Notes under the pieces: generated by a model
What the model saw: the letters and a program-made list of their open reading frames with translations, nothing else
The model's database searches: none
Told to the model about the DNA's origin: nothing
Source of the DNA: a virus
Taxonomy: Duplodnaviria; Caudoviricetes
Strand: one strand, 5' to 3'
Virus record (IMG/VR): IMGVR_UViG_3300013947_000022
Coordinates: 128,001 to 192,000 of that record
Length of the DNA stretch: 64,000 nucleotides
Made by a program: the position numbers and the translations under genes
Part shown: one piece after another, positions 1-64,000 of the stretch
Layout: each line of letters begins with the position of its first letter
Position numbering within the stretch: the first letter of the stretch is position 1

Positions 1-2
1 GA

Positions 3-1070
3 GATAAAATTTACGATTCTGACTATCAACTGCGTACTATTTCTAATATTTCTATTTCTCATAAGCCTTGTTATAGAGTTAAAGGTGATTATGGTTTAAA
101 TATTATTTGTTCCGCAGACCACCCTTTTATGGTAAATGGAAAGCAAGTATTAGCAAAAGACTTAATTGGAAAATGTTTAGACCAACTTGAAATGGTTGAA
201 GATAACAATCAAGAACATAGTATCAATCTTCGACCGTTTATCACCCGCCGCAATGAAAATCTTGTTTCATCACGAGGCGGTAAAGATTTTAATGATGGTA
301 CAATTCGTCTAAGAAATTCTACTCCTCGTGTACCTGCTGATATTAAACTCACTCCTGAATTAATGTGGGCTTATGGTCTTTTTGTAGCGGAGGGTAGTAA
401 AAAAGGATATTCTTTAAATTATAAAGAAATAGAATTTGCTTCTCGTATTATCGCTATTTGGCACGAAACTACAGGAAATTATTGCCGAATTTATCCGCAC
501 AAAGAAAAAAACAATGTAATTGTGGAAACTCGTCCCGCCTCAATGAACGAAGACCTTTTTGTTAAAGCTATGGGTTGCGGAAAAGGAGCTCACAATAAAA
601 ATCTAAGTTTCCTTTATTCTATCAATAACAAAGAATTAATTCGCTGGGCTCTTATTGGTCTTATTGATGGAGATGGTTGTTTTAGAACCCGCTTTCATGG
701 GAACCGTCCCTGTTATAGTTTCTCTCTTAAAACAGTAAGTAAATCTTTAGCTTATGACTTTTCTTTTCTTCTTTTAAAATGGTTTGGCATTAAATGCACT
801 GTTTATCATGGATGGTCTCCTGCTCGAAAAATTGAGGATAGAATCTTAGCGCCAAGTGACTATTATAAAGTTGATGCTTGTGGTTATGATTCTTGTGTAA
901 AACTTTTTGGAAATTATTATGGAGAATTACAGCGCCCCTTAAAATTAATGACTAAAAAATATAGTGTTGTAAGAAGTGTAACAAAAGTTGAAGACGAACC
1001 TCTTTATGACATTACACTTGATTCAGGCAGTCATATTTTCCCTGTTAATGGTGGCTGGCTAACTCATAAT
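3..1070 (+). mobile_element. Intein with LAGLIDADG homing endonuclease
   Basis: Block B CSADHPF, YGLFVAEG and LIGLIDGDG motifs, block F LYDITL, ends THN|C. Confidence 0.9.
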
Positions 1071-1745
1071 TGTGGAGGCGGAAATGTATTAGAATATCCC
1101 GACCTTGTTCCTCTTCTGCAAAAAATGAAGAATCTTCATCTGATTTCCAATATTACCGTAAATCAGAAGCATTTCATGGAAAATCTTTCTTTCCTGCGTG
1201 AACTTGTTAATCAAAAGCTTATTTATGGACTTGGTATTTCTCTTACCAATCCTTATGAAGAGGGCTTTATCGCAGCAGTTAAAACCTTTCCTAATGCTGT
1301 GATTCATGTTATCAATGGCGTTGTAACTCTCGCACAGCTTTCTGCTCTTGGGTGTAAAGACCTTAAGATTCTGATTCTTGGATATAAAGAAGTTCGTCGT
1401 GGCGTAGCATATAAAGCCGATGTAGACCATTTAGTTGAACTGCGTAAAAATAGGCTTTACGCAAGTCTGCCTTTTATTGCTGAACATAAGTGGTTTAAGA
1501 CAATTTCTTTTGACAATCTTGCTATTGAACAGCTTGAACCCAAGCGTTTTCTGAGTGATGAGTTCTATCAGACGCACAACCTCGGAGACGATGGATTAAT
1601 GGGAGAGCAGACCTCCGCTTCCTATTATGTTGACCTTGTAGAAAATGTGTTTGCTCGTAATTCCTGTGATGTAAATCACCGCTATCCGCTCGAAAATCAT
1701 ACTGCTACAGAGTGTTATCAGCTTCTTCGTGACAATAAAATTTAA
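3..1745 (+). CDS. Radical SAM-like protein (5' truncated by window) containing an intein
   Basis: Frame open from nt 3; C-extein CGGGNVLEYP..ISNITVN resembles the radical SAM GGE/TN motifs. Confidence 0.7.
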   Translation, partial: DKIYDSDYQLRTISNISISHKPCYRVKGDYGLNIICSADHPFMVNGKQVLAKDLIGKCLDQLEMVEDNNQEHSINLRPFITRRNENLVSSRGGKDFNDGTIRLRNSTPRVPADIKLTPELMWAYGLFVAEGSKKGYSLNYKEIEFASRIIAIWHETTGNYCRIYPHKEKNNVIVETRPASMNEDLFVKAMGCGKGAHNKNLSFLYSINNKELIRWALIGLIDGDGCFRTRFHGNRPCYSFSLKTVSKSLAYDFSFLLLKWFGIKCTVYHGWSPARKIEDRILAPSDYYKVDACGYDSCVKLFGNYYGELQRPLKLMTKKYSVVRSVTKVEDEPLYDITLDSGSHIFPVNGGWLTHNCGGGNVLEYPDLVPLLQKMKNLHLISNITVNQKHFMENLSFLRELVNQKLIYGLGISLTNPYEEGFIAAVKTFPNAVIHVINGVVTLAQLSALGCKDLKILILGYKEVRRGVAYKADVDHLVELRKNRLYASLPFIAEHKWFKTISFDNLAIEQLEPKRFLSDEFYQTHNLGDDGLMGEQTSASYYVDLVENVFARNSCDVNHRYPLENHTATECYQLLRDNKI

Positions 1746-1766
1746 GAAGGGGGAGAAAGTTATAAA

Positions 1767-1943
1767 ATGAGCTTACTTGGTTTTGGTTCTCCTTTCGCAG
1801 ATATTTTCATGGCTATGTCAATAGATGGACGCTTTGAGCCTAAAGATAATTTCGGCATTCACTCTACTCCCGATATTGATGATGAAGACGAATTAGACAA
1901 TGATTATTTTTCAGATTTTACAGATTGTGAGGACGATTATTAA
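1767..1943 (+). CDS. small acidic hypothetical protein (58 aa)
   Basis: SD GGGAG, ATG; stop overlaps next start (TAATG). Confidence 0.6.
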   Translation: MSLLGFGSPFADIFMAMSIDGRFEPKDNFGIHSTPDIDDEDELDNDYFSDFTDCEDDY

Positions 1944-2569
1944 TGTATATCATTTATGATGCTAATACTAACGACTATGTTTGTCGCGCGTCTCAGGGAC
2001 AGTATAACATTTGTAGACAGTTACCTTATGCTGCTCTTTTTACTACTGAAAGGGGAGCTCAGAATATCCTAAATAATGGTGGACTTCCAAAGTTGATTCA
2101 GAGCAAGCATACTTTCACTATTGCTCATGTGTCCACAAAGGCTGGAAAGGCAAACAAGATTCTTATTGCGGCCAAGGAAGCTCCGCCAAAGACTTTTGAT
2201 TTTTCCGCTCCTGCTGAAATTCGCAAAGCGGCTGACTATCTCGGTAGAGTTATGGAAAACGCAGAAGATTTAAGCGTTCAGCTTTCTAATATGGATAGAG
2301 AAATTAGTGATATTCAGCATTATATTGAAACTGCTTCCCTCAATGCAGCACAGCGTAGCCATGTATTTAAGGTATATCGTGAAAAGCTTACGGAACGTCG
2401 CCTTTATAAGAATCTTATGGATATTACTGCTACGATGGCTCAGGCTGGACTTTCTAAAAAGAATTTCAATAACACCGTAGCTTCTCTTGATGGGCTGGAA
2501 ACTAAGGCGTATTCACCTCGTAGTGCCTTTGGCGAAACTCTGTTTGGAACTAAGAAAGTGGAGGACTAA
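1943..2569 (+). CDS. hypothetical coiled-coil phage protein
   Basis: 208 aa ORF, coupled start. Confidence 0.7.
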   Translation: MYIIYDANTNDYVCRASQGQYNICRQLPYAALFTTERGAQNILNNGGLPKLIQSKHTFTIAHVSTKAGKANKILIAAKEAPPKTFDFSAPAEIRKAADYLGRVMENAEDLSVQLSNMDREISDIQHYIETASLNAAQRSHVFKVYREKLTERRLYKNLMDITATMAQAGLSKKNFNNTVASLDGLETKAYSPRSAFGETLFGTKKVED

Positions 2570-2575
2570 TCAATT

Positions 2576-2710
2576 ATGATTCTTGTAACAAATGACCAAG
2601 CTAAAGCTATTCTAAGCGCAATGCTTAACGGTTTTCTCGAAGATGCTGAACTTACTCGAAAAGATATGCGTGATATTCTTGAAGACCTTGCAGATGAATT
2701 TCGTTATTGA
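2576..2710 (+). CDS. small hypothetical protein (44 aa)
   Basis: GGAGG SD, fills the gap between genes. Confidence 0.6.
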   Translation: MILVTNDQAKAILSAMLNGFLEDAELTRKDMRDILEDLADEFRY

Positions 2711-2724
2711 GAAAGGAGTATACT

Positions 2725-3489
2725 ATGGGATATTGGGACCCGCCCGAGTATTTTGACCAAGCAAAGTATCCTGAAATTGATGCTGAAACTGATGCTCTTA
2801 TTGAGCATTTGGTTGGAGCAATCAAAGAAGAATATAAAGATGTAATCGCTAAAGAATCTGACGCTTATCAAGACCTTAAGGCAAGTTATGAAAGCTTGCG
2901 TAGAGAACTGACAAAAAACCGTGATGTGCTTTTAGCTAAAGACAATCTAATTGAAACTCTTCAACAGGAATTGACTAAAAAGACAACCGAACATCCTTCC
3001 TTTAAATTTAATGTTGGAGATATTGTCTATTATTCAGCAATTTCTTATAATTCAGAAAAGAAAGTTTTTTGCCCCCGTTGCGGAGGCAAGGGGTATGTTA
3101 CACTTGACACCGAAACAAACAATCTCCCAGCAGATATTGCCGACCCTGTAACCTATATTTGTCCTAATTGCAGAAATTCTACGGGGAGCTATCTTTATAA
3201 TAAAGCAAAAAATTTCAGAGAGTGTAGCTATTATACTTATTACATTGAAAAAGGAAAAATCATGGAAATCAAATATACCATTGGTGAAGAAAAGAATGAA
3301 ACAACATATTTTGTCAAGTCTTTAACACAAACCTCATCTTCATCTTTCCGTGAACAAGACCTTTACGAAACTGCTGAACAGGCTAAAAAGGCAGTCATTT
3401 GCGACACAGAGTTATCTTATATCAATGCCTGTCATAATGTAGGTGTTATTCCTGATTCAACTGACAAAGAGGACTCTTCTGATGTTTGA
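2725..3489 (+). CDS. protein with DnaJ-type CxxCxGxG zinc finger
   Basis: CPRCGGKG and CPNC; AAGGAG SD before ATG 2725. Confidence 0.65.
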   Translation: MGYWDPPEYFDQAKYPEIDAETDALIEHLVGAIKEEYKDVIAKESDAYQDLKASYESLRRELTKNRDVLLAKDNLIETLQQELTKKTTEHPSFKFNVGDIVYYSAISYNSEKKVFCPRCGGKGYVTLDTETNNLPADIADPVTYICPNCRNSTGSYLYNKAKNFRECSYYTYYIEKGKIMEIKYTIGEEKNETTYFVKSLTQTSSSSFREQDLYETAEQAKKAVICDTELSYINACHNVGVIPDSTDKEDSSDV

Positions 3490-3745
3490 ATTAAAACCTT
3501 GCAGATATTGCGGAAAAGTTCCAAAAGTGTCCCCATTGGTGACACGAACAATTTTAAAACAGATTCCAAATAATTCAACGTCAAATATTTTCAAAATACA
3601 AACCGAAAGAATTGAAGTTCCTGTTTTTTATACGATTCGTTGCCAAAATGGAAAATGCAAGAATCACTTGCACAAATATCCCTATAAAATGATTTCGGAA
3701 AACTCTGTAAATGGAGCTATTTTAAAATGGAATCAACAAAACTAA
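3482..3745 (+). CDS. Lar-like zinc finger protein
   Basis: LKPCRYCG at N-terminus, C-terminal AILKWN as in Lar-family proteins. Confidence 0.5.
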   Translation: MFELKPCRYCGKVPKVSPLVTRTILKQIPNNSTSNIFKIQTERIEVPVFYTIRCQNGKCKNHLHKYPYKMISENSVNGAILKWNQQN

Positions 3746-3850
3746 GGAAACTTTCATATAAAAATTAACAAATAATTTTTCAATCTGTCTTAACAGGCGC
3801 GTAAAACCGTGGTATACTAACGGTAGTAAATCATCAAGGGAGGTTATTTT

Positions 3851-4417
3851 ATAAACATTCTTTTTCTTGATTATGATGGTGTAGTAAACACACCGATGTG
3901 GCATCAACATAAAGCTGACCCATCTCGAATGATTTGCACTTTTAATTTCCCTTTCGATAACAAAGTAAATGACTTTCAATGCGTTCAATGGATTTCAGAA
4001 TTCTGCCAAAAATATGATTATTCTATTGTAGTCACTTCTTCGTGGAGATGGGAAGATAATTACAAGGAATGTCTCATTAACGGTGGACTTCGCCAAGGCA
4101 TTAAAATTCTTGGAAAGACTCCTGACTATGTAAAATATTTCGGGGCTACCAGAGGAGATGAAATCCAAGCTTGGCTTGACTTGCATCACGAGGAAGAAAT
4201 TAACTTTCTCATTGTAGATGATACCTATAAAGAAGATTTGGAAGTTCATAAGATTGACTATGAAAACAAAAAAGTTCTTGGGCTGAATAAACTCCAAACT
4301 TTCAAACTTCAAGACAGATTTATTCAAACTAATACAATGATTGGATTTAGAGAACCTGATTTTCATCGAGCAGAGCAACTACATCAAAATCTCAGTTTAA
4401 AACAATTCTCAAATTAA
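3851..4417 (+). CDS. HAD-family phosphatase (Swiss-army-knife RNA-repair type); probable ATA start
   Basis: In-frame upstream extension gives ILFLDYDGV (HAD motif I); IVVTSSWR, RGDEI and IVDD motifs; GGAGG SD before ATA. Confidence 0.75.
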   Translation: MNILFLDYDGVVNTPMWHQHKADPSRMICTFNFPFDNKVNDFQCVQWISEFCQKYDYSIVVTSSWRWEDNYKECLINGGLRQGIKILGKTPDYVKYFGATRGDEIQAWLDLHHEEEINFLIVDDTYKEDLEVHKIDYENKKVLGLNKLQTFKLQDRFIQTNTMIGFREPDFHRAEQLHQNLSLKQFSN

Positions 4418-4553
4418 TTTAAATTAAAAATAAAAGGCGGTTTTTATTATGCTCCCTGTTAATGTCGATGGCCTAATTTGGCTAAATACAATCTTTATAG
4501 AATACAAAGCTTCGCTCGGTATTGCGACGATTAAACTTAAGGAGAATTAAAAA

Positions 4554-5291
4554 ATGACAAGTTATCTATATGAAAACATTCGAAAAGTTCCTGCAAATCT
4601 AACCTGTGGTGATTTGATGGATATGAGAAAATATTTGAATGACATGGTAAATTGTTACAAAAATATTTCACATGAAGACAAACAGGCTATTGGCGGAGTA
4701 ATCTTTGCTAATTTCGAATATAAAATTTTGAGGGCTGTTAATAATCACCTTAACAATGTTGCTTTAAAAGTAACTGAGGAAGATAATTGCGATAAGCATC
4801 TGACAGACACAACAAACAATCTGTGGTCAAGTTCTCCACAAATCCCCACTATTACCCATGATGTAAATGAATTTGGACATACGCCCAAGCGTAATTCTAC
4901 TCCTAAGCTAAAGCATCTTCTTACTAATGAAGCAGAAAAAGATATTAAGTCACTGGCAAATCTTTCTCGAATGTTCTGTAACTGGATAAAAAACGCAAGT
5001 CTGGATAGAGCCCCTACCAACTTTACACTTGAGTATTACGGCGCAAAGATGGAAGTTTCTTTTGCTGTAAATGACGCCGCGATTTATCTGCGTTTTGAGG
5101 GTCTTAATACAGTTAATAAGCTCTATTCATTCCGTTGTAGTCCAAGTGTAAAGCATAAGTCTTTCTCTCGTGAATTTTGGCATCTATATCGTAGACGCAT
5201 GACCAAGACTATTGCAAGGGTTATGCGAGATGTTGATAATAATCCAAGTAATTGGTATTGTATGGAAGTTAAAAGAGGAGAGTTGGATTAA
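4554..5291 (+). CDS. hypothetical protein
   Basis: 245 aa ORF with AAGGAG SD. Confidence 0.7.
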   Translation: MTSYLYENIRKVPANLTCGDLMDMRKYLNDMVNCYKNISHEDKQAIGGVIFANFEYKILRAVNNHLNNVALKVTEEDNCDKHLTDTTNNLWSSSPQIPTITHDVNEFGHTPKRNSTPKLKHLLTNEAEKDIKSLANLSRMFCNWIKNASLDRAPTNFTLEYYGAKMEVSFAVNDAAIYLRFEGLNTVNKLYSFRCSPSVKHKSFSREFWHLYRRRMTKTIARVMRDVDNNPSNWYCMEVKRGELD

Positions 5292-5650
5292 TGAACGATT
5301 TTGTTATTCAAGGTGTAACAATTCTCGGCACAGAAATATCTAATCACAAATTTGCTATGTTTCCTTTTGTTCTTTGTGTGCTTCTTTCTTTGGGTTTTTT
5401 TGTTTTTGTGTGTATAAGTATTTGTGATAAGGAATTTCCTTCTGTTGTTGTTTGTTCTTTGTTATTTATGCTGGCAATAGTGGCGACATCTTTAACTTAT
5501 AAAGAATGGAAAGCCCCACCAGAAACAGTTTATACAATTTCCATTGATAACACGGCAAGTTATAACGAAATAAAAAACAACTTTTATTACATTCGTAAAC
5601 TTCCCAATGGGCTATACGAAGTCAAACTAAATACTCAAGAAACTAATTAA
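5291..5650 (+). CDS. membrane protein (2 TM)
   Basis: two hydrophobic segments. Confidence 0.65.
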   Translation: MNDFVIQGVTILGTEISNHKFAMFPFVLCVLLSLGFFVFVCISICDKEFPSVVVCSLLFMLAIVATSLTYKEWKAPPETVYTISIDNTASYNEIKNNFYYIRKLPNGLYEVKLNTQETN

Positions 5651-5657
5651 AAAACAC

Positions 5658-5713
5658 TTGACAAACCTTTATTCTTATGGTAAGATAATATCAAACCAAA
5701 GAATAGAGGTTTT
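5658..5713 (+). promoter_or_regulatory. sigma-A promoter whose spacer is complementary to the downstream SD
   Basis: TTGACA..TAAGAT; aaacctttattc / gaatagaggttt. Confidence 0.6.
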
Positions 5714-5717
5714 GTTT

Positions 5718-5906
5718 ATGACTGCTCCAAACAACATCTGTATCTATGCCGACCCTTTTCCTGATGGGGAACTTCATTGTTTAGCATATTCAGAGGCAAA
5801 ATATCCTGATGGAAAAATGAATCTACACTTTCCTGTTTGTTCTAATAAAAATTGCCCTTTGAAGAACTCTAAACTTTTGAATGGAGGGAAATTAAATGTC
5901 CGATAA
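5718..5906 (+). CDS. small Cys-rich hypothetical protein
   Basis: ATG after SD GAGG. Confidence 0.55.
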   Translation: MTAPNNICIYADPFPDGELHCLAYSEAKYPDGKMNLHFPVCSNKNCPLKNSKLLNGGKLNVR

Positions 5907-6231
5907 GAAAAAATTATCTGGTTGGCTTGCTCCTAATGGAGATTTTACTTCCGTCTTTTGGGGAGAACACGATGGAATGAGTGAACAAATTTGTTCTATG
6001 TTAGGATTAGAAGAATTTTTCTTGCCTGATGAAGAGCTTATAAAAAGAGGTTGGCTTAGAATTGGGTATACCTATCTTAATGGCGGACCAATCATTAATA
6101 TTGGCATGAAGCCTGAAACCCATTTTACAGAAAGCCAAAAGAATTTTCTTCGTCCTTATTTTGAGGATAAAGAACACTATGAATTTTTTGCTTACCTTTA
6201 TTCTATTTGGGAGGAAGAAAATGAGCGCTAA
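5896..6231 (+). CDS. hypothetical protein, GWLxPxG..H family (paralog of 6648..6992)
   Basis: shared GWL(A/S)P(N/D)G, H, GWL and TExQKN motifs. Confidence 0.7.
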   Translation: MSDKKKLSGWLAPNGDFTSVFWGEHDGMSEQICSMLGLEEFFLPDEELIKRGWLRIGYTYLNGGPIINIGMKPETHFTESQKNFLRPYFEDKEHYEFFAYLYSIWEEENER

Positions 6232-6664
6232 AAAGTATAATGCCGAACTACAGAAAAAGGTTTTAGATTTTTTAACTCTATCAGAAGGTTGGGGAGGAGA
6301 AAATACACTACCTTTTAATTTTGATTTTGTTAATCTTTGCGCGGAAATTGCTGTTCATTTAGGAAACAAATATCCGTGGGAAGCCTATCCCACCATGCGC
6401 AATTCTATTCAATTTGAAACAAGCTTATATAACAAGACAGACAAAAATGTGCGCGAGTTTTATTTCGAATTTGAAATTTATTCTGAAGATTATTTCAGAG
6501 AAAGTGCGGGAATTGAAAAAGTTTCTTATCTTTTCGTAAAAGAGCAGGAATATCAAAATGCTTTAGCAGGAGATTTAGACTTATCTTTGTATTCTACTCC
6601 CAAAGAAATCGCAAATTGCTTCAACACAATGGTGAAGGATTATATTTATGAACAGGCACATTGA
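6221..6664 (+). CDS. hypothetical protein
   Basis: GGAGG SD, ATG 6221. Confidence 0.65.
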   Translation: MSAKKYNAELQKKVLDFLTLSEGWGGENTLPFNFDFVNLCAEIAVHLGNKYPWEAYPTMRNSIQFETSLYNKTDKNVREFYFEFEIYSEDYFRESAGIEKVSYLFVKEQEYQNALAGDLDLSLYSTPKEIANCFNTMVKDYIYEQAH

Positions 6665-6992
6665 ATTTAAATTAGGTTGGCTTTCTCCTGACGGTGAACT
6701 GGTAGGGTGTAATAGCTTTGACCACATCTCTTCTGCTTGTGAAATTTGCGATAAACTTAATTATTCTTATACTAATGCAAAAGGGAATGCTCCTGATGAT
6801 GTTTTACTTGCTCATGGGTGGTTACATCTAACATACTCCATGCTTGACCATGAATACAGGATTTATTACGCTTATTTTAATCATGTCAGGCTAACAGAAG
6901 CGCAAAAAAATTATATTCGTCCATTTAAAGAAATGGGTTATACCTTTGGAGATTTGTTTGAAACGACGTGGGAGGAAAATGATTTTGACTAA
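6648..6992 (+). CDS. hypothetical protein, GWLxPxG..H family
   Basis: paralog of 5896..6231. Confidence 0.7.
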   Translation: MNRHIEFKLGWLSPDGELVGCNSFDHISSACEICDKLNYSYTNAKGNAPDDVLLAHGWLHLTYSMLDHEYRIYYAYFNHVRLTEAQKNYIRPFKEMGYTFGDLFETTWEENDFD

Positions 6993-7347
6993 TTTAATCA
7001 AAAAGATTGCTTTAGTTCTTGTCATTGTTTTCTTCCTAACAGCACTTTTTTATATCTATATGAATTAGAGGGGCAAAGGCATGGACAATATTATTCATAT
7101 TCCATTTAGTTATGATATTTGGAAGCCCTCAGACATGAAATATTATATCGACAAAGAAACAAGACGTTGTTTTAAGTCTGACAATCCAGAACAGGTATTA
7201 AATCGTTCTTATTTTTCTATGTATGTAGAATGGTGGCTACACAATATCGGTTACTATCTCACCTATCCCTTTTGTGATGATTTTGACTATTTTTTCGATT
7301 TAAATAATAGGTTCAGAGACGTAGATTTAGAAGAATGGAGGACATAA
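6979..7347 (+). CDS. membrane-anchored hypothetical protein (TAG at 7066 read as Gln)
   Basis: GGAGG SD, ATG 6979, TM segment, single TAG, in frame with ORF 7081..7347. Confidence 0.55.
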
Positions 7348-7386
7348 ACCTTTTTACTTATTTCTAAACATTTTCATAAAACTCTA

Positions 7387-7439
7387 TTGACAACCTCCTT
7401 AGTCTGTGATATTATTATCATAGAAAATCTAAGGAGGTT
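7387..7439 (+). promoter_or_regulatory. sigma-A promoter with anti-SD in spacer
   Basis: TTGACA..TATTAT; aacctccttag / ctaaggaggtt. Confidence 0.7.
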
Positions 7440-7445
7440 ATCTTT

Positions 7446-7625
7446 ATGAAGCTTGATATGAGATTTGGTTGGTTAATGCTCCGCATTTTTGCCCTGCTCG
7501 TTACAATTTTCTATGCTGCTCAGAATGGAATTAATCTTTCTTTCCTTGGTTATTGTGTAGCTTGTGTTTTCACTTGGGCTATTGCTCTTAGATATGAAAA
7601 GAAGATTGCTATAAAGGAAAACTAA
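7446..7625 (+). CDS. small membrane protein (59 aa)
   Basis: AAGGAGG SD; two hydrophobic helices. Confidence 0.6.
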   Translation: MKLDMRFGWLMLRIFALLVTIFYAAQNGINLSFLGYCVACVFTWAIALRYEKKIAIKEN

Positions 7626-7631
7626 AAGGCT

Positions 7632-7943
7632 ATGAAACTTTGGATTGATGATATTAGACCTGCCCCAGAGGGTTGGTGCCAAGCCTATTCAGCTAATGCA
7701 GCTAAAGAAATGATTCTCGCTAACTGGGAGAATATTGAAATACTTTCAATAGACTATGACAGCGGAGATTATAATAAATTTGGAGGAGATTACATCAATA
7801 TTCTTAAATGGTTAGAGGAAGAAGAGCACAAAGCAAACAAAAAAATTGTAACTTTTCCTATCCAAATTCATAGTATGAATCCCGTAGGAGTACAAAATAT
7901 GCGAAATATTATTCAATATAATAATTGGAAAGAGGTAAAATAA
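7632..7943 (+). CDS. cyclic-phosphate processing receiver-like domain protein
   Basis: MKLWIDDIRPAPEGW, SIDYD and IHSMNPVG motifs. Confidence 0.7.
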   Translation: MKLWIDDIRPAPEGWCQAYSANAAKEMILANWENIEILSIDYDSGDYNKFGGDYINILKWLEEEEHKANKKIVTFPIQIHSMNPVGVQNMRNIIQYNNWKEVK

Positions 7944-8894
7944 ATGAGTCATTTAATTGATTTAACTGATTAGATTTTTAACGATATTAGAGTTATTAAA
8001 AGAAATACAGAATTAGATTCTGATAGAGGTGCAATATGGGATTGTTTATGCCCTTGCGGAAATATTTTTTAGGCTAACGGAAGCGCTTTAAGAAGAGGAA
8101 GAATTAAATCTTGTCGGCATTGTAAAGAAAAAGAAGAAATTACTCCTATACAGAAAAAACATTTGCAACAAAAATATTCAATTGGAGAAAAATTTGGACA
8201 CGCCACAATAATAGATTATTGCGACTACACTAAAACTCATCATACATATCTTAAATGCAAATGTGAATGTGGAAATATCTTTGATGCAAGAACCGATAGT
8301 CTTACCCAAAATTTAAATTGTGGTTGTTTAAAAAAAGAAAAAACCTCTAAACAATGGGCATCTAATTTATTGGGAAAAAGATTTGGTAAATTAACTGTCG
8401 TTGCAAAAGAAAAAATTCCCAATCAATATAGGAGTCTTTGGAAATGCGTATGTGACTGTGGAGAAATATGTTTTCTTCCCTCTCGTTACTTATTATCAAA
8501 TCAAGTTAAAAGTTGTGGTTGTGAAACTAAAAGTAAACGGGAACTTGAAATCCGAGGGATATTAAATCAAAAAAATATTAATTTTCAAACAGAATATACT
8601 TTTGACGATTGCGTTTCTACTCAATCTTATAAATTGCGCTTTGATTTTGCATTATTTAACAATTTAAATCAAGTTGTTGGCTTAATTGAATTTAATGGAA
8701 TACAACATTATAAACCTATTCCATATTGGGGCGGAGAAGAAAGATTTAATAGACAAAAAGAAAGTGACAATATAAAAAAAGATTATTGTTTTAATAAAAA
8801 GATTCCTTTGTTAATTATAAAATATACTGAATTGGGGAAAATAAACTTAGATGATTTTTTAAAACAGATTAATTTAACAACACAGGAGGACTAA
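7944..8894 (+). CDS. homing endonuclease, CxCxCG repeats plus PD-(D/E)XK/Vsr-like nuclease; two TAG=Gln codons (7971, 8070)
   Basis: MSHLIDLTD*IF matches the DLTGQxF motif; three CxCxCG..CGC-type repeats; LRFDF..IEFNGIQH. Confidence 0.75.
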
Positions 8895-8895
8895 A

Positions 8896-9309
8896 ATGAA
8901 TAAGCAGACAAATGATTTTATTATTAGCCTTAAAAATCACGCAGAGACCGAAGACCGCTTTGGAGATTACTATCTCAATGCAACAGCAGAATATCTTTCT
9001 AATATGAATGAGACTCCTATTGAGTATTACAATAAGGGCATTCTTTATAGCTATATTCAATCTGCTTTTAAAGATTTCATGTCTACTGCGGATTCTCCTC
9101 AGCTTGCCATGTACGATTTCTTCGATTCTTTTAATCGCAATGTTAAAAAGTCTTCTGACCCAGACCTTGTTCTTGCTCATGCCTGTTGTGTAGCTATGGA
9201 TTTAAGCAAAGTGCGTGAAAAGAAAAATGGCGTATGGGTGACAGTAAACGGTTTTCATGTCCCTGCCGACCCTAAAGACGATGAATTTTTAAACAAAAAG
9301 GAGAGTTAA
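8896..9309 (+). CDS. hypothetical protein
   Basis: AGGAGG SD. Confidence 0.7.
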   Translation: MNKQTNDFIISLKNHAETEDRFGDYYLNATAEYLSNMNETPIEYYNKGILYSYIQSAFKDFMSTADSPQLAMYDFFDSFNRNVKKSSDPDLVLAHACCVAMDLSKVREKKNGVWVTVNGFHVPADPKDDEFLNKKES

Positions 9310-9311
9310 TT

Positions 9312-9884
9312 ATGAATTATATTGACGCTTCCATTGAGATGAAAATTATGGATGATGATAGTCCCAAGTTTGAAATTATTTATCCTCAAATTGTTAAATG
9401 GGCTTGTTATACAGATAAATCTGGCGTAGTTACTATTTATAAAAATGGTCAGTATTGGGACGAGATTTACGATTTTTGGGAATTTAGGGATATTGCGCGT
9501 GATAGCGGCTCGGTTTCTCCTTTTAACACTCCTTATATTCGAGGTGTAAAAAAACATGATGCCAATCATGTTTTTGATGAGGATAAGAGCGTTAAATGGA
9601 ATCGTAATGCCGTAATTGAGTATAATAAGGCAGTAGATTCAATTCAGGCTAAAAACAAAAAGCTTCAAAAAGAAACAAGCGATGTTTTTAATGTGTGCGC
9701 TTCTGCTTGTATTAGAAATAATTTTAGTCAAGTCCATTTTGAAATTAGCCAAGATGAAATTGATTATATCATTGCTAATGCTAAAGAACATGACTACGAT
9801 TACACTTATGAATTAGTTGACCGAATTGAAGCGTATTGTCAATTTTATCTTGAGTTAATTAAAACGAGAGAAAACGATGCCTGA
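9312..9884 (+). CDS. hypothetical protein
   Basis: AAGGAG SD. Confidence 0.7.
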   Translation: MNYIDASIEMKIMDDDSPKFEIIYPQIVKWACYTDKSGVVTIYKNGQYWDEIYDFWEFRDIARDSGSVSPFNTPYIRGVKKHDANHVFDEDKSVKWNRNAVIEYNKAVDSIQAKNKKLQKETSDVFNVCASACIRNNFSQVHFEISQDEIDYIIANAKEHDYDYTYELVDRIEAYCQFYLELIKTRENDA

Positions 9885-9962
9885 GATTTACGCAAAATCT
9901 TTTACCTTTCAGCATTTTCGAAGAAGAATACGGGGATAAATACGAAAATAATTAAAAACCTC

Positions 9963-10016
9963 TTGACAACTCCTTTCGCCTATGGTATACTAACCATAGT
10001 AAATGAAAGGGGTTGT
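9963..10016 (+). promoter_or_regulatory. sigma-A promoter with anti-SD in spacer
   Basis: TTGACA-17-TATACT; acaactcctttc / gaaaggggttgt. Confidence 0.7.
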
Positions 10017-10021
10017 TTTTA

Positions 10022-10138
10022 ATGGAAATCATTCAGACTTTGGTTCTTGGAGCAATCGTTTTCTGTGCCAGTTCTAATCTTGGACGCGAGGTTGCTAACC
10101 ATATCATGTCTAATAAGGAGGAGAAAAACGATGGTTAA
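10022..10138 (+). CDS. small hydrophobic peptide (38 aa)
   Basis: first ORF after promoter and SD. Confidence 0.55.
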   Translation: MEIIQTLVLGAIVFCASSNLGREVANHIMSNKEEKNDG

Positions 10139-10577
10139 GAGAGACAATTATGAGGCGCTTTGGAACGACCTTCACAACTTGATTGCAAACACTGTCGCAA
10201 ATAAGGAAGAAGTATCTCTATATACTATTCTTACTTATATGGATGGAGCAGAAGCCGAGCTTAAAAAGCGTCTGGCAAAGAAGAACTACGATGCTTATGG
10301 TCTTTCTTATGCTCTGGGACAGATTCGCTATGCTTCTTCTATGGATAGCATTTCTCCTTTCACCTTTAGTGATTGGGTAAGCCTGTATGAAACCATCAAG
10401 AAAGCCAAGGATGAGTTTGAAGCAACTCAGATTAAGTGGTCTGACGAGCGTAATAAGTGGATTTTCCGCAAGACTTCTGCAAAGCGTAACGATATTCATA
10501 CGGTTCTTCACAACCCATATCTCACTCCTAAGATGCAGAATATGCTCTGCTACATGGCTGACCATGACCTATTTTAA
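10131..10577 (+). CDS. hypothetical protein
   Basis: AAGGAGG SD before ATG 10131. Confidence 0.7.
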   Translation: MVKRDNYEALWNDLHNLIANTVANKEEVSLYTILTYMDGAEAELKKRLAKKNYDAYGLSYALGQIRYASSMDSISPFTFSDWVSLYETIKKAKDEFEATQIKWSDERNKWIFRKTSAKRNDIHTVLHNPYLTPKMQNMLCYMADHDLF

Positions 10578-10633
10578 GGTTAATTGCACAAAAAGAGCAA
10601 TTACAAGAAAATTGCTCTTTTAAAGCAATTCAA

Positions 10634-11260
10634 ATGAACAAAAACAAACCAAAAAATAATTCAAATAAAAGGATGATTTTATTTATGGATAACACAACCA
10701 ATTTTAAGGATTGCTACAAGTATTCTGATGTTTGTGCTCGTATCATTGGCGGTGGAGACCTTGATACCATTGATGAAATGGCTATTGCAGAAACTATCTA
10801 TCGTTCTAATTTCACTATTCGTAAGGTTTACGATTTTGGAGAAATTGGAACTTGGATTGCTAATAGCTACAGTTCCGATGATTCTTCCCACTATTGCTTT
10901 AGCAAGGAAGCTCAAGAATGGCTTACTGCTAATGAGGATTGGTGGACTGGAAAGATGGAACGAGAAACAGAAAAGAAAGCCCCTTTTGATTCTCATAAAA
11001 CAGCCCATACTAATTATTCTATCGACCATGTTATCAAATGCCTGAAAAATTCTCCCCTTTATACGACTGAAACAGTTGAATATCTTTATCGACTTAAAGA
11101 TAAGGGATATTCTCTTGTTTGTTGGAGTACAATTAATAGTTGGGTGGCTATTAATTATGATGTCGCAGAAGATAACACTCATGCTGACATTAAGCGTTTT
11201 AGTTACTATCATGCCTCTATTCTTGAAGAGAACTACGATAAGGGATATTTCGATGAATAA
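10634..11260 (+). CDS. hypothetical protein (start may be 10686)
   Basis: long ORF. Confidence 0.65.
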   Translation: MNKNKPKNNSNKRMILFMDNTTNFKDCYKYSDVCARIIGGGDLDTIDEMAIAETIYRSNFTIRKVYDFGEIGTWIANSYSSDDSSHYCFSKEAQEWLTANEDWWTGKMERETEKKAPFDSHKTAHTNYSIDHVIKCLKNSPLYTTETVEYLYRLKDKGYSLVCWSTINSWVAINYDVAEDNTHADIKRFSYYHASILEENYDKGYFDE

Positions 11261-11552
11261 AAAGCATACAGAGTGTGGTATTCCTCATGCTCAAGACCTT
11301 ATCAAAAAGAAAGCTAATTTAATTCCAGATAACCTAAAAAAGAAAATGGAATCGTTTTCTTTTTGGCTTGACGTGTGGTATAAAAACGACTCTATTGAAT
11401 ACTTTAGCCATGATGAAAAAGGGTATATTCTTCATGGCTTAAGTAGACCAATTCGCGGACGTAAAATGGGCTGTGATAGAGAAATGCCCGAAGATTGTCA
11501 TGAAGCTGCGGATTGGGTTTTGGATAATTTTGAGTATTTTATATCTGTTTAA
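11253..11552 (+). CDS. hypothetical protein
   Basis: overlaps previous stop. Confidence 0.6.
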   Translation: MNKKHTECGIPHAQDLIKKKANLIPDNLKKKMESFSFWLDVWYKNDSIEYFSHDEKGYILHGLSRPIRGRKMGCDREMPEDCHEAADWVLDNFEYFISV

Positions 11553-11566
11553 GCGAGGTAAAATAA

Positions 11567-11980
11567 ATGTATCAAATTAGAAATGGAGTTTTTGAGACAA
11601 ACTCTTCCAGTACACATTCTCTTTGTATTTGCACAGAAGATGAATTCGCAGATTTTAAGTGTAACAAAGCTGTATGGAACACAAATGACAATAAAATTAC
11701 TCCTACTAACAAAATCACCCGTAATTATCTTAAACGTGCTGAGGAGTATTATAAGAAACAGCAAACTCCTTTTATGAAAGATTGGGATAGTCTATCCGCA
11801 GAGTCTCAGCTTGAGTTTATTGTTTCACAGTTCGACCAGTCCTATGCGGGAGATTGGCTTTTTGAAGGTACAACCTTTTATAAGAATTGGGGAACTGAGC
11901 TTGAAAAATTTGAAAAACATTTTACAACACCTTCTGGTGATAAAATGGTGGCTTTTGGTGAATTTGGATACGACGGCTAA
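11567..11980 (+). CDS. conserved phage protein (RxGVFETNSSSTH motif)
   Basis: motif common in large Firmicutes phages. Confidence 0.7.
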   Translation: MYQIRNGVFETNSSSTHSLCICTEDEFADFKCNKAVWNTNDNKITPTNKITRNYLKRAEEYYKKQQTPFMKDWDSLSAESQLEFIVSQFDQSYAGDWLFEGTTFYKNWGTELEKFEKHFTTPSGDKMVAFGEFGYDG

Positions 11981-12002
11981 AATTAAATTGAGGTAATTTA
12001 AA

Positions 12003-12347
12003 ATGAAGGATATTGTTTATTCTATTCCTATTGAGGATTTTATTGACCGTGTAAACAAGGCTGATACAGAGCTTGTAAAGGACAGAAGTGACGAATATCT
12101 TCTTAATAGCAATCTCTGGACTGATAGTGAGCATATTCTTGCTAATGCTTGTCTCAACCTTGAAGATGCTCGTAATATGGGTATGGACACAGTTATTTGC
12201 TCTATCACAAATGGGATAAGCAAATGGTATGCTATGAAAAAAGGTGCAAATGGGTATCGCGGAGAAGATACTAAGCTATTTTTTGCTCCTGCTATGTATG
12301 CTCGTTTCTTTACACTGGTAAGGATTGAGGATGAATTTAAACCTTAA
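12003..12347 (+). CDS. hypothetical protein
   Basis: GAGGT SD. Confidence 0.65.
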   Translation: MKDIVYSIPIEDFIDRVNKADTELVKDRSDEYLLNSNLWTDSEHILANACLNLEDARNMGMDTVICSITNGISKWYAMKKGANGYRGEDTKLFFAPAMYARFFTLVRIEDEFKP

Positions 12348-12373
12348 TCGCACAACAAAATTTTAAAAGTCTC

Positions 12374-12430
12374 TTGACAACCCTCTTATAATCTGCTATA
12401 CTATATCATAGTAAGAAATAGGAGGGCTGT
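12374..12430 (+). promoter_or_regulatory. sigma-A promoter with anti-SD in spacer
   Basis: TTGACA-17-TATACT; acaaccctcttat / ataggagggctgt. Confidence 0.7.
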
Positions 12431-12435
12431 TTTTT

Positions 12436-12648
12436 ATGTATAAAATCATTTCAAACAAAGCAACAACTTACAGTTGTACTTGTCCTGTGTGTAATAGTTA
12501 TTTCCTTTTTACTCAAGGGGAACTTCAATATCAGGACGCTTTTTCAGACCTTGCTTATTTTGATTGTCCATGTTGTGGCGCTGTCCTTACTAATGACAAA
12601 GCGGAAAAAGCACATAGACAAAGCCATTTCAATGAAGTTGTATTTTGA
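12436..12648 (+). CDS. zinc-ribbon protein
   Basis: CPVC and CPCC. Confidence 0.65.
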   Translation: MYKIISNKATTYSCTCPVCNSYFLFTQGELQYQDAFSDLAYFDCPCCGAVLTNDKAEKAHRQSHFNEVVF

Positions 12649-12767
12649 ATAAAATATCCTTTTTATTCGTTTTTGGATTTCTTAAAATGTTTTCAGAAAA
12701 AATTATTCGGTGTAAATATACATTAAATAATACATAAAATGAATTAATATACAAGGAGAATACAATT

Positions 12768-13016
12768 ATGAATCCTAATGTTTGCGCTGATACAACCACT
12801 TTTGCTCAGTATATGGAGAACAATCTGCATCTTTTCTGTCTTTGCGATTGCTATATCAATCTCTTCCCTCACTTTCCTAAGTCTGATGGTAAAGCATTTG
12901 ATGAACCCGTGCGAATGTCAATCAAAAACGCTCTCCAACTCTTTGGGGATAAAAACCTTATTCAAATTAAAATCTATGATGGCTGCTTTTATTTTCAACT
13001 CGAAATGAAAGATTGA
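12768..13016 (+). CDS. hypothetical protein
   Basis: AAGGAG SD. Confidence 0.6.
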   Translation: MNPNVCADTTTFAQYMENNLHLFCLCDCYINLFPHFPKSDGKAFDEPVRMSIKNALQLFGDKNLIQIKIYDGCFYFQLEMKD

Positions 13017-13034
13017 CAAAGGAGAATTATTAAA

Positions 13035-13334
13035 ATGCTTTATACTTATAATTTAACACTTGCTGATACGATTCTTTATATGAACAGTTCTGATTACAAA
13101 GAACGTTTTATTGGAGAATATTGGCAGACAAGAATCCGTTATGATAAGCTTCATGATATGACCGTAAGATACGAAGCAGGAAAGTTGAATTTTACTCCTA
13201 CTTGTTCTTTAGATTTGCTCAAGGAACAGAAGAAGTATATGGGACTGTATCTCAACAAGCTTGAAATTCGTGCGTTTCTTGAAGATATTAACCTTGCAAA
13301 GCCATTTATGATTAATAACAATATGGAGGGCTAA
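13035..13334 (+). CDS. crAss001_48-related protein
   Basis: SSDYKERFxxEYxQ..RYxKL..FTPTC..LLxxQ motif. Confidence 0.65.
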   Translation: MLYTYNLTLADTILYMNSSDYKERFIGEYWQTRIRYDKLHDMTVRYEAGKLNFTPTCSLDLLKEQKKYMGLYLNKLEIRAFLEDINLAKPFMINNNMEG

Positions 13335-13337
13335 CAA

Positions 13338-13529
13338 ATGCTTACTATAAGCAAGATTTATCGCATCGTCGATGATAAGAACAACACTCGTATTACAGTT
13401 GAAAAAGATGGCGGCATCTATCGCTGGGAAGTAAAGAATGCTGATGGCGATGAGCTTGGTTTCACTCTTACTGACCTCAATATGTCTCATGTTTTTCAGG
13501 CTATTAAGGATATGGGCAATTTTGTTTGA
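13338..13529 (+). CDS. hypothetical protein
   Basis: GGAGG SD. Confidence 0.6.
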   Translation: MLTISKIYRIVDDKNNTRITVEKDGGIYRWEVKNADGDELGFTLTDLNMSHVFQAIKDMGNFV

Positions 13530-13538
13530 GGTAAAACA

Positions 13539-13820
13539 ATGATTATTGAAAAGAAACTTGATGAGCAGGGAATGCTTCGAGAAGATATTCTTAGAAACAA
13601 TCCATTTAAAGATTGTACTGCTCGTGAACTTCACTCTTATTGGCTTGCTCTTAAGAGGCTCTACAAAGAAGAGTGGGATTTTGTGAGCCAAAAAGATAAC
13701 CCCTTAACATCCATTCTTGCAGAAAAATATAGTTATTCTGAAAATTTTGTCCCTGATTTTATGGTCTTGCAAATGGAACAGGATTTGCTTCGAGCAATTG
13801 CTTGTGAAGCTTTTGGTTAA
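13539..13820 (+). CDS. hypothetical protein
   Basis: GAGGT SD. Confidence 0.6.
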   Translation: MIIEKKLDEQGMLREDILRNNPFKDCTARELHSYWLALKRLYKEEWDFVSQKDNPLTSILAEKYSYSENFVPDFMVLQMEQDLLRAIACEAFG

Positions 13821-13841
13821 AAAATAAAAATTAAAATCCTA

Positions 13842-13896
13842 TTGACAACCTCTTTAGAGTGTGGTATTATAATGATACTGAATCTAAGGAGGTTGT
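13842..13896 (+). promoter_or_regulatory. sigma-A promoter with anti-SD in spacer
   Basis: TTGACA..TATTAT; acaacctctttaga / tctaaggaggttgt. Confidence 0.7.
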
Positions 13897-13901
13897 TTTT
13901 T

Positions 13902-14069
13902 ATGAAGATGGAGCTTGGCACAAAGATTGATTATTTTGGTAATGTTTATGAGTATATTGGAAACGAAAGCGATTCTGATAACAGAATGATTTTCCAATCT
14001 GTTAGTAACGATTCTTATATTATCTTAACAGAAAAAGATTTTATTGAGGATGATATTCAGATTTTTTAA
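13902..14069 (+). CDS. small hypothetical protein
   Basis: ATG after SD. Confidence 0.6.
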   Translation: MKMELGTKIDYFGNVYEYIGNESDSDNRMIFQSVSNDSYIILTEKDFIEDDIQIF

Positions 14070-14082
14070 GGAGGCAAATATT

Positions 14083-14331
14083 ATGCTTCACAGTATCAAA
14101 GACCTTGAAAATTGGCTCAAAAAGCATGGTAAGATTCTTGATAGCAAGGTAGAAATTTTAGAACCTCATAAGCCCAGATATTTTATCTCCTATGATTTTT
14201 ATTGGAATGGAGAACTGGCCGCAGGTTTTGCTTGCGGACAAAAGACCTACCGAAAGTGTTTGCAGACTATTTACAATGACTGTATTGAAATGATTTGCAA
14301 TTATATTACAAAAGGAGTGTATTGGGAATGA
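14083..14331 (+). CDS. hypothetical protein
   Basis: AAGGAGG SD. Confidence 0.6.
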   Translation: MLHSIKDLENWLKKHGKILDSKVEILEPHKPRYFISYDFYWNGELAAGFACGQKTYRKCLQTIYNDCIEMICNYITKGVYWE

Positions 14332-14675
14332 AGCGCGATAACCAGACTCACAATAAACTGGACAATTATATTCGAGAAGAGTTTCGTCGTGGCATGGAAA
14401 ATGATTCTACTTTCAAGATTAACTATCCCTCCGCAGATAGATTCCTTGAAATTGTCCAAATGATGAAAAAAGAATCTGACCTTATTGGAAAGAAGTCTAT
14501 GACTTTCTATGAAAGCGATTTCTATCGTGAAAGGCTCGAAGCTATTTCTAATCGAATTAATTTAGACATTGAAAAAGCTATTGAGAACGATAAGTCTCTT
14601 AAGCCTATTCCAAATAAGGCTGCTAAAACAAAGGGCTCTGTTTATGAAACTGTTATCTATGACGTCTGTTTATGA
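14328..14675 (+). CDS. hypothetical protein
   Basis: ATGA overlap with previous stop. Confidence 0.6.
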   Translation: MKRDNQTHNKLDNYIREEFRRGMENDSTFKINYPSADRFLEIVQMMKKESDLIGKKSMTFYESDFYRERLEAISNRINLDIEKAIENDKSLKPIPNKAAKTKGSVYETVIYDVCL

Positions 14676-14692
14676 AACTTTTATCTATGACG
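14637..14692 (+). repeat. 28-bp tandem duplication
   Basis: tctgtttatgaaact(g/t)ttatctatgacg x2. Confidence 0.9.
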
Positions 14693-14702
14693 GAGGAAGT
14701 TA

Positions 14703-15074
14703 ATGGGAAAACATGAGTTTAAAAATGAGATTCTTTCTATCGAAGATGTTTCTAAGATAATTGAATTTATCGTATTTGGCATTTCTAACAATTTCATTTC
14801 TCGTCGGACTCCTCCTCATTGGGAAAAAGCAGTTGACGAATTTCATCGTTGTAAAAGCTGTGGAATTACCTATTTTAAACGAAGCAAAAAGATAACCGCC
14901 TATTATCCAGATAAGATTATCGTATCCCAAAACGGAGAGGATGTTATATGGCAAGGATTCTCTCCTGATGAATTGACCCCGCCCACAACTGGGCGAGATG
15001 TTTGTTGGAATCTAAATGACGACCTTGCTTCTTTTCTTGAAGCTATCTATGAATTTAAATTAAACCACCTCTAA
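14703..15074 (+). CDS. hypothetical protein
   Basis: GGAGG SD. Confidence 0.65.
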   Translation: MGKHEFKNEILSIEDVSKIIEFIVFGISNNFISRRTPPHWEKAVDEFHRCKSCGITYFKRSKKITAYYPDKIIVSQNGEDVIWQGFSPDELTPPTTGRDVCWNLNDDLASFLEAIYEFKLNHL

Positions 15075-15101
15075 AAATCTAAAAAAGAGAAATGAATATT
15101 T

Positions 15102-15590
15102 ATGTCAAAACTCGGTAATGTATACGAGCTGGATTTTAATACAAGAATGAAGAATAAATATCCAGTTGTGTACATCAATGACGAATATATTGTTTGTAAA
15201 CGCAATGGAACTAAATATCCAAAAGTAGTTAAGCGCAACGATGGCAGTATTTATGTTTATGGAGAAGTGCTTGACTATGCTATTTTTAAAGCGATGAGCA
15301 ATCCTCTTAAGGATAGAAGTTCTTATACCCTCTATGTTCCCCACGGTACTAACGAAACTTTTTCTGAGTTTTATGCTCAGTCAGAAGCAGAAAAAGAACT
15401 TGAAAAGGCTAAGAGACAACTTAATACTGCCACTTGGAATTTAAACAAACTCGTAAAAGAACTTGATGAAATTAAAAATAAAATTAATCAAGTTCAAAAA
15501 ACTGTCGCAGATAGACAAGCTGTAATAGACAAGTATGAGGAAATTGTAGCAAAGGAGAAAAAGAAAGCTGATGTTAAGTACGGCTATTAA
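15102..15590 (+). CDS. hypothetical protein with C-terminal coiled coil
   Basis: 162 aa ORF. Confidence 0.65.
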   Translation: MSKLGNVYELDFNTRMKNKYPVVYINDEYIVCKRNGTKYPKVVKRNDGSIYVYGEVLDYAIFKAMSNPLKDRSSYTLYVPHGTNETFSEFYAQSEAEKELEKAKRQLNTATWNLNKLVKELDEIKNKINQVQKTVADRQAVIDKYEEIVAKEKKKADVKYGY

Positions 15591-15626
15591 AAATAGCATT
15601 TGACAAGATAAAATCTTATAAAACTA

Positions 15627-15680
15627 TTGACAACTCCTTTTCAGTCTGGTACAATAATAGTATCAAAGAAAAGGAGTTGT
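15627..15680 (+). promoter_or_regulatory. sigma-A promoter with anti-SD in spacer
   Basis: TTGACA-17-TACAAT; acaactccttttc / gaaaaggagttgt (13-bp perfect IR). Confidence 0.75.
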
Positions 15681-15685
15681 TTTTT

Positions 15686-16273
15686 ATGCGAGTTGATTTA
15701 ATGATTCAATCTTTTCAAAAAAAGACAGATGAATTTAAAGATATTATGGACGAAGCATTGTCTAAAAACGACTCTATAATTTATGAAATGTTTAAGGAAT
15801 ATTATGATGAATCTTTTACTTTTCTTAATCAGTTGAAGATGTTATTGGATAATGGATATAAGCATTGTTATATGATACCTGTTTTTCATCGAAACGGAGA
15901 AGATTACGACTTACGCTTTACTTTTACCAAAATAAGAATTAAATATGAATGGCAATTACAAGACATAAATCATATCGTCTTTGGTAGTGATGATAGCTAT
16001 AGAATCATATACTCCAATATTTTTAATTGGGAGATTAACGGAGAAGCTTATTATATCTACGGAGATTTTGGCTTTAGTTATGGCTCCCAAATGCAAAAAG
16101 ATGGAGTTCCTTGGCGTAATATTCCTGAGTACAAGCGGATTGACGATTGGCGCGGGAATCATCTTGATGATGATTTATATGAAGATGAAAAGGAAAATGA
16201 AGAAGAAATTGAAAAAACGAGTTTAAAAAATGAAGATTCCGCTCACCTTTCTACGCTCCATGCTCCTACTTAA
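15686..16273 (+). CDS. hypothetical protein
   Basis: ATG after SD. Confidence 0.65.
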   Translation: MRVDLMIQSFQKKTDEFKDIMDEALSKNDSIIYEMFKEYYDESFTFLNQLKMLLDNGYKHCYMIPVFHRNGEDYDLRFTFTKIRIKYEWQLQDINHIVFGSDDSYRIIYSNIFNWEINGEAYYIYGDFGFSYGSQMQKDGVPWRNIPEYKRIDDWRGNHLDDDLYEDEKENEEEIEKTSLKNEDSAHLSTLHAPT

Positions 16274-16350
16274 AATTTTTAAGTCAAATATACATCGCAC
16301 TTAAAAAAATTAAGTCAAACCCACCCCAAACTTAAAAAAATTAAGCAAAA
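16268..16350. repeat. three quasi-palindromic ACTTAA-N-TTAAG(T)C repeats
   Basis: acttaaaaaaattaagtcaaa-like units x3, about 30 bp spacing. Confidence 0.7.
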
Positions 16351-16444
16351 TGGTAAATAAAATGGAAGTTTTATTTGCCACCTTTTCTACTCTCGTTCAC
16401 ATTCTGTTCATAAATTGTTTCGACCAGTTATTAGGAGGTATACC

Positions 16445-16810
16445 ATGAAAATTGAAAAAGCTATCGCTACTATTATTCGTACTATCAAAGATTATAAGTC
16501 TCAACCTTTTGTTACCTGCACTCCCCTCTTTGAGCTTATGTGTGAACAACTTATTAGTCTTCTTGATTCAAAACAGAAACAGGGCTATGAATACTTCTTT
16601 TATGTTCATGATGGTAGAAAAGATGAACGTGGTTTCTATTTGAATAATTATATTTTGACTTTTACCGACGTTAAACACGTTTCTGATATTGAATCTCAAA
16701 ATTATTTCCAGATTGATGATGAATTTTCCGATTTGATTGATTTTATTGATTTCGATTTCTGGTATGCTTATTGTCTGGACGATTATAAAATTCTTGCTGT
16801 TGTAGAGTGA
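16445..16810 (+). CDS. hypothetical protein
   Basis: AGGAGG SD. Confidence 0.65.
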   Translation: MKIEKAIATIIRTIKDYKSQPFVTCTPLFELMCEQLISLLDSKQKQGYEYFFYVHDGRKDERGFYLNNYILTFTDVKHVSDIESQNYFQIDDEFSDLIDFIDFDFWYAYCLDDYKILAVVE

Positions 16811-16865
16811 AATAAGAGGATTAGAGTAAACTGAAAAATAATATTGAAAATTCTATAAAAACCTA

Positions 16866-16919
16866 TTGACAAATCCTCCTTTGTCTGGTATACTTGTTAT
16901 ATCAAATGAAGGAGGATTT
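16866..16919 (+). promoter_or_regulatory. sigma-A promoter with anti-SD in spacer
   Basis: TTGACA-17-TATACT; aaatcctcctt / aaggaggattt. Confidence 0.75.
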
Positions 16920-16924
16920 CTTTT

Positions 16925-17479
16925 ATGAATAAGAATAAGTACAACGCTCAAATTTTTCCTAATGGTCATGTGATTATCTTTGAACAGAGTATTCTTGATG
17001 AGGCAATTGAAAAGGGAAAAGAGATTCTTCTTGTTTGTGTCAACGCAGATGGTGGTTATGCTTACGCAATTGGAGCGGAACCTTATGAAGACGGATTGTG
17101 TTTGTACACAAATACTATCGACAATTCTATTTTTACCCCAGAAGATTACAATAAATTTTATCGTATTATCATTGATTGGGGTGAAGATATTATTATGGCA
17201 AGTGGATACCCTGCTACCTCTTATCGTTTTGGCTATTTTATTGATGATAAAAGTGAGATTGTTGATTATAATAAGGCACTTTTTCGTAAATTTGTTGATG
17301 CGGAACGAACGGTAAAAAATCTTACGGTAAAACATATTGGCGGAGACAATGAAAACGAAAGAGATATTGAAGATTGGAAAGAACGTGTCTGGGCTTTGAT
17401 TCGCTATCACATTGTTTCGGAAGATGCTTTAAAGTATTGCGTAGAAGAAGATGAAGAAGAAAACGAAGAAGAAAATTAA
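16925..17479 (+). CDS. hypothetical protein
   Basis: 184 aa ORF. Confidence 0.7.
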   Translation: MNKNKYNAQIFPNGHVIIFEQSILDEAIEKGKEILLVCVNADGGYAYAIGAEPYEDGLCLYTNTIDNSIFTPEDYNKFYRIIIDWGEDIIMASGYPATSYRFGYFIDDKSEIVDYNKALFRKFVDAERTVKNLTVKHIGGDNENERDIEDWKERVWALIRYHIVSEDALKYCVEEDEEENEEEN

Positions 17480-17498
17480 GAGATAAGGGGGGCTTATT

Positions 17499-18089
17499 AT
17501 GTACAGTACACCTGTTAGAATTGATTCTACTATCGTTGCAAGCCGTCTTAAGATGGCTCGTGAAAATAAAAAGCTTTCTAAGGCTAATGTGGCTAAGGCT
17601 CTTAATATCGCTACAAGCTCTATGACTTACTATGAACAGGGACAAACTCTTCCCTCTATTGATAAACTCTATGCTCTTGCTGATTATTATGGCGTGACTA
17701 TGGATTGGCTCTGTGGGCGTGTTAATAAGAATGATGCTGTCCTTAAAACTGAATTTGATGTGGCTGAGATTCTGCTCGCTGCTTTGCAGTTTGAGGGTAT
17801 CGAGCTTACTACTGAAATTAAGTCCGATTCTTTTAATAAAATTGAATTCGCTAAATTTGCTTTAAATTCTCAGTTTCTCAATCAATTTTTTGTTAATCGT
17901 TTTTATCTAAATCGAATTAAAGAAAATTGTACCACAGAAGAAACTAAGCAAACTATGCTTGAGGTTATTAAGGCTCGTCAGGAAATTGAATCTATGTACA
18001 CTAAGATGCTTGAAGAAACTGATTTGAAGCTTAAAGATGGTCAGGATAATATGAGCGTTCGCAGAGATAGAAGTATTTATAGTAAGTAA
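17499..18089 (+). CDS. XRE-family HTH transcriptional regulator
   Basis: RLKMARENKKLSKANVAKALNI..YEQG..PS..L..LADYYGVTMDWL. Confidence 0.85.
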   Translation: MYSTPVRIDSTIVASRLKMARENKKLSKANVAKALNIATSSMTYYEQGQTLPSIDKLYALADYYGVTMDWLCGRVNKNDAVLKTEFDVAEILLAALQFEGIELTTEIKSDSFNKIEFAKFALNSQFLNQFFVNRFYLNRIKENCTTEETKQTMLEVIKARQEIESMYTKMLEETDLKLKDGQDNMSVRRDRSIYSK

Positions 18090-18142
18090 ACTTGTTTATC
18101 TTATATGCTATAAATAAGTTTGCAACAAGTTTAAAATATTTC

Positions 18143-18207
18143 TTGACAATTTATATCTTGTGTGTTATAATGTAGACAGAGATTGATATAGTCTCTGTCT
18201 ACTTTTT
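18143..18207 (+). promoter_or_regulatory. promoter abutting a terminator-like hairpin
   Basis: TTGACA-17-TATAAT then gtagacagaga/tctctgtctac + TTTTT. Confidence 0.65.
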
Positions 18208-18231
18208 GTGTCTTAAGGAGACTTAATATAA

Positions 18232-19653
18232 ATGTATGATTATGAAACTATAAGAAAAAATTTTGAAAAAATTAAGTCTAAAGAAATATTAACATATAAA
18301 CAAATGTGCGAAAAAATAGGCGATATTCCATCTACAAATGGCGCTCGAAGAAAACATCAGTTTGAAGAATGGAAAAGATATGTCGATTGGAAGTCTGTCG
18401 GTCGAGGTAATTTTACTAAAATTAAATTGTTTTCAGAAGAAGAAGTTATAGAAAATATTTTTGAAAAATGTATGACTGATAGCCTTAGTTATACTTTAAG
18501 CGCCTTTCTTGTTTTATACGCTTCTTATAGCGATGGAAAAACAAGACTATATACTTCTTATTCTGAATTGGCTAAATCTTTTGGTATGTTTAACGAAGAT
18601 TTTAATACAGCTCGTTTTAATTTACCTGAAACAGAATTTGATTGTGAAACAGAATTGCTTGGTTTAAGAAACGACCGTTATGATGGGCTTGAAGAAATGA
18701 AATTGGCTATCCGTCAAGCAAGAAAAGATAATCCTAAAGGTCTTTCTACTAAAAATCATAAATCAGTTCAAGATTTTTTCTTGCGTTATTCCAGAAATGC
18801 TAACGGTAAAATTGAATCAATTTTAAATAAGTTTAAAAAAGATAAAGTTTTAAATTATTCTGAAACTTATTGCGGTGCTTTTTTTGATGGAAATAATGAA
18901 GATATTCAGGCTCATTTAAAAGATATTTACTTAAGCCCTAAAGATAAATCATATTATTATGATGTTATTTCCAAAAATGAAAAGGACGAAGAAATTAAAA
19001 CAAGAATACTTGTTCCTTACAAAGATAGAGTTTTTGTTGGGGATGAAGAAGCTATTTATTTAACTATTCAAAATAAATATGCTCACGATTTGGGCTACCG
19101 TAACTATGGTGAAGCTTTAAGTTTTGGTAAAGGAAAAGAAATTGATAAGCTTTCTCAAATAGAACTGCGAGAAAAACTTCATTGTTTTTATGTTCGTCCA
19201 GCTTTAAATATCTTATTCTCTCCTAATGGCTTAAGTTATAATAAGGAATACTATCAAAAGAATTTGGAAGAAATGTTTAGTATTCCTATTGTCTTATCTT
19301 CTATTCAAGAAACTAATAAGCAAAATAAATCTACTTTTTTAGATAATATAAAGGAAAGACAAGAAACTGAAACTCCATCTAATAGAAGGAAATTCGGTGA
19401 AGAATGGAGTTCTTTAGCTTGGAAAGAACTACAGCGTGAACAAAATATGTTCTACCTTGTGCAAGATAGACTATCTAAAAGATACCTTGATATTAAAAAT
19501 ACTAAATATTTACCAGAAACAGAAAATTCTTCTCTTCAATCTGTAGTCGATTATGAGGGACAATATAAAGATAGTATCTGGTTGAGCGTATTTGAAAATA
19601 GTATCCGTAAAACAGAAAATTTAACCTCTTGTCATTCTCTTGACATTTTGTGA
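18232..19653 (+). CDS. large hypothetical protein (possibly DNA-binding or replication-related)
   Basis: 473 aa ORF with AAGGAG SD. Confidence 0.7.
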   Translation: MYDYETIRKNFEKIKSKEILTYKQMCEKIGDIPSTNGARRKHQFEEWKRYVDWKSVGRGNFTKIKLFSEEEVIENIFEKCMTDSLSYTLSAFLVLYASYSDGKTRLYTSYSELAKSFGMFNEDFNTARFNLPETEFDCETELLGLRNDRYDGLEEMKLAIRQARKDNPKGLSTKNHKSVQDFFLRYSRNANGKIESILNKFKKDKVLNYSETYCGAFFDGNNEDIQAHLKDIYLSPKDKSYYYDVISKNEKDEEIKTRILVPYKDRVFVGDEEAIYLTIQNKYAHDLGYRNYGEALSFGKGKEIDKLSQIELREKLHCFYVRPALNILFSPNGLSYNKEYYQKNLEEMFSIPIVLSSIQETNKQNKSTFLDNIKERQETETPSNRRKFGEEWSSLAWKELQREQNMFYLVQDRLSKRYLDIKNTKYLPETENSSLQSVVDYEGQYKDSIWLSVFENSIRKTENLTSCHSLDIL

Positions 19654-20423
19654 AAAAATAGCTTAAAAATTGAAGTCGATTTTTCCCTTATAATTCAAGC
19701 TAAAAATGCTGTTTTTGAGACCTTTATATAGAAGGTACAACCTAATTGAATATATAATATAATTTATTTAGTATGCCTGTACCTTCTATATAAGACCTTA
19801 AAAAAGTCCTCTAAAGCCTTATAAAATAAGGGAAAAATGCGATTCGAAAAATGAAGCGTTTTTGGCAGGTTTGTCAAATAATACCAAATTGGTTCTTGAC
19901 AGATATTTTTATCCTCCTTCGCTTGCGTGATTATTCGTTTCGAAAAAAATGTCACTTCGCTGCGCTTCGCTCCATTTTGTTTCTTAACGAAAATCCCGTC
20001 TGCGCTTGCTCTTTGTGACTAATTGCTCGTTATTCCTGATGCTTTGCCACTGGAAAATATCCTTCGCTGCGCTCGGACTTGTCCACTCCTGCTTTGCGCA
20101 AGCGCAAAGTTAGTCGTGTACTGCGCTCTTACGAGTATTTCCCAGTCATGCTTCGGAACACAGTTCCTCGCATGGTTCTTTGAAAAAAGAGAGAAATTTT
20201 TATGAATCTTTTTATTAATTTACTTGACAATGTAATTTTTTTGTGTTATTATTTGTATAGTAAATAATATGATATGACTAATGATATGGTTATGGAAACG
20301 CTGAGTGAAAGTGAAATGGTATAGTGAACTTAGAGTTTTAGGAGCGTTAGCGACGCTAAACTCTTTAGTTCACTCCTATTTCACGACTTTATATATTTGT
20401 ATTTGTATATTTGAGGTTTGTGT

Positions 20424-20711
20424 ATGGGTGCTATTAGAGATAAGTTGAATTCTATTGCTAAAAATGAAAGATTGTTTTCCTTAAATGAATTATACGATAA
20501 AGAAGGCTCTATGTCTTGGAACGAGTTCTTTTCTGAATTAACTCAAAAAGTTTCTGCTATGTCTGACGAAGAATTTGCTCTTTATATTTTTCAAGGCGAT
20601 ATAAAATCTGCTGAAAAACTTTTAAAGGAAATTGAAAGTTTTCATAAAATTCGTAAGGGTATTACTTCTGATTATGAGAAACTGAGCCATAGTAATATCG
20701 AGGAGAATTAA
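20424..20711 (+). CDS. hypothetical protein
   Basis: GAGGT SD. Confidence 0.55.
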   Translation: MGAIRDKLNSIAKNERLFSLNELYDKEGSMSWNEFFSELTQKVSAMSDEEFALYIFQGDIKSAEKLLKEIESFHKIRKGITSDYEKLSHSNIEEN

Positions 20712-20835
20712 ATGATTGAAAAAAATGATTGAAAAGAATAAAGTTTATGAAATAAACTATGTTAAAGGCGTTTACCTATTAAAAGATTTTTGTGACACCT
20801 TGAAGAAAAATAGAAAGGTTTAATAAGGTTTAATT

Positions 20836-21327
20836 ATGATTGTTGATGACATTGTTAATGGTAAGGTCGTTCCTTATGATGTAACTTCTGTTACGCTTAA
20901 TGTAAATGAAATCCCTGTTCCTGTTTTTATGTCTATTACAAATTCTATTAATTTATCAGATGATGAAAATTATTCTTATTTCGTCTATAGAAATCTTAGG
21001 GCTTATGATAAATGGGATTTAATTGATGAAAATGGTCAGAGACAGGAAGTTGATAATGATTTGGGTTGTTGGCTGAATGGTCTTATTAAGACTTATTTGA
21101 TGCTTTTCTTTAATTGGAATGTAACATATAAAATTCATGGTCAGGAAATTGCTGTCCTTGTTCATGGAGATAATCAGAATAGAGAATTTGATAATTATAA
21201 CTTTGATATTGAAAAGCTTGGCTTGAAGCCTTGTTATGATGAACATGGAAAGCTGTGTTCTATTATGGTTGAGTTTAATCTGTGCTTGGACAATACTATT
21301 GTTGAAAGTATGGAGAAGTACCAATGA
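20836..21327 (+). CDS. hypothetical protein
   Basis: 163 aa ORF. Confidence 0.65.
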   Translation: MIVDDIVNGKVVPYDVTSVTLNVNEIPVPVFMSITNSINLSDDENYSYFVYRNLRAYDKWDLIDENGQRQEVDNDLGCWLNGLIKTYLMLFFNWNVTYKIHGQEIAVLVHGDNQNREFDNYNFDIEKLGLKPCYDEHGKLCSIMVEFNLCLDNTIVESMEKYQ

Positions 21328-21578
21328 AGCAGAGCTTTAAAATTGATGAAGTTCTTGAGATTATCAAAAAGAATTTAAAAAACCTAAATAAACCAGAAGA
21401 TTCTCTTGATATGATGCAGGATATTCTCGATTTGCAAAGTATGAAAATGCTTATGAAAAATAATGAAAATATTTATTTTTCGGGTAATCTTTGGTGTATT
21501 GAGGTTGAATCTTTTGGCGAGATTAATAAATGGACTTTACCTAAGTGGATTGGAGATTTGTTGAATGATGAAGCGTAG
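21324..21578 (+). CDS. hypothetical protein (FKIDEV family)
   Basis: coupled start. Confidence 0.6.
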   Translation: MKQSFKIDEVLEIIKKNLKNLNKPEDSLDMMQDILDLQSMKMLMKNNENIYFSGNLWCIEVESFGEINKWTLPKWIGDLLNDEA

Positions 21579-22038
21579 ATTTAAAATTGATGAAGTCATT
21601 AATATGACTGACAATATCTATTATGTTACTGCTGATGATGTGAGAGATTTATGGGATTTGAAAGAAATTGGCTTTGAGAATGTCAGGTGGGTTAAGGATT
21701 TGTTTACAGAATTTGGTGGCTGCTGGATTGCTGAGAAAGATGATTATGAAATGTATGAAGCTGACTGTGACGATAGTAAGCATGGTGGAATGGTCGTTTG
21801 TCTGAGTGTGAGAGTTGGTAGAATGCTTAGTGAGTATTGCGAGAAAGAAAACAAGGTTGAAAATGCCAGAACTAAAAATAAGGTTGAAATTTTGATGTAT
21901 GATTTGCATGATAGTCTTAACAAGTGGAATGGAGATAATCAAAAAGGCGTGGAAAGAATTATTCTTGTGTTGGAAGATTTAGTTGATGTGTTTAGACAAA
22001 TTAGGGATAAGCAGATTGATGATGTTGAATTATATTGA
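21565..22038 (+). CDS. hypothetical protein (FKIDEV family)
   Basis: GGAG SD. Confidence 0.65.
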   Translation: MMKRRFKIDEVINMTDNIYYVTADDVRDLWDLKEIGFENVRWVKDLFTEFGGCWIAEKDDYEMYEADCDDSKHGGMVVCLSVRVGRMLSEYCEKENKVENARTKNKVEILMYDLHDSLNKWNGDNQKGVERIILVLEDLVDVFRQIRDKQIDDVELY

Positions 22039-22420
22039 TAATCCAATCTATTTTAAGATTGATAATGTATCTTTTTGGTGTGAAGATGTTGTAAACTCTT
22101 TTAAAGAAGTTGCTCTTGATAATGATAAAGATAGAGAGTTTGTTGAGTGTTGTAAGGACCTATTGGAAGAATGTATTTATCTAAATGAAAGTGTTTTTCT
22201 GAAAGATAAAACTATTAGAATTCGTAAAGTTAAATTCGATGATAATAATGGTAGTGAAGTTTGGATTGGTGAATGGGAAGAAATGTTGGATAGAATGCGT
22301 GATGGTATGGTTGGATATTATAGGTTCGGTGAGAGTGGGCAGAGAGTGTTGGAGGAAATGAGTTGTAAAGTAACTCCCTTTGCTTGTAAAGTAAAAATGG
22401 AAAAGGAAGAGAGGAGATAA
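22022..22420 (+). CDS. hypothetical protein (FKID family)
   Basis: overlapping ORF. Confidence 0.55.
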   Translation: MLNYIDNPIYFKIDNVSFWCEDVVNSFKEVALDNDKDREFVECCKDLLEECIYLNESVFLKDKTIRIRKVKFDDNNGSEVWIGEWEEMLDRMRDGMVGYYRFGESGQRVLEEMSCKVTPFACKVKMEKEERR

Positions 22421-22425
22421 ATAAG

Positions 22426-22713
22426 ATGATTTCTTTTTTTGAAATTTTAGACCCTATAAGTACCGCTTGTAATGATTTTGGCAATTTTCTCGAAATGAAG
22501 CGTGATTTAGAAGATTTGAGAAAGTTTGCTTGTATGGGATATGAGTGGGTAAGACTCGTTTATAATAGTGGAAATGAAAAAATGTGGGTGCTTGAAAAGC
22601 ATAAAAATGTGGATGGCATTGTAGATTTTGATAGTGAAAATTATATTGTAGTTGGGTATAGCTTAGGGAAATTGATTGACATTGTTGTGAAGGGTAAAGA
22701 TATGGGAGAATAA
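22426..22713 (+). CDS. hypothetical protein
   Basis: GAGGAG SD. Confidence 0.6.
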   Translation: MISFFEILDPISTACNDFGNFLEMKRDLEDLRKFACMGYEWVRLVYNSGNEKMWVLEKHKNVDGIVDFDSENYIVVGYSLGKLIDIVVKGKDMGE

Positions 22714-22765
22714 AAAGATATGAGGGGGGGATAAAAAGTAATAAAGAGCAAAGATTAAAAATCTG

Positions 22766-22824
22766 GAATGTTTTAGAATGTTTTAGAATGTTTTAGAATG
22801 TTTTAGAATGTTTTAGAATGTTTT
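22766..22824. repeat. 10-bp tandem repeat GAATGTTTTA, about 6 copies
   Basis: read directly from sequence. Confidence 0.95.
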
Positions 22825-23230
22825 GATACCTTTTGGAGAAATCTCAAGTCACTAAGGCTTTGGCTGTGTGAGGGTTAAGTGGGGAATTTTCCCTGTAATC
22901 TGGTCTTTTTTAAGGGAGGAGTGGAGCGCAATCCCACAAAAAGTTACTAAAAAAATTTTCCTTCTTTTCCATTTTTATCTTAATTCCCCACTTACCTCTT
23001 AAAAATCCCTCATTTTAAATTCACCATTCCCCACTACACGCAAAATTTCGCCCAATTTTCATCTTTTATCCCCCACTAAGGCATTCCCCACCAAAAATCG
23101 TAAACAAATTCATAAGTATCTCTTGACAACCTCTCTCCTATATATTATAATATGTATATCCTAAGAAGCAGGTTTATAAATCATTTTAAGTTTCCACCTA
23201 TGCTCACTTCGTTCGCGTAGGGGGATGGGA

Positions 23231-23277
23231 ATAGTCTGCACATAGTCTGCACATAGTCTGCACATAGTCTACACATA
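23231..23277. repeat. 11-bp tandem repeat ATAGTCTGCAC, about 4 copies
   Basis: read directly from sequence. Confidence 0.9.
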
Positions 23278-23321
23278 GGATATACATTATAATATTATAA
23301 TATATGGAGGTGCAAAACAAA

Positions 23322-23678
23322 ATGCCAGTAAATCCGATTCGTATATCTTCACACGCAAAGATGAGATTTGATGGACGTTTATCAATAACACGCAAAGCAG
23401 ATTTTTTAACCTTAACGAAGTCAGCGAGATTCAAGGGGCTACCTATCCATACTCTAACTCTATCCAATTACAACACCCGTTATAAATCTAAGTTTAATCT
23501 AACCTATCCAGAGTTTTTAGCATTAAAGAACAGGGTATATTTCAAATCCAATGCAACGAAAGCATATTATTATAAAGGACACATTTTTATTTTTGAGGGA
23601 AAAAGTTCGAAGACCTTGACGACAGTATATCCTATTAATGTAAGTGGGTATGAGGGTTTAGAACAGCCTGAATTCTAA
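23322..23678 (+). CDS. basic hypothetical protein (SxHAxxR motif)
   Basis: GGAGGT SD before ATG 23322. Confidence 0.6.
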   Translation: MPVNPIRISSHAKMRFDGRLSITRKADFLTLTKSARFKGLPIHTLTLSNYNTRYKSKFNLTYPEFLALKNRVYFKSNATKAYYYKGHIFIFEGKSSKTLTTVYPINVSGYEGLEQPEF

Positions 23679-23805
23679 ACTGGATTAAAAAATTCTGAAT
23701 AAACTGGTTACGAAAGCGCAAACTCATACTTCAAGTACCAGAAGTTATATCAGAAGTTATACAAGGAAGTTATCTGAAAACTTATCTGAAAAGAGGGTTA
23801 TAAAA

Positions 23806-24099
23806 ATGGCACCTTTAGACATTGACCGTTATCAGTTGACAATGGATGGAGAGACTTTATTCAAAGGTGAGTTTTACAAAAATCTTTTCATAAACATTTA
23901 TAATCGTACTGGAAATGACCAGAATGTAAAGTTCATTGAGACAAGGAGATATTATATTCCTAAGAATCAATGGTTATTATTTTTGCATTTCATTGAAGAG
24001 TGTCCGCAGGGGATTGCTGTAGACAGCATAGAGAGTCTATTGAAATTACCTGATGGAACAAGGATTAAAGGATTTGAGATAAAAGCGATTTCATATTAA
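23806..24099 (+). CDS. hypothetical protein
   Basis: GAGG SD. Confidence 0.6.
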   Translation: MAPLDIDRYQLTMDGETLFKGEFYKNLFINIYNRTGNDQNVKFIETRRYYIPKNQWLLFLHFIEECPQGIAVDSIESLLKLPDGTRIKGFEIKAISY

Positions 24100-24177
24100 A
24101 TCCATATTAAATAAAGTTAAATAAAAATGGGATTAAATAAAGTTAAATTAAATTAAGAGGGAGTACATATATAATAT

Positions 24178-24591
24178 ATGCCGAACATATATAAGCAGAG
24201 GAACAAGCTAAATCAGCTTGCATTAAAGAAGCAGAAGGAATTTCCTATTCTAACCTGTATTAAGCCTATCAATGGTTATATTGAAGTAGGAGAGAGGGCT
24301 AACATTTATAATCTCTTTAGGGATAAAGGTTCAGAGGATATTTATACTACAGGTGGAGAAATTAAAGAGACTCTGTATCAAGTAATCAAAGAGAATCACA
24401 AAGCAGGAGATTCACAACCTTTTTTGACTGCGAGTGAAGTTAAGGAGCATTTTGATATTGCACCTATTATTGAAAAGGGAATGAGTATAGAAGATGCTCA
24501 GATAGTATTTCGAGTAGCTGACAATAGTAAGAATAATAGACCTATATTAACTAAGGAAGAATTTGTAAAAGCGCTTGACAATACAAATTAA
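24178..24591 (+). CDS. hypothetical protein
   Basis: 137 aa ORF. Confidence 0.6.
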   Translation: MPNIYKQRNKLNQLALKKQKEFPILTCIKPINGYIEVGERANIYNLFRDKGSEDIYTTGGEIKETLYQVIKENHKAGDSQPFLTASEVKEHFDIAPIIEKGMSIEDAQIVFRVADNSKNNRPILTKEEFVKALDNTN

Positions 24592-25164
24592 ATATGATAT
24601 AACAGGTTCATGCTGAAAGGTATGAGCCTATTTGTATTGCAAGAAAGGCTAAAATATTTTTAATATTTTTTATATTTTTTAAAAATAACACTTGACAAAA
24701 AGAAAATAATATGATATAATACCTATAGTGGGAGTAGAATAACTTCTGCTATAGGTTTTAAATTTAACCCCTTATTCACTCAAAAAAGGAGTAAGATTTT
24801 ATTTGGCAGGTCTTTTTTATCCTATAAATATATAGAGTTTTATTTTTCAAATAAAATTTCCATCTTTTTCTATGTTCTATAAAAAAAAAGAATATTTATA
24901 CATTCTTTATGTATGTTTATTCGTACCCTTCTGATAAACAGAATACCAAAAAGGGGTAAAATAAAAATAAAGTCCTTATTTTATAAGGGTTTAAAAGAGG
25001 TAGCCGTAAAGATAAGGGTAGAAAAAAGGGTTAAAATAAAAAGTGAATAAATATATGAATATAAAATAAATTAAAAAAAGAAGATTTAATATTATTATAT
25101 AGATAGTTATAGATACAGATGTAGTTTATACAGGTAGAGCCGATTTGGACAAAAAGTAGGAGAG

Positions 25165-26688
25165 GTGAATATGGAATATAAAACAAAAGAATTAAAAACA
25201 GTTAATTTTAAGCATAGGAAGAAAGAAGGAGAAAATCCGCCTGTATTAGTTTGTGATTCTATTTGTGGTTCAGGAAAAACTCAAGCCGCTATAGAATATA
25301 TTAATAATAGTCCTCCTTGGAATAAATTTTTATATGTTACTCCTTATTTAACAGAAATTGAAAGAATTAAAAAATCTTGTCCCAATGCTAATTTTTGTTC
25401 GCCTGATTTTAAATTAGGAAAAGGGTCTAAGATGACTGATATTCAAAGACTGTTTGATGAAGGAAGGAATATTGCGTGTACTCATGTATTATTTCAAATG
25501 TTTACACCAGAGAACTTTAAGATAGCAGAAGCATACGGATATATTCTTATAATGGACGAAGTTGCAGATGTGGTGGATAAATATAATTGCAATAAAAACG
25601 ACTTATATAATTTGCTAAATCCAGCGTTTGAATATGTTCAGATAGATAAAAATAATCAAATTGTTGCGAATAAAGAGTCTCCTTTATTTAAAGATGGTGT
25701 AAGCGCTGAAACCGCAAATAAATATAAAATACAGCCTAAAAAGCCAAGTAAAGAGATTAGTAAGGAAAGCGACAGAGAAAATCAATGGCTTGATATGTTA
25801 TATCGAACGTATTGTGGTTGTCTTTATTTAAGTGGAACTACGGCTGAAAAATTAAAAGAATTTTATGATAATGGCGGAAGACCAGATGAAATTAATGTAA
25901 ATATTATTATGTGGACTTTCCCTGTATCTATTTTTAAAGCTTTTGAAAAAGTGTTCATTTTAACTTATATGTTTGATGGACAGTATCAGGCTAACTATTA
26001 CAAATACTTTGATGTTAAATATTATTTTTTACGAACAGAGAAATTAAGCGAAAGAGATTTAGAAACTGGTGCGCCAAGATACCAATTTAAAGATGAAATT
26101 TTTGTAACTCCTGATTTAAGTTTTCCATCCGAGTTGAAAGAATTAATTCAAATAGAACAAGATGAAAAATTAAATCAAATAGGAAGTTTTTATCGCAGCA
26201 ATGAATCGAAAAAATATCTTGAATCTGCTCTTTGTTCAACATGGTATGATACTTTTGTATTAAATTCAAATAGTGATGCCGTGAAAAAATTAAGTAACAA
26301 TACTTATAATTTCTTCCACAATAAATGCAAATGCAGTTCATCGTCTGATATAATTTGGACCACCTTTAAAGTTTATAAAAATATGATTAAACAAAAGCCC
26401 TTTTCAAAAGAATCTTGTTTTGTGGCTTGTACAGCAAGAGCTACAAATGAGTATAGGGATAGACATAAATGTGCATATTTAATTAATATCTATATGGACC
26501 CATTTATAAGAAACTTTTTTACAAATAGGGGAATTAATCCTGACCAAGACTTGTTTGCTCTATCAGAATTGATTCAATGGTTATTCCGTTCGGCAATACG
26601 CCAAGGGGAGCCAATTAAGTTGTATATTCCATCACAGAGAATGAGAGAACTTCTTGAAGATTGGCTTGATGGAAACTACAAATATTAA
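25165..26688 (+). CDS. SF2 (DEAD/DEAH-like) helicase-family protein
   Basis: Walker A CGSGKT, motif Ia YVTPYL, Walker B ILIMDE, C-terminal QWLFRSAIR. Confidence 0.75.
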   Translation: MNMEYKTKELKTVNFKHRKKEGENPPVLVCDSICGSGKTQAAIEYINNSPPWNKFLYVTPYLTEIERIKKSCPNANFCSPDFKLGKGSKMTDIQRLFDEGRNIACTHVLFQMFTPENFKIAEAYGYILIMDEVADVVDKYNCNKNDLYNLLNPAFEYVQIDKNNQIVANKESPLFKDGVSAETANKYKIQPKKPSKEISKESDRENQWLDMLYRTYCGCLYLSGTTAEKLKEFYDNGGRPDEINVNIIMWTFPVSIFKAFEKVFILTYMFDGQYQANYYKYFDVKYYFLRTEKLSERDLETGAPRYQFKDEIFVTPDLSFPSELKELIQIEQDEKLNQIGSFYRSNESKKYLESALCSTWYDTFVLNSNSDAVKKLSNNTYNFFHNKCKCSSSSDIIWTTFKVYKNMIKQKPFSKESCFVACTARATNEYRDRHKCAYLINIYMDPFIRNFFTNRGINPDQDLFALSELIQWLFRSAIRQGEPIKLYIPSQRMRELLEDWLDGNYKY

Positions 26689-26711
26689 AAATTAAAATGA
26701 GGTAGACTAAA

Positions 26712-27122
26712 ATGCCAAGAGGAAGACCAAGGAAGAAAGTAACAGAACCGTTTAAATTAGTCGATGAGCCAAAGGTTCAAAATGAGACTTTAGAAAATGC
26801 TAATGACACTTTGGATGACACTTTGGAGGATAAGCCTGAAAATAAAATGAGCTCAAATAATATTGAGCCTACAGAACAGACAGAGAAAGGCAGAAAGCCC
26901 AGTTCAAAGAAATATCCAATCTGTACTCGATGTGGCAAAGATATTGTAAGCACAAATCCATTTAGAGTTAATTTAGCTTATCTTACTTCTGTAGCTTCAT
27001 ATCATAGAGAGGTTGAGAATGATGTACCTACTCTATGTAATGAATGTGCTAAAGGATTAAGTGATGTTGTAGACAAATATTTGATTAATGGTGGAGCTAA
27101 ATGTAAGTTCAATAAAGAATGA
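26712..27122 (+). CDS. AT-hook and zinc-finger protein
   Basis: PRGRPRK; CTRC and CNEC. Confidence 0.6.
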   Translation: MPRGRPRKKVTEPFKLVDEPKVQNETLENANDTLDDTLEDKPENKMSSNNIEPTEQTEKGRKPSSKKYPICTRCGKDIVSTNPFRVNLAYLTSVASYHREVENDVPTLCNECAKGLSDVVDKYLINGGAKCKFNKE

Positions 27123-27435
27123 ATGAAAATGTCATTCTGTATCACTATGTATCATTCTGTGTGTTCCACTGACACAATAGTTCAAATCTTCAAAAAAGTC
27201 CATCAGAACCTTTATCTATATCATTATAAAATCGCTCAAAATAACGTCCTAATGGCTTGGGAGTATAAACATACTGCTGAGATTTGGAAGCGAAATTTGA
27301 GCGTTTAAATAAGTAATAATACTATGCTTCTGAGTATAATTTTAAATGTGAAATAAATACGAAGAAAATACGAAATAAATCTAAATAAATAGAAACAACC
27401 TAAAATAAATTAAAATAAATTGAGGAGAAAATATT

Positions 27436-27738
27436 ATGGCTTCTTTCTTTGAATCCGCTGTGAACATGGTACGAGATGACAAACGTGCTTATTGGTATTC
27501 TAACTATCCTCCCGAAGTTCGTAAGATGGAAAGATTCTTGAAAGACTATCCTGATGATGTTAAGATTGAAAATGATTATCGTCATGAAACAGGTGAAGCT
27601 TATGGCCTTACTGTGAGTGTGCCTATGAAGTGGTACAAGACTCCAAGTGCGCCCAAGAAGAGAAACTTAACCGATGAACAGAGAGCAGCTATTTCTCAGA
27701 GAATGAGGAATAGTAGAAACAATAAAAATAAAAAGTAA
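27436..27738 (+). CDS. hypothetical protein
   Basis: GAGGAG SD. Confidence 0.7.
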   Translation: MASFFESAVNMVRDDKRAYWYSNYPPEVRKMERFLKDYPDDVKIENDYRHETGEAYGLTVSVPMKWYKTPSAPKKRNLTDEQRAAISQRMRNSRNNKNKK

Positions 27739-27807
27739 AATAATGTAAAGGTGTGGAGCTTTACAATTTATTTAAAATGTGAGCCTGTTTTAATCTTTAG
27801 GCTCAGA

Positions 27808-27860
27808 CATAAAAGTACCTCTTGAAGATACCAGACGGGTCTTCTTGGGGTACTTTTTAT
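27808..27860. terminator. bidirectional terminator at end of + block
   Basis: aaaagtacc...ggtactttt long IR flanked by A/T tracts. Confidence 0.6.
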
Positions 27861-28304
27861 TTATGTTAAATGAGTTTTGAAAAGATTATGATGGGTATAG
27901 AAATGAATTTGGGATAAAATGAATTTAAGATAAATGAAAAGTATGTAAATTTGGGCAAGGTAGGGTTAAAAGAATGAAAGTATACAGGGGACGTGGATTT
28001 AAAAAATTGGGGCGTTATTAAAAGAAATAAAAAGTGGGCCGCGAGATTTAAAAAAGAGGGCTTTAAGGGGTGAAAAAAAGGGCGGGTCCGTTAGAATAAA
28101 AAAATCTCCCCGCAAGAAGGAATTAAAAAGGGGGGCGCAAATCAGAATCTCCCCTCGGTAAGCCGCCTACTAATAGAACCCCGTTAGAGGAAAGAAGCGC
28201 AAGTTTTCGGCTTCTTTTAGTTTGTAGCTGTAATACGCCCACCCACTACCAACCCATTGTATTACAACTTAAGGGAAAGGAAATGTGCTAAAGCTAAGTC
28301 AGAT

Positions 28305-28601
28305 TCAAGGGATTCTGCAAAGTTGATAGCAAAGTTGATGATGCTCTTTAGAATTAAACCAATCCTCAACACTCTCATATTCCTGAGAAATGATTGGAGG
28401 AAGATTAGCTCTCTCTTGAGCCCACTTTTGCTTACGCTGTTTCTTTTCACGTTTGATTTCTTTCTCACAATGGATGATAAAAGCAATCATAAACGCGAGA
28501 ATGGACAAACTGACGGGGTTCAGAAAACCATCAACAAAACCAGCCTGAATGGCTCCTGTCCACCAGAAAACCCAAACCAACGAGAATGCAAACATTGCCA
28601 T
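28305..28601 (-). CDS. membrane protein
   Basis: AGGAG SD, two TM segments. Confidence 0.6.
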   Translation of the reverse strand: MAMFAFSLVWVFWWTGAIQAGFVDGFLNPVSLSILAFMIAFIIHCEKEIKREKKQRKQKWAQERANLPPIISQEYESVEDWFNSKEHHQLCYQLCRIP

Positions 28602-28625
28602 AGGTTATTTCTCCTTTTTTTAGAA

Positions 28626-28703
28626 TCAGTCTTCCCTATTCAGGAAGTAGTACAGCATTAAATATGCAGTACCCAAAACGATAATAACGCCTTCTACTGT
28701 GAT
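28626..28703 (-). CDS. 25-aa hydrophobic peptide, probable ATC start
   Basis: GAAAGGAGGTGA SD then ATC; ITVEGVIIVLGTAYLMLYYFLNRED. Confidence 0.45.
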   Translation of the reverse strand: MTVEGVIIVLGTAYLMLYYFLNRED

Positions 28704-28735
28704 AAAATCACCTCCTTTCGATGAAAATATGGGTT

Positions 28736-28903
28736 TTAGTGAAGTTTGCTATAGATAAGACTTTGAGTATCAAGAATGATACCCTCGTCCATATCACGAA
28801 TTTCAACGATGGAATCACGAGAATCTTCAATCTCTAAGATTTCATCAAGCTCAAAATCAGAGACGACCTTAGAACTTCCATCGAAAAATGTAACCCAATA
28901 CAT
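28736..28903 (-). CDS. small hypothetical protein
   Basis: GGAGG SD. Confidence 0.6.
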   Translation of the reverse strand: MYWVTFFDGSSKVVSDFELDEILEIEDSRDSIVEIRDMDEGIILDTQSLIYSKLH

Positions 28904-28905
28904 AA

Positions 28906-29250
28906 TTAAACCTCCTCTGTATTTTCGTTAATGGTTTTAATTTGGGGATTCTTTTTATTTCTGGTAGCACGATGAATTACCTTGTAATCCATAGTATAGC
29001 AGAAAGGAGTAACGCCGTCAACATCATATTCAATTTTCACCTTAACCCATTCAGGGTGTAAAAGCTTAGATAGAACAGCATCAACCTCCGATTTCTTAAA
29101 GAAATAGCGTTCATCGTCTACGCGACGACAGCTTCGCTTTTGGTTAAAATGCTCAACAGCTTCTGCCAAAATAGAATTTAAGGCTTCAGTAATGATGGCA
29201 TTATTTTGCTCTGTGAGTGAAGGTGTAGTAAAGTCGATAGTGGTGTTCAT
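28906..29250 (-). CDS. hypothetical protein
   Basis: GGAGG SD. Confidence 0.65.
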   Translation of the reverse strand: MNTTIDFTTPSLTEQNNAIITEALNSILAEAVEHFNQKRSCRRVDDERYFFKKSEVDAVLSKLLHPEWVKVKIEYDVDGVTPFCYTMDYKVIHRATRNKKNPQIKTINENTEEV

Positions 29251-29252
29251 GG

Positions 29253-29519
29253 TTAAACCTCCTTGTTGTTTGTATTGTATACATTGTATTTACTGTTCTC
29301 AAACCATCTCTTAGCATCATTAAAAGTAATATTGCTTAAGAAATGTTCAAGGAAATCCCAGCGAGAAATTCCACGTTCTTCATTGTGTTCGATTTTCTTG
29401 AGCAAAACCCAATGAGGAAGAGGATATTTTTCTTTAGCGAGAGCATATTCATCAGTAGGGTGATAATACACAGGGTATTTCTCCGCACTGAATTTGTTTG
29501 AGCGAATCCATTTAGTCAT
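29253..29519 (-). CDS. hypothetical protein
   Basis: AAGGAGG SD. Confidence 0.65.
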   Translation of the reverse strand: MTKWIRSNKFSAEKYPVYYHPTDEYALAKEKYPLPHWVLLKKIEHNEERGISRWDFLEHFLSNITFNDAKRWFENSKYNVYNTNNKEV

Positions 29520-29538
29520 TTTGTTTTACCTCCTTTCT

Positions 29539-29820
29539 TTAATTGAAACAAGTACGGATAGCATCGCAAAGCTTGTAACGCTGTCCACGGATTTTGATAT
29601 AAGCTTCACCATTCATATTAGAATAAATACGAAGCTTGTGCTGACATTTAGGATTGTTTTTCTTACCAATCCAAGCACCTTCGGCACAGAAAAGGGAATC
29701 GTTGATGTCGTATTCGATTTTGTAGATTTCAAGACCACCAAGAGCGGAAATATAGGCGATAGGATTAAGATTGGACATATTCTGAGTGAAAAATTCCTTC
29801 TTAGACATGATGATAGACAT
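29539..29820 (-). CDS. hypothetical protein
   Basis: AAGGAG SD. Confidence 0.65.
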   Translation of the reverse strand: MSIIMSKKEFFTQNMSNLNPIAYISALGGLEIYKIEYDINDSLFCAEGAWIGKKNNPKCQHKLRIYSNMNGEAYIKIRGQRYKLCDAIRTCFN

Positions 29821-30022
29821 ATTAATTTTCTCCTTTCATAAGACCGCGAAGCAGATTATACATAAGTTCATTAGCTTCCTTATCAGTTTGAAGCATCACA
29901 GTAGCTTCTTCAAAGGTGTCTTCGTTGGTGATTTTGAGTGTAGCGCGACATTTGTTTTGGATGATGGTAATCATGACAAACTCCATTCTCCCCGTATAGC
30001 CGTTAGGACAGCTTTTGTTGTT

Positions 30023-30094
30023 TTAGTTGATGGAATGAATAAGGAACAAGAACAAAGTAAATTCCAAGACGAGAGTCCAACCTGTGAGAGTAAT
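30023..30094 (-). CDS. 23-aa hydrophobic peptide, probable ATT start
   Basis: AAGGAGGTGA SD then ATT; ITLTGWTLVLEFTLFLFLIHSIN. Confidence 0.4.
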   Translation of the reverse strand: MTLTGWTLVLEFTLFLFLIHSIN

Positions 30095-30100
30095 GTGTAA

Positions 30101-30298
30101 TCACCTCCTTTTGTTTTGTTTTCGTTTCTTGTTTCCATTCTTTGTTTTCTTGGGAATCGTAGCAACAAATCCATAAATAAACCCTATGATAGCATTAATG
30201 ATTAGAAAAGCGTCTAAGAAATTAATGCCATAGACATTATTAGGAATATTGCCACAGATTGCATACAAGAAAACAATGATGATAATAGCTACAATCAG
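30101..30298 (-). CDS. 65-aa two-TM membrane protein, probable CTG start
   Basis: GAAAGGAGGT SD; two hydrophobic helices and basic tail. Confidence 0.5.
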   Translation of the reverse strand: MIVAIIIIVFLYAICGNIPNNVYGINFLDAFLIINAIIGFIYGFVATIPKKTKNGNKKRKQNKRR

Positions 30299-30352
30299 AT
30301 AAAACCACCTCCTTTCACATTATAACATCAATGCTGACGGAATACAACCATT

Positions 30353-31093
30353 TTAATCTTCTTGCCCCAACATTTCTTCTTGATAGGCATATTCACCGAA
30401 ATATTTTTTCTCTCCCTCTTTTCGTGCGGTGACAGCTTCTCCTTTAGAATTATATAATCCTAAATTATGTACCACTCCTTTAAAAGTAATTTGTGCTTTC
30501 CATTTTCCATTTTTCTTTGGATAAACACCACGAATTTTTTCTCCCTCATAGGGTAAACGATTATAATTATTTTGAGCAAGAGTTACAATTCGCATCTTAG
30601 ACTTTCTGTTGTCTTTTACATCATGAAAAATATGGTCCACCTGCATTTCATCTGGGCAATTCATGATAATTCGATGTAATAAAACAATTTTAGTTTCGTG
30701 TGGTTGTGTTATATCCCTTGCTACAATATAACCATTTTTACTATTATCTTCTCTCCAACAAAATTGTTTTATTTTATCAAAATCTTCCAAATCAAAAAGA
30801 AAAGGGACATTAGTATTTGTTGTATATCCAATTCCATATTCTCCTGTAAGGTCATATACATTTGTTTTTGAATTTGCTTCTATTGTGGTTTGAATGTTAT
30901 AGCAACCACAAGAAGTAGTATGTCCACTTCTTAAATGAGTTCCTGTAACATTTATTAAATTAGGATTGCCACAAGAACATTCACACCACCAAGTAGGTTT
31001 GTGTTGTCCTTTAGGGGTGATATAATCATCACCCCTATATAAAACTTTAAGTCTACCAAAAGTTTTCCCAGTTAAATCAATAAGTTTACCCAT
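30353..31093 (-). CDS. HNH-AP2 homing endonuclease
   Basis: DLTGKTFGRL, CxCxCG, LHRII..VDH..DNRK, AP2 domain. Confidence 0.85.
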   Translation of the reverse strand: MGKLIDLTGKTFGRLKVLYRGDDYITPKGQHKPTWWCECSCGNPNLINVTGTHLRSGHTTSCGCYNIQTTIEANSKTNVYDLTGEYGIGYTTNTNVPFLFDLEDFDKIKQFCWREDNSKNGYIVARDITQPHETKIVLLHRIIMNCPDEMQVDHIFHDVKDNRKSKMRIVTLAQNNYNRLPYEGEKIRGVYPKKNGKWKAQITFKGVVHNLGLYNSKGEAVTARKEGEKKYFGEYAYQEEMLGQED

Positions 31094-31103
31094 GTTGTCT
31101 CCT

Positions 31104-31709
31104 TTAATGTTTCTTAAAATATACGCTTTGTCCTTTTTTCAACTGCCAACAAGAAGAACAAGAAGAGCACTTTCCTCCACACGGGATAGCGTCTTCAGGA
31201 ATACATTTATTCATCTCAGGCTGTTTAGGAAAGAATACAAAAGTCGTTGGAAAATTGTGCGGATTCGTAGGCATAAAATCTTTCCATGCACTGAAAACAA
31301 TAGTAAGATTTTTAGGGATAAGATGCTTTGCTTCAATATAAGCATTAATAAGCTCATATTTCTTTGTGAAACAAAGATACATAGTATGAGGATTTTTGCG
31401 AGCAACCCAACACATACCCTTAAGATAATTTTCATCAACAATATCTCCAGAACTATGCCAACGACACCGACGATAATCCCCCGTCTGCTCTGCAATCATA
31501 GAAAAGAAAAGTTTAGGATTTTCTTTGTAAGCAAGCAAATTATTTGCTAAACTATTTTGAACTGTCTTATATAAGAAATTGCCGTGACGAGCATAACATT
31601 CTTTAAAACAAGGCGCATCAGGACGACAAGTTACAATAGCGGGAAGGTTGATAGAGGGGATAGCAGCCCCAAGTTTAGAGTTAGTGGTAGAAACATGAAC
31701 AGTAGCCAT
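31104..31709 (-). CDS. phage Gp88-like (radical SAM-related) protein
   Basis: NSKLG, TC..C..CYA and RWHSSGDI motifs. Confidence 0.7.
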   Translation of the reverse strand: MATVHVSTTNSKLGAAIPSINLPAIVTCRPDAPCFKECYARHGNFLYKTVQNSLANNLLAYKENPKLFFSMIAEQTGDYRRCRWHSSGDIVDENYLKGMCWVARKNPHTMYLCFTKKYELINAYIEAKHLIPKNLTIVFSAWKDFMPTNPHNFPTTFVFFPKQPEMNKCIPEDAIPCGGKCSSCSSCWQLKKGQSVYFKKH

Positions 31710-31762
31710 AATGTTTACAACTCCTTAAAAATATTTTTGTTTAGAATTTTTTAAGATTTTGC

Positions 31763-31977
31763 TTGACAAATGGATTAAGATATACTATAATATCATCATG
31801 GAGAGAGGAATTGGTCTCCTCTCTCCTTTGTAACTCATTTTGTTAGTTACGGTGTTTGATGATGAACACTTGGATTACACTCGTAGTATAATCAACAGAT
31901 ATAACTTGCTACATTGAATCACCTCCTTTCACAATGAGTTTGAGGATAAAGACAGAGTTCAAAGCTCTGTCTTTTTT
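31763..31977 (+). ncRNA. cassette 1 antisense RNA (promoter to terminator)
   Basis: TTGACA-17-TATAAT, 5' hairpin, terminator gacagag/ctctgtc+T6. Confidence 0.6.
31843..31914 (-). CDS. amber-containing micro-peptide 1, M*QVISVDYTTSVIQVFIIKHRN (*=TAG)
   Basis: GAAAGGAGG SD; homologous to peptides 2 and 3. Confidence 0.75.
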
Positions 31978-31990
31978 CTTATATTATGCA

Positions 31991-32059
31991 TCACTTAAGA
32001 AATATCTTACCATTTTCAGTAGTAATGGTGTTCTTATAGAGGCAATTTAAGACTGACAT
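31991..32059 (-). pseudogene. duplicate remnant of the methyltransferase C-terminus
   Basis: LNCLYKNTITTENGKIFLK vs DCIRKNTITSKGGKNFLL. Confidence 0.55.
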
Positions 32060-32072
32060 AATTATATTCCTT

Positions 32073-32822
32073 TCAAATATTATATTTTTTAAATAATTCT
32101 TTTTGAGGAGCAAATTCTCCATAATATTCTTTTTCTGCTTTTAGTCGTTTTACAATAGCATCTTCTTTCTTTTTAAATCTTCCTAAATAGGTACGTTTTT
32201 TATTAATTCTTATTGAAACGACCCATTTCCCGTCTTTGGCTTGATATATTCCCGTTATTCCAGAAGTGTTGTTCTTTCTTATTTTTACGTTCATCCCATT
32301 TTCAGAGACGGAAGCAATACGAAGATTAATTTTGCGGTTGTCTAAAGAATTTTGATTTTCGTGGTCGTAAATTGTTTTGTTTTTCTTGTCTTTACCTTTC
32401 ATAATAAAATTGCTCATAGTATAATTAGTATTGTTAATACAAGTACGAAGATAAAGATAGCCATTTGTTCCTTTTTGAACCTCCCAGTAATAATTTTTAA
32501 TTTTATCAAAATCTTCTAAATCAAAAAAGAACTGATAACCTTTATCTGTCCAACCTATCCCGTATTCTTCAGTTGTTAAATCATATTTATTTTTCTTTCT
32601 TTCTTTTTCGGCATTTTTCTTCCCTAATTTTTTAATATTCTCTTTTCTCAAACAACCACAACTATTAATACCCCTACCTAAATTACCATTGCTTACAGAA
32701 ATTAATTCTGGATTACCGCAAGAACAAGAACATAACCAATAAGTTGCATTTTTTTCTTTGCTTCTTTTTTCGTCTTTTGCCTCAATGGTTAAACGTCCAT
32801 AAGTTTCTCCAATTTTCTTCAT
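32073..32822 (-). CDS. HNH-AP2 homing endonuclease
   Basis: CSCSCG, DH..DNRK.NLR, NNTSGITG AP2 domain. Confidence 0.85.
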   Translation of the reverse strand: MKKIGETYGRLTIEAKDEKRSKEKNATYWLCSCSCGNPELISVSNGNLGRGINSCGCLRKENIKKLGKKNAEKERKKNKYDLTTEEYGIGWTDKGYQFFFDLEDFDKIKNYYWEVQKGTNGYLYLRTCINNTNYTMSNFIMKGKDKKNKTIYDHENQNSLDNRKINLRIASVSENGMNVKIRKNNTSGITGIYQAKDGKWVVSIRINKKRTYLGRFKKKEDAIVKRLKAEKEYYGEFAPQKELFKKYNI

Positions 32823-33376
32823 AATAAAAAATTCTTTCCTCCTTTAGAGGTAATAGTATTTTTTCTGATGCAATCAGAATTTAATTTGTATTCATTTATT
32901 TTTTGATTTCTTTGATAACAATCCTTTTTTGTTGTTTTCCCAATTCCATCTCCTCTTCCTGCGTAAATACTAATATAATATAAAGATTGCTTTTTGTCAA
33001 GATTAATAAGAAAAGAAAAGTTTCTGATTTTGTTTTGTAACTCATTTAAAACAATATCATCATTAATGACATTCAACACATTGGAGCAGATAACAATATA
33101 GGGCTCACAAGTTAAAGCATCATGGTTTTCATTTTCATCTTTCCAGAATGGGTCATATCCTTTATAGATAAAACCCTTAGTAGCAAGGAAATGCTCAATG
33201 TGGTCAGTATAGCGACCACAACCAAAATCGAGAACAATGGGAGTGCGGTCAAACTTAGTAAGCTTATTCCAACGTTCACGAAGAGCGTCCCAATCCAAGC
33301 GATTATAGATAGCGGGAAGCTTCTTGGAATTGATGGAAGTGTTCTTAGAAGTGATGTCAGACTGAATAATGTACAT
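32819..33376 (-). CDS. class I SAM-dependent methyltransferase
   Basis: VLDFGCGR, YDP, CSNVLNVI. Confidence 0.8.
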   Translation of the reverse strand: MYIIQSDITSKNTSINSKKLPAIYNRLDWDALRERWNKLTKFDRTPIVLDFGCGRYTDHIEHFLATKGFIYKGYDPFWKDENENHDALTCEPYIVICSNVLNVINDDIVLNELQNKIRNFSFLINLDKKQSLYYISIYAGRGDGIGKTTKKDCYQRNQKINEYKLNSDCIRKNTITSKGGKNFLL

Positions 33377-33419
33377 TGTAGTACCTCCTTAAATAAATTG
33401 AATTGTTTGTTAATTTTTG

Positions 33420-33743
33420 TTAATTGGAACGAATCTGTGCTGCGATTTTGTCAATGACAAGACGATATTTATTTGTCATTTTAGGAGACTTATAATTTCG
33501 TCCGTGACGAAAGACATTGATGATATTATAAGTATCATCTGTAAGGCGCAACATATAAGGAGCATTAAATTGAATGAGAACAGAAACATAATCAAAATGT
33601 TCTGTAGGAGTATTAGCTCTCCATTCGATGATATACTTTCCTGTATCAACGACAGGGGCAAAAACTTTAAGTTCTCGCCCAAATTCGTCATGAAGGGTTT
33701 TAAGATAGAAATAATCTCCATAAATAACGTTGTATTTAGCCAT
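33420..33743 (-). CDS. hypothetical protein
   Basis: AAGGAGG SD. Confidence 0.6.
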   Translation of the reverse strand: MAKYNVIYGDYFYLKTLHDEFGRELKVFAPVVDTGKYIIEWRANTPTEHFDYVSVLIQFNAPYMLRLTDDTYNIINVFRHGRNYKSPKMTNKYRLVIDKIAAQIRSN

Positions 33744-33778
33744 GTTTGTAGCCTCCTTAAATTTGTTTTGGACGTTGT

Positions 33779-34054
33779 TTAGACGTCAATAGTAGCAGTT
33801 TCCTCAACGATAAGGAAATCACCAGCGAGGTGAATATCATAGGTTGTGTATGTCTTTCCAGCAAGAGGTTCAACGGGGATAGTATCACTAACATATCCCA
33901 ATTCAGAAAGGAATTCTTGCGCAGCCTGTTGAGTCGTCATGACATCGGTAATATCATACCATTCTTCAATATTATCCAATGTGTAGATATGAAGCTGAGT
34001 TTTGACTTCGCTGTTGTCCAGCCATGCGTAGCCCGTAGAGATATACTTTTTCAT
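33779..34054 (-). CDS. hypothetical protein
   Basis: AAGGAG SD. Confidence 0.65.
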   Translation of the reverse strand: MKKYISTGYAWLDNSEVKTQLHIYTLDNIEEWYDITDVMTTQQAAQEFLSELGYVSDTIPVEPLAGKTYTTYDIHLAGDFLIVEETATIDV

Positions 34055-34075
34055 TTTTTATTTTCTCCTTAAAAA

Positions 34076-34708
34076 TTAGAACAAAGTTTTGATTTGAAGG
34101 TTGCGACATCCACAAACAGCGCAACGATAACGTTGCGGATTTTGAATGAGCTTACAAGCTCTTGCTCTTGTAGCAACAATTTTGTTGCAGTCAGGACAGA
34201 TGATTTGGTATTTTATACCCCCAAGTTGAGCGGAAGCTTCCTTTGCAAACCATGCAGGAGCATCTTCTTCTCTAATGCATCGAGTTACTTTAAACTCTGT
34301 GAAATTGGAAACATAATTAGCCTTATATTTCCATTCGCCTGTATGTTTCATTCCGTCTTTAGTAGCATGAAGAACCTCATGAAGAATTACTTCATGCACT
34401 CCTTTGGGGAGAGCGACTTCAAAATACCGATGGGAGAATGTGAGTACATATTTATACTCATGGTCTCTATGACAAAGACCGATGGATTTGGGTCTGGGCT
34501 TTTCATTCCACTGAAGATAGAACTGGACTTTCTGCATTTGCTTTTCGTGTCCCCAGATATAATCCAACCAGACACAAATTTCATTCACCTCCTTTCTAAT
34601 ATCGTCAAGCGTGTAGTTTGCGGTGTCTTTACGAGAGAAAGACTGAGGGATAAGAGTACGAACAGTAGGCATAAAACTTTCCTCCATTAAAATATAAATA
34701 TTAGACAT
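34076..34708 (-). CDS. SprT-like zinc metalloprotease
   Basis: LHEVLH (HExxH), H..xWK, C-terminal CxxC..YRCxxC. Confidence 0.8.
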   Translation of the reverse strand: MSNIYILMEESFMPTVRTLIPQSFSRKDTANYTLDDIRKEVNEICVWLDYIWGHEKQMQKVQFYLQWNEKPRPKSIGLCHRDHEYKYVLTFSHRYFEVALPKGVHEVILHEVLHATKDGMKHTGEWKYKANYVSNFTEFKVTRCIREEDAPAWFAKEASAQLGGIKYQIICPDCNKIVATRARACKLIQNPQRYRCAVCGCRNLQIKTLF

Positions 34709-34713
34709 TGGTT

Positions 34714-35265
34714 TCAGTTATGGTCGCGAACATCTGCGAAGTGGTCAACAAGGCTTTTAGTTTTAAAATTCATTCTTTCGGTTTTTTCTTCAATTCGGTG
34801 TATAAGTTTGCTACGAAGATTTGTGTAAATGTTATATTCTTCCCAACGAGTGATAAAACCAGCTTTACTAATGCCAAATGCCTGTAAAGAGTTATTAGGA
34901 CTAAAAGTGGGATGAGCAATAGAAAGATTCTCGTTCCACCCACAACCCATAAAATACATACTTTCAGTATTTGCATTAATTGCAATGCTATATTGAATCG
35001 CTGTATCATCTGCGGAATAAAAAACGCGAATAGCGTCGATTTTAGCTTCTTGCATAACCCTAAGAAGAGGCTTAAGCTGTTCGCAAATAGCCATCCATTT
35101 GGCTTCTCCCATAGCTTCGATTTTAGGAGTGTAGAATTTGTCAGCGTTCATGAATTCATTCTTAGCTTCTGTTAGCTTATTCAAAGCCATAGTAAGCTCC
35201 ATATCCTCGTGAGTATCGTATTCGACAGTGACCTTGATGTTGTTGATAGTGTTCTTGATTTCCAT
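34714..35265 (-). CDS. hypothetical protein
   Basis: AAGGAG SD. Confidence 0.7.
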   Translation of the reverse strand: MEIKNTINNIKVTVEYDTHEDMELTMALNKLTEAKNEFMNADKFYTPKIEAMGEAKWMAICEQLKPLLRVMQEAKIDAIRVFYSADDTAIQYSIAINANTESMYFMGCGWNENLSIAHPTFSPNNSLQAFGISKAGFITRWEEYNIYTNLRSKLIHRIEEKTERMNFKTKSLVDHFADVRDHN

Positions 35266-35334
35266 GATAATTCTCCTTTAAATTAAAATTTGTTTTTGGA
35301 TGCTTAAATAAAGGGATAGTTATCTACCCCTTAT

Positions 35335-35751
35335 TCACTTAACTTCAATGTCGTAGAAATCTTCGTCGCAGTGGAAACATTGATAAGTGTATCCATCAAT
35401 CTGGGACGGATAAAGATTACGTCCACATTTGGGACATTTCTTTACAGGGTCACATTCCTCACCTCCATTTTCAAGAAACTCCATTTCATCGTTTGTGATG
35501 ATTTCATTCTCGTTCAAAGCGAAAAGGAGTCCGTCATAAGTTTCGCAGATTTCTTTCTGGAACTCAGGAACGGCTCCAATCTTGCGTTTAATCATTTTCA
35601 CCTCACTTCCATCGACAACAACACAAGGAGTTTCGTCTCCTAAGCTGTTGTTTTCGAGGAGACAATAAACCTTGTCATTGATACGTTTAAAATCAATGAT
35701 GCTCCAAAGACCAAAGTGACCAGAAGTTTTGTAAGTGTTGTCCTTAACCAT
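35335..35751 (-). CDS. hypothetical protein with C-terminal zinc ribbon
   Basis: CPKC..CFHC; AAGGAGG SD. Confidence 0.65.
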   Translation of the reverse strand: MVKDNTYKTSGHFGLWSIIDFKRINDKVYCLLENNSLGDETPCVVVDGSEVKMIKRKIGAVPEFQKEICETYDGLLFALNENEIITNDEMEFLENGGEECDPVKKCPKCGRNLYPSQIDGYTYQCFHCDEDFYDIEVK

Positions 35752-35786
35752 TTTAAAATCCTCCTTAAAATTATTGTTGTTTATGG

Positions 35787-36002
35787 TTAAATCTGAGAAT
35801 AAATATCCCAATTCACATTATAAAGGTAAGAACCCATCATAATGAGAAAAAGCTTACGTTGATTAGATTCTCCCCAAACACGTCTCATACCCGTGATATT
35901 GGGATGAGGACCTGCATTGGGAAAAGTTTCGATATGAGACTTAAGGGCTGGGGAAATGCTGGACTTCTTTGCGTACTTAACAGGATAGACTTTGTTTTTC
36001 AT
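35787..36002 (-). CDS. hypothetical protein
   Basis: AAGGAGG SD. Confidence 0.6.
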   Translation of the reverse strand: MKNKVYPVKYAKKSSISPALKSHIETFPNAGPHPNITGMRRVWGESNQRKLFLIMMGSYLYNVNWDIYSQI

Positions 36003-36016
36003 TTTGATAAACCTCC

Positions 36017-36661
36017 TTAAAGTTCTTTAAAATTTATGGGTAAAATTTCATATTCGTCAATTTTTTCTGGATGAAGTAAATCTTCACAGAAAAAACCATC
36101 ACTTGAGAGAATTTCACAAGCTTTAAGTTCATTCATTGAAAGGCAAGATTTGTTGAAAATGGGGTTGTTAGCGGTTAATCCAGCAATATAGCATAAAGCT
36201 AATTTTGGGAAGAATTCAAACTCGTGAACCTTAAATTTAACTCTTCCTTCTTCAACAAGCTGGTTAAATGTATCCGCCCACATACAGACAGCAGAATACA
36301 TATTGGGACAACTATCATCTGGGACGCAAATATCCTCCCAAGAATTAATAGGTTCATCGAAGCTGTCTGTATAGAACGTAATTTCAAGAACACAAGTCGT
36401 ATCAAATGGATGAGGTAGGCAAGCGTTCTGAATCTGAGCCTGTTCATTACAACGCTCAAGACAATATTGAATTGCTGTTTCGTTGTCATCATCATAGATG
36501 CATTCAGATTTTTTCATAAGAGTAGCATCATGGAAAAAGATAGACGTTCCATCTGATACTGTCCAAGGGTGAATAATATCGTGTAAGTCATTCCCATATT
36601 CACCATGAACGATAGGCTCAACAGAGGATTTAACGCAACCATGATAAAGAGTATAAGACAT
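36017..36661 (-). CDS. hypothetical protein
   Basis: AGGAGG SD, 214 aa. Confidence 0.7.
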   Translation of the reverse strand: MSYTLYHGCVKSSVEPIVHGEYGNDLHDIIHPWTVSDGTSIFFHDATLMKKSECIYDDDNETAIQYCLERCNEQAQIQNACLPHPFDTTCVLEITFYTDSFDEPINSWEDICVPDDSCPNMYSAVCMWADTFNQLVEEGRVKFKVHEFEFFPKLALCYIAGLTANNPIFNKSCLSMNELKACEILSSDGFFCEDLLHPEKIDEYEILPINFKEL

Positions 36662-36702
36662 AATACTAACCTCCTAAATTTTTATGTTTTCTGAAAAAAT
36701 AC

Positions 36703-37017
36703 TTGACAAAAAGGAAAGAGTATGATATACTATTCACAGTGAGAGGGAAAATCCACATTCCCAATACTATGACATGGAAAGGTAATGACAGACCACAGAG
36801 CGCGATATATCCGCAGCTTCAAATAGTATATCATACTCACTATCTCAACTGTTAATTACGGTGTTGATAGATTCCAATTGCGACTGCATTGAACTAATAG
36901 TCAACGCAGATGATTTTCTTCATTTTATCATCTCCCTTCTTAAAATGAAGTTATATGAAAAGGTGTGTGGACACCTTGTTTATGAGTTTGGAGCAAGTGT
37001 AGGCTTGCTCCTTTCTC
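36703..37017 (+). ncRNA. cassette 2 antisense RNA
   Basis: TTGACA-17-TATACT; loops TCCACA / TGTGGA; terminator ggagcaag/cttgctcc. Confidence 0.6.
36852..36923 (-). CDS. amber-containing micro-peptide 2, MKKIICVDY*FNAVAIGIYQHRN
   Basis: GAAGGGAG SD; family homology. Confidence 0.75.
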
Positions 37018-37489
37018 AATCTCTGGGGTCAGGTGCAACATCAATCCAAAGGCCATCTCCCGCATCAGGGTCATGATGAAGCTCAACATTTTCGACGAGC
37101 AAGGTGTCGGAAAGACTATCCCAATTCCAGAACCCCACCGTATCATAGGCGCAATCACAACCGACAATCCATTCTCCTTTAGATGTATCATAAATTGCAA
37201 TCTGCGTTTCCTTAGAAAGAGTGCGAACAAAATCTCCAATGGAAACATAATGGTCAGAATTGTCTGTCTTGTTATCCTTGCCATAAACATAATCAACAGC
37301 AGCCTGAAGATTATCCATGAAATAGTGACCTTGAGCCCAATACTTACGCTGATGGTCGATGCCCCATGCACCGATATATCGAGGAGTTCCATCATTAGTC
37401 CAGTTGCAAAGCAAGGTACGGTCAAGTTTCTTGTTTTCAGCGATAATCTGATAAGTGATGCCATTGTCATTTCTAAACTCTCTAACCAT
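37016..37489 (-). CDS. hypothetical protein
   Basis: GGAGG SD before ATG 37489. Confidence 0.7.
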   Translation of the reverse strand: MVREFRNDNGITYQIIAENKKLDRTLLCNWTNDGTPRYIGAWGIDHQRKYWAQGHYFMDNLQAAVDYVYGKDNKTDNSDHYVSIGDFVRTLSKETQIAIYDTSKGEWIVGCDCAYDTVGFWNWDSLSDTLLVENVELHHDPDAGDGLWIDVAPDPRD

Positions 37490-37524
37490 TTTAAATACCT
37501 CCAAATATTTTTTGTGAATTTTAC

Positions 37525-37788
37525 TTGACAAATGAAAAGAAATGTGTTATAATCAAATCACAATCTAAAAGAGACCTGCAACCTCAGATAGATTGTGACT
37601 TGTGCAAGAAATTAAATTGGTGGATTAATTCCTATGCTTAATAATAACGACCTAACAGGTGTTATAAGTATAATCAATATGTTTGATTTTACTCATGTAG
37701 AATCACTTCCTTTCTCTCTTAAAGAGGGAATTAAGCTTTGCAGGAGCTTAAACTAAAAGACAGGTAGTTTGTGGGCTACCTGTCTTTT
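37525..37788 (+). ncRNA. cassette 3 antisense RNA
   Basis: TTGACA-17-TATAAT; loops CCTGCAA / TTGCAGG; terminator. Confidence 0.65.
37625..37696 (-). CDS. amber-containing micro-peptide 3, MSKIKHIDYTYNTC*VVIIKHRN
   Basis: GAAAGGAAG SD; TAG aligns with CAA (Gln) of peptide 1. Confidence 0.75.
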
Positions 37789-37795
37789 GCTTTAG

Positions 37796-38668
37796 TTAGT
37801 CCTCAATTCCATATTGAGAAAAGAGATGTTTTTGGGGAGCAAATTCCCCAAAAAGTTCCTTTTCTTTTTGAAGTCGGTCTTTTACAGCATCTTCAAAAGA
37901 ACGCCAAGTTTTTCTGTAAATATATCCATTACAAGCTATTCTGGTACGCCAAGTTAAAGTGCCTGATGGTTTTATTTCTTTGTATACTCCAATAACGCCA
38001 CTTGTATTATTTTTAGCTAAAGACATATTGTAACGATTTTCAGCAGAAGATGCTTCTCTTAAATTATTTTTTCTACAATTGGTTACATCTCTATCTTTGT
38101 GGTCTACAATCTTCCATTTAAAATCTGTTACTAAATGATGAAAAGCAATATTTTCTTGGTCAGCAGACCTAAGATAATTCCCATGTTCAGTAACTCGCCA
38201 TGTATGAGTACAAACTTTTTCATAATCTTCTTTATCAAAATAATATTTTGTGTCGCTATTAATTGGAATAACTGCCATTGTTATATCATCTATTATCTCA
38301 TATTTATTTCCCCTTCTATGATTTTGATGAATACCACAAGTAACAATCAATCCGCTTTTTAAATGAGTGGCTCTTACGCTTGTTTGAACACCGCAAGAAC
38401 ATTGGCAAATCCAATAAACTCTTGTTTTTGTTTTGTCTTGTCTTAAAACAGTTAATTCGCCAAAAGTTTTGCCTGTTAAATCTTCAAATCTGCGAGTAGA
38501 ACAACCACAAGATTTTATATGGCCATTTTTAAGTTCACATCCTCTAACTATTTGCGTGTTACCGCATTGGCATTCGCATTCCCATAATTCAGGAACAGTA
38601 GATGATTGTTTTATAACAGTTAATTTACCATAAACATCTCCAATTTTTATTTCTTTATTATTGTCCAC
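37796..38668 (-). CDS. HNH-AP2 homing endonuclease
   Basis: two CxCxCG repeats, VDHKDR..NLR, NNTSGVIG. Confidence 0.85.
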   Translation of the reverse strand: MDNNKEIKIGDVYGKLTVIKQSSTVPELWECECQCGNTQIVRGCELKNGHIKSCGCSTRRFEDLTGKTFGELTVLRQDKTKTRVYWICQCSCGVQTSVRATHLKSGLIVTCGIHQNHRRGNKYEIIDDITMAVIPINSDTKYYFDKEDYEKVCTHTWRVTEHGNYLRSADQENIAFHHLVTDFKWKIVDHKDRDVTNCRKNNLREASSAENRYNMSLAKNNTSGVIGVYKEIKPSGTLTWRTRIACNGYIYRKTWRSFEDAVKDRLQKEKELFGEFAPQKHLFSQYGIED

Positions 38669-38670
38669 TG

Positions 38671-39153
38671 TTAATCTCCTTGTTTATCAATAAATGAAAT
38701 ATTTGCCAAATTGACAGTAATAGTATCGGGTTTTTCTGATAGCTTGTTAAAATAGGAATTTTGCACATATCCAGTAGAAGCTAAAACATCTTTTTTAATT
38801 GGATTACCATTGAGATAATACTTTACTTTTGAATGATTAGGGGTAGAATGCAAAACCACATAAAATTTTGTTTGCCCCTCTTTGTCTGTATGAGTAAGGA
38901 TTCTATCTGACCCGTCTAAATATTCCCCCCATTTTCTTGCTTGGGGAACATATCCTTGTGCCATTTTGTTTTTAACTGCTTTTGTATTAAGGCGATTAAT
39001 TCCCACTCTAAAAGTTCCATAAGTTTTCTTTGTGACAATGATTCCCTCTTTTTTAGCCTTAGCCGTAAGAGGCACATCAGAAACATATCCCATATTAAAG
39101 AAACGTCCCTTGGCAATACGGTTTAACTTGATAATAGCTTCGTTCTTGTTCAT
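38671..39153 (-). CDS. hypothetical phage protein
   Basis: AAGGAG SD. Confidence 0.7.
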   Translation of the reverse strand: MNKNEAIIKLNRIAKGRFFNMGYVSDVPLTAKAKKEGIIVTKKTYGTFRVGINRLNTKAVKNKMAQGYVPQARKWGEYLDGSDRILTHTDKEGQTKFYVVLHSTPNHSKVKYYLNGNPIKKDVLASTGYVQNSYFNKLSEKPDTITVNLANISFIDKQGD

Positions 39154-39206
39154 GATAATTCTCCTTTAAATTAAAATAGACTTTTTATTTGATAAGTAGG
39201 TGAGGC

Positions 39207-40211
39207 TTACGCCGCCTCGCCCACAATATCATACACGCGATTGAGAAGAGGCATACCATTGATAACAGCGGTAAAGCCCATAGGAGTCTTTGCAGTGCGA
39301 AGCGCGACAGGATGGCTTTCAAAGTCCGCTACGGCTTGCAAAGCACGAATTCCACTATTAGTAAAGTTGTCAAGGTCATTAGCCTTATAGCACTTCATCA
39401 GATAATCAATCTGACAAAGGTTACGAATCTGGATAATGTCCTTATCCTCAGCATGAACAGGGAACAGTTCCTTCGCCATCTCAAAGAACTGATTTTCACT
39501 GAAATTAATCTTTGCATATTCCTCACATTCCTTCTTGAATTCCTCAAGATACTGCTTCTGTCCCATAAGAGTGAGACGTGCCGCCTCAAGCTTATGATTC
39601 ATAGAAGAACTGTGACGAATAGTGATTTCGTTCACCATTCCCTTGCGAGCACGAGCAAGACAGTTGGAACAGAAAATGCGAATGCTGACATAGGAAATGG
39701 AGATTGCCCTACTTCCATCATGGGAGTTTTGGAGCAGGAGATAAGGCTTATAATCATCGCCAAGAATATTCATTCCATCCGTACTCATGGTAATGATGTT
39801 CTTAGCTCCATTGGTTCCATAACTTCCTGCGGTTTCAAAGTGAGCACCTTCTTCCACGAGAGAGTCGAGGAAGTCAAAGGCATCCTCGTTATTCAGAATC
39901 TCATAGTTGGGAGAAACAATGCCAAGGGACTGCATGGTATCAGTACGAACCGTTGCAACCTTATCCTTGATTGCATAAGGAGTCTGAATCATAATTTGCT
40001 TATCTCCCATCATCTGAACAACAGGCTGAGTAAACTGCAAGGGGAACTTCTCAACCTTGTAATTGAGTCCAGAAAGTTCGAGAGCCTGAGCAAGATTGCC
40101 AGCAGAGGTGATGTCCTTACCTACACCATCAGTGAAAACAGTACGCTGAACATTATCAAAACGAGAGGCGATAGGAGCAACTTTCTCACTATTGAACTGA
40201 AGAATACCCAT
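39207..40211 (-). CDS. DUF932 / TIGR03299 phage-plasmid protein
   Basis: LGIVS..Y..L.N..AF.F, FETAG, NSHDGS, RIFCSN motifs. Confidence 0.8.
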   Translation of the reverse strand: MGILQFNSEKVAPIASRFDNVQRTVFTDGVGKDITSAGNLAQALELSGLNYKVEKFPLQFTQPVVQMMGDKQIMIQTPYAIKDKVATVRTDTMQSLGIVSPNYEILNNEDAFDFLDSLVEEGAHFETAGSYGTNGAKNIITMSTDGMNILGDDYKPYLLLQNSHDGSRAISISYVSIRIFCSNCLARARKGMVNEITIRHSSSMNHKLEAARLTLMGQKQYLEEFKKECEEYAKINFSENQFFEMAKELFPVHAEDKDIIQIRNLCQIDYLMKCYKANDLDNFTNSGIRALQAVADFESHPVALRTAKTPMGFTAVINGMPLLNRVYDIVGEAA

Positions 40212-40262
40212 AATATTTCCTTTCTGCGTTTAAGCTCGCCAGCTTTTTGTTTTTGTTGAGAT

Positions 40263-40292
40263 AATTATATCACAGAATCTTGGATTTGTCAA
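40263..40292 (-). promoter_or_regulatory. sigma-A promoter for the DUF932 gene
   Basis: TTGACA-17-TATAAT with TG on - strand. Confidence 0.7.
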
Positions 40293-40576
40293 GGACTTTA
40301 GATAAAATAATCTAAAACCTTTTTTAAAGAATAAGAGGAGATATACTCCCCTTTATCTTTTAGGCAGAATATTTCCAAAGAAGCGCAAAGAGTTCATCAA
40401 CGAGCTTTCGAGCCTTAGCCTTGTCTTCATTTGGCATAGAAGTATCAGACTTTAAATCTCTCTTGAGAATATTAAGAGCATCAAGGTAACTGAGTTCGGT
40501 AATGTCGAGATTATCAATTTTCATGGTTTATTTCTCCTTTTAATAAAATAATTTGTGACTTATGGTAAGGGTGGAA

Positions 40577-41107
40577 TTACCACCCATATACCTTCTTAAT
40601 ATACGGAGCAAGGGAACGAGTATATCTCGTAATGTCTTGCTTCGTAGCTGTGCCATTATGCACTTTCCATAGGAAATTATCCGCTTGGTCAGAGCTGATA
40701 GTAGGCTTAAGTTCTCTAAACGTGCCGAAAATACTTCCATCATGATGCGTCTGGTCGCATCTAAAATCGTACCTATCCACATAGAAGTCAGCGTATTCAC
40801 AATCCTTGAAGAACTTAAGACATTCTCCAATATTGTGACCGTAGAGCTTGTAGCCCCTTCTCCGACCATTCCAAAGTCCGATGTCTGCAAGACAGACAAT
40901 TCGACCTTCTGTGTTGATATTGAGATTCACACGCTCATCATCGAGATAATCGAAATTGAGTTCGTACATTTCTTCCGTGAGAGTGTTGTCATCAACATCG
41001 ACAGGGAGGTTATTAAGCTCCCTGTTTTCAAGCAATCCCTCCTTCCAATCCTTAAGATTGAGTTCGTAGTTCTGCCAAATGTGACGAATAGGTTCTCTGC
41101 TTTTCAT
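40577..41107 (-). CDS. hypothetical phage protein
   Basis: GGAGG SD; GLWNGR and HHDG motifs. Confidence 0.7.
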   Translation of the reverse strand: MKSREPIRHIWQNYELNLKDWKEGLLENRELNNLPVDVDDNTLTEEMYELNFDYLDDERVNLNINTEGRIVCLADIGLWNGRRRGYKLYGHNIGECLKFFKDCEYADFYVDRYDFRCDQTHHDGSIFGTFRELKPTISSDQADNFLWKVHNGTATKQDITRYTRSLAPYIKKVYGW

Positions 41108-41185
41108 TGTTCATACCTCCAAAATTTTATTTGAGTTTATTTTAAATCATCTAAGATGATTTGTCAATAGGTTTTTAAGCTTATT

Positions 41186-41380
41186 TTAATGGACATTGCA
41201 GAAGAAATCTTCTTCTACAAAGGTTACACCATCATAGTGTTCAAAGATGATTTCATCAGGAATCTCTTCGGGGGTACTAAATGTACCCTCGTTAATATCC
41301 TGAGTTTCATCTTGGTAAAAGAAATTGGACTTGAGCTCATTAAGCTCATCGCGAGTTAAATCCTGAACCATTTTAATCAT
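41186..41380 (-). CDS. small acidic hypothetical protein
   Basis: AAGGAGG SD. Confidence 0.65.
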   Translation of the reverse strand: MIKMVQDLTRDELNELKSNFFYQDETQDINEGTFSTPEEIPDEIIFEHYDGVTFVEEDFFCNVH

Positions 41381-41685
41381 TATTTATTCCTCCTTAACAT
41401 TCAGTCTTCTCAATGGTCATATCAAAATGTTCCTGACCGCGCTCTTCAGCTTCATCAATCTTTTCGTTGATATACTGAAAAAATTCTTCACGGGATTCGC
41501 AGAAGATGGCAGTACTGTCTTCTTCACCGAGACAAAAAGATAAAATTTTGTTTTTAGTCATAATAATTTCCTTTCTTTTTTTAAAAAAGTTCTTGACAAG
41601 TGGTTATTGATGTGTTACAATACCTACAGAGTCAAGAGACCCGTAACCTCTCAACTCTGTAGGATATTAATTTTGATTTCTTCTC

Positions 41686-41766
41686 TTATAGCTCAAGGAA
41701 ACCAGTAAGCACTATTACATAGTAATAAATGCCAAATTTGTAATCAACAAACTTAGTTTTCTACAT
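41686..41766 (-). CDS. amber-containing micro-peptide 4, M*KTKFVDYKFGIYYYVIVLTGFLEL
   Basis: GAAAGGAG SD; family homology. Confidence 0.8.
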
Positions 41767-41908
41767 GGCTTTCATCTCCTTTCCTCCTTAGACAAGGGTT
41801 TCATTTATATGAACAGCTTACGGGGCTGGAGTTTTTATGGTGGAGAGATGAAACTTGAAGCCCGTACTTCCTTGCTTCATCTCTCGTGACGCATTCTAAT
41901 TTCTTAGA

Positions 41909-41989
41909 TTACAGCTCTAAGAAACCAGTTAGTACTATTACAAAGTAATAGATATTATGCGTATAATCAAGCTATCTTAGCTTACGCAT
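41909..41989 (-). CDS. amber-containing micro-peptide 5, MRKLR*LDYTHNIYYFVIVLTGFLEL
   Basis: GAAAGGAG SD; synonymous changes relative to peptide 4. Confidence 0.8.
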
Positions 41990-42319
41990 CAACAACCACT
42001 CCTTTCTGATTGTTGTATCTATGTGAACAGTTACGGGACTGAGTTTCACAAAGATTAGGAACAGGTTTAGCCCTGTTCCTTTCTTTTTCTCCTTTTTTAA
42101 TACATATAATACTCATCGTCATGATGAATATAACGTTCAGTCAAATCCTTCAAAGGTTGACTGATTTTCTTGGGCTTCTCTTTAAGGCGTGAATCTTTAA
42201 AGGCTCGATTTGTATAGTATCGGAATTTTCCATGTCCCTTTACCATCTTATTGTGACGCTGGGCTTGAAAAACTTCATGTTCATTCATTCCCATTTGTTT
42301 CACCTCCTTTAGTTTGTTA

Positions 42320-42643
42320 TTAATAATGATATCTGCCCCTTTGGGGATTTTCTTCCTTCCTTTTGCAATCAAACACCTTACTAATGTTGTAAGCCCAGAT
42401 AGAATCACCGAGACTTGTATCAATACAAGGTTGAACACGAATCGGGAAATGGATTGAAGCACAATAATCTTCAATCCGCTTAAGTTGGAATTTGCGAAAA
42501 ACGGTGATTGTATCACCTTTGAGCAGAGCTTTAATATCTGCCTGCTCAAGAGTATCAATCAAAAGATTGAGCTTGCTGTTGCTATCAATGTTATTGATAG
42601 CCTCGTTCATATAGCGTGTAGTCATGTTTGTCATAGCAGACAT
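42320..42643 (-). CDS. hypothetical protein
   Basis: GGAGG SD. Confidence 0.65.
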   Translation of the reverse strand: MSAMTNMTTRYMNEAINNIDSNSKLNLLIDTLEQADIKALLKGDTITVFRKFQLKRIEDYCASIHFPIRVQPCIDTSLGDSIWAYNISKVFDCKRKEENPQRGRYHY

Positions 42644-42874
42644 TTTACTTAGCCTCCTTTTTAATTTTACCCATAACTTTCATTTCGTCCTCATCAAATT
42701 GGGAACAGATTTTCAACTCTTTTTGATACCAGAGCTGTTGGCATTTCTTACATTGGACAATGTCATTCTGCATTACCACAAACTTGTGGGAAATGCAATG
42801 TGGATTGGGGCAAAAAGCTGTGAATTTCATTTCCGATTTCTCCTTATTATTCTCAAGTTTTTTGTAAATTCTTC

Positions 42875-43126
42875 TTGACAAGCTAAATAAACTATGTTAT
42901 AATCTTCAACGGTTAAAGAGATGAGCGAATGAAACTCAGAGCTCTTTAACTGAGATTGGGTTAAGTTGTGGCGAACTTGTTAGACCTCAATCTTACCACC
43001 GAGGATATGTGACACCACGGTGACATTGAAGAAATAGTTTATTGACTAAATCTTACGCATTTGGAAGTCCTCCTTTCTTATGTGATAAGAACAATCAGAC
43101 AAGCACAAATGAGTGCTTGTCTTTTT
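42875..43126 (+). ncRNA. cassette 6 antisense RNA
   Basis: TTGACA-17-TATAAT, 5' hairpin, terminator agacaagcac/gtgcttgtct+T. Confidence 0.6.
42980..43060 (-). CDS. amber-containing micro-peptide 6, MRKI*SINYFFNVTVVSHILGGKIEV
   Basis: GAAAGGAGG SD; family homology. Confidence 0.75.
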
Positions 43127-43343
43127 GTTTAGAAATAATACTTAAAGTAACAGTCAACAGGTTTGACTGTCACTTTAGCCGAAGAATCCAAACCCATCTT
43201 GGTTGTTTTAATAACATAACCAAATCTGGCGTAAGCATCTTTTATGCTTCTTGCTACTACGTCGCCTTCATATAGCTTGGATTGACCTCCAAGCTGTGCA
43301 ATGTAGGCTTTAACATGGTATTTAGATTTGCGCTGAATAGGCA

Positions 43344-43529
43344 TTATTCCACCTCCTTTTCTTTGTAATGAGCGCATTGGTCAACCTTGAAGTAAACTCC
43401 ATGATTGTACCAATATTCTACTCTTTTTGTATTGAACTGTTTATGGTAAAGGCAAATCTCTTTGTTTCCACAAGTAACGCAGAGATTAGTGTTCTTCTTA
43501 AGATACTCCTGCTTTTCTTTGAGCGTCAT
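43344..43529 (-). CDS. small Cys-rich protein
   Basis: AAGGAG SD. Confidence 0.55.
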   Translation of the reverse strand: MTLKEKQEYLKKNTNLCVTCGNKEICLYHKQFNTKRVEYWYNHGVYFKVDQCAHYKEKEVE

Positions 43530-43574
43530 TTTCTTTCTCTCCTTTTCATTTTTATTTTTATTGTTAAATTTCTC

Positions 43575-43878
43575 TTGACAAATATTAAGAGTTATGCTAT
43601 AATTCTCTCAAAGAGTAAAGAAATCCCGTATTCTTTCAATACTCTTTGAGGCTATTAGTTTGTAGGGACAGTTTACTTTATATTTCATTTATCAGACTTC
43701 CATGAAGCCAGTCAAAACTACGACGTAATAGTAAACATTGAATTTGTAATCAAGCTACTTCATTTTTCGCATATATTATTTCACTCCTTTCTTTTCTCAA
43801 GACGGAGAGGTTGTCCTGCGATACGGGAAGGACTATGTGAAAAAGATTGAGCAACGGGCAGGTTGCTCTTTCTTTTTT
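43575..43878 (+). ncRNA. cassette 7 antisense RNA
   Basis: TTGACA-17-TATAAT; loops CCCGTAT / ATACGGG; terminator. Confidence 0.65.
43692..43772 (-). CDS. amber-containing micro-peptide 7, MRKMK*LDYKFNVYYYVVVLTGFMEV
   Basis: GAAAGGAG SD; family homology. Confidence 0.8.
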
Positions 43879-43888
43879 GATTTTTACT

Positions 43889-44215
43889 TTATTCCGTGGT
43901 AATGACCCATTCTTCTCCATTCCCATCAATAATATGAACCACTTCGTTATTGATAGTAACAGATTCTAAATTGCAGAGCCAAGACTCTACAATCTCAGTG
44001 TGGTTTGTCATTGAAGCTTCTTCAGCTTCATGTAAGCCGTCCTCAAAACCTACGTTATAAGAGCCAGTTAAATCTTCCTCAGAGTAGAGAGTGGTGTCCT
44101 TGATGGCATAGGACTTTTCGCCCATGTCCCATCCAAGATAGAACATGAAGATACTGCAAAGGGTTGTAACCAAAGCAACGATAAGACCGATATTTTCCTT
44201 GACCTGATTTTTCAT
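43889..44215 (-). CDS. membrane-anchored hypothetical protein
   Basis: N-terminal TM segment. Confidence 0.65.
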   Translation of the reverse strand: MKNQVKENIGLIVALVTTLCSIFMFYLGWDMGEKSYAIKDTTLYSEEDLTGSYNVGFEDGLHEAEEASMTNHTEIVESWLCNLESVTINNEVVHIIDGNGEEWVITTE

Positions 44216-44248
44216 TTTTCATAACCTCCGAATATTTGTAAATAATAC

Positions 44249-44549
44249 TTGACAAACGCTAAATGTTATGGTATAATTCTCTCAAGAAGTGAGGAATCCC
44301 GTATTATTCTCTCACTCCTTGAGGCTATTGGTTTGTAGGAATTGGCTTCAATGAATTAGAGCTCCATGAAGCCACAGCTTACTATTGTAAAATAGTAAAC
44401 ATTGAATTTGTAGTCAAGCTACTTTAGATTCTTCATTGAATCACCTTCCTTTCTTCCTCTAACTGAGGGATTGTCGCACTATACGGGAGCGACTTTTTTA
44501 GAATGGAAAAGATTGAACGACTCGTTGCGGGAGTCGTTCTTTCTTTTTT
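44249..44549 (+). ncRNA. cassette 8 antisense RNA
   Basis: TTGACA-17-TATAAT; loops CCCGTAT / ATACGGG; terminator. Confidence 0.65.
44356..44436 (-). CDS. amber-containing micro-peptide 8, MKNLK*LDYKFNVYYFTIVSCGFMEL
   Basis: GAAAGGAAGG SD; family homology. Confidence 0.8.
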
Positions 44550-45423
44550 ATTTGCCTTCAATGACTTTCTCAACAAAGAGCCCCATACAACCTTCGGGAT
44601 GCTTTGTGGAAACATCTTTGAATTCCTTTCGCTGTGCGTCGATAAAATCAGTTGAAGTGTCATATTGCTCAAGAGCTTTAACAAGCTTAATTGTTTTAAG
44701 CATATCGTTTCCATAACGCTTATAAGCCTGATACCCAATGTTGAGACTGGCTTCCACGAAAGCTTTACTATCGTGGTCAGCCCAGCCACTCAAATCAATG
44801 AGCGCGAGTGCATAATTAACGCCTTCATCTCCGAACTCATCGTGAATCTGAAGAAGCTTTCTGGGAGCGGTGATATTACGAAGACTGCCCTTCTTACCTC
44901 CAACTGTGACATTGTATTTGTCACAAATTTTCAGAATAGAAACAGCAGGCTCAAGATTTAATTTTCGAGCACAGTTAAACATATCTGCGGGGGAAACTCT
45001 GGTTACGCCATCATTCTGGTGCATGAATAAATAAGCTTCTTCTTCAACGGTTAATCCATCAAAGAGCCTGCACCAAGCCCATTTATATCCTTTTGCATTA
45101 AGAGATTCAATGGTATGATGCCCATCCCAGCATTCAAGATACCCATCACGGAAATTGAGAGATTTAACTTCACTCCGCTTATAGTCAAAATTGCGGAGAA
45201 TGGACAAATAAGAATGCTTAAGGTCTCTCTGTCCTTCAAAAAGATTGATAAGATTGAGAGGAACTTTTACCATCGTCCAAGGACGGGAAGGATTCTCACG
45301 AATCTCTTTGAGCGCGGGAATCAGAACCGTCTTAGCCCATGTGGAGTTCATATCCACCTTGATACGTTCAACGCCGAGAGTGTTCTTGCTGTTGATGCTG
45401 TTCATGTTGACCTTCTTCTTCAT
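44548..45423 (-). CDS. ParB/Srx-like N-terminal domain protein (DUF6551-like)
   Basis: QR..., WDGHHT, EEAYLF..QN motifs. Confidence 0.6.
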   Translation of the reverse strand: MKKKVNMNSINSKNTLGVERIKVDMNSTWAKTVLIPALKEIRENPSRPWTMVKVPLNLINLFEGQRDLKHSYLSILRNFDYKRSEVKSLNFRDGYLECWDGHHTIESLNAKGYKWAWCRLFDGLTVEEEAYLFMHQNDGVTRVSPADMFNCARKLNLEPAVSILKICDKYNVTVGGKKGSLRNITAPRKLLQIHDEFGDEGVNYALALIDLSGWADHDSKAFVEASLNIGYQAYKRYGNDMLKTIKLVKALEQYDTSTDFIDAQRKEFKDVSTKHPEGCMGLFVEKVIEGK

Positions 45424-45487
45424 AATCCTGTGTCCTTTCTGGTGTTATAGACTTTTCCTTGTCTAAATAAAATATTTAGAGTACAAA

Positions 45488-45542
45488 TAAGCACTCTATG
45501 GAGGGACAGAACTATCAAGCTCTGTCCCTCTAACAATGCTTA
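45488..45542 (-). repeat. conserved stem/internal-loop motif, copy 1
   Basis: + strand TAAGCACTCTAT-[hairpin]-TAACAATGCTTA. Confidence 0.75.
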
Positions 45543-45743
45543 TTAGAACCGCATCACTTCGGTGCGGTAAATCTTGCCAGTCTTAGACTGATTATAGCGC
45601 TTAACTGCGCCATAGTTAATGGACTGAGCAATTTCTTTGGGCTTACTCTCTTCATTGTAATGACAAGTCTTACAAGACTTGCCATTACAAATCCCCATCT
45701 CAACCAGAGATTTGCATTTCTTGGTCATAATATTAGAATCCAT
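45543..45743 (-). CDS. small Cys-rich protein
   Basis: AAGGAG SD. Confidence 0.6.
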   Translation of the reverse strand: MDSNIMTKKCKSLVEMGICNGKSCKTCHYNEESKPKEIAQSINYGAVKRYNQSKTGKIYRTEVMRF

Positions 45744-45804
45744 ACTGTTCTCCTTTCGGCTTATAGCCTTATAAAATTGTTTACAGGAACTTTATATAAA
45801 ACAC

Positions 45805-46012
45805 TTGACAAATATAGCCAAGTGTGTTATAATCAGAGACAGTTAAGAAAGATGCTGTCACATCAATCTTAACTGCTCTTGTGGATTTATATCAGATTAT
45901 TACCAGATAACCTCCGATAATAATACCGAATGCCACTATGTTGTACTAACGTACAACGTCGATAGTAATGCGCATATTACTACCTCCTTTCTGAGTGCTG
46001 ATTTGACTTGCT
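45805..46012 (+). ncRNA. cassette 9 antisense RNA (3' end uncertain)
   Basis: TTGACA-17-TATAAT, 5' hairpin with loop CTGTCA. Confidence 0.5.
45892..45975 (-). CDS. amber-containing micro-peptide 9, MRITIDVVR*YNIVAFGIIIGGYLVII
   Basis: GAAAGGAGG SD; same architecture. Confidence 0.7.
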
Positions 46013-46068
46013 TAAGCACTCTATAGAACGTCAGAAGTTATCTCCTTCTGACGCTCTAACAACGCTCA
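46013..46068 (-). repeat. conserved stem/internal-loop motif, copy 2
   Basis: + strand TAAGCACTCTAT-[hairpin]-TAACAACGCT. Confidence 0.75.
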
Positions 46069-46125
46069 ATCGAGCAATATCAAAGAGATATGTTTGACCA
46101 GTTCATACCTCTTTGACATGGATGA

Positions 46126-46281
46126 TTAGTCTAAGTCTAACTTAGTTACATCAATCTGGAAGAATTCAATTAGCGAATCAACACTCATGTGTTGCGTATA
46201 CCAATTAAATTCAAACTCAGAAGTGATATTCTATAATAGAATAGCATCAATCTTCATTTTGTTCATAAGACTGTCTTCCAT
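46126..46281 (-). CDS. 51-aa hypothetical protein with TAG=Gln at codon 17
   Basis: GAAAGGAGG SD; single in-frame TAG. Confidence 0.55.
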
Positions 46282-46371
46282 GAATTCCTCCTTTCTTGTA
46301 ACAAGCTAAGTGGGGTTAGCTGTTATTAATATCCTAATTGGTCACTTTAGGATGGAGTCTTAGCTACGAAC

Positions 46372-46426
46372 TAAGCACTCTATTAAGCCCACCATCAATT
46401 ATGATGATGGGCTTTAACAATGCTTA
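46372..46426 (-). repeat. conserved stem/internal-loop motif, copy 3
   Basis: + strand TAAGCACTCTAT-[hairpin]-TAACAATGCTTA. Confidence 0.75.
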
Positions 46427-47008
46427 CACGCAATGCAATGTATTATAATAATAATACATTGTACGGTCAAATTCTCTTATAACGGTTTTTAACTCGTTTG
46501 AGTCCTTTAGAAGAGCAATTAACTTACCCTTCACTCTGTCAAGGCGATACATATCATTGCTCTTAACAGCGTAGTAACCATCTACGTGGATGAGTTTGTT
46601 GACCTTGTTACGCATCTCCGTATTCACTTTTTTTAATTCCTTTCGCTCCTTTCTCAAGGGAGACTTTAAAATTTATTATTGCCGAGACTTGTGGAATAGG
46701 ACTCATTTGTTTATACTCGTTGAATCCTTTAGAGACGAGTTGAAGAGTTAGATGTGGCGAATGTACCACATAAAGCTCTTCTTGCCTCCTGTGAGGCGAT
46801 AGATAAGGTACATTGCCATTACAGCAACGATACCAAGAGAAAAGATGATACTGAAAACGATAGAGATAAACATGAGAGCGAACATTTTACTGTTCTCCTT
46901 TCTGGTGTGAAGATTCTGTGTTGGTTTCCCATCATCAGTGCCGTAGTAACCAGCTACGACAGACAGAGAGAGATTTTACCCTCTCTCCCTGTTTCGGGAT
47001 TTAGTATA

Positions 47009-47230
47009 TCAGAACTTGATATACTCCACGAACAGCTCGGTTGCGAGTGAAGAATAAATGTTGCTGTCAAGGACAACAACCTTATCTTCACCCCAGTACA
47101 GAGCGAGAATCTTATTGGTACGCTTGATAGCGTAACCCTTGTTGTCCTCGACAATGCCGAGGTCAATCTTGGCGTTGGTAGCGTTGGTGTCCTCGATGGC
47201 ATTGAGGATGTTCTTTTCAAGTTTGGTCAT
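47009..47230 (-). CDS. hypothetical protein
   Basis: GAAAGGA SD before ATG 47230. Confidence 0.6.
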   Translation of the reverse strand: MTKLEKNILNAIEDTNATNAKIDLGIVEDNKGYAIKRTNKILALYWGEDKVVVLDSNIYSSLATELFVEYIKF

Positions 47231-47299
47231 GACTGATTTCCTTTCTGGTTTTAACGTCTTGTAACCTGACGATGATAAGAAATATTTATTATAAAACAC

Positions 47300-47525
47300 T
47301 TGACAAATAACCTATCAAGTGATATAATACAAACATAGAGAAGAAACCTATATTTCTTCTCTATGAGGAGATTCAAGGATTTTAGAGAATCCAAGAACCA
47401 TCAAGAATAATGCTATAGCTGATTACACCATTATTCTTATCTATAGATTTTACAATCTACATTGTAAATCCTCCCTTCTTCGAGGATAAAAGTCAATATG
47501 AATTATAGGCTTCATAATGACTATT
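47300..47525 (+). ncRNA. cassette 10 antisense RNA (may extend through downstream hairpins)
   Basis: TTGACA-17-TATAAT; loops CCTATA / TATAGG. Confidence 0.6.
47382..47462 (-). CDS. amber-containing micro-peptide 10, M*IVKSIDKNNGVISYSIILDGSWIL
   Basis: GAAGGGAGG SD; same architecture. Confidence 0.7.
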
Positions 47526-47889
47526 GAGGAATTTCTGTTTCTCTCGTTTTGCCTGAGAAACAGAAATTCATTCTCCTTTATTCCGAATTAGCTGGAAATT
47601 TAATTCGGAATAAAGGAATATATGAAGCAAAAGAGATGAATGATTTGTTTTTGAGCTTGTCATTCATTTCTTTGACTTTGCTGAAGATAGAAACAAGTGA
47701 AATTACATTACCGTAATTCGCTTTTTTGTATTTCTACTACATATGACATGAAAGTAAAGGGAGAAATAAAAATTTTTAAAAAATTTTTTAAAAACAAAAA
47801 AATAAAAAAGACAGAGCCTTCTAATCGAAGCTCTGTCTAAATTTATATCTAAAACTTTATCCTTTGTCTCTTATCCTTTAATCTTTTAC

Positions 47890-48246
47890 TCACTCTACCA
47901 AAACCTTCCTCTTCTGTTCCCTATCCATCCCGTCAATCATACCCCCGACAAACTCACTAAAATCCTTCTGTCCCTCATCACCATCAAATTTAATCTCTCC
48001 ATGCCATTCTCCAATAACCTCTCCGACCTTAACACTTCCGCCTTTAACACATTTTCTAATCTCTTCTTTATTCCATTCCTGATGAAACTTAACGCCATCA
48101 CGACAAACAATTTCAATCAATTTATCAAAAGCTTCAGCTTTATTCTGCAATTCATGATAATGCTCAGAATCTATAACAGTCATAATTTCTTTATTATTCA
48201 TTTTCTTTTCATTCTCTTTCCATTTTCTTTTCGTTTCTCTTTTCAA
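47890..48246 (-). CDS. hypothetical protein (start uncertain)
   Basis: ORF in operon. Confidence 0.55.
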   Translation of the reverse strand: MKRETKRKWKENEKKMNNKEIMTVIDSEHYHELQNKAEAFDKLIEIVCRDGVKFHQEWNKEEIRKCVKGGSVKVGEVIGEWHGEIKFDGDEGQKDFSEFVGGMIDGMDREQKRKVLVE

Positions 48247-48554
48247 TCCTCATTTTCAACATCCAAATCCCCATCAACAAATTCAACCTTAACAACATCA
48301 TAAATTTTCTTCAACACTCTAATCTTATTTTCCAGCCTTTCCACTTTACTTTTCAAAAACTCATTTTCTTGAACGAGCCACATATTACCTTCTTTTAAAA
48401 CCTTAACTTCTTCTTCCAAATCATTTTTAGTTTTAAAACCAAGGTCATGCATTTGTTTACGAATCTGAGCTAATTTTTCTGGACTGATAGTAGGTTCAGG
48501 TATATTTGTATCAGATTTCTTTTTACCAAATCTATATTCAAATGCCATAATCAA
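48243..48554 (-). CDS. coiled-coil hypothetical protein
   Basis: ORF in operon. Confidence 0.6.
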   Translation of the reverse strand: MIMAFEYRFGKKKSDTNIPEPTISPEKLAQIRKQMHDLGFKTKNDLEEEVKVLKEGNMWLVQENEFLKSKVERLENKIRVLKKIYDVVKVEFVDGDLDVENED

Positions 48555-48748
48555 TCTCCCATATATTCTTCATATCCTGCAATCAATTTTCTCAAATATT
48601 TATTTTCGTCCCTGAGACGCTTATTTTCGCTTTTCAAATACTCAACATAAACCTTATCAGCGATTCTATCAAGCATTTCATTTTGTTTAATTTGCTCTAT
48701 CATTCGCTCTGTAATTTTAGCGTTATCAACCTTATACATATAACCCAT
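48551..48748 (-). CDS. small coiled-coil protein
   Basis: ORF in operon. Confidence 0.6.
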   Translation of the reverse strand: MGYMYKVDNAKITERMIEQIKQNEMLDRIADKVYVEYLKSENKRLRDENKYLRKLIAGYEEYMGD

Positions 48749-48753
48749 CTAAT

Positions 48754-49407
48754 TCACCACAACTTATTAAACCCTTTAATAATCCCATCACAAAAATCAT
48801 CAAAACTCATAGCATCATTTAAATAATCAGGCTTATAAATTATAGTTTGATTGTTATACATAAACTGACAAAGATAACTAAGGTTCTTATTATAAATATC
48901 ACAAATAATTTCTTGCTTAACAGCTTTCTTGCACATTTTATTACGATTTCCAAGTCCTCTATATCTTATGGCAGGAAATCCGTGCATTCTTTTCCAACCA
49001 TTACTAACAAAATATAAAGCCTCATCAACAGTAATCAATCCTCTATTAAGCCCTTCAAGAACAACGGCGCTCAAAAGATTTCCATTCTTTTTTTCAAGAT
49101 AAAGATGCTGTTTAAGTTCAGCAACCCGTACACATTTTTTATATTCAACCCAACTATCACCCCAGATAAAGCTTAAATCAATATTATTAATATCACTTTT
49201 AAAAGTGCTACAATCACTTGTAATTGTACGAATATGTTTAGCTTCTTCATCGTTAAAGAAATTTGACCCCTCACCACAAGTAACCAAGTCAGCATCAATA
49301 CTTGCGAATTTACCAAACTCTTTCAAGTTTCCATATTCATCTCTAATATAAAATTTAGGATTATCTGTTACAGAATAAGTAATATTATTGCAGTTATCTT
49401 CACCCAT
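48754..49407 (-). CDS. hypothetical protein
   Basis: AAGGAG SD, upstream - strand promoter. Confidence 0.7.
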   Translation of the reverse strand: MGEDNCNNITYSVTDNPKFYIRDEYGNLKEFGKFASIDADLVTCGEGSNFFNDEEAKHIRTITSDCSTFKSDINNIDLSFIWGDSWVEYKKCVRVAELKQHLYLEKKNGNLLSAVVLEGLNRGLITVDEALYFVSNGWKRMHGFPAIRYRGLGNRNKMCKKAVKQEIICDIYNKNLSYLCQFMYNNQTIIYKPDYLNDAMSFDDFCDGIIKGFNKLW

Positions 49408-49588
49408 GATATTACTCCTTATAAAATATTATACTACTATAAAGTCTATTTTACATTATAGCCGTATTATATCATAAAACTCTTATCTTGTCAACTAAAA
49501 TTTTTTTAAAAAATTTTTTAAAAATAAAAACATAATAAAAACGCAATAAAAAAGGAGAGTGCGTTATACACTCTCCCACATTTTATAT

Positions 49589-50057
49589 TCAACCGACATA
49601 TCCACGACCTCTATAATAGTAATATCTTTCCTTTTTAATAAAGTCATACATATCACAATTATCATAAGTAACTAAATAAGGAACCATTCTAAAAAATTCA
49701 CTTCCGAGAACAACAGCAGTATAAGGTGTACAAGGGTTATTACAAGAACTAAAACCGCAATACATTTGCAAAAGTTTATCTGTAGGTGCATCATCTGGAA
49801 TAGATGCTCCATAGTGGCATTTTAATTCAGAAGCATCAGAGCAAACTTCAGATTGATAATAGCTAACGTCCATACTAAGATAAATAGTTCCATTTTTTAA
49901 ATCGCATTTAATATGGCTTGGAACGCATCCTTGCTGAGAACGAAACATTTGTTTTCCAAAATCGCTTTCGTGAAGAATTTGTATATTTTTAAGAATAGTA
50001 TTATAAGATTTTGCGTTAAAATATTTTCGGTCTGGGTCGTGAAAATAGCAAGACATA
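49589..50057 (-). CDS. hypothetical protein
   Basis: GAAAGG SD before MSCYF start. Confidence 0.6.
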
Positions 50058-50060
50058 ATT

Positions 50061-50618
50061 TTAACCTTTCTTAGTTTTTGAAGTCTTTGTTGTGTTCTTA
50101 GATTTTGAATTAGTTTTAGATTGTTTAGTAGATGTAGCAGATGTAGTAGATGTAGTAGACGTAGTAGTTTCAACAACCTCAGACTCACTATTTACAACAG
50201 CTAAATCTTTTCCACCACGTTTTTCCAGAAATTCTCTCATTTGTTCAATCAAAGCTTGATTCATTTTATAAATCAATTCAAAGGTACTTCCGCTAATAGC
50301 AGAATAAGTCATATGAGATACTTCATATTTAATCTCTGCATCTGCCGTAGAAGAAGGGGTCGCCTTAAGAACATTTGTATAAATACGAATAGTTGACTTA
50401 CATTCTGGATTCACAGAAATATTTACACACTTTTCATATTTAGTTCCCTCAACTCCATTAATAACGCCAAGAGAGATAGTCCAGTCACAAATTACATTTG
50501 AAAGATTATCTTTTACAGGAGTAAAATAACGAATTCTACCATCAGTAATAAACTTACACCCTGCTGCACTAAAAACATCATTAAGTTTTAAAACTTTATC
50601 AGAAATAAAATTTTGCAT
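50061..50618 (-). CDS. hypothetical protein with Thr/Ser/Lys-rich tail
   Basis: coupled start. Confidence 0.65.
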   Translation of the reverse strand: MQNFISDKVLKLNDVFSAAGCKFITDGRIRYFTPVKDNLSNVICDWTISLGVINGVEGTKYEKCVNISVNPECKSTIRIYTNVLKATPSSTADAEIKYEVSHMTYSAISGSTFELIYKMNQALIEQMREFLEKRGGKDLAVVNSESEVVETTTSTTSTTSATSTKQSKTNSKSKNTTKTSKTKKG

Positions 50619-51259
50619 TAAGAATCACCTTTTTTTGAATTTTTATCTTTAAAATTTTTATCTTTAGGATTTTTATCTTTAACCTGTTTCTTTGTACTAT
50701 CAAGAGTCTTATTTAACTCTCTCAAAAGTTCTTTATGATACTTTTTATGTTTACCATGACGATACTCAGGGTCTTCGACTTTAGAAATAATATGCTCAAC
50801 TCTTTCAACTTCTTCGTCAACGGTCTTGTTAAGCTCTGCATATTTTTCTTTTAGTATTTTTTCTATTCTACGATATTGTTCATAAGCCAAACCAAGTTCA
50901 GGCTGTCTTATTTCAGCAGGATAATATTTACCCTTTAGATAGAAACTTGCATTAACAACCACATCAATTTTATCATCTCTGAATAAACAACCATCAACGC
51001 AAATATAGTGGGAACTATCTTCACACGCTTTTACAGCTTTAAAATGGTATTCGTATCTTTCTTTTCTATCCTCATTTTCAACTTCAATCGGCTTTTCTTC
51101 AATCTTCCACCCATTTTCTTCCCATCTTTGTCTAAGACTATCTTTAGCCTTATTTAGTCTTTTTTCTTCACGAATTTCCTTTTTCTTTTGGTCTCGAATT
51201 TCTTTTCGAGCTTGAATACGGGCTTCTTTATCTCGCTTTTGCTGTGCAGTTAAACTCAT
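50618..51259 (-). CDS. charged hypothetical protein
   Basis: AAGGAG SD. Confidence 0.65.
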   Translation of the reverse strand: MSLTAQQKRDKEARIQARKEIRDQKKKEIREEKRLNKAKDSLRQRWEENGWKIEEKPIEVENEDRKERYEYHFKAVKACEDSSHYICVDGCLFRDDKIDVVVNASFYLKGKYYPAEIRQPELGLAYEQYRRIEKILKEKYAELNKTVDEEVERVEHIISKVEDPEYRHGKHKKYHKELLRELNKTLDSTKKQVKDKNPKDKNFKDKNSKKGDS

Positions 51260-51324
51260 AATAATTTAAACTCCTTTATATTTCAAAATATTTCATTAAG
51301 GATTACTACTTCTTTATAGACTAT

Positions 51325-51852
51325 TTAACAAGAAGCAGACCTAAAAATTAACTTGTTCCAGCTATCTTCAATTCTGGGAAAGATGTAATTTTCAAAAAAC
51401 ATACCCTTTTTAAATTCATAATTACCCTCACCAGAACAAATTTCACAGAATTCTTTATAGCACTGATACAGCCAATTAATTTTAAAACCAATAAAGAAAT
51501 CAGTGTCTTTGTCTATAGTCCTAAAAACAAGTTGATTATCTACAGGCAATTTCAGTAAAATTTGCTTTAAGAGTACATCAGAAATAGTAATAAAATCTCC
51601 ATTTAAGTTAGTTTTTACTTCTATCGGAGTAAGTCCAGACCAAAGTTTACAACAAAGATTATATTTCATCGTAACTTTGCGAATAATATCAATAAGAAAA
51701 TCAGAAAAAGTATCAATCTTTTCATTGTTTTCAGTATTATTTTCAATATTGTTCTTAATATGCCGAATACTTTCTTTTGATTGAATAGATAAATTATTTA
51801 AATTTTGATTTTTCAAAATTTCTTGTTTATCTTTAATCCATTTGGTTTTCAT
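51325..51852 (-). CDS. hypothetical protein
   Basis: ATGA overlap. Confidence 0.6.
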   Translation of the reverse strand: MKTKWIKDKQEILKNQNLNNLSIQSKESIRHIKNNIENNTENNEKIDTFSDFLIDIIRKVTMKYNLCCKLWSGLTPIEVKTNLNGDFITISDVLLKQILLKLPVDNQLVFRTIDKDTDFFIGFKINWLYQCYKEFCEICSGEGNYEFKKGMFFENYIFPRIEDSWNKLIFRSASC

Positions 51853-52187
51853 GAGATTCTAAATCCTTTCACTTTATCTGGATTCTTAACCGCAAATTCT
51901 TTCATTTCTTTAATTTTTGCCATGCAAGCCTCCATTTCTGTGTCAGTAAGACCGACCATAGCATCATTATCATACTGATAACTTTGAACAAGAATGTAGG
52001 GTTCTTTTGCTTCAAGAGGATATTTATAAATAATACTTACCTTATGAAGATAGCCGTATCGAGCGTTATAACGAGAATAATGACATCCAAAACGAGGATT
52101 GTCTTGGTCTATCACAAATCCAAGTTTTTCAAACATCTCATTTGCAGTAAGTTTCTTTTTGAAAAACTTGTTAAGAAGATACATCAT
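51849..52187 (-). CDS. hypothetical protein
   Basis: AAGGAG SD and upstream promoter. Confidence 0.65.
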   Translation of the reverse strand: MMYLLNKFFKKKLTANEMFEKLGFVIDQDNPRFGCHYSRYNARYGYLHKVSIIYKYPLEAKEPYILVQSYQYDNDAMVGLTDTEMEACMAKIKEMKEFAVKNPDKVKGFRIS

Positions 52188-52322
52188 AAATGATTATAAG
52201 ACTCCTTTTACATTTTTTCTTTTATTATATCACAAAACAAAATGGTTGTCAAGTAAAATTTTTAAAATTTTAAATTTTTATCAGAAAATAAAAATGAAAC
52301 ATATAAAAGGAAAGTGAGAGAA

Positions 52323-52682
52323 TTAAATTTCTCCCACAAACCATTCAAATTGTTTTTTAATTTCAACTGCTTGTTCAGGCTCAATTTTTGCTAAAGTTTT
52401 TAATAAAGGTTTACAATAATTAGAAAAACTATCAGCAAAGAAATTATATCCATTAGTATCGCTATTCCAAGTATCTTGAGCTTTACAAATAGAAACAGCA
52501 TTAATAAAAGTTTTTTGGTATTCTGGTGTAATAGAAATACAGCCTTTTTCCCAGATAATATAGCCTTTCATAGCAAAATTAAACTCATTTGGAATAACAA
52601 GAATTGCATCTGAACCAAATTTACTATAGAGATTTACTAAGCCATATAAAACTTGGCATATCATTTTACTTCCTTCACTCAA
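52323..52682 (-). CDS. hypothetical protein
   Basis: overlaps upstream gene. Confidence 0.55.
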   Translation of the reverse strand: MSEGSKMICQVLYGLVNLYSKFGSDAILVIPNEFNFAMKGYIIWEKGCISITPEYQKTFINAVSICKAQDTWNSDTNGYNFFADSFSNYCKPLLKTLAKIEPEQAVEIKKQFEWFVGEI

Positions 52683-53280
52683 CAGTAATTACCTCATCAT
52701 TTTTAGTGTTAATAATATGAAACGGTCTTTGAACCCCGCAACAATTCTTCTCGGCACTTTCAAGGGCTGCTGTAATATGTTGAACAGGAGTGAATTTAGG
52801 ACAGTATTTAGTAGTGCTATATAGACTACCCAATGCAGCATATTCTCCGCAACCTACTGCATCGTATCCATCTTTAGCTTCGAGGACTGAATAATCTGGT
52901 TGAATTTGAAAAAGCTTTCCATCAACACCAATGAGGAAATTAGCTCCTCTATCTTTCTCAAGTTCAGTGACAATATGCTGCTGAAATAGATTAACCAGAT
53001 TTGGAATAAAAGTTTTTACCATGTATTTATGGTCGATATTAATTTCGTTTTCTTTTACTTTATATTTATCAATTTCAGGAAAAAGAGTTTCGCTATATTT
53101 GAGTAAATCAATATGTCTAAAAGTAGAAGTGCTTCCCATAATAACATTTTTTAGAGTATCATTATGAAAACATTTCGGATTAGTTTGAACAGCCTTGGAA
53201 AATCCATTGCTACCAAGAGAATCTGAACCAATCCAAGTAGTATTGTTTTTCTTATCTGTAAAGCCTACAATAGCAGTCAT
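52675..53280 (-). CDS. Ntn-hydrolase (HslV/proteasome beta-like) peptidase
   Basis: N-terminal Thr (MTAIVG), GSDS, AVGCG..ALG. Confidence 0.75.
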   Translation of the reverse strand: MTAIVGFTDKKNNTTWIGSDSLGSNGFSKAVQTNPKCFHNDTLKNVIMGSTSTFRHIDLLKYSETLFPEIDKYKVKENEINIDHKYMVKTFIPNLVNLFQQHIVTELEKDRGANFLIGVDGKLFQIQPDYSVLEAKDGYDAVGCGEYAALGSLYSTTKYCPKFTPVQHITAALESAEKNCCGVQRPFHIINTKNDEVITVE

Positions 53281-53305
53281 TTAATAATATTTATCTCACT
53301 TTCTA

Positions 53306-54061
53306 TTAATTTGGTAAATCAATAATATTTTTGTTTATAGCAATCAACTTATATTTTTCTAATTCTGATAAAACGCTTTCGGCTTTAGCAGAAGTAAATT
53401 GACAATAGTTTCTAAAATTTTTTAAAGACAGAGTGGTAACATATCCACTTCCAAAAAATGAAGTATCTTTAAATTTTCTTTTCTTTGAAATAGTTGCTTT
53501 AATAAGAAAATAAGAATACATTAATTGGAATCCAGTTATTTTGTTTTTATTATCTTTCCCCATAATAGATGAAAAATAATTTTTAAAAAACATATATTCT
53601 TCAATAGAACATTTTGTAAAATTCTTTTCTTTTGAGCAATTATAATTAATTTTAATAGTAAGGAAAGATTTGATAAAAGTATCTATATCCCCAAATTTAT
53701 TAAATAAAGATTCCACTAAATTTAAATCTTCAGATAAAGTGATTTCTTCTTCACTTAAATTTTCATATTTGTTTATGTCTATTAAAGATGAATACAGTAC
53801 ATCTTGATTCTCGTTAGTCATGTTAGAAGTTAAAAGCCATAATGCTTTAGCTATATTCTCTTTGTTTTCTTTTTCTTGAGACCTGTTTTTAGGAGTAAAA
53901 TATGCATTTTGTATAAGTTTTACTGTAGTATCAATAGTACCCAATATATTTTTATTGATATACAAATAACAATATACAGGTAGTATCCATTGGTTTACCT
54001 TTATACTTGCTTCTATTATACCATTTGGAATAGGAATAAACACTTCTGATAATTCTTTCAA
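53306..54061 (-). CDS. hypothetical protein, possible replication initiator or wHTH protein
   Basis: TTG after GAGGTG SD; C-terminal LSELEKYKLI; upstream direct repeats. Confidence 0.55.
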   Translation of the reverse strand: MKELSEVFIPIPNGIIEASIKVNQWILPVYCYLYINKNILGTIDTTVKLIQNAYFTPKNRSQEKENKENIAKALWLLTSNMTNENQDVLYSSLIDINKYENLSEEEITLSEDLNLVESLFNKFGDIDTFIKSFLTIKINYNCSKEKNFTKCSIEEYMFFKNYFSSIMGKDNKNKITGFQLMYSYFLIKATISKKRKFKDTSFFGSGYVTTLSLKNFRNYCQFTSAKAESVLSELEKYKLIAINKNIIDLPN

Positions 54062-54276
54062 ACCATCACCTCTTTTATCAGAGCTAAAAGTACAATACCA
54101 CATTTAGAATAAAATGTCAAGAAAAATTTTCGAAAAAGGCGACGCATTTATGCGGAGTTTATAGTATTATTTATCTATCTTATATTTATATCTTATAGTA
54201 TTATCTTAAGGGATTTTGGAAAAGTGAAAAAAAGTATTGAAATATAAGGAAAAAGTAGAATTTTTAGAAAAAAGTT

Positions 54277-54380
54277 GCGCTAACATTTTTGCGACCGTTA
54301 ATTTTTAAAAGCTAATTTACGCTAACATTTTTGTTAGTGTACCATATAGTGTATATAGTGGGTACGCTAACATTTTTGTA
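54277..54380. repeat. three CGCTAACATTTTTG direct repeats (iteron-like)
   Basis: read directly; about 42-44 bp spacing. Confidence 0.8.
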
Positions 54381-54584
54381 AAAATGCAAATAGGAAAGAG
54401 AAAAATAAAATTCAACTTTTATTTTGCGGGGTTGAGAATGTCTGTTTTTGAGTGATTGTGATAATTATAAGGGGTTAAATTTGTTGATAACCTTTGTTTT
54501 TAAGAGAAATTCGAACTTGAAATTTTTCTTGACAAAACATAGATAGTGTGTTATAATAGAGATAATCAGATAAGACAATACAAA

Positions 54585-54658
54585 ATGTAGACATTGGATG
54601 TGATACAGACTTAAAAAGTAGACATTGGTGATAAGAAATAACAAAAAAGTAGACATTC
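54585..54658. repeat. GTAGACATT direct repeats downstream of the 54529 promoter
   Basis: three copies about 31 bp apart. Confidence 0.7.
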
Positions 54659-54761
54659 AGAAAGACAAGGTGATTTATTGCTATAGAATAATTTTAAGAT
54701 AAAGGAGTTCAGTAAAATGTAATTGCTCAATACTTATAGCAAATACATAGTGATAATTAAT

Positions 54762-55457
54762 ATGATTATTTTAAATAAAGGCAAAATTAATCCAGCAAAG
54801 CGTACAGTATATTTGGATATTGACGATGTGATTTTATGGAGTGCTGGAACAATAGTTGAAATGCTTAATGACCGTTATGGCTTAAATAAGACCCGTGATG
54901 ATATTAAAGATTGGGGTTTTAAGAGTATTAAGCGTGATTTGGATGTTCAAGAAGTTCTTGATATGTTTTGTGAAGATGAATTTTGGCAACGTAACAAGCC
55001 GAATCAAGAATTGATTGATGCTTTTGAATTGGATGAAGATAGTCAAGATGGTTTGTTCCATAGTTATAATTGGCGATTGGTAACAAAGCGGGATGAGGTT
55101 AATCTAAAAAAGAAGTTTGACAAGATTTTTTCGATTCCGTTCTTTGCGCGTCATAAAGATGAAATTGGTTATTATGGTTTGGAACATGATGAAGATAAGG
55201 CTTCTGTAAGAATGCTTGGTCGGATTCAGATTGATGATTATTATTTTAATTTAAAAGATACAGATGCAAGTGTAAAAATTCTTCTAAAGAATGACCTTGA
55301 CGCAAATTATAATTCGCATTATACTTACAAAGATGGCTTGCAGAATTTGTATGTTTGTGATAATCTAAGTCAGGTTGTTGATGTTTTAATGTTTGCTAAA
55401 GATGATGAGATTAATGATTTCATTAGCGAACTTGAAGATATGGAAGAAGACGAGTAA
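54762..55457 (+). CDS. HAD 5'(3')-nucleotidase-like protein
   Basis: YLDIDDV (motif I), LVT (motif II), IDD (motif IV). Confidence 0.7.
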   Translation: MIILNKGKINPAKRTVYLDIDDVILWSAGTIVEMLNDRYGLNKTRDDIKDWGFKSIKRDLDVQEVLDMFCEDEFWQRNKPNQELIDAFELDEDSQDGLFHSYNWRLVTKRDEVNLKKKFDKIFSIPFFARHKDEIGYYGLEHDEDKASVRMLGRIQIDDYYFNLKDTDASVKILLKNDLDANYNSHYTYKDGLQNLYVCDNLSQVVDVLMFAKDDEINDFISELEDMEEDE

Positions 55458-55491
55458 TTTTTTAAAAATAAATTGAGAAAGGTAAATTAAG

Positions 55492-58400
55492 GTGCATCTA
55501 CTTTATACTGTTAAGCTTAGTAGTACAATTTTGAAAGACAACAAGTATAAACTTAATTTGTCGTTTAAAGAGTGTTTTAAAAGTGGTCTCGTAGTATCTT
55601 TAGCAGATTCTCAAATGCTAAAAAGTATTCGTGACGTATCAGGGTAGGTTGTTGATTATGCTCTGGTTGATGAATGGTATAATAAACGAGACAAACTAAA
55701 AAAGAAAAAGAAACTAAACAAAACCAAAGAAGAAGATATATATATCTATCCAGATAAAAAGGAAAGAATGACTGAAGTTGCGGCATTGGCGGCATATCAA
55801 AAAGCAATTTATGATATGATGTATATTTCACAGTATATTACCGTAACAATGGACAGTGTTTCAGATTATAAAAAGATTTATGAAACGGGTTTCCTTTTTA
55901 ATGGTCGTTGGTTTAAAAGAATTTCTTGTTCCGCTTCTCAAGCGCGAGTAAGTACGGTAGTGTTTTGTGATAGTGGAAATGAGGAGGATTTTAAGAAGCA
56001 AATTGAGCCTCTTGATAGTATTCGTATTCAAGTGAGAGATAGGCTTGATAATGGACGTGATATGTTTCACCCGCTCGCTGCGAGCAAATACAATGCTTAT
56101 TTTGGTTTATATTCAAGTGCAACAAAGCAAGTTACAAAACCAAGATTTTGTATTGTAAAAGATTATTGCGAAGTTAGACCAGTTGATGTTGATTTTGTAA
56201 TAGAACAGCCACCTGATGAAGATGATATAATAGAACCTCGTACAATGGATGTAGAATTTAATTGTTGGGATGGTTCTGGTTTGATTAGCCCTGCTATGGC
56301 AGAAGTTTGGGGCAAAGACCTTGGAGAAGATTATACGCCTTGCCAATTCTGTATCCGTTGCGCGTTTACAAAGGGAGCTTTAAACGAGTTTGACTTTGTA
56401 GAATGGTGTAAGGAAGAAAACGATGGGAATTATATCATAAAAGATGTTTATCGGAATGATAGAGATTTAAGAGAAGTTGATGTAATTCTCACTGAAGGTA
56501 TGGCTAAACTTTGGGATAGCTGGGAGTCTCAACAATCTTTTGAAGATAATTGCGAAAAGAATCGGATTATCTGGGGTGTAACGAAATATGCTCCTAAGAA
56601 AGATAAAGAAGTAAATACAGCAAATTATCAATTTCTCCAAACGTTAAATCTTACAGATAATATGGTGAAAGATGTTTGTGCTGAAACTGTGAAGTATATT
56701 CAAGGGGTTAGTTACGATAATATTTATTATACGCTTCTGTTTTTAATGGGTGAGAATCTTGATGAAAAAAGTATTGAATCTTTTTTAAGTTCAAGTGATA
56801 ATTGGTGGTTGAAGAGTCTCGTTTTAAATCACAATCTTTTTAATGATAAGTACACAAAAGAAAAAATTCGTGATTTCATTGTTAGAAAGATAGAATTGGC
56901 TTGTTTGCGGAAGATTTTAATCCGTGGTAATTTTCAATGTATTGTAGTGGATGGCTATGGGTTTATGCAATCTATTACGGGACATAAAGTAACTGGATTG
57001 CTTAAAGCTGGTCAAGCGTGTTGTAATTTCTGGAATGAAAGACGGATTAATAAAGTTGATACTATGCGTAGTCCTTTAACTCATTTTAGTGAACATTATC
57101 CTATGGACTTGGTTGATAATGAAAAGACTCGTAAATGGTTTAGCTATGATTATAGTGGTTATATTGTAAATTGTCATGATGCTCATACTATGAGGTGGGC
57201 CGGTAGTGACTACGATGATTTAAAGCACGAAAGTGCTTAATACATTGTCGCCCATGATAGTAATATTATGGTGAAAATGTGGTGAACCTGTAAATACAGG
57301 GTGTGGAACTTAGGTTCTGCTAACAGGGAAAGCCTAAACCGAAAGGCATGGTAACTCTGTGGTAAACTCTTAATGAGAAACTCAAACGACTATCCCGTAA
57401 GGGAGTACATTTACGGTGAAATTCCGTATTTGGAAGCGCCACACATCCTATAGGGATGATGATATAGTCTACTCCGACATTTGAAATAAAATGTGTTAAA
57501 GTATTGGGAAACCAACGGTATTAAAGGTATGATATAATTTTTTCCACTGATAATCCAAACTTTATTAATGGACGTTATCCAAATCAAAGAGTTGTAACAT
57601 ATCAAGCTAAAAAGCCTAAAAAGGAAATTTTCAGAAAAGAAGATGGAACTTTTGACAGAGAAGCTTTCGATAAAAAACTTTTTGTAACGGATACATTTAG
57701 TTTCGGAACTAAAATTGGACAGATTAGGTAAAAGTAGTCTGGCTATTCAGTAATGAATAGAAAAATAAACGTGTGTGAACTTAGAAATCTAAGGTGTGGG
57801 TTTAGTAAACCTGCTAACGGGGAAACCTAAGTCGAAAGATATGGCAATCCCGTGCCAAGCAGTGAAGGTGTAACGACTATCCCGCAAGGGAGTACATTCA
57901 CGGTGAAACTCCGTGTTTGGAAGCGCCACGCATCCCATGAGGATGAAGATATAGTCTACCCTCTTAAGAAATTAAGAGATTAGTGTACAAATACAATTTC
58001 AACAGTAGTAGGACTTTTGCCTCTTTTCCCAGAGGGTTCGAAAGAGCGCGAAGTTTTGATTAATCGAGTAAAGGCTGGGTGTGCTGCTCAGTCAAGACAG
58101 ATTGATAAAACAAAGATTGGTCAAAACGTCAAAGAACTTGCTACAGTTTGTCGCAATTTTCAGCACATAGAAGAAACAGATGATGAAGCAACGGTAGAAA
58201 GGAAGAAGTTTCTTAATTCTATTCTTGCTGATAAAAAGCCTTATTTCTTTAGATATAAATATACTCAAACTGATAAAGAATTGAAGCATTATCTAAAGAA
58301 GAGAGAAGAGAAACTTAAGAATAAATTTGGTAACGCTTGGAATCTTGAAAGACTTTTGAATACGCCAGAAGAAGAATTAACTGATGAGTTAAAAGAGTTT

Positions 58401-58970
58401 AAGAGACAGTATTACGATTTCCTTCCTGTTGTCGATTCTGATTGTGTAATGAACAGAATTAGTCATTATATTGAAAGTATTGATTTCGAGATAAAGAAGA
58501 GGGTACGTTCTTCTGATGCTTTTGATTATAGGATTCTTCAAAGTGAAAACTTTATGATAAATAAAAAGATTTATGAACAGATTTATTATACGGTTGAAGA
58601 ACATATTAAGAATTGGCAAATAAAAAGAAAAGTGACAGATACAAAAACAATTCAAGACGGGAACAATGAAAAAGTTATTGCTTATTCTGCTTTAAAAGAA
58701 GCTCTTGAACAGATTTGCCCAAATGATGAAATTGTAGCAAATCATATGATTACTTTGTTTTATGAAGATAAACCTTCTTATAATAAAGGAATTTTATGGG
58801 AGCTTTATGGTAGACAAATCTTTGAAAATTTGAAAACAAAAGTAAATTCGTGTTATTTCCCCAAAAAGAATCCAAATGGAACCCTTGAGTTTTTATATGA
58901 AAATTACTCTATTGAAAAGGTCGATTTAAATAAAGTGGAGGTTGAAAACATTGATAGAAATTTACAATGA
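55492..58970 (+). CDS. YonO-like single-subunit RNA polymerase (RdRP-like fold); exons 55492-57216, 57528-57724, 57986-58970; TAG=Gln at 55645
   Basis: SLADSQ, SASQAR, KYNAYFGL, DGSGLI, F-x-KG and RSP motifs; splicing gives GSDYDYD and IGQITN. Confidence 0.85.
57217..57527 (+). ncRNA. group I intron (ORF-less) inside the catalytic motif
   Basis: 5' exon ends in U paired to IGS GUCG; P7 GACUA/UAGUC; terminal G; removal restores frame. Confidence 0.85.
57725..57985 (+). ncRNA. group I intron (ORF-less)
   Basis: exon CAGAU pairs IGS GUCUG; P10 GUA/UAC; P7 GACUA/UAGUC; terminal G; restores IGQITNT. Confidence 0.85.
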
Positions 58971-59967
58971 AACAAAACATATTTAGACCGTCCTTGAAAA
59001 AGGGTTAGGTAAAAAATGGTTTACTGATTTGACTCTTTTAGTAAAATACTGGAAGAGTCAAGGATATTCAAAAAAGCAAGTAAAAGATATGTGCATTGAA
59101 AAATGCAATAGGTATGTTAAGAATTTCAATTCTATAAAAGATGGACCAGATTTGAAGAAATCTGTTGACAAAGTTTGGAGAGATTGGAAAACAAAAGGGG
59201 AGAATCCATCTAAACTTAGAGAAATAGATTACGTTGAATTTCCAAAAGAAGTTCTCGATTGGTTTCTTGCTTTGGAGGATGATTTTACAATTACAGAGGA
59301 AGAACGAGATAGAATAAATGAACTTCGTGCTCCTACTAAAGTAAAGAAAACACCGATGAATTTTAATCGTATTAAAGTGTTATTTACTCTTTATGTTTGG
59401 AGTCTTATTCAAAAAGAATATATGGCTGGTGGTTGGAATTATTTTAATTTGGATGATTGGTATTCAAAATTAAAGAAAGATTCTGATTTGCCGACCAGTT
59501 ACAATATTCTTAATGAGAGAAACATCCTTGAAGATTTAGGCTTTCTTAAAACCACTGAAAAAAATGTTGACGTTATTCTTGAGCTATTTGATAAGTTCGA
59601 TGTGTTTAATACAGAAGTTACAGATAAGAACAGGATGAGGCTTGAGGGTGAAGATTTATATAATTGCGGTCATTGGTTAAAGAAGCATAAATATAATTGG
59701 TTTGTTTGTGAACATTGTGGAAAAGAAGTTTTTGATAAAAATAAACCTTTAGGTGGGAGACCTCGCAAATATTGTAAAGAATGCGCTGAAACTTTGAAAA
59801 TGGAAGAAGCGGATTTAGTGGTTTATTGTGAAAAATGTAAAAAACCATTAGTTAGAAATGCTTCTATGCATCGTTTTAAAGGATTGTGTCGTGATTGTCA
59901 AAACAAAAAAAACAATTTCAACAAATTACTTTTTAAACACAAGAAAAATATAAGCGGCGAAACGTAA
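58951..59967 (+). CDS. phage protein downstream of RNAP with C-terminal zinc fingers; TAG=Gln at 58984
   Basis: GGAGG SD, TTG 58951, in frame with 59029 ORF; four CxxC. Confidence 0.7.
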
Positions 59968-60101
59968 GCCCGAAAAACCTCAAACCCGCAAACCCTTGAG
60001 CCACAAGGGTTTGAGCCACTTTTTTAAAAATTTTTTTCTGGCTCTACTTTGGAAGGAAACATATTTTCCTTTCAAATTTAATGAAAAAAGGATGAATTTA
60101 A

Positions 60102-60527
60102 ATGATTAAAATTTCCCGTTCCCAGCGTGACGCACTTGAAGGTGTAGGTCTCTTGAAGTACCGTCGTAGAGGTTTTAACCCTCAAGACCAGAATTTCTCA
60201 GTTGTAAACAAAGAGCACGTTTCTCGTGACAAGACATATTATGTTGTTGAAGAGCCAGAGATTATGTTGTTCCTTGGTTTCTATGAGAATCAGAACTTAC
60301 AGATTATTAGTAAGCGTCAGTATGACCAAGGTATCACAAGCAAGCTATTTACTGAATCGCAGGTACAGAAATGGGGAGAGTATAATCCCAATGCTGTTGT
60401 GTTTGTTGATTATGCTGGTCGCTATCGTGTGAAGCGCATTGCTAAGATTATGATTGGTTTGGGAATTTGGAAGCCAAACAATGCTCGTAAGAGTAATGTT
60501 GTAGAGACTGTTGAAGCTCAGAGTTGA
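60102..60527 (+). CDS. hypothetical protein
   Basis: AAGGA SD. Confidence 0.7.
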   Translation: MIKISRSQRDALEGVGLLKYRRRGFNPQDQNFSVVNKEHVSRDKTYYVVEEPEIMLFLGFYENQNLQIISKRQYDQGITSKLFTESQVQKWGEYNPNAVVFVDYAGRYRVKRIAKIMIGLGIWKPNNARKSNVVETVEAQS

Positions 60528-60608
60528 GTAGAGACAAAGATAAAAAATAAAAGGTAAATTATTAAATATTTAAAAATTTTTAAAGGATTAAAAGGAGTTA
60601 TAAAAATT

Positions 60609-60893
60609 ATGATTAAGAAGAATGATATGCTTACTGCTATTGCTACCAAGTGTGAAGAGGCTGGCTTGAAGATTACCAAGAAGGACCTTGACACTGTTCT
60701 TAAGGCTCAGAGTGATTTCCTGCTTGAGACTATTGCTGCCAACGAGGAAGTTAAGATTGGCGATGTTGTTAAGATTGGTGGAAAGCATCGTGATGCTCGT
60801 AAGGGACGTAATCCTGCGACAAATACCGAGATTACAATCCCTGCTCGTGAGGGAGTTCCTTACGCCAAGTTTACCAAGGTTGCAAAAGAGTAA
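60609..60893 (+). CDS. hup: HU-family DNA-binding protein
   Basis: ARKGRNPAT..I.IPA..P.F arm motif. Confidence 0.85.
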   Translation: MIKKNDMLTAIATKCEEAGLKITKKDLDTVLKAQSDFLLETIAANEEVKIGDVVKIGGKHRDARKGRNPATNTEITIPAREGVPYAKFTKVAKE

Positions 60894-61177
60894 AATACAA
60901 AGTAACTATTAATAAGACATTAATAGCTGTATAAAGATACTTAAGGCGTAACGCCGTTTGCCCCCAAAGTATTGTCTTAAACGATGATACTTTGGGGTAT
61001 CATTATAAACTGTATAAAACATATGTAAATATACATTACACACAAATAAAATGTATATTTTATAGAGTTTATAATATTCATAATGAATATTATTTAGGTC
61101 GGCAAGACCGCCCAAGGTTTACTTGGAGAAAGGGTTGAATAAACCCTTATTTTAATATAAAGGAATGATGAAAGGAT

Positions 61178-62215
61178 ATGCAAAAGCCAAGAAAAAGTCT
61201 TTGGAAAATGGATATCATAACCCGTAATGACTTTATAAAAATGGTTATGCGTAATGCGGATAGTACCGACAAAAAAGAGGCTGAAAAATATGTTGAGGCT
61301 TTTGAAGACGCTGTTCTTGAAGTTATTGCTCGTGAACAAGTCATAAAATTGTCTTTCGGTACAATATATGGCATCTTTAAAGCCCCTTGGAGAATTACGG
61401 GAAAATTTAAGGCTGAACACAATAGCAAAGCTCGTAGAGGTTGGAGTGATGCAAAACACGGACAACCTAATATTATTTGGTCCATATTGGCTAAGGATAG
61501 TGATACTGTAGACCCAGAAGAATATTTTTCATGGTCTGAAAACAGATATACGAAATTGGCTTATCAGTATAGAAAAGACATGGATTTGCCCGAAATACCT
61601 GAGTTTGAGGGATTAACGGAAGAAGAAATCCTTAATCAATGTGCCGAGTTTGAAAAATCTCAACTTGGTAGAAAGGCTCGTGCTAATTATGACCTTTATG
61701 AATGTTACAAAACGAGAAAAAATCATGATAGGTCTGTTCAGACTCAAGAATACTGGATTGAAAAACAAAGGAAGAAAGGTATTCCCGAAGACCAAATTCA
61801 GCGTCTCACTTATGAAGAGATTCTTGAAATTCAAGATAAAAGGAGACGTGATTATATTGATAAGCAAACGGATGCAAAAATTCGTAAAAAGGTTGAACAG
61901 TCTCGCAAAAACGAGCAAAAACGACGCGATTATTATGGTTTTCCTCCGTTACCAGATGATATGCCAACATCTTACGAGGTTGCCGCGAAACAATATCTGA
62001 TTGATGTTCGTGGAACTTATGAGTCATTATTTGGTGAGGGAGAAGGAAAAATTCCCGATAGAAAGGCAGATAATAATCTTCAAGAATTATTTGCTGAAAG
62101 ACGAGAAAAGAATCGCTTGAGAAAGATGATTGAAAATGGAGATTTGGTTTCTGAGGAAGAAATTGATGAGTATGTTAGACGGAACCCATATCTCGCAGAC
62201 AAGCCGTTAGATTAA
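61178..62215 (+). CDS. protein with N-terminal HU/IHF-like domain and charged extension
   Basis: ITRNDFIK..KKEAEKYVEAF..V..VI..IKLSFGT. Confidence 0.6.
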   Translation: MQKPRKSLWKMDIITRNDFIKMVMRNADSTDKKEAEKYVEAFEDAVLEVIAREQVIKLSFGTIYGIFKAPWRITGKFKAEHNSKARRGWSDAKHGQPNIIWSILAKDSDTVDPEEYFSWSENRYTKLAYQYRKDMDLPEIPEFEGLTEEEILNQCAEFEKSQLGRKARANYDLYECYKTRKNHDRSVQTQEYWIEKQRKKGIPEDQIQRLTYEEILEIQDKRRRDYIDKQTDAKIRKKVEQSRKNEQKRRDYYGFPPLPDDMPTSYEVAAKQYLIDVRGTYESLFGEGEGKIPDRKADNNLQELFAERREKNRLRKMIENGDLVSEEEIDEYVRRNPYLADKPLD

Positions 62216-62236
62216 TTGAAAGGATGGTGTTGCTTG

Positions 62237-63088
62237 ATGGCAATGACCGTAAAGGAAAAACAGTTGAGACAATTGGTCGTCGATACTGCTGAAGCATGGG
62301 TTGGAACCAAACAAGGCGACGCCAACCATAAAAAAATAATTGAGACTTATAATAGTATCGAACCATTACCTGAAGGCACAAAAATGCTTTTGTCATGGGC
62401 ATGGTGTGCGGCTACGATTTCAGCGTGGTCACAGATGGTGGGGTTGATAAATTATATTTTACCAGAGTGTTCCTGTAATCGTATGATTAAACTTTACAAA
62501 GCTAAAAAGGAATGGGTCGAAGATGATGATTATGTCCCAGAGATGGGAGATATTCTTTTTTATGCTTGGAAAGATAACGGAGTTGGAGATTGCGAACTCG
62601 AAGCAGACCATGTGGGTATCGTAAAAGAAGTTAAAAATAATATTATTTATGTTATTGAGGGAAATTATTCCAAGCAGGTAAAAGTGCGTCAAATTAAGGT
62701 TAATGGTAAATATATTAGAGGCTTTGCTACACCTGATTATAAGACAGCAAGTAAGATTTATGATTTTAAGAAAAAGGTTTCTGTTAAGCCTGTTATTTCA
62801 AATACAACTGCTACAAAAACTAATACCACAGTATTACCTTCTGTAAAAACTATTGCGTCTGTTGTCCCTTATCTTAAGAAGGGGGATAAAAACGATGCTG
62901 TTAAGGTTATGCAAACAGTTTTGATTTATCTTGGTTTCGATTGTGGTAAAAGTGGAGTTGACGGCAGTTTTGGCAACGATACTGTTAAAGCCGTAAAATC
63001 TTATCAAAAGGCAGTCGGAATTACACAAGATGGTATTTGCGGAAAAGATTGCTGGAAGAATATGTTATTAGGGAAGAAAACTAAATAA
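62237..63088 (+). CDS. endolysin: CHAP amidase plus peptidoglycan-binding domain
   Basis: AWCA, GDI, HVGIV, IEGN; DGSFG.DT..AVK.YQ..DGICG. Confidence 0.85.
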   Translation: MAMTVKEKQLRQLVVDTAEAWVGTKQGDANHKKIIETYNSIEPLPEGTKMLLSWAWCAATISAWSQMVGLINYILPECSCNRMIKLYKAKKEWVEDDDYVPEMGDILFYAWKDNGVGDCELEADHVGIVKEVKNNIIYVIEGNYSKQVKVRQIKVNGKYIRGFATPDYKTASKIYDFKKKVSVKPVISNTTATKTNTTVLPSVKTIASVVPYLKKGDKNDAVKVMQTVLIYLGFDCGKSGVDGSFGNDTVKAVKSYQKAVGITQDGICGKDCWKNMLLGKKTK

Positions 63089-63164
63089 TTAAATAATAAA
63101 GCAATAAAATAAGAGGGTTTCAATTAACCCTCTTTTCATATATAGGCGAAGGAGGTTAGAAGAT

Positions 63165-63461
63165 ATGGCAAGAATTTATGATGCGACTACAGGAAAGATT
63201 ATTGATAAGGAAACTGGCGAAGAAGTTACCATGCCTTCGTCTTCTATTGAAATTGGAGAATTAAAAGTTGGGCCTGCGTATGATTTTCGTACCACGGGCA
63301 ATACTAATTTTGATAATACTAAAACTCAATTTGACCAAAGTTATGCTGACACTAATCAACAAATTACAGAAGTATACGAAGATATGGTTGATGTTGTTAT
63401 TAGTACCGAACAGCCTAAACATCAAAAGGTTGGCGATTTGTGGTATAAGGTTATTGAGTAA
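63165..63461 (+). CDS. hypothetical protein
   Basis: AAGGAGG SD; C-terminal S..QP..GDLW motif. Confidence 0.65.
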   Translation: MARIYDATTGKIIDKETGEEVTMPSSSIEIGELKVGPAYDFRTTGNTNFDNTKTQFDQSYADTNQQITEVYEDMVDVVISTEQPKHQKVGDLWYKVIE

Positions 63462-63509
63462 AATATAAATAGAATTCAAATGTTTAAAAGGTTTAAAAGG
63501 TGGTGACTT

Positions 63510-64000
63510 ATGGCTAAATTAGGTCAAGCTGCCAGAGTTAGAGAATAGCAAAAGGCTGAAAAAGAAATTAACGCTATTCAAAAGAAAATGGAACTTCAAA
63601 ATAAGAAGTCTTTATTCGGAGAGGGCTGGAAAAAGGCTTTGGGTACGGAAAGACAAAAAGCGTTGCTTGACATTATTGGTAATGAAGGTGCGCCAAAGCT
63701 TGAAGATTCTATTGATATAAATGCTTTTTTAGAGCCGATTGAGTTTTTTAGAGATAAAGAAACTGGGGAAATTAATAAGATTGATTTTCAAACTTATCTT
63801 GATGCTGAAAAAGCTTTCCAAGGTGGCATTGATGAACAAGATGCAATTATTGCTGATGAAGATGATGTTACCCCTGATATAATGGATAAAATAAACTCTG
63901 GCAAAAAGAGTAAAAAAGAAAAGAAAAAAGAAAGTGGAATTAATGTTCCTGAATATTTACAGAAATATTATACAATGTGGATGAAATATTTTGGAAGATA
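63510..64000 (+). CDS. hypothetical protein (3' truncated), TAG=Gln at 63546
   Basis: AAGGTGG SD; frame open to window end except one TAG. Confidence 0.6.

Follow-up and report, generated by a model that had tools for sequence, protein, structure and literature searches.

Glutamine-decoded amber codons cluster near gene starts in a gut-type phage and may tie a middle class of genes to a phage suppressor tRNA

Accounts of stop-codon recoding in phages usually treat it per gene or per block, with late genes recoded and early genes not. The 64,000-nt stretch analyzed here (the window) comes from a gut-type phage genome of 215 kb, in which the stop codon TAG is read as glutamine by way of the phage's own tRNA, and it raises a finer question: why do its amber codons stand so close to gene starts? 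The seven TAGs cited in a previous sequence-only reading, at 7066, 7971, 8070, 55645, 58984, and 63546 on the plus strand and at 46231 on the minus strand, were all recovered in the frame and at the codon given for them, and each sits in frame within conserved coding sequence. The density of TAG per 1000 codons is 0.66 in the window, 5.1 in genome positions 1–60 kb, and 5.8 in 192–215 kb. Most TAGs of the genome lie outside the window, within structural and homing-endonuclease genes, a point that the earlier reading missed. Early-type genes without TAG exist beside TAG-enriched structural genes, as expected from the late-gene model of Borges et al. The genome (G000) was compared with others including G001, G002, G003, and G005, and with the related loci L018–L022 and L024–L026; G005 is the closest whole-genome relative and G003 is more distant.

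TAG is decoded as glutamine in this phage, as had been proposed; the substitution spectrum, a gain in coding density, the near-complete avoidance of TAG as a terminator, and a tRNA(CUA) encoded by the phage all bear this out. The comparison of codes suggested by the sequence-only reading gave a coding density of 0.787 under code 11 and 0.860 with TAG as sense, vs 0.775 in a TGA control. The G005 codons aligned to the phage's TAGs are TAG (37), CAA (25), CAG (8), and GAA (6), so that CAA and CAG account for 25 and 8 of the 60 changed sites. Gln is the best meaning of TAG by a margin of more than 100 log-likelihood units against G005 and of 21 against G003. Several family matches run across TAGs, namely those of the tape measure (a PHROG match extending across seven TAGs), the NrdD ATP-cone (a Pfam match to residues 1–89, TAG 10 included), the HNH endonuclease, and the RNA polymerase. 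That TAG encodes another residue, such as Lys, Glu, or Pyl, or marks decaying pseudogenes, is very improbable. The AAA (11) and GAA (8) codons found opposite the TAGs in the more distant G003 would fit such a meaning, as would the label "Pyl" given to the tRNA by ARAGORN, a label derived from the anticodon alone; against it, Gln is the top meaning in both comparisons, the commonest partner codon is CAA, two changes away from TAG, and Q is usually replaced by K and E. Decay is countered by the 163 in-frame TAGs in 69 genes, which are kept in several near-complete genomes.

Genes of the window end in TAA or TGA, as the earlier reading had found for those it checked: only two of 114 code-11 calls end in TAG, of which at most one is possibly genuine. 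One of them is an N-terminal stub of the RNA polymerase, and the other (21324–21578) reads TAG-ATx-TAA and corresponds to an 86-residue gene (21324–21584, plus strand) with TAG as its penultimate codon, the sole possible TAG terminator in the window. TAG is not in excess among the 20 final codons of genes (8 of 155, vs 9.9% for Gln codons). Release factors, which the sequence-only reading had proposed to look for together with a tRNA(CUA), did not turn up: neither PF00472 nor the Glu/Gln-tRNA synthetase family PF00749 has a match in the genome.

The tRNA(CUA) gene was found outside the window, at genome positions 111750–112043, interrupted by a 219-nt intron, probably of group I (reported as tRNA(cta) by ARAGORN with introns allowed). 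Against RF00028, whose gathering score is 50, the intron reaches 34.8 bits (E = 7e-6). In G002 and G005, the same gene lacks exactly these 219 nt; this intronless form is detected by ARAGORN at default settings and carries a compensatory change in the T-stem. The splice sites read exon ...CTCT, intron ...GAAAG, and exon AAAACC, and the insertion is precise: the upstream exon ends in U, the intron ends in G, and an intronless allele exists. Since it is missing in sister phages, the intron is probably no part of the control mechanism considered below. The elbow of the tRNA is non-canonical, with no GG in the D-loop and TGAGAGT as the T-loop. A perfect predicted promoter of the sigma-70 (host) type lies 26 nt 5' of the tRNA cluster.

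The concentration of ambers near gene starts, first noticed in the window, holds genome-wide and in two relatives. Among genes of at least 150 residues carrying one or two TAGs, the first 35 codons hold 19 of the 39 TAGs vs 9% expected, and Fisher tests give p = 3e-9 for the genome itself, 1.6e-8 for G005, and 8e-13 for G003. No other codon is as strongly enriched at the N terminus. TAG-rich genes show a weaker N-terminal excess (13 of 89 TAGs vs 5.7% of codons). In the N-terminal windows of the genes with one or two TAGs, roughly one in three Gln-type codons is TAG, a share comparable to or above that of about 20% across the TAG-rich genes.

Fewer stop codons always lengthen open reading frames upstream, and AT-rich DNA often yields short extensions of this kind, so an annotation artefact has to be considered, in which the real starts lie 3' of the TAGs, these being ordinary stops or part of a non-coding leader. 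This explanation is even less credible than a meaning other than Gln. The protein sequence 5' of the TAGs is conserved, Pfam and PHROG domains cross them, and relatives carry CAA or CAG in their place. The called starts mostly have a ribosome-binding site or abut the upstream gene, whereas the next in-frame start is usually 20–100 codons farther along and mostly lacks such a site. A read-through control returned two such genes with TGA vs 18 with TAG, which excludes chance and ORF extension as the source of the pattern. The N termini of homologues were also inspected and were not found to begin after the TAGs.

The position of the N-terminal TAG turns over between relatives and stays N-terminal: it shifts from codon 52 to 41 in the RNA polymerase, 27 to 8 in DnaB, 13 to 40 in RecJ, and 10 to 16 in NrdD. 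Among the orthologue pairs of G000 and G003, both members carry an N-terminal TAG in 12, at different columns, while nine pairs have it in G000 only, nine in G003 only, and 38 in neither, corresponding to a retention odds ratio of 5.6 (p = 0.0025). The long genes DnaE, LigA, and UvrD have no N-terminal TAG in any of the three genomes. Positional bias is thus accompanied by turnover of the site with retention in the gene.

One such gene in the window encodes a predicted YonO-like single-subunit RNA polymerase (55492–58970, plus strand) of 968 codons in three exons (55492–57216, 57528–57724, and 57986–58970). The TAG at 55645, codon 52, had been described as its only one, and it is indeed single in the spliced frame, vs 33 CAA/CAG codons. 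The protein matches PF05183 at residues 123–514 (35.8 bits, cut-off 23.8) and phrog_8308 at residues 8–575 (E = 2e-84). Its N terminus 5' of the TAG is conserved in nine related loci, where TAG alternates with Gln; L026 has 12 TAGs dispersed along its polymerase gene, and L024 has no TAG at all. Two group I introns separate the exons, and both junctions agree with the intronless G005 orthologue. The orthologues in G005 and G003 lack intron 1 (57217–57527; RF00028, 30 bits, E = 3e-5). Intron 2 (57725–57985; RF00028, 70.1 bits) contains a non-coding TAG at 57981 and is similar to non-coding DNA of Enterococcus and Staphylococcus phages. A candidate metal-binding motif, DYDYD, which may be the acidic catalytic motif of a double-psi beta-barrel, spans the junction of exons 1 and 2 and is identical in G005. 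YonO of the Bacillus prophage SPbeta is a single-subunit, two-barrel RNA polymerase with relatives in Pfam PF05183. With its PF05183 match above the Pfam cut-off, the enzyme encoded here is likewise predicted to be an accessory RNA polymerase of a phage; it differs in its two group I introns and its amber at codon 52, and in the DYDYD motif across an exon junction, the two being compared by sequence. Upstream of the operon lies a perfect predicted sigma-70-type promoter with an extended −10 element (54529–54557, plus strand, TTGACA-17-TGnTATAAT), resembling those of the TAG-free block described below. The adjacent 338-residue gene (58951–59967, plus strand) has its TAG at 58984, codon 12, within an N terminus conserved in eight loci: TAG occupies codon 12 here and in L018 and codon 3 in L019, L020, and L025, and codon 12 is Gln in L021 and L022.

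Further TAG-bearing genes flank this picture. A 553-residue gene with a conserved N terminus starts at 63510 on the plus strand (63510–64000 in the window, continuing to genome position 193171) and carries TAG 63546 at codon 13; it is followed by the gene of the terminase large subunit, which has one TAG at codon 22 and another at codon 148. A 122-residue membrane protein with an N-terminal TM helix (6979–7347, plus strand, RBS GGGAGG) has TAG 7066 at codon 30, and its orthologues in G001 (80% identity) and G002 (72%) align over residues 2–122, with one TAG within. The HNH/homing endonuclease of 316 residues (7944–8894, plus strand), whose ATG stands directly against the stop of the preceding gene, carries TAG 7971 at codon 10 and TAG 8070 at codon 43 and matches phrog_374 (HNH) at residues 2–64 and phrog_559 at residues 35–303. 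A 51-residue gene on the minus strand (46126–46281, RBS AAAGGAGG) has TAG 46231 at codon 17, which is kept in its G003 match at 68.6% identity. The endolysin (62216–63088, plus strand), composed of CHAP and PG_binding_1 domains, is TAG-free, as the earlier reading had noted. No lysis gene with recoded stops was found, a second PG_binding protein (genome 114857–115831) being TAG-free as well, and no holin was identified.

A block of small genes on the minus strand (28000–54103) is TAG-free except for the 51-residue gene and a set of micro-ORFs, and probably constitutes an early gene class written in the host code. It has perfect predicted sigma-70-type promoters at 52252, 49494, and 40292, and its CGG codons still stand opposite Arg (40577–41107 and 42320–42643). 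The ten paralogous micro-ORFs (23–29 residues, 31843–47462, minus strand) have strong SD sites and exactly one TAG each; in the third, at 37625–37696, the TAG at codon 15 aligns, as previously reported, with the CAA of the first (31843–31914). For eight of the ten, a convergent promoter of the sigma-70 type was predicted on the plus strand (six perfect, two 11/12), a layout reminiscent of type I toxin-antitoxin systems.

A second reassignment follows the same division. In the genes with gating TAGs, CGG stands opposite Gly 25 times and never opposite Arg, vs seven times Gly and five times Arg in TAG-free genes (p = 0.0018), some of which retain CGG as Arg. This co-variation of TAG status and CGG usage points to distinct translation phases.

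These data can be arranged in three tiers. The first would comprise TAG-free genes, some with CGG as Arg, translatable by the unmodified host code; the second, genes with TAG only in the first ~50 codons, such as the YonO-like RNA polymerase, its neighbor, the 63510 gene, the terminase, DnaB, RecJ, RecD2, and NrdD; and the third, the TAG-rich tape measure, tail genes, and homing endonucleases. Given single TAGs in their first ~50 codons, proteins of replication, transcription, and packaging need an available tRNA: second-tier output would hinge on the spliced and charged suppressor, and only a short peptide would be released without it. We consider it reasonably probable that the early TAG ties these proteins to the phage tRNA, selection retaining the codon yet leaving its exact site free to drift. 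The further proposal of the sequence-only reading, that such ambers act as on/off gates, is mechanistically plausible and has gained indirect strength from the CGG co-variation and from the consensus host-type promoters at the tRNA cluster and the RNA polymerase operon; the dependency may serve as a gate of timing or dosage. In its fullest and more tentative form, toward which we lean somewhat less than evenly, positive selection would have made the N-terminal ambers into a translational checkpoint acting across the genome, a code-switch regulon. From consensus promoters, the host RNA polymerase would transcribe the gated genes together with the tRNA cluster and the early genes that lack TAG; the phage tRNAs (CUA for Gln, CCG for Gly) would mature first, and the gated proteins (NrdD, terminase, the YonO-like late RNA polymerase, and the helicases and nucleases of replication) would be translated afterward. 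The gate would stand at the 5' end because, when closed, it then wastes only a short peptide.

The same pattern could arise with no regulatory role if host RF1 competes and TAG decoding is imperfect: in genes that need full-length product, TAG would be purged wherever a truncated protein is wasteful or harmful and drift freely only close to the start, within a few dozen codons. The N-terminal pattern would then be a transitional state while a new sense codon spreads. We give this cost-minimising placement a clearly lower probability than the gate, but a much higher one than the rivals above. Relatives do grade from L024 without any TAG, through the N-terminal state of G000, G003, and G005, to L026 with 12 TAGs along its polymerase, so the single-gate state may be a stage in a gradual spread; the weaker N-terminal excess of TAG-rich genes and the high TAG share of N-terminal Gln-type codons also agree with it. 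On the other hand, the loss of yield is equal for an N-terminal and an internal TAG, so this explanation needs truncated products as the cost, and it sits poorly with the retention of N-terminal TAGs by the same genes after the site has shifted, with the long genes DnaE, LigA, and UvrD that lack them, and with the co-variation of CGG usage. Several observations are counted against a gate: the suppressor-free phase may be short, as the tRNA lies behind an early-type promoter; retention in orthologues could reflect gene-specific tolerance rather than selection; the TAG-free endolysin is contrary to the published lysis-control model; and the genome lacks a release factor and a Glu/Gln-tRNA synthetase, while the tRNA elbow is non-canonical. 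On balance, we infer that a gate with a regulatory function accounts for the data best, with cost-minimising placement as its live rival.

The position of a codon within a gene carries information here: one early TAG suffices to link a protein to the suppressor tRNA, and it is conserved as a region rather than as a site. If regulatory, it would offer the phage a simple means to order translation inside one transcript. In practice, gene callers using code 11 would trim or split the RNA polymerase, DnaB, RecJ, RecD2, NrdD, and TerL, and with default tRNA finders missing the intron-split suppressor, such genomes can be mistaken for ones that follow the standard code.

Recoding of TAG to Gln is already known from code-15 gut phages, e.g. 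crAss-like and Lak phages (Borges et al., bioRxiv 10.1101/2021.08.26.457843; Peters et al. 2022, PMC9523058). The present phage shares with them conserved genes with in-frame TAGs, a suppressor tRNA(CUA), a gene subset compatible with the standard code next to strongly recoded structural and homing-endonuclease genes, and expression timing as the proposed role. It differs in a sizeable intermediate class of genes (for replication, transcription, and packaging) whose one TAG is confined to the first ~50 codons, in its TAG-free endolysin, in having no release-factor or synthetase genes, in its intron-split suppressor tRNA, and in the reassignment of CGG to Gly along the same gene classes. A published account of such N-terminal placement was looked for and not found, and the string "N-termin" does not occur in the cited paper on code-15 phages. 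Group I introns interrupt the anticodon loops of bacterial and plastid tRNAs, such as tRNA-Leu(UAA) and the Azoarcus tRNA-Ile (PMC13168695); the tRNA(CUA) intron, of predicted self-splicing type, likewise lies in the anticodon loop, with an exon ending in U, an intron ending in G, and near relatives free of it. Unlike those, it resides in a phage amber suppressor, is inserted between anticodon bases 35 and 36 (CU|A), and scores under the Rfam gathering threshold. Engineered amber switches (reviewed in PMC6412442) combine a UAG in a gene with an orthogonal suppressor tRNA. A single UAG here similarly appears to make output depend on the supply of suppressor tRNA; if this dependency is regulatory, the phage would hold a natural counterpart to these synthetic-biology switches, one that is genome-wide, uses a standard amino acid, and has an evolutionarily mobile site.

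The window corresponds to bases 128001–192000 of a 215,374-bp IMG/VR virus record, rated 99% complete and with a GC content of 34%. The seven TAG codons cited in the sequence-only reading (7066, 7971, 8070, 55645, 58984 and 63546 on the plus strand and 46231 on the minus strand) were all recovered with the frames and codon numbers it gave, and the TAG of one small peptide (peptide 3, 37625–37696) indeed stands opposite a CAA of its paralog (peptide 1, 31843–31914) in the alignment. Genome-wide coding density, computed with a simple caller, rises from 0.787 under code 11 to 0.860 when TAG is a sense codon, with most of the gain outside the window. A sense meaning for TGA was rejected, as the density drops to 0.775 vs 0.787 under code 11. 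TAG frequency varies along the genome, with 5.1 in-frame TAGs per 1000 codons at 1–60 kb, 1.25 at 60–128 kb, 0.66 in the window and 5.8 at 192–215 kb. As anticipated, TAG is not a usual terminator: of the 114 genes called in the window under code 11, only two have a terminal TAG, one being a stub of the RNA polymerase (RNAP) gene while the other reads TAG-ATx-TAA, and the last 20 codons of genes show no TAG enrichment. Several TAGs lie within recognizable protein families: seven are spanned by a tape-measure family match, TAG 10 of NrdD falls inside the ATP-cone match (residues 1–89), and those of the HNH endonuclease and of RNAP are covered by PHROG matches.

Two related phage genomes, G005 and G003, were compared whole, with every gene aligned; RNAP is 95% and 79% identical to their respective orthologues over the query stretch. 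The G005 partners of the TAG codons are TAG (37), CAA (25), CAG (8), GAA (6) and scattered others. Since turning TAG into CAA takes two changes, this partnering does not reflect mutational proximity. When all 20 amino acids were scored as the meaning of TAG against the empirical substitution pattern, Gln came out on top, by more than 100 log units with G005 and by 21 with G003.

The suggested genome search for tRNA-CUA and release factor genes had a mixed outcome: an intron-split tRNA(CUA) is present, and neither release-factor nor Glu/Gln-tRNA synthetase genes were found in the genome. ARAGORN at default settings reports three tRNAs in the genome, none of them a tRNA(CUA), and the window likewise yields no such tRNA; detecting a tRNA(cta) required permitting introns and relaxing the threshold. 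This sole tRNA(CUA) (genome 111750–112043, about 16 kb before the window) carries a 219-nt insert in its anticodon loop that splits the anticodon between bases 35 and 36, after CU and before A, which is why tRNA finders run at default settings overlook it. Against the group I model the insert scores 34.8 bits (E = 7e-6), under the gathering score, with U as the last exon base and G as the last intron base. In G005 and another relative, G002, the two halves abut exactly, giving a 75-nt gene called by default ARAGORN and bearing a compensatory T-stem change; in G003 the intron is present and the D and T loops are canonical. Because sister phages lack the intron, we regard it as a mobile element that is tolerated and would lie outside the control. 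The acceptor end, with a mismatched 1–72 pair and G73, fits the Gln type loosely, and Gln identity would rest on the codon substitutions together with the weak 1–72 pair and G73. An alignment of this tRNA to the tRNA-Gln(UUG) of a relative was uninformative and did not show common descent. Inserts also occur in tRNA-Pro(tgg) (47 nt) and tRNA-Glu(ttc) (122 nt). At the syntenic place, the related genome G001 carries a different, 90-nt tRNA(CUA) with a long extra arm (contig L030, 1435–1524), whose amino-acid identity may differ.

RNAP, described earlier as a gene of about 970 codons, is real, with 968 codons once spliced, but not contiguous. Its three exons (55492–57216, 57528–57724 and 57986–58970) are separated by two group I introns (Rfam RF00028) at 57217–57527 (30 bits) and 57725–57985 (70.1 bits), which were detected by a local E-value run; an Rfam run of the whole window at the gathering threshold gave no matches. 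Neither intron is present in the G005 and G003 orthologues, and both junctions are identical to the G005 sequence. The first intron interrupts an acidic motif, DYDYD, between DYD and YD, and TAG 57981 sits within the second. The spliced frame contains 33 CAA/CAG codons and a single TAG, at codon 52. Selfish elements are unusually abundant in this genome, TAG-rich HNH endonucleases among them, and LAGLIDADG-domain inteins are found in DnaE (genome 67355–73109), NrdD (80788–83856), UvrD (94214–96937) and a 697-aa protein at the window start (window 3–1745). Intron matches to Enterocloster, Enterococcus and Staphylococcus phages, together with the NrdD gene, suggest an anaerobic Bacillota host.

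The proposed concentration of amber codons near gene starts is borne out genome-wide. Among genes of 150 aa or more that carry one or two TAGs, 19 of 39 TAGs fall in the first 35 codons, a segment accounting for 9% of codons overall and for 34 of the 389 Gln codons (Fisher p = 3e-9); the bias recurs in G005 (p = 1.6e-8) and G003 (p = 8e-13). Such a pattern would be artefactual if the scarcity of stops extended ORFs upstream of their true starts, a null that was tested by conservation, start context, statistics, codon ranking and a TGA control, and rejected. Nine related loci share a conserved sequence over the 51 RNAP codons preceding the TAG; five of them have TAG in the TAG column, two Gln and two His, and a column 11 codons upstream, Gln here, is TAG in three loci. 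Conservation results are similar for the membrane protein with TAG 7066, the RNAP-adjacent gene (58951–59967), the 553-aa gene starting at 63510 and terminase. Most called starts have a ribosome-binding site or abut the upstream gene, and the next in-frame start usually lies tens of codons downstream, mostly without such a site. TAG tops the N-terminal enrichment among all codons in all three genomes, in which 18, 17 and 17 genes show the pattern vs 2, 2 and 1 for the TGA read-through control. Among the genes concerned are portal (TAG codon 34 of 662) and the gene at 63510 (codon 13 of 553). No function could be assigned from Pfam or PHROGs to this gene, the membrane protein, the RNAP-adjacent gene or a 51-aa gene (46126–46281). 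Over all in-frame TAGs of the genome, G rarely follows N-terminal single TAGs (4/40 vs 42/123 for other TAGs, p = 0.0025).

Comparison with G003 reveals that the TAG site shifts yet stays N-terminal. It lies at codon 27 of 633 in DnaB (8 in G003), 13 of 683 in RecJ (40), 3 and 31 of 826 in RecD2 (7), 10 of 1022 in NrdD (16), 52 of 968 in RNAP (41) and 16 in a 163-aa gene (17). Terminase has it at codon 22, against 51 in G005, 29 in G003 and 17, 29 and 46 in the related contig L026, and the RNAP-adjacent gene at codon 12, against 3 in three relatives. A count over orthologue pairs of 150 aa or more, shared columns being set aside, gave N-terminal TAGs in differing columns in 12 pairs, only here in 9, only in G003 in 9 and in neither in 38 (odds ratio 5.6, p = 0.0025).

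CGG usage also differs between the gene classes: its partners in N-terminally gated genes, whose only TAGs fall in the first ~50 codons, are Gly 25 and Arg 0, vs Gly 7 and Arg 5 in TAG-free genes (Fisher p = 0.0018). CGG aligned to Gly occurs in the gated RecD2 (genome 73093–75573) and RNAP, and two genes in the minus-strand block of the window are among those with CGG opposite Arg. The counts place the gated genes among those that follow the altered code of the phage. The tRNA(CUA) cluster opens 26 nt behind a perfect TTGACA-17-TGnTATAAT promoter, which is also the distance from a perfect promoter to the tRNA at 110149 that ARAGORN labels Arg(ccg). The genome holds 21 such perfect extended -10, sigma-70-type promoters, predicted as consensus matches, and their density, nine in 20 kb, far exceeds the base-composition prediction. 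Three lie on the minus strand in the window's small-gene block and another precedes the RNAP operon, at 54529, so that the host polymerase could transcribe RNAP early while the protein would need the suppressor. TAG is almost always missing from the first gene behind a perfect promoter, a trend set aside as not significant against the 77% background (rough binomial).

The minus strand at 31843–47462 also carries ten paralogous hydrophobic micro-ORFs (23–29 aa), each with a strong Shine-Dalgarno sequence and a single TAG. For eight, a convergent sigma-70-type promoter lies on the plus strand roughly 100 nt past the stop (36703, 37525, 41593, 42875, 43575, 44249, 45805 and 47300); six of these promoters are perfect and two match 11/12. 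In layout, they resemble type I toxin-antitoxin cassettes in which the toxin would be amber-gated.

These patterns are best explained by a three-tier use of TAG, with TAG-free genes (among them DnaE, LigA, UvrD, a PARP-like gene, a methylase and, as previously noted, the endolysin at 62216–63088), N-terminally gated genes, and TAG-rich tape-measure, tail and homing endonuclease genes. One early TAG would make a protein dependent on the suppressor, and a closed gate would cost the minimum. Alternatively, N-terminal sites may simply be the first to tolerate a new sense codon that comes at a cost; consistent with this, TAG-rich genes too show a mild N-terminal TAG excess, and in related contigs TAG ranges from neither stop nor sense codon over 21 kb (L024) to presence across most genes, with 12 in RNAP (L026). 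The clade may thus display successive stages of codon capture. The early-TAG gate remains our preferred reading, although selection for it and tolerance limited to these sites would look alike at the sequence level. Between RNAP and the endolysin, a 94-aa TAG-free gene (60609–60893) resembles, by eye, HU/IHF-type DNA-binding proteins.

Earlier work has described recoding of TAG to Gln, suppressor tRNAs, heavy recoding of homing endonucleases and early genes that stay readable under the standard code (Borges et al., bioRxiv 10.1101/2021.08.26.457843; Peters et al., PMC9523058). The string 'N-termin' is absent from the Borges et al. preprint and, in two further papers on recoded phages, refers to protein domains rather than TAG position, and an infant-gut phage paper mentions neither start codons nor gene beginnings. 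No N-terminal bias of recoded stops was found in the literature searched, whose incomplete coverage leaves novelty unproven. With respect to the lysis-control model of recoded phages, this phage departs in having an endolysin free of TAG.

Follow-up and report, generated by a model that had tools for sequence, protein, structure and literature searches.

Amber-containing micro-ORFs beneath predicted antisense RNAs in a TAG-recoded gut phage: candidate type I toxin–antitoxin-like cassettes

Described systems close to the cassettes

Type I toxin–antitoxin loci include ibs/Sib of E. coli, as well as Fst/RNA II, hok/sok, and aapA1/IsoA1; loop–loop contacts and long-range 5′–3′ pairing are typical of their toxin messages. 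The window analyzed here, a 64,000-nucleotide stretch of a gut phage genome, contains ten cassettes with an ibs/Sib-like layout: multi-copy, very short ORFs (18–30 codons), each fully overlapped by a ~150–250 nt cis-antisense RNA with a strong constitutive-type promoter, the RNA being predicted from sequence in our case. Unlike ibs/Sib genes, the cassette ORFs lack a dedicated promoter, and half of the peptides do not form hydrophobic helices. The cassettes also reside in a TAG-recoded phage, and their in-frame amber codon would add a second, code-dependent lock. Neither ibs/Sib nor its kin matched the cassettes by sequence or covariance model. The sequence-only reading had named known type I and Rfam families as a check on novelty, and no profile or covariance-model match was obtained: Rfam returned 0 hits at gathering thresholds and nothing on the cassettes in E-value mode, and the Pfam, NCBIfam, and PHROG searches gave zero family matches, linking the peptides to no toxin. 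No published description of the cassette family was found, and the combination of an antisense RNA with an amber codon is without a described counterpart.

Stop-codon recoding in TAG-to-Gln phages has been proposed to delay the translation of lytic genes. Like amber-recoded late genes, the structural genes of this phage included, the cassettes carry an in-frame TAG that ties translation to the phage suppressor system. They differ from such genes in a ~9-fold TAG density (1–2 TAGs in every 25 codons, as a rule at codon 2 or 5/6), in their location within an otherwise TAG-poor block of early-type genes, and in the pairing of the amber lock with an antisense RNA.

Promoter-early stem-loop elements (PeSLs) are mobile regulatory cassettes of T4-type phages (PMC2839356, PMC4122927). 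In both systems, repeats of a consensus promoter and stem-loop (and terminator) separate small accessory genes and mark the sites of mosaic junctions. Unlike in PeSLs, all nine cassette promoters are oriented opposite to the adjoining − strand genes, and a micro-ORF under selection and a covarying loop pair lie within the cassette. PepNL (PMC11890864) is likewise a tiny upstream ORF whose outcome is set by stop-codon read-through. The cassettes differ from it in their variable TAG position, in the presence of an antisense RNA gene, and in the lack of sequence similarity; arrest finds no support here.

Layout of the ten cassettes

The ~215-kb phage genome decodes TAG, normally a stop codon, as glutamine. 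Only TAG read-through opens its ORFs of 2707, 1665, and 1032 aa, and TAG is exchanged with CAA or CAG at 27 of 29 orthologous late-gene positions, which bears out the proposed code-15 reading. The ten intergenic units were recovered at the positions assigned to them earlier. They are the full family complement of the 215-kb genome, with no member beyond these ten. All micro-ORFs lie on the − strand, have 23–26 codons with exactly one in-frame TAG, and stand behind a strong GGAG-type SD (10/10); a gap-free alignment confirmed that the ten peptides are related.

Each micro-ORF is covered by a + strand unit with a consensus sigma-A promoter and a hairpin at +1. The nine promoters (31763, 36703, 37525, 41593, 42875, 43575, 44249, 45805, and 47300) agree with the initial annotation and match TTGACA-17-TATAAT at 11–12 of 12 positions; a TG extension is present in eight. 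The phage's own gene promoters are of the same class, and the promoter at 41593 serves two tandem ORFs. The U-tailed + strand terminator, described as usual for the units, is present in 7/10: it is clear for 31763, 37525, 41593/41835, 42875, 43575, and 44249, weak at 36703, and absent at 45805 and 47300.

The predicted sRNA gene of unit 1 (31763-31980, + strand) consists of a promoter (31763-31791), a hairpin (31800-31826), and a terminator (31948-31974) plus a T-run; beneath it, micro-ORF 1 (31843-31914, −) encodes M-q-QVISVDYTTSVIQVFIIKHRN, where q stands for TAG, here at codon 2. In unit 2 (36703-36990, +), the promoter (36703-36731) is followed by the loop TCCACA (36752-36757), the partner TGTGGA (36966-36971), which sits in a hairpin within the 3′ end of the upstream gene, and a weak T-rich tail. 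Its micro-ORF 2 (36852-36923, −) reads MKKIICVDYqFNAVAIGIYQHRN, with TAG at codon 10. Unit 3 (37525-37795, +) has its promoter at 37525-37553, the loop CCTGCAA at 37575-37581, the partner TTGCAGG at 37738-37744, and a terminator at 37754-37789; micro-ORF 3 (37625-37696, −) reads MSKIKHIDYTYNTCqVVIIKHRN, with TAG at codon 15.

Units 4a and 4b form a tandem double cassette (41593-42095, +) under one promoter (41593-41621) with a terminator at 42057-42080. The loop CCCGTAA (41640-41646) faces TTACGGG (41818-41824) in the first, and CCCGTA (41861-41866) faces TACGGG (42032-42037) in the second, all on the + strand. Micro-ORF 4a (41686-41766, −) encodes MqKTKFVDYKFGIYYYVIVLTGFLEL; an alternative start at 41775 adds MKA, and translation of peptide 4 probably begins at the second ATG (M-TAG-K). 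Micro-ORF 4b (41909-41989, −) encodes MRKLRqLDYTHNIYYFVIVLTGFLEL (TAG at codon 6). Unit 5 (42875-43132, +), with its promoter at 42875-42903, hairpin at 42910-42952, and terminator at 43097-43122, lacks the CCYRYA/TRYRGG pair; micro-ORF 5 (42980-43060, −) reads MRKIqSINYFFNVTVVSHILGGKIEV, with TAG at codon 5.

Units 6 and 7 share the loop TCCCGTAT and its partner ATACGGGA. Unit 6 (43575-43880, +) comprises a promoter (43575-43603), the loop (43624-43631), the partner (43821-43828), and a terminator (43849-43868), over micro-ORF 6 (43692-43772, −; MRKMKqLDYKFNVYYYVVVLTGFMEV, TAG at codon 6). In unit 7 (44249-44552, +), the same elements are found at 44249-44277, 44297-44304, 44481-44488, and 44515-44539, respectively, over micro-ORF 7 (44356-44436, −; MKNLKqLDYKFNVYYFTIVSCGFMEL, TAG at codon 6). 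The ORF body of unit 7 is like that of unit 6, and its flanks are orthologous to those of another peptide type in relatives.

The last two units have no T-tailed terminator. Unit 8 (45805-46060, +; promoter 45805-45833, hairpin 45840-45875) also lacks the CCYRYA pair, and its micro-ORF 8 (45892-45975, −) reads MRITIDVVRqYNIVAFGIIIGGYLVII, with TAG at codon 10. Unit 9 (47300-47580, +) has its promoter at 47300-47328, the loop CCTATA at 47347-47352, and the partner TATAGG at 47504-47509; micro-ORF 9 (47382-47462, −) encodes MqIVKSIDKNNGVISYSIILDGSWIL, with TAG at codon 2.

Selection on the peptides and structure of the RNAs

The family was found in at least 12 related phage contigs (108–219 kb), at 3 to 10 cassettes per relative and with 43 distinct units in all. 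A TTGACA-17-TAnnnT antisense promoter lies downstream of the ORF stop in 43/43 units from at least 12 phages. The micro-ORFs show a pN/pS of 0.36–0.48 and the remaining two frames are closed, so that the coding selection suspected earlier is confirmed. Differences are three-periodic (32/22/45% at codon positions 1/2/3), and the final ten codons of 4a and 4b encode identical residues despite four synonymous changes.

TAG makes up 46 of the 985 micro-ORF codons (4.7%). Its share is 0.51% among late genes, which puts the enrichment over them at ~9-fold, and 0.10% in the − strand block around the cassettes. At least one TAG, at codon 2, 5/6, 10, or 15, occurs in 39 of 40 distinct micro-CDSs, and its position shifts between copies. 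Six-frame HMM matches across five relatives contained TAG in 22 of 26 cases. Peptide-level selection across the TAG is supported by these comparisons. Together with the 39/40 TAG occurrence and the 43/43 antisense promoters, it indicates that the putative double lock of antisense RNA and amber codon is a conserved design and not chance.

Most of the peptides had been described as beta/aromatic and unlike transmembrane toxins. This holds for the 23-aa subfamily, which has apolar runs of 3–9 residues, save one peptide reaching 12, and a beta propensity above alpha; the shortness of these runs speaks against a transmembrane toxin in this subfamily, and the 23-aa type looks like a beta-hairpin. 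The 26-aa type has a basic N-terminus and, in most members, an apolar run of 12–16 residues, and may therefore have the membrane as its target.

The 5′ loop CCYRYA and the 3′ loop TRYRGG complement each other exactly in 35/35 units with both motifs, in five covarying haplotypes, whereas shuffled loop partners gave 11.9 matches on average and never more than 21. The loop–loop pairing spans 6–8 nt and brackets the micro-ORF. G-U pairs in hairpin 1 number 31 on the ORF strand and 8 on the sRNA strand, and the stability of the hairpin is better on the mRNA strand in 21 sequences and on the sRNA strand in 6 (p = 1e-4). This asymmetry implies that hairpin 1 would act in the leader of the mRNA for the next gene, and a regulatory-leader role accounts for it at least equally well. 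Sequestration of the micro-ORF SD was no greater than for ordinary control genes.

Weighing the explanations

We favor, with somewhat better than even confidence, the explanation that the cassettes are type I toxin–antitoxin-like modules, double-locked by antisense RNA and a genetic-code switch. Each cassette would be a real micro-protein gene under two independent locks. The first, suggested by the anatomy of the units, would be a ~180–270 nt sRNA transcribed from the opposite-strand consensus host sigma-A promoter. Complementarity of the predicted sRNA extends over the entire micro-ORF, the SD, and the flanking hairpins. Pairing should therefore block initiation and make double-stranded RNA for cleavage, as happens at type I toxin–antitoxin loci with complete overlap, such as ibs/Sib. 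The second lock, indicated by comparative sequence analysis, would be the in-frame TAG of every ORF, for the most part at codon 2 or 5/6: a host using the standard code could make no more than a peptide of 1–14 residues, and the full 23–26 residues would need active TAG-to-Gln decoding. The CCYRYA/TRYRGG pairing probably serves either to close the message 5′ to 3′ or to seed sense–antisense pairing. The peptides may be late-acting effectors that are harmful if made early. The sequence-only reading had likewise proposed silencing by antisense RNA and amber codon; TAG decoding as Gln, coding selection, TAG enrichment, and the conserved promoters support this part, and the cassettes may act as a toxin or a switch.

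A cis-antisense RNA with its own promoter is present as judged by sequence only, and the classical hallmark of a toxin mRNA with its own promoter is missing from the predicted cassettes. Two further points against a classical type I locus are hairpin 1, better formed on the mRNA strand, and the mosaic breakpoints between relatives, which fall at cassette borders. No sigma-A-like promoter was seen, partly by eye, between the upstream terminator and the micro-ORF SD in any unit. Every cassette ends 30–80 nt upstream of a − strand gene start, with neither promoter nor terminator between, and the micro-ORFs look like internal cistrons that immediately precede the next gene. These features bring in a regulatory leader or processing cassette, which we consider rather unlikely as the main role. 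In this explanation, the unit mainly controls the − strand gene that follows it, with the micro-ORF serving as an upstream ORF of a polycistronic message. The antisense RNA would make a double-stranded cleavage site between the cistrons, hairpin 1 would be a 5′ stabilizer or translational gate of the downstream gene, and the TAG, read or unread, would report the code state to that gene. The hairpin 1 asymmetry and the PepNL precedent, a leader peptide acting via stop-codon read-through (PMC11890864), agree with such control. So do the tails of the shared terminators: good on the + strand, they are poor in the − direction (AATCTTT...), so that − strand transcription should read through. However, selection spans the whole ORF, including the conserved C-terminus (HRN or GF[LM]E[LV]), which suggests that the product itself matters. 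Inspection of the window units by eye found no mutually exclusive terminator/antiterminator pair downstream of the leader ORF and no U-tract behind hairpin 1 on the mRNA strand. The downstream genes are also mutually unrelated, and the ORF body can be swapped, between the window and relatives, with neighbor genes unchanged.

The comparison with L001, a relative, bears on an improbable explanation, in which the cassettes are mobile promoter/stem-loop/terminator linkers whose flanks are recombination sites shuffling accessory genes, with the micro-ORF as a passenger. Promoter, hairpins, SD, and terminator are ~99% identical between the two phages, as opposed to diverged or replaced ORF bodies. 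Most breakpoints (45878, 43888, 43128, 42969, 42096, 41835, and 41580) lie within ~15 nt of cassette element borders, a coincidence that comes from a single pairwise comparison with seven breakpoints. The variation in cassette number among relatives also suits such linkers, and PeSLs are known as composite promoter–terminator motifs that drive modular shuffling (PMC2839356, PMC4122927). Nevertheless, PeSL promoters do not face away from the flanking genes as the cassette promoters do, and coding selection, the universal TAG, and the covarying loop pair are left unexplained; a linker function would also be compatible with the double-locked module rather than exclusive of it. RiPP-type precursors matured by a radical-SAM-like protein are most improbable: the family is multi-copy with short related peptides and the window encodes an Fe-S-oxidoreductase-like protein (129-1745), but this candidate enzyme lies 30 kb away on the opposite strand, the peptides lack a leader/core organization, and the copies are dispersed with one antisense RNA each.

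An extension of the double-locked module, which we regard as speculative and quite unlikely, would make the cassettes AND-gate sensors of the decoding state, with a harmful peptide freed only when the collapse of host sigma-A transcription, and with it of the short-lived antisense RNA, coincides with the appearance of amber suppression. They may then time the phage's late programme or, in a lysogen or phage-plasmid carrier, kill cells superinfected by another TAG-recoding phage with a suppressor tRNA of its own. The superinfection version, if true, would constitute abortive infection that responds to a change of genetic code.

Phage stop-codon recoding is a proposed timing device that has hardly been dissected. 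The cassettes condense it into 25-codon, one-TAG genes with antisense control, small enough to be tested by mutation. If the double-locked module is true, it would be without precedent among type I-like modules in tying the toxin side to a genetic-code change. The family also adds a clean natural example of covarying loop–loop RNA pairing and a conserved phage micro-protein family, invisible to gene callers because its ORFs have fewer than 30 codons and an apparent stop. Since cassette borders coincide with mosaic junctions, our results suggest a further role for the cassettes in the modular evolution of these large Firmicutes phages.

Micro-ORFs that depend on amber read-through

The window (bases 128001–192000) lies in a single phage contig of 215,374 bp with a G+C content of about 33%, in which GGAGG-type ribosome sites are strong and TTGACA-17-TGnTATAAT promoters numerous. 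Between 31.7 and 47.6 kb of the window the genes are on the - strand. Nine perfect or near-perfect + strand promoters of the contig's usual class oppose them, at 31763, 36703, 37525, 41593, 42875, 43575, 44249, 45805 and 47300. Read on the + strand, each unit consists of the promoter, a hairpin at about +1, the reverse complement of a 23–26-codon ORF with its SD, and a second hairpin; the unit of promoter 41593 contains two ORFs in tandem. Most units end in a T-run hairpin, which is a good terminator in the + direction only. The sequence-only reading had proposed a family of ten. A contig-wide search for short ORFs that follow an SD and carry the family motif recovered exactly these ten and no more.

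The ten window peptides aligned without gaps and fell into two subfamilies. The first is 23 aa long, ends in KHRN (YNRN in relatives) and shows no clear membrane-type segment. Members of the second have 26–27 aa and mostly end in GF[LM]E[LV] or GG-x-IE[LV]; units 8 and 9 (promoters 45805 and 47300) deviate, with the C-termini GGYLVII and GSWIL. Members of the family turned up, by pattern scan and by six-frame HMM search, in at least 12 related IMG/VR contigs (108–219 kb) and in one mis-binned MAG contig; the resulting comparative set has 43 distinct units and 40 distinct CDSs. Among 185,579 prokaryote genomes, pattern scanning gave 15 matches. Genuine cassettes were found in L051 only, a contig of 28 kb that had been assigned to the genome bin of a Bacteroidaceae bacterium and is probably phage; the other matches were rejected as chance. 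Megablast of the region against the phage collection gave no match.

Coding selection, also claimed in that reading, was borne out by pN/pS values of 0.36–0.48 within the subfamilies. Codon positions 1, 2 and 3 take 32, 22 and 45% of the differences, and both other frames are nearly always closed. One or two TAGs occur in 39 of the 40 distinct CDSs, at codon 2 in 20 cases, at codon 5/6 in 15, at codon 10 in 4 and at codon 15 in 7. TAG makes up 4.7% of the micro-ORF codons, whereas late genes have 0.51% and the surrounding block 0.10%, and it accounts for 46 of the 53 Gln codons of the micro-ORFs. The paralogue residues opposite a TAG differ (K, R, S, T, F, H and others). Judged from these alignments, it is the presence of a TAG that is conserved, rather than glutamine at one fixed site. 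At the level of sequence, the comparisons establish a family of selected micro-ORFs requiring amber read-through.

Two relatives have a frameshifted or truncated micro-ORF, at L003:6686-6924 and in a contig from sequencing run X28 over window 44339–44419, but preserve promoter, terminator and the two loops; the X28 contig has 26 nt in place of 79 nt. Window 46125–46280 (-), between the - strand promoter 46470 and unit 8, contains an ORF of 51 codons that follows an SD and has a single in-frame TAG (MEDSLMNKMKIDAILLqNITSEF..., q = TAG); it is outside the family.

TAG read-through gives the contig ORFs of 2707, 1665 and 1032 aa, spanning 7, 10 and 6 TAGs, respectively. Of 29 TAG swaps between orthologous late genes in two relatives, 27 were with CAA or CAG. 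This exchange, together with the long read-through ORFs, indicates that TAG is a Gln codon in the phage. ARAGORN found no suppressor tRNA at its default settings. With a relaxed threshold, it reported a CTA-anticodon tRNA with an insert of 219 nt at G000:C1:111750-112043 of the whole phage contig, in the tRNA cluster beside tRNA-Ile and about 16 kb ahead of the window. We treat this tRNA as a candidate amber suppressor, that is, as a lead and not a result. Three further intron-bearing tRNAs were located at 105615, 107851 and 110779 of G000:C1 when introns were allowed.

Transcriptional context and lifestyle

The shared terminators have poor - strand tails (AATCTTT...), and no sigma-A promoter was found from them to the micro-ORFs. 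Every cassette ends 30–80 nt before the next - strand gene; therefore, the micro-ORFs resemble internal cistrons or upstream ORFs of polycistronic messages. Such messages look as if they would begin at a few - strand promoters (33000, 40292, 41167, 46470 and others). SD sequestration was dropped as an additional lock, since the SD unpaired probability of the micro-ORFs was no different from that of 31 control genes (0.42 vs 0.38, p = 0.79). Elsewhere in the window, at 18143–18230 and 24692–24760 (+), a consensus promoter is followed immediately by a hairpin and a T-run before the SD of the next gene, one example being 5' of gene 18232–19653. These sites are possible leader terminators or attenuators. 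A sub-threshold Hammerhead_II match (30.3 bits vs a gathering score of 37, E 0.0098) was detected at window 46920–46999 (-), in or beside the - strand ORF 46819–47220, which itself has one TAG.

The neighboring genes are of accessory types: DUF932, GP88, SprT-like, a ParB-like DUF6551 protein and HNH endonucleases. The phage contig encodes a serine recombinase at its end (G000:C1:1127-1549, -) and a tyrosine recombinase with an in-frame TAG (G000:C1:31649-32191, +), a hint of a temperate or plasmid-like lifestyle. Between 79 and 100% of the sampled words of the stretch were present in isolate-sized runs of one organism, which makes such a lifestyle plausible. Among the listed sequencing runs that contain the stretch, none is recorded as RNA at a useful share, and four runs compared with it yielded only contigs of relatives. 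In Enterocloster, Psychrobacillus and Thomasclavelia phages, some records annotate homologues of a 582-aa ORF at window 55492–57240 (+) as RNA-dependent RNA polymerase; the homologues of Bacillus phage BUCT082 (43% identity) and of Clostridium phage c-st are without annotation. One TAG has to be read through in this ORF, so the phage's own polymerase may likewise be amber-gated.

The antisense gene and its paired loops

In 43 of 43 units, the strand opposite the ORF has TTGACA-17-TAnnnT, located downstream of the stop codon of the ORF. The predicted antisense promoter and terminator are invariably tied to the micro-ORFs. CCYRYA in the hairpin 1 loop and TRYRGG in the hairpin 2 loop occurred together in 35 of the 43 units, as exact complements every time (35/35), in five haplotypes (CCCGTA, CCTGCA, CCCACA, CCTACA and CCTATA). 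With shuffled partners, matches averaged 11.9 and never exceeded 21. These counts, which come from a scripted motif test (the MAFFT alignment shifts six rows by 1–2 or more columns in loop 2), establish covariation of the loop pair in the predicted hairpins. The signal is separable only by position-restricted and motif-based tests; in an unrestricted longest-complement test of both flanks, cognate and non-cognate pairs overlapped. Unit 2 (promoter 36703) has a shifted pair, TCCACA/TGTGGA, and units 1, 5 and 8 (promoters 31763, 42875 and 45805) and their relatives are without the motif. Since the sRNA and the mRNA are complementary, both carry the same loop pair, and either RNA could thus fold back on itself through this pairing.

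Hairpin 1 contains 31 G-U pairs on the ORF strand vs 8 on the sRNA strand, and in 21 of 27 informative sequences its ORF-strand form is the more stable one. This bias, together with the position of the cassette ahead of the next gene, speaks for the main rival explanation, a leader and processing element for the downstream gene, which we nevertheless consider unlikely. Hairpin 2 showed no strand bias (G-U pairs 12 vs 14, counting only the hairpin with the TRYRGG loop). The asymmetry of a first count, which had pointed to selection of hairpin 2 on the sRNA strand, stemmed from the terminators.

The window and its relative L001 are about 80% identical overall. In units 4a (of the tandem pair at 41593) and 7 (promoter 44249), the promoter, both hairpins, SD and terminator are about 99% identical, and the ORF bodies are strongly diverged. 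The unit 7 ORF body in the window resembles that of the window's own unit 6 (promoter 43575), which suggests an exchange between paralogues. In this one pairwise comparison, mosaic breakpoints fell at cassette borders (window 41580–45878), and units 4b, 5 (ORF side) and 6 were missing or replaced in L001. A recombination linker like the PeSL cassettes of T4-type phages is an improbable explanation, though one that can coexist with either a type I-like or a leader role.

Relation to type I toxin-antitoxin systems

We favor a module in which the antisense RNA would be made and would block the micro-ORF, the peptide presumably being harmful when made early. The nearest known logic is that of the ibs/Sib type I toxin-antitoxin systems with full overlap. 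Unlike these, the cassettes lack a separate promoter for the toxin side, and no clear membrane-type segment is seen in the 23-aa peptides. The cassettes matched no catalogued family in Rfam, Pfam, NCBIfam or PHROGs, and no publication describing such modules was found in the literature. With two type I features failing and no catalogued family at hand, we do not class the cassettes as type I members; they would work like a type I module plus a code-dependent lock.

Follow-up and report, generated by a model that had tools for sequence, protein, structure and literature searches.

Ten minus-strand micro-ORFs of 23–27 codons were read directly from the 64 kb window (the whole stretch of DNA that was analysed, part of the 215 kb genome of a gut phage), each directly 5′ of a small minus-strand operon. 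All ten start with ATG, end in TAA or TGA and are preceded by a strong Shine–Dalgarno (SD) sequence of GAAAGGAGG type (10/10 of GGAGG type, 6–10 nt 5′ of the ATG). Micro-ORFs 1 (31843–31914; MqQVISVDYTTSVIQVFIIKHRN, with q marking TAG), 2 (36852–36923) and 3 (37625–37696) encode 23 residues each. Micro-ORFs 5 (41909–41989), 6 (42980–43060), 7 (43692–43772), 8 (44356–44436) and 10 (47382–47462) encode 26 residues, and micro-ORF 9 (45892–45975) encodes 27. Micro-ORF 4 (41686–41766) also encodes 26 residues, counted from its second ATG; an in-frame upstream ATG at 41775 would give an ORF at 41686–41775 with TAG at codon 5, but the SD spacing favours the ATG at 41766. Micro-ORFs 4 and 5 form a tandem pair. 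The preliminary description of this DNA had reported one in-frame TAG in each micro-ORF, at varying positions. Both observations were reproduced: exactly one TAG is present in 10/10, at codons 2, 10, 15, 2, 6, 5, 6, 6, 10 and 2 for micro-ORFs 1–10, respectively (micro-ORF 4 numbered according to its SD), and a family HMM run over the 215 kb genome returned the same ten copies and no more, each with one TAG. Searches of Rfam and Pfam gave no match for the micro-ORF cassette.

As judged from its genome, the phage probably reads TAG as glutamine. ORF coverage goes up once TAG is read through, and the N-terminal ATP-cone-like sequence of nrdD continues across a TAG at codon 10. TAG is present in 96 of the 284 called genes, and the early blocks are TAG-free. 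A split tRNA gene (genome positions 111751–112043) is interrupted by a 219 nt insert matching the Rfam group I intron (RF00028; E = 2.6 × 10−7, below the gathering score); splicing it out leaves a product that folds as tRNA(CUA). The neighbouring minus-strand genes had been described as lacking TAG, and the 36 flanking genes contain only two TAGs in 5808 codons, both within doubtful small ORFs. In the ten micro-ORFs TAG accounts for 10/13 Gln codons, compared with 9.7% genome-wide in the binomial test proposed in the preliminary description (p = 1.6 × 10−8) and with 19% in TAG-containing genes (p = 1 × 10−5), and if TAG were as frequent as in TAG-containing genes, all ten would have one or more with a probability of about 2 × 10−8; the copies are paralogues, related within and between genomes, so these p-values overstate independence.

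Nine plus-strand σ70 consensus promoters, matching at 11–12 of 12 positions, face the micro-ORFs, and each lies in the 5′ UTR of the gene that follows. The promoter opposing cassette 1 (31763–31791) is TTGACA-17-TATAAT and matches at 12/12 positions. The remainder are TG-extended: those of cassettes 3 (37525–37553), 6 (42875–42903), 7 (43575–43603), 8 (44249–44277), 9 (45805–45833) and 10 (47300–47328) match at 12/12 positions, and those of cassette 2 (36703–36731) and of the tandem cassettes 4 and 5 (41593–41621, common to both) match at 11/12. Six plus-strand intrinsic terminators were scored by the prediction tool, for antisense RNAs 1 (31948–31974), 3 (37754–37789), 4+5 (42057–42080; hairpin scored on both strands, with the better T-tract on the plus strand), 6 (43097–43122), 7 (43849–43868) and 8 (44515–44539). 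The predicted promoter and terminator bracket the micro-ORF together with its SD. The preliminary description, in reporting the amber codons, did not weigh this convergent antisense transcription unit. Genome-wide, consensus promoters of this kind almost only precede TAG-free genes, which points to the early class transcribed by the host RNA polymerase. No minus-strand σ70 promoter was found directly 5′ of the micro-ORF (from the upstream terminator to the SD) in any cassette; the micro-ORF mRNA must therefore be produced by read-through of the operon or by an RNA polymerase of the phage.

Two hairpins flank the micro-ORF, and their loops are exact complements in 59/59 of the cassettes that have both motifs, with six co-varying sequence variants (permutation p = 5 × 10−5). 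Both loop motifs are apical, on top of highly variable stems. The 3′ hairpin is better formed in the mRNA sense than in the antisense (10.7 versus 6.7 bp; 63 versus 20 G–U pairs; p = 2 × 10−6). In cassette 7 the upstream loop (43822–43827, minus strand; CCCGUA in the mRNA sense) pairs with the downstream loop (43625–43630, minus strand; UACGGG), and the DNA of the latter also forms the 5′ hairpin of the predicted antisense RNA. The corresponding loop pairs are 36966/36752 (UCCACA) in cassette 2, 37739/37575 (CCUGCA) in cassette 3, 41819/41640 in cassette 4, 42032/41861 in cassette 5, 44482/44298 in cassette 8 and 47504/47347 (CCUAUA) in cassette 10. The CCYRYA/TRYRGG pair is absent from cassettes 1, 6 and 9; cassette 1 has a loop pair at 31933/31832 that forms an 8 nt helix.

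The wider family was collected from about 20 related phage contigs of ~200 kb, retrieved using DNA patterns that did not specify TAG. The 63 unique peptides comprise 46 with one TAG, 14 with two and three with none; thus, 'exactly one TAG' describes the ten ORFs of the window but not the family, in which at least one TAG is found in 60/63. TAG makes up 74 of the 88 family Gln codons (84%) and occurs at six aligned positions (2, 5, 6, 10, 12 and 15), with 42 of the 74 at codon 2. Among orthologues, codons 2 and 6 are TAG/CAA, CAR/TAG or TAG/TAG, and CAR (CAA or CAG) at both was not found in the ~20 related contigs. One lineage shows the swap together with double-TAG forms (MqKIKQ, MQKIKq and MqKIKq) and a second, separate lineage shows the swap as MqIVKS and MQLVKq. 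TAG 15 of micro-ORF 3 is retained in its orthologues in contigs L001, L002 and L003. Paralogues carry CAA or CAG opposite TAG at positions 2, 6, 12 and 15, which fits Gln as the decoded residue. The preliminary description had suggested that selection acts on the codon and not on a Gln residue, and that homologues often lacking TAG would speak against this; this objection fails, as just a single orthologous lineage (MKKIIS...KNYNF, persisting in at least three genomes) is without TAG. The six positions, the share of Gln codons and the consistent absence of CAR at both codons 2 and 6 support selection on the TAG codon itself, rather than on Gln at a fixed site.

The micro-ORF frame has dN/dS values of 0.29 and 0.49, compared with 0.8–1.1 off frame, and variability decreases from codon position 3 to position 1 to position 2. 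Purifying selection on the peptide sequence is evident on both sides of TAG, a conserved Arg is encoded by CGT, CGC, AGA or AGG, and TAG is the one stop codon that ever occurs within the frame. In the relatives, an SD and ATG at the correct spacing are present in all copies except one at a contig edge. Conservation is strong at the C terminus ([KYHQ][HN]RN-stop and GF[LM]E[LV]-stop). With abundant I, V, Y and N, the peptides have a composition more like that of β-strand formers. Their uncharged runs are mostly 4–12 residues in length (maximum 16), which is not enough for the one membrane helix that type I toxins usually have, so that toxicity is a guess.

Cassette 7 can be delimited as an insertion/deletion unit (43550–43899) containing the terminator, hairpins, micro-ORF and antisense promoter. 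It is a clean 350 nt insertion inside an operon and is absent from L001 and L003; in these sister phages its two flanking genes are 15 nt apart. The downstream gene therefore does not need the cassette.

We consider it moderately probable that each of the ten loci is an autonomous cassette, about 200–350 nt long, that resembles a type I toxin–antitoxin module and has a translated gene for a micro-protein of 23–27 amino acids held under two locks and released after the code switch. The first lock would be a cis-antisense RNA of about 190–270 nt, transcribed from the consensus host-type (σ70/σA) promoter, which would cover the entire ORF and its SD before stopping at the intrinsic terminator. 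The second would be the in-frame TAG, usually near the start, at which a standard-code host would terminate after 1–14 codons; read-through would await the phage tRNA(CUA), which itself needs splicing of the group I intron, and TAG would then be read as Gln. The mRNA may be further closed by kissing of the 5′ and 3′ hairpin loops around the ORF, with a loop sequence specific to each cassette. We infer that both RNAs are transcribed and that no peptide is made before the code switch; if made early, it would be harmful, acting as a toxin or on the host.

Of the features that define type I systems, the cassettes have an ORF of less than 60 residues with its own ribosome-binding site and a putative cis-antisense RNA with its own promoter; they lack a σ70-like promoter for the micro-ORF mRNA and a hydrophobic membrane-helix peptide. 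In hok/Sok the toxin mRNA folds back through tac/fbi pairing, whereas the predicted 5′–3′ contact in the cassettes is loop–loop and does not involve the SD. Kissing loops in a 5′–3′ mRNA lock, with cognate specificity among paralogues, have been described for aapA1/IsoA1 of Helicobacter pylori (Arnion et al., 2017; PMC5416894). The cassettes resemble this system in opposing a small ORF to a cis-antisense RNA from a strong promoter, in having several paralogous copies per genome and in a long-range 5′–3′ contact through kissing loops with paralogue specificity, here predicted from sequence alone. They differ from both systems in having no dedicated toxin promoter, which classical type I toxins possess, and no clear single membrane helix; in addition, the predicted antisense RNA spans the entire ORF, an in-frame amber codon would act as a second lock and the carrier is a lytic-type jumbo phage. 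Type I modules are also carried by Firmicute prophages, bsrG/SR4 of Bacillus subtilis being an example. CD0977.1-RCd11 of the Clostridioides difficile prophage phiCD630 (PMC7699646) shares with the cassettes a low-GC Gram-positive-type setting, convergent sense and antisense transcription (predicted here), a strong SD and bidirectional terminators. In contrast to the micro-ORF peptides, toxins of such modules are membrane-helix proteins of 34–60 residues encoded in the standard code, with a demonstrated stabilizing role, and there is no sequence similarity between the two.

The preliminary description had instead taken the micro-ORFs for a sensor of amber suppression analogous to an attenuator leader. 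In a cis-acting sensor, translating past TAG, and not the peptide, would remodel the mRNA and alter expression or stability of the downstream operon. The location of every cassette directly 5′ of an operon suits this arrangement, as do the early TAG, by which ribosome travel would differ by ~10–25 codons with and without suppression, and the conserved C-terminal residues, which resemble some ribosome-arrest peptides. Like the trp, erm and tna leaders, the cassettes have a very short ORF in an intergenic leader position, whose translation would hinge on one specific decoding factor being available; unlike these leaders, they have no terminator/antiterminator pair, their peptide is conserved and the downstream gene can dispense with the cassette. 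Moreover, purifying selection extends over the whole peptide, no U-tract terminator was found on the minus strand 3′ of the micro-ORF or downstream hairpin, and the predicted folds do not consistently sequester the SD of the next gene. The downstream operons are TAG-free and hence outside the suppressor-dependent class, two micro-ORFs stand in tandem and the genes flanking cassette 7 adjoin without it in the sister phages. The attenuator-leader claim was therefore not retained, and we regard a sensor as unlikely. Transcriptional insulation or interference appears still less probable: the convergent promoter and terminator would chop or silence early minus-strand transcription, with the micro-ORF ancillary and TAG tuning the effect. 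The strongest host-type promoters in the block do all oppose the genes, each from within the 5′ UTR of the next one, and the terminator T-tracts are better on the plus strand, but this leaves unexplained the conservation at the amino-acid level, the retention of TAG with drifting position and the cassette-specific loop covariation, which is selected in the mRNA sense.

TAG enrichment could also be a by-product without gating, arising from the initiation context at codon 2 or from a TAG-bearing ancestor combined with late-gene code-15 usage. The concentration of TAG at codon 2, the paralogy of the copies and the lineage without TAG are in keeping with this. We nevertheless consider it improbable to a similar degree as insulation, given the 84% TAG share of family Gln codons against 19% in TAG-containing genes, the spread over six positions, the constant retention of at least one TAG wherever an orthologue set varies at codons 2 and 6, and the location of the cassettes inside an otherwise TAG-free block. 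Least probable of all, to the point of being very doubtful, is that the ORFs are untranslated and the repeats purely structured sense/antisense RNA elements with an incidental open frame. Strong conserved RNA structure with loop covariation speaks for such elements, as does the interruption of the ORFs when read in the standard code; the frame-specific dN/dS signature, Arg drawn from both codon families, the correctly spaced SD and ATG in every copy of this genome and, the contig-edge copy excepted, of its relatives, and the avoidance of non-TAG stops all argue for translation.

The reading of the cassettes as doubly locked micro-protein genes extends a concept that is already published, namely recoded stops as a translation gate. 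Borges et al. (bioRxiv 10.1101/2021.08.26.457843) proposed such a gate for late and lysis genes, with recoded stops keeping the lysis genes from being expressed too soon, and likewise for a homing endonuclease encoded within an early gene. Like the code-15 and code-4 gut phages of that study, this phage has TAG-free early genes and TAG-containing genes that would need a phage suppressor tRNA, and the cassettes are TAG-bearing genes set within a standard-code block. Here, however, the gated genes are ORFs of 23–27 codons in about ten copies, each with a predicted antisense RNA; the cassette family was not found in Borges et al. or in the literature searched. Since each micro-gene keeps a TAG and faces a strong antisense promoter, expression of the peptides is probably blocked until the genetic code has been switched by the phage. 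The retention of TAG while its position drifts provides direct comparative evidence for selection on the gate itself.

The ten micro-ORFs lie on the minus strand between window positions 31843 and 47462. Each has a strong Shine–Dalgarno (SD) sequence, an ATG, 23–27 sense codons and a TAA or TGA stop; the length of peptide 4 was counted from an SD-spaced second ATG. The preliminary description had reported one in-frame TAG in every micro-ORF at a drifting position, and the sequence read-out bore this out for all ten, with TAG at codons 2, 10, 15, 5 (2 from the second ATG), 6, 5, 6, 6, 10 and 2 in peptides 1–10, respectively. A search of the genome with an HMM of the family returned ten matches, precisely these ten ORFs. 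Tested against the genome background, TAG is enriched among their Gln codons (10 of 13 versus 9.7% genome-wide, p = 1.6e-8), and the enrichment persists against TAG-containing genes only (19%, p = 1e-5). The flanking genes had been described as free of TAG. This is nearly so: across 5808 codons in 36 minus-strand genes around the micro-ORFs there are 179 CAA/CAG codons and two TAGs, each in a small ORF of doubtful status.

The TAG-free block spans window positions 28900–54650 (minus strand) and encodes DUF932, SprT-like metallopeptidase, LPD18, GP88, DUF6551 ParB-like and methyltransferase-like proteins, a gene set that resembles the early/anti-defence regions of phages and conjugative elements. 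Pfam and PHROGs searches of the neighbouring and downstream genes returned only DUF932, SprT-like, LPD18, GP88, DUF6551, HNH/AP2 and unknown families. Three paralogous minus-strand genes (window 30353–31093, 32073–32822 and 37796–38668) share repeat blocks and have weak HNH/AP2 matches; they resemble homing-endonuclease-like genes dispersed across the early block. A weak Hammerhead_II match (30.3 bits versus a gathering score of 37, E = 0.011) was recorded between cassettes 9 and 10 (window 46920–46999, minus strand).

Pairwise variability at codon positions 1, 2 and 3 is 0.42, 0.26 and 0.54 in subfamily A and 0.45, 0.34 and 0.58 in subfamily B. The NG86 dN/dS values are 0.29 and 0.49 in frame and 0.79–1.13 in the two shifted frames, and CGT, CGC, AGA and AGG all serve as codons for the conserved Arg in the C-terminal HRN motif. 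These substitution patterns indicate that the amino-acid sequence is selected before as well as after the TAG and that the ORFs must be read through it. The peptides are rich in Ile, Val, Tyr and Asn, with uncharged runs mostly of 4–12 residues (16 at most); Pfam searches with eight of them at E ≤ 10 gave nothing meaningful.

Five related contigs of approximately 108–219 kb were retrieved via the DUF932 neighbour gene, and further relatives were found using two DNA patterns in which TAG was not specified. The family totals 101 occurrences and 63 unique peptides, of which 46 have one TAG, 14 have two and three have none; all of the compared genomes are close relatives, and the independent events are modest in number. 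Frequent loss of TAG from homologues, which would have spoken against a role for the codon, was thus not observed. The three TAG-less peptides form one orthologous lineage, with Lys in the position of the codon-2 TAG of sister copies (L005:2822–2896, and minus-strand copies at reverse-complement positions 1934–2009 of locus L016 and 3222–3297 of locus L031). This lineage (MKKIIS...KNYNF) still has the SD and the antisense promoter and provides a natural 'unlocked' control.

Across the family TAG occupies codons 2 (42 times), 5, 6 (13 times), 10, 12 and 15 (12 times). At positions 2, 6, 12 and 15 paralogues have CAA or CAG opposite TAG, which fits decoding of TAG as Gln. One orthologue group carries TAG/CAA, CAR/TAG or TAG/TAG at codons 2/6, and the CAR/CAR form was not found; the same swap occurs in a second lineage (MqIVKS versus MQLVKq, where q is Gln written TAG). 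At least one TAG is retained while its position wanders, and the surrounding block otherwise avoids the codon; this argues for selection on the stop codon as such, as the preliminary description had proposed.

For code-11 homologues, a family HMM was run against 400 Clostridia genomes and gave only eight weak partial matches (E = 5e-4 to 1e-2); six were inspected, lacked an SD–ATG and a convincing antisense promoter, and were treated as noise. A DNA-pattern scan of genome contigs gave 14 matches; when these were screened with the HMM, the family was confined to the phage-like contig G007:C181 (locus L065; 28 kb, from a Bacteroidaceae-labelled MAG bin). This contig has nine copies and is evidently part of a related phage genome. 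Whole-genome searches of the genomes of loci L060 and L066 found no family member. Across these searches no standard-code homologue of the family turned up. Judging by its strong SD sites and its TTGACA/TATAAT promoters, the phage looks more suited to a Firmicute host, and the bin label may therefore be a poor guide to the host.

The virus record is a single sequence of 215,374 bp, of which the window comprises bases 128001–192000. Reading through TAG markedly raised the long-ORF coverage of some regions (from 0.54 to 0.79 at 20–30 kb, for instance) and extended the longest ORF from 1169 to 2707 amino acids; in a rough gene call of the whole genome, TAG occurs in 96 of 284 genes (202 TAGs in 61,310 codons). 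There are 53 near-consensus σ70 promoters genome-wide, and nearly all precede TAG-free genes. Taken with the TAG read-through, this points to two gene classes: an early class in the standard code, served by the host RNA polymerase, and a TAG-containing class. Both are known from code-15 gut phages (Borges et al., bioRxiv 10.1101/2021.08.26.457843).

Using aragorn alone, no tRNA(CUA) was found in the genome; one appeared only when a 219-nt insert was taken out. This split amber-suppressor tRNA gene lies outside the window (genome 111751–112043, corresponding to L007:8252–8544) and is interrupted within the anticodon, between CU and A. Against the Rfam group I intron model RF00028 the insert scores 34.8 bits (local E = 2.6e-7), which does not reach the gathering score, and the predicted fold of the spliced product is a tRNA with anticodon CUA. 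Of 24 single-TAG genes of at least 150 codons, 10 have the TAG within the initial 10% of their length (p = 5e-5; starts roughly called). Examples of long genes with a single N-terminal TAG, again with rough start calls, are located at genome positions 80788–83856 (nrdD, TAG at codon 10, within N-terminal ATP-cone-like sequence), 58082–59047 (codon 13), 62036–63937 (codon 27) and 65178–67229 (codon 13) and at window positions 55492–57240 (codon 52). The pattern suggests that, genome-wide, there is an 'amber gate' class that falls between genes lacking TAG and genes with several, and putative amber gating of the cassettes fits this wider habit of early single TAGs.

Nine plus-strand promoters match TTGACA-17-TATAAT at 11–12 of 12 positions, eight with a TG-extended −10 element. 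There is one per cassette, a single promoter being common to the tandem cassettes 4 and 5, and they aim into the micro-ORFs from the 3′ side. Six of the antisense units have a tool-scored plus-strand intrinsic terminator just past the micro-ORF SD. The predicted antisense RNAs are 190–270 nt long (465 nt for the tandem pair), have stable predicted folds and matched no Rfam family; a search of window positions 31000–48500 at E ≤ 1 gave only four unrelated matches below threshold, none to a known family of antisense or toxin RNAs. A search for sequencing runs covering window positions 37500–47490 gave four DNA-type runs from a single study and no RNA run. None of the micro-ORFs is preceded by a minus-strand σ70 promoter. 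The probable source of their mRNA is either a phage RNA polymerase or transcription that continues past the upstream hairpins, whose minus-strand T-tracts are poor. TTCAYATA, a candidate minus-strand promoter motif spotted by eye close to several cassettes, was not enriched (15 versus 10.3 expected).

CCYRYA 25–80 nt 5′ of the ATG and TRYRGG 10–95 nt 3′ of the stop are present in 59 of 71 unique full-flank cassettes. The two are exact complements in all 59 (permutation p = 5e-5), in six variants (CCCGTA, CCCACA, CCTGCA, CCTATA, CCTACA and CCTGTA). Both are apical loops on stems of very different sequence, and stems of at least 4 bp form in 97% and 93% of cases versus 26% and 48% after shuffling. 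In the mRNA sense the downstream hairpin is clearly superior (stems averaging 10.7 versus 6.7 bp, 63 versus 20 G–U pairs; Wilcoxon p = 2e-6), which indicates that the structure is selected on the transcript of the micro-ORF; complementarity to the antisense RNA is not enough to account for the predicted intramolecular loop match. The pair has a parallel in aapA1/IsoA1 (PMC5416894), with its 5′–3′ lock and its cognate kissing loops. It is absent from cassettes 6 and 9, and cassette 1 has instead an 8-bp helix bracketing the SD and ORF.

The region is mosaic among relatives (75–90% nucleotide identity). Cassette 7 (window ~43550–43899) is a clean 350-nt insertion relative to two related loci (L001:2230–2236 and L003:3953–4013), where a 15-nt SD spacer separates the same two flanking genes. 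The whole cassette is thus polymorphic in presence between close relatives, with A-rich TAAAAAT-like sequence at both edges. Micro-ORF 7 lies inside an operon, and the spacer in its place indicates that the downstream gene can dispense with the cassette. The likening of the micro-ORFs to attenuator leader peptides is therefore disfavoured: the peptides are conserved, MFE folds from micro-ORF to next gene gave no consistent attenuator-like pairing, an alternative structure that terminates transcription or sequesters an SD is lacking, and cassette 7 is present or absent as a unit. Taking the cassettes as insulators, the TAG enrichment as a by-product or the micro-ORFs as non-coding is likewise disfavoured, as each would leave part of the data unexplained.

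The best-supported model from these comparisons is an autonomous, type-I-toxin–antitoxin-like cassette with two locks. One would be the antisense RNA made by the host RNA polymerase and the other the amber codon, which would need the intron-containing suppressor tRNA of the phage. A fuller version is possible but rather doubtful: the cassettes would be mobile phage-borne micro-effectors, freed only when loss of the host-made antisense RNA and the spliced suppressor tRNA coincide late, with cassette-specific kissing loops preventing cross-talk among the ten paralogues. The literature searched contains the general gating hypothesis and type I toxin–antitoxin mechanisms; the cassette itself was not found there.

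Recoded stops as phage timers have so far been inferred mainly from the gene classes that carry them. The evidence from this family is of another sort, namely the persistence of at least one TAG in a tiny gene, and the ~350-nt module is a compact, testable case for the code switch as a gene-expression gate. The combination of antisense RNA, amber codon and loop–loop mRNA lock would be a new architecture among type-I-toxin–antitoxin-like systems, and the loop code may be useful in RNA-device design if it is orthogonal in practice. If the fuller, more doubtful version is true, these would be the first natural genes with expression wired directly to a genetic-code switch, with possible uses in timing host shut-off, lysis or competitor exclusion.

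What the first reader, a model, noticed from the sequence alone, without database searches (positions are those of the whole stretch)
36745..47509. Covarying kissing-loop pair brackets the micro-ORFs
Seen: the loops of the hairpins on either side of the ORF are exact complements and change together. TCCACA(36752)/TGTGGA(36966); CCTGCAA(37575)/TTGCAGG(37738); CCCGTAA(41640)/TTACGGG(41818); CCCGTA(41861)/TACGGG(42032); CCCGTAT(43625)/ATACGGG(43821); CCCGTAT(44298)/ATACGGG(44481); CCTATA(47347)/TATAGG(47504). Cassette 1 instead closes with a direct stem (aactcat..tgt 31832 / acaatgagtt 31931). Cassettes 6 and 9 show no match or only a partial one. Several A.C mismatches in the promoter-proximal hairpin become G.U pairs on the - strand, favouring folding in the peptide mRNA, while the terminators favour the + strand. 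Inference: a long-range loop-loop pseudoknot loops out the SD and ORF, and a ribosome passing the amber codon could remodel it.
Basis: seen in the sequence. Interest (0 to 1): 0.85.

Follow-up and report, generated by a model that had tools for sequence, protein, structure and literature searches.

The report
Covarying kissing loops bracket phage micro-ORFs
In a 215-kb gut phage and its sister phages, two hairpins on either side of each of about ten tiny peptide genes carry loops that are exact complements and mutate together, which points to a selected long-range RNA contact closing each mini-gene; nothing like it is catalogued, and its purpose is still inferred.

Summary
All seven loop pairs sit at the stated coordinates and are perfect complements. 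Cassette 1 belongs to the same class rather than being an exception. I found about 50 more cassettes in sister jumbo phages, giving at least ten different loop pairs. Cognate loops share a mean of 6.6 complementary bases against 4.0 for non-cognate ones. The six core pairs are 100% Watson-Crick, changes are two-sided only, and slid controls pair 19-43%.

The minus-strand micro-ORFs are genuinely coding across their TAG (pN/pS about 0.27). TAG is read as Gln in this phage through a tRNA(CUA). The promoter-proximal hairpin carries G.U pairs in the minus sense, the terminators in the plus sense, so both strands probably make RNA.

My best reading (about 50%) is a convergent antisense/small-peptide module resembling type I toxin-antitoxin loci, in which a loop-loop contact closes the peptide mRNA, analogous to hok tac/fbi end pairing. 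The strand that forms the contact, the mechanism, and any remodelling by ribosomes remain untested. No Rfam or Pfam match was found. Earlier first-reader notes of this scan flagged the same cassettes.

The parts
31763..31791 (+). Cassette A: consensus sigma-70-type promoter facing against the minus-strand genes
   Evidence: 12/12 hexamer match
31830..31850 (.). Cassette A: small hairpin whose loop holds L1 (31832-31839). The micro-ORF stop codon (31843-31845) lies in the same loop.
   Evidence: sequence; orthologues
31843..31914 (-). Cassette A micro-ORF, 23 codons, TAG at codon 2
31933..31940 (.). Cassette A: L2, complementary to L1, in a loop closed by CCTC/GAGG (31922-31945). In the minus sense that GAGG is the SD.
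31948..31974 (+). Cassette A + strand intrinsic terminator
36703..36731 (+). Cassette B promoter
   Evidence: 11/12 match with TG extension
36745..36762 (.). Cassette B HP1; L1 TCCACA at 36752-36757
36852..36923 (-). Cassette B micro-ORF, TAG at codon 10
36960..36977 (.). Cassette B HP2; L2 TGTGGA at 36966-36971
36990..37011 (+). Cassette B + terminator hairpin, followed by a T-rich run
   Evidence: sequence, fold
37525..37553 (+). Cassette C promoter
37558..37598 (.). Cassette C HP1 (10-bp outer and 3-bp inner stem); L1 CCTGCAA at 37575-37581
37625..37696 (-). Cassette C micro-ORF, TAG at codon 15
37731..37751 (.). Cassette C HP2; L2 TTGCAGG at 37738-37744 (the whole 7-nt loop)
37754..37789 (+). 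Cassette C + terminator
41593..41621 (+). Cassette D1 promoter (serves the D1-D2 tandem)
41623..41663 (.). Cassette D1 HP1; L1 CCCGTAA at 41640-41646. The stem starts 2 nt after the -10 box.
41686..41775 (-). Cassette D1 micro-ORF (ATG at 41775 or 41766), TAG at codon 5 or 2
41814..41828 (.). Cassette D1 HP2; L2 TTACGGG at 41818-41824. Also scored as a weak + terminator.
41843..41885 (.). Cassette D2 HP1 (no promoter of its own); L1 CCCGTA at 41861-41866
41909..41989 (-). Cassette D2 micro-ORF, TAG at codon 6
42028..42041 (.). Cassette D2 HP2; L2 TACGGG at 42032-42037 (the whole 6-nt loop)
42057..42080 (+). Cassette D2 + terminator (a T-poor tail also scored on the minus strand)
42875..43122 (.). 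Cassette E: promoter 42875-42903, HP1 42910-42952, micro-ORF 42983-43060 (-), terminator 43097-43122. No HP2 and no loop pair.
43575..43603 (+). Cassette F promoter
43607..43650 (.). Cassette F HP1; L1 TCCCGTAT at 43624-43631
43692..43772 (-). Cassette F micro-ORF, TAG at codon 6
   Evidence: sequence
43813..43833 (.). Cassette F HP2; L2 ATACGGGA at 43821-43828
43849..43868 (+). Cassette F + terminator
44249..44277 (+). Cassette G promoter
44281..44323 (.). Cassette G HP1; L1 TCCCGTAT at 44297-44304. One A.C in the plus sense becomes G.U in the minus sense.
44356..44436 (-). Cassette G micro-ORF, TAG at codon 6
44473..44493 (.). Cassette G HP2; L2 ATACGGGA at 44481-44488
44515..44539 (+). Cassette G + terminator
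45805..45975 (.). Cassette H: promoter 45805-45833, 5' hairpin 45840-45875, micro-ORF 45892-45975 (-). No loop pair; the 3' side uses a different repeated module.
47300..47328 (+). Cassette I promoter
47334..47365 (.). Cassette I HP1 (13 bp); L1 CCTATA at 47347-47352 (the whole loop)
47382..47462 (-). Cassette I micro-ORF, TAG at codon 2
47498..47515 (.). Cassette I HP2; L2 TATAGG at 47504-47509
47529..47569 (+). Cassette I terminal 15-bp hairpin with a weak T-run
   Evidence: sequence, fold

Best explanation
Each cassette is a convergent sense/antisense module.

The minus strand carries a strong SD and a 22-28-codon peptide gene, which becomes fully translatable once the phage's tRNA(CUA) reads its TAG. 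The plus strand carries a consensus host-type promoter and a terminator. Together these would give a 185-280-nt RNA antisense to the whole micro-ORF.

Two hairpins flank the ORF. In mRNA sense they are HP2', about 30-55 nt upstream of the AUG, and HP1', downstream of the stop codon. They display 6-8-nt loops that pair with each other as a kissing complex.

I propose the contact forms mainly within the peptide mRNA and closes the SD-ORF domain into a compact, stable, inert state. That state would hide the two loops an antisense RNA would use for first contact. This is a loop-loop counterpart of the 5'-3' fold-back closure of type I toxin mRNAs.

What is shown: the complementarity and covariation, coding selection on the peptide, minus-sense optimisation of HP1, plus-sense terminators, and the presence of a tRNA(CUA).

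What is inferred: that both RNAs are made, that the contact is intramolecular and in the mRNA, that closure represses translation or antisense binding, and that the peptides are harmful or late-acting.
For: - Loop-loop covariation. At least ten Watson-Crick loop classes occur across about 60 cassettes, the core pairs are 100% paired, and changes are two-sided only.
- Loop display. In pseudoknot-free ensembles the loop motifs are mostly unpaired: 0.72 and 0.85 in the minus sense, against 0.39 for the whole RNA.
- Conserved geometry. L1 lies 12-15 nt after the predicted + start and L2 lies 38-54 nt beyond the AUG.
- The peptide is real and is read through TAG. Differences by codon position are 169:121:308, and pooled pN/pS is about 0.27, with conservation on both sides of TAG. 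A tRNA with a CUA anticodon is present, split by a group I intron here and intact in two sister phages.
- HP1 folds as minus-sense RNA. G.U counts are 35 against 6 with a background of 161:97. Mean stability is -19.0 against -15.9 kcal/mol. Lower-stem pairs covary within 2-4 nt of the -10 box, upstream of the likely + start.
- Plus-strand promoters are full consensus (17 matches against 0.45 expected in the window), and promoters and terminators are kept in the sister phages.
- Precedent. The hok full-length mRNA is closed by tac/fbi, which blocks translation and antisense binding (PMC9841398). In AapA1/IsoA1, a 5'-3' long-distance interaction is combined with two kissing loops that set cognate specificity (PMC5416894).
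Against: - No expression data were available. No consensus minus-strand promoter precedes the micro-ORFs, so the mRNA may exist only as read-through of partly bidirectional terminators.
- The predicted SD accessibility of the micro-ORFs does not differ from that of 23 ordinary genes (not significant).
- The kissing helix has no G.U or A.C, so it gives no strand information. That pattern also fits a constraint acting on both strands.
- Four of the ten window cassettes share the CCCGTA core, so the loops are not unique addresses.
- The peptides match no toxin family, and their toxicity is untested.
- Two of ten window cassettes and about a fifth of all cassettes lack the pair.
Confidence: 0.5

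Rival explanations
1. The kissing contact forms within the plus-strand antisense RNA, between its 5'-terminal hairpin and the hairpin just before its terminator. It would compact and stabilise the RNA, or tune termination. The mRNA would carry the same complementarity only as a mirror image. A dual version, in which both RNAs self-close, belongs here too.
For: The consensus promoter and + terminator define a discrete RNA whose two end hairpins carry the loops. 5'-terminal hairpins are classic stabilisers in Firmicutes (my own knowledge). The strict Watson-Crick pairing of the helix fits a constraint on both strands. L1 is 0.83 unpaired in plus-sense ensembles.
Against: The HP1 stem has A.C mismatches in the plus sense that are G.U in the minus sense. 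Its lower stem reaches to 2-4 nt after the -10 box, so part of it is probably not in the plus RNA. L2 is less well displayed in the plus sense (0.56). Self-closure would compete with target binding.
Confidence: 0.25
2. The loops pair between molecules.
For: Covariation cannot tell intra- from intermolecular pairing. Four window cassettes share the CCCGTA core, and D1-D2 are co-transcribed.
Against: There are ten copies per genome, each antisense to a coding micro-ORF, in an accessory-gene block. No Rfam family was matched. The two loops sit 100-215 nt apart in one RNA, which makes the intramolecular contact kinetically favoured.
Confidence: 0.07
3. The complementarity is a DNA-level feature. 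It could be short inverted repeats used by a recombinase or other DNA-binding protein, or the residue of an inverted duplication that made HP2 from HP1.
For: The cassettes are modular and recombine. One sister cassette keeps the 5' part of the H type in front of a different unit. Homing endonuclease genes lie beside A and C.
Against: The stems of HP1 and HP2 are unrelated in sequence, so HP2 is not an inverted copy of HP1. The repeats are only 6-8 bp and always sit at hairpin tips. No cassette was seen inverted between them in any sister phage. Two-sided changes with unrelated flanks indicate selection for pairing.
Confidence: 0.05
4. The pattern arises by chance or by shared descent only.
For: Many cassettes are orthologues, so counts are not independent. 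6-nt matches occur in 7% of non-cognate loop pairs.
Against: At least ten different loop classes are all complementary. Orthologues differ by a clean double change. 0 of 500 shuffles reach the observed score, and slid controls pair 19-43%.
Confidence: 0.03

Closest known systems
hok/sok family: tac/fbi 5'-3' fold-back of the toxin mRNA (PMC9841398 and the Gerdes-lab papers cited there)
   Same: A short covarying long-range pairing between sequences on either side of a small ORF closes the mRNA. In hok the closed form blocks both translation and antisense binding. An antisense RNA from a strong promoter is part of the locus.
   Different: In hok the pairing is an ordinary helix between the transcript ends, coupled to SD sequestration and 3' processing. 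Here it is a loop-loop contact between two hairpins. There is no sequence or Rfam similarity, no own sigma-70-type promoter for the mRNA, and SD sequestration is not shown.
AapA1/IsoA1 of Helicobacter pylori (PMC5416894)
   Same: Multi-copy small-peptide/antisense modules. Two apical loops mediate kissing and differ between paralogues. A 5'-3' long-distance interaction keeps the full-length mRNA inert.
   Different: There the kissing is between mRNA and antitoxin, and the closure is a separate helix. Here the two loops of one RNA are complementary to each other, which sense/antisense recognition does not require.
Ibs/Sib repeats of E. coli (my own knowledge; reviewed by Fozo 2012, cited in PMC9841398)
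   Same: Several paralogous copies per genome. The antisense RNA covers the whole 18-19-codon ORF including its SD.
   Different: No self-complementary loop pair is described, there is no in-frame amber codon, and the setting is chromosomal rather than a phage.
bsrG/SR4 and other type I modules of the SPbeta prophage (PMC3834814)
   Same: A Firmicute phage setting with convergent small-peptide/antisense units and loop-loop initiation of pairing. This phage shares at least a homing-endonuclease-like protein with SPbeta-like phages.
   Different: The overlap is at the 3' ends only, the peptides are unrelated, and no ORF-bracketing loop pair is known.
phi29 pRNA intermolecular loop pairing (my own knowledge)
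   Same: Two loops of one phage RNA are complementary and covary between related phages.
   Different: pRNA is a single non-coding packaging RNA with 4-nt loops that forms rings on the connector. Here there are ten copies antisense to coding ORFs, and no Rfam match was found.
Long-distance kissing loops between the 3' CITE and 5' UTR in plant RNA viruses (my own knowledge)
   Same: 5-8-nt covarying hairpin loops on either side of an ORF join the two ends of an mRNA.
   Different: That system is a eukaryotic cap-independent translation enhancer spanning kilobases. The role here is unknown and more probably repressive.

Membership tests
Type I toxin-antitoxin system | Small, usually hydrophobic, toxic peptide | tested here: inconclusive
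   The peptides are 22-28 aa with a hydrophobic, beta-branched core and are under purifying selection. No Pfam toxin family matched. Toxicity was not tested.
Type I toxin-antitoxin system | Antisense RNA with its own promoter that base-pairs with the peptide mRNA | tested here: met
   Met at sequence level only. Consensus + promoters and + terminators enclose the whole micro-ORF and are kept in sister phages. No RNA data were available.
Type I toxin-antitoxin system | Toxin mRNA transcribed from its own promoter | tested here: not met
   No sigma-70-type consensus was found on the minus strand within or just upstream of the cassettes. Promoters of the phage's own polymerase are unknown, so this is weak negative evidence.
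Type I toxin-antitoxin system | mRNA fold that keeps the SD or mRNA inactive | tested here: inconclusive
   Long-range closure is supported. Predicted SD accessibility does not differ from that of ordinary genes.
hok-type mRNA end pairing (tac/fbi) | Covarying pairing between regions 5' and 3' of the ORF | tested here: met
hok-type mRNA end pairing (tac/fbi) | Homology to hok/sok RNAs | tested here: not met
   No Rfam hit at gathering score, or at E of 1 or below, for any toxin or antitoxin family.
hok-type mRNA end pairing (tac/fbi) | Activation by 3' processing | not testable with these tools
   Needs RNA end mapping.
RNA kissing-loop complex | Both partners lie in apical loops of stable hairpins | tested here: met
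   The exception is window cassette A, where L2 lies in a 16-nt loop closed by 4 bp.
RNA kissing-loop complex | Five to eight contiguous Watson-Crick pairs between the loops | tested here: met
   Run lengths are 6-9 nt, with one of 13.
RNA kissing-loop complex | Physical formation of the contact | not testable with these tools
   Needs structure probing and compensatory mutants.
phi29-type packaging RNA | Match to the pRNA model; single copy near packaging genes | tested here: not met
   No Rfam hit was found. There are ten copies in a block of small accessory genes.
Stop-codon-recoded (TAG to Gln) phage | Phage-borne tRNA with a CUA anticodon | tested here: met
   tRNA halves flank a group I intron-like element (34.8 bits, E 5.6e-7, below the gathering score) in this genome. 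An intact copy with anticodon CUA occurs in two sister phages.

The most novel reading that the evidence does not exclude
The cassettes could be a previously undescribed phage timing device with three stacked locks on a small late peptide. The first lock is an antisense RNA made by the host polymerase. The second is an amber codon that needs the phage's own tRNA(CUA). The third is a self-closing kissing-loop mRNA whose two recognition loops are hidden from the antisense RNA until something opens them. On this reading, the loop pair would be a new way for an mRNA to switch between antisense-resistant/inert and antisense-sensitive/translatable states.

A more exotic variant is that the suppressor tRNA itself competes for the D-class loop. 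This looks unlikely: the 11-nt identity in this genome is not kept in sister phages.
Probability: 0.2. Interest if true: 0.85.

Novelty: new variant of a known kind. Interest (0 to 1): 0.7.

Why it matters
If the contact is real in vivo, it is a clean natural example of a covarying long-range kissing-loop pseudoknot closing a bacterial-type mRNA. It recurs in about ten paralogues per genome with different loop codes, which makes it a ready-made set of orthogonal RNA switches.

It also links three layers of phage gene timing in one small module: antisense transcription, stop-codon recoding and RNA tertiary structure. That bears on the open question of what stop-codon recoding regulates in gut phages (bioRxiv 10.1101/2021.08.26.457843).

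The peptides themselves are a conserved family of unknown function, confined so far to one clade of uncultured jumbo phages.

Tried and rejected
- Rfam at gathering score over the whole window gave 0 hits. At E of 1 or below over 31.7-47.7 kb it gave only four sub-threshold, unrelated hits.
- blastn of 41.5-46.1 kb against GenBank phages gave no match.
- RNA-seq: no RNA holder was listed.
- A region-level longest-complement matrix (40 x 50 nt) did not separate cognate from non-cognate pairs. Only loop-restricted statistics do.
- MAFFT on whole cassettes put the 5' loops out of register. I therefore used two flush-cut subgroup alignments.
- SD sequestration: mean unpaired probability is 0.51 for micro-ORF SDs against 0.35 for 23 ordinary genes, which is not significant. 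The idea is not supported.
- Relaxed ARAGORN thresholds in search of a suppressor tRNA gave only noise.
- Pfam on the ten peptides read with TAG=Q gave no family.
- Suppressor-tRNA sensing by the D-class loop. An 11-nt identity to the tRNA's variable/T-stem region exists in this genome. However, every loop has 9-12-nt chance matches elsewhere in the genome. In two sister phages the T stem changed while the D1 loops did not. I rejected this as probably chance.
- Strand information from pairs flanking the kissing helix: 6 G.U against 4 A.C, which is uninformative.
- Reading the conserved Asp-Tyr codons as a minus-strand -35 box fits only the D/F/G cassettes, not A-C, so I dropped it.

Full report
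**Setting.** The window is bases 128,001-192,000 of a single 215,374-bp virus contig of about 34% G+C. Between about 28.7 and 53 kb the genes run on the minus strand. This block contains nine full-consensus sigma-70-type promoters that point the other way, on the plus strand. The whole window has 17 matches against 0.45 expected. Each promoter opens a "cassette", with this layout:
- promoter;
- a hairpin near the RNA start (HP1);
- a body that is antisense to a minus-strand micro-ORF with a very strong SD;
- a second hairpin (HP2);
- a plus-strand intrinsic terminator.

There are ten micro-ORFs, A to I, with D1 and D2 in tandem behind one promoter. All ten lie in this block and nowhere else in the genome.

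**The observation.** Each motif sits in the apical loop of a hairpin. In several cassettes (C, D1, D2) the second loop consists entirely of the complementary bases, as in classic 6-7-nt kissing complexes.
- Cassette A is not a separate solution. Its 5' partner lies in the loop of a small hairpin (31830-31850). In two sister phages the orthologous cassette has a clean second hairpin whose 8-nt loop is complementary to it.
- Cassettes E and H truly lack the pair. E has no HP2 before its terminator. H carries another repeated 3' module.

**Relatives.** Proteins flanking the cassettes retrieved five sister contigs at roughly 80% nucleotide identity. These held 22 further cassettes. A pattern built on the SD/ATG-TAG start then found 40 loci in about 18 contigs of 108-221 kb, nearly all from a few metagenomes. 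Three of the 40 were chance hits.

The loop pairs fall into at least ten classes:
- TCCACA, CCCACA, CCTGCAA, CCCGTAA, CCCGTA, TCCCGTAT, CCTATA/TCCTATA, CCTGTAA and CCTACA;
- a 12-nt version of the CCTACA class;
- the A-type CTCATTCG.

Each class has its exact complement in the other hairpin, while the stems of the two hairpins are unrelated to each other. Orthologous B cassettes differ by a clean double change: T-A in the window and C-G in the sisters.

**Statistics.** Loops were defined by folding each flank alone.
- Cognate loop pairs share on average 6.6 complementary bases, against 4.0 for 888 non-cognate pairs of other classes. 25 of 32 cognate pairs reach 6 nt or more, against 62 of 888 non-cognate pairs.
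- On two alignments cut flush at the conserved CC...GG anchor, the six core pairs are standard pairs in every sequence. Five of 7 and 2 of 6 pairs show changes on both sides, and no core pair shows a one-sided change. The covariation score is reached in 0 of 500 shuffles. Sliding the partner by 1-3 columns drops pairing to 19-43%.
- Two caveats apply. The flush cut used loop positions found through their complementarity, and many sequences are orthologues. The number of distinct classes is therefore the more honest count.

**Geometry.** The layout is conserved.
- L1 lies 12-15 nt after the predicted plus-strand start.
- L2 lies 38-54 nt beyond the AUG.
- The two loops are 100-215 nt apart.
- The stop codon lies 11-53 nt before the base of HP1' in most cassettes (89 nt in window cassette B).

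**Which strand?** The micro-ORFs are truly coding.
- Among orthologues and paralogues, differences fall 169:121:308 on codon positions 1:2:3.
- Pooled pN/pS is about 0.27.
- Conservation extends to both sides of the in-frame TAG.
- Arg is kept through a switch between CGT and AGG/AGA codons.

I checked this in part. A group I intron-like element (E 5.6e-7, below the gathering score) lies between tRNA-like halves in this genome. Two sister phages carry the same tRNA intact with anticodon CUA. The amber codon therefore gates translation on the presence of that tRNA and is not a special stop.

HP1 is optimised for the minus sense.
- Its non-Watson-Crick pairs are G.U in the minus sense 35 times against 6, with a background of 161:97.
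- It is on average 3 kcal/mol more stable in that sense.
- Its covarying lower stem reaches to 2-4 nt after the -10 box, probably upstream of the plus-strand start.

The terminators show the opposite bias (8 against 22) and have their T-runs on the plus strand. Both strands thus appear to make functional RNA. The kissing helix itself never contains G.U or A.C, nor do its flanks help. It therefore carries no strand information.

**Mechanism.** Sense and antisense loops are complementary by construction. The extra constraint that L1 pairs with L2 creates only self-pairing.

I favour self-closure of the peptide mRNA (about 50%). HP2' upstream of the SD would kiss HP1' downstream of the stop codon. 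This would give a compact RNA in which the two loops an antisense RNA would use for first contact are occupied. It parallels the hok full-length mRNA, whose tac/fbi fold-back prevents both translation and antisense binding (PMC9841398). It also parallels AapA1, where a 5'-3' long-distance interaction and two kissing loops coexist (PMC5416894).

Combined with early antisense transcription by the host polymerase and the amber gate, this would delay synthesis of small, possibly membrane-active peptides. That fits the proposal that recoding times late and lytic functions (bioRxiv 10.1101/2021.08.26.457843). These steps are inference.

Several findings count against the model:
- there is no minus-strand sigma-70-type promoter for the micro-ORFs;
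- no excess SD sequestration is predicted;
- the peptides match no toxin family;
- four cassettes share a loop core, so the loops are not unique addresses;
- about a fifth of cassettes lack the pair.

The rival explanations are closure of the antisense RNA or of both RNAs (0.25), intermolecular pairing (0.07), a DNA-level repeat (0.05) and chance (0.03).

**Novelty.** No Rfam family, no Pfam family and no GenBank phage matches. I found no description of such cassettes in the literature searches. I file the finding as a new variant of a known kind: long-range closure of an antisense-controlled small-ORF mRNA, achieved here through a covarying kissing-loop pair.

Noticed in passing
window 46920-46999 (-): Sub-threshold match to Hammerhead_II (RF02276): 30.3 bits against a gathering score of 37, E 0.0098, full model length.
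   Followed up: no
window, + strand just 5' of HP2 in D1, D2 and in sister cassettes (e.g. 41804-41813, 42018-42027): A conserved motif ending in AACAG precedes HP2, and HP2 stems start CAG and end CTG in most classes. In the minus sense this is CTGTT followed by an AT-rich, -10-like stretch. It could be a processing site, a protein site or a phage-polymerase promoter.
   Followed up: partly
window 44356-44436 versus L002 and L004 orthologues: In cassette G the promoter, HP1, HP2 and terminator are nearly identical between phages, while the micro-ORF has diverged to about 50% amino-acid identity (pN/pS 0.63-0.65). The RNA flanks evolve more slowly than the peptide.
   Followed up: partly
L004 (reverse-complement coordinates 18913-19230): One sister cassette keeps the promoter, 5' hairpin and last codons of the H type, followed by a complete unit of another type with a 12-nt loop pair. 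The cassettes recombine as modules.
   Followed up: partly
window 36762-36852: Window cassette B has about 60 extra bases between HP1 and the ORF stop compared with its orthologues (94 against 33 nt), and its HP1 lower stem is degraded.
   Followed up: no
window micro-ORF 3' ends, e.g. 41675-41701 and 44343-44372: The last codons and stop codon of most micro-ORFs lie in a further hairpin. Its non-Watson-Crick pairs are G.U in the minus sense 21 against 9.
   Followed up: partly
window 42057-42080, 43097-43122, 43849-43868, 44515-44539: The + terminators are also scored on the minus strand, with a conserved tail (AATCTTT). They may stop or pause minus-strand transcription ahead of each micro-ORF.
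   Followed up: no
G000:C1:111745-112040 (L047:45-340); L048, L049: A tRNA(CUA) gene is interrupted in the anticodon loop by a group I intron-like element, and is intact in two sister phages with a compensatory change in the T stem. An 11-nt stretch of it equals the D1 HP1' loop in this genome only.
   Followed up: partly
window 45488-45545, 46013-46060, 46372-46430: Three copies of another conserved element, consisting of fixed flanks around a variable hairpin. One copy forms the 3' side of cassette H, and the same element follows several sister cassettes.
   Followed up: no
window 30353-31093, 32073-32822, 37796-38668 (-): Three paralogous HNH/AP2-like homing-endonuclease genes, two of them directly beside cassettes A and C.
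   Followed up: no
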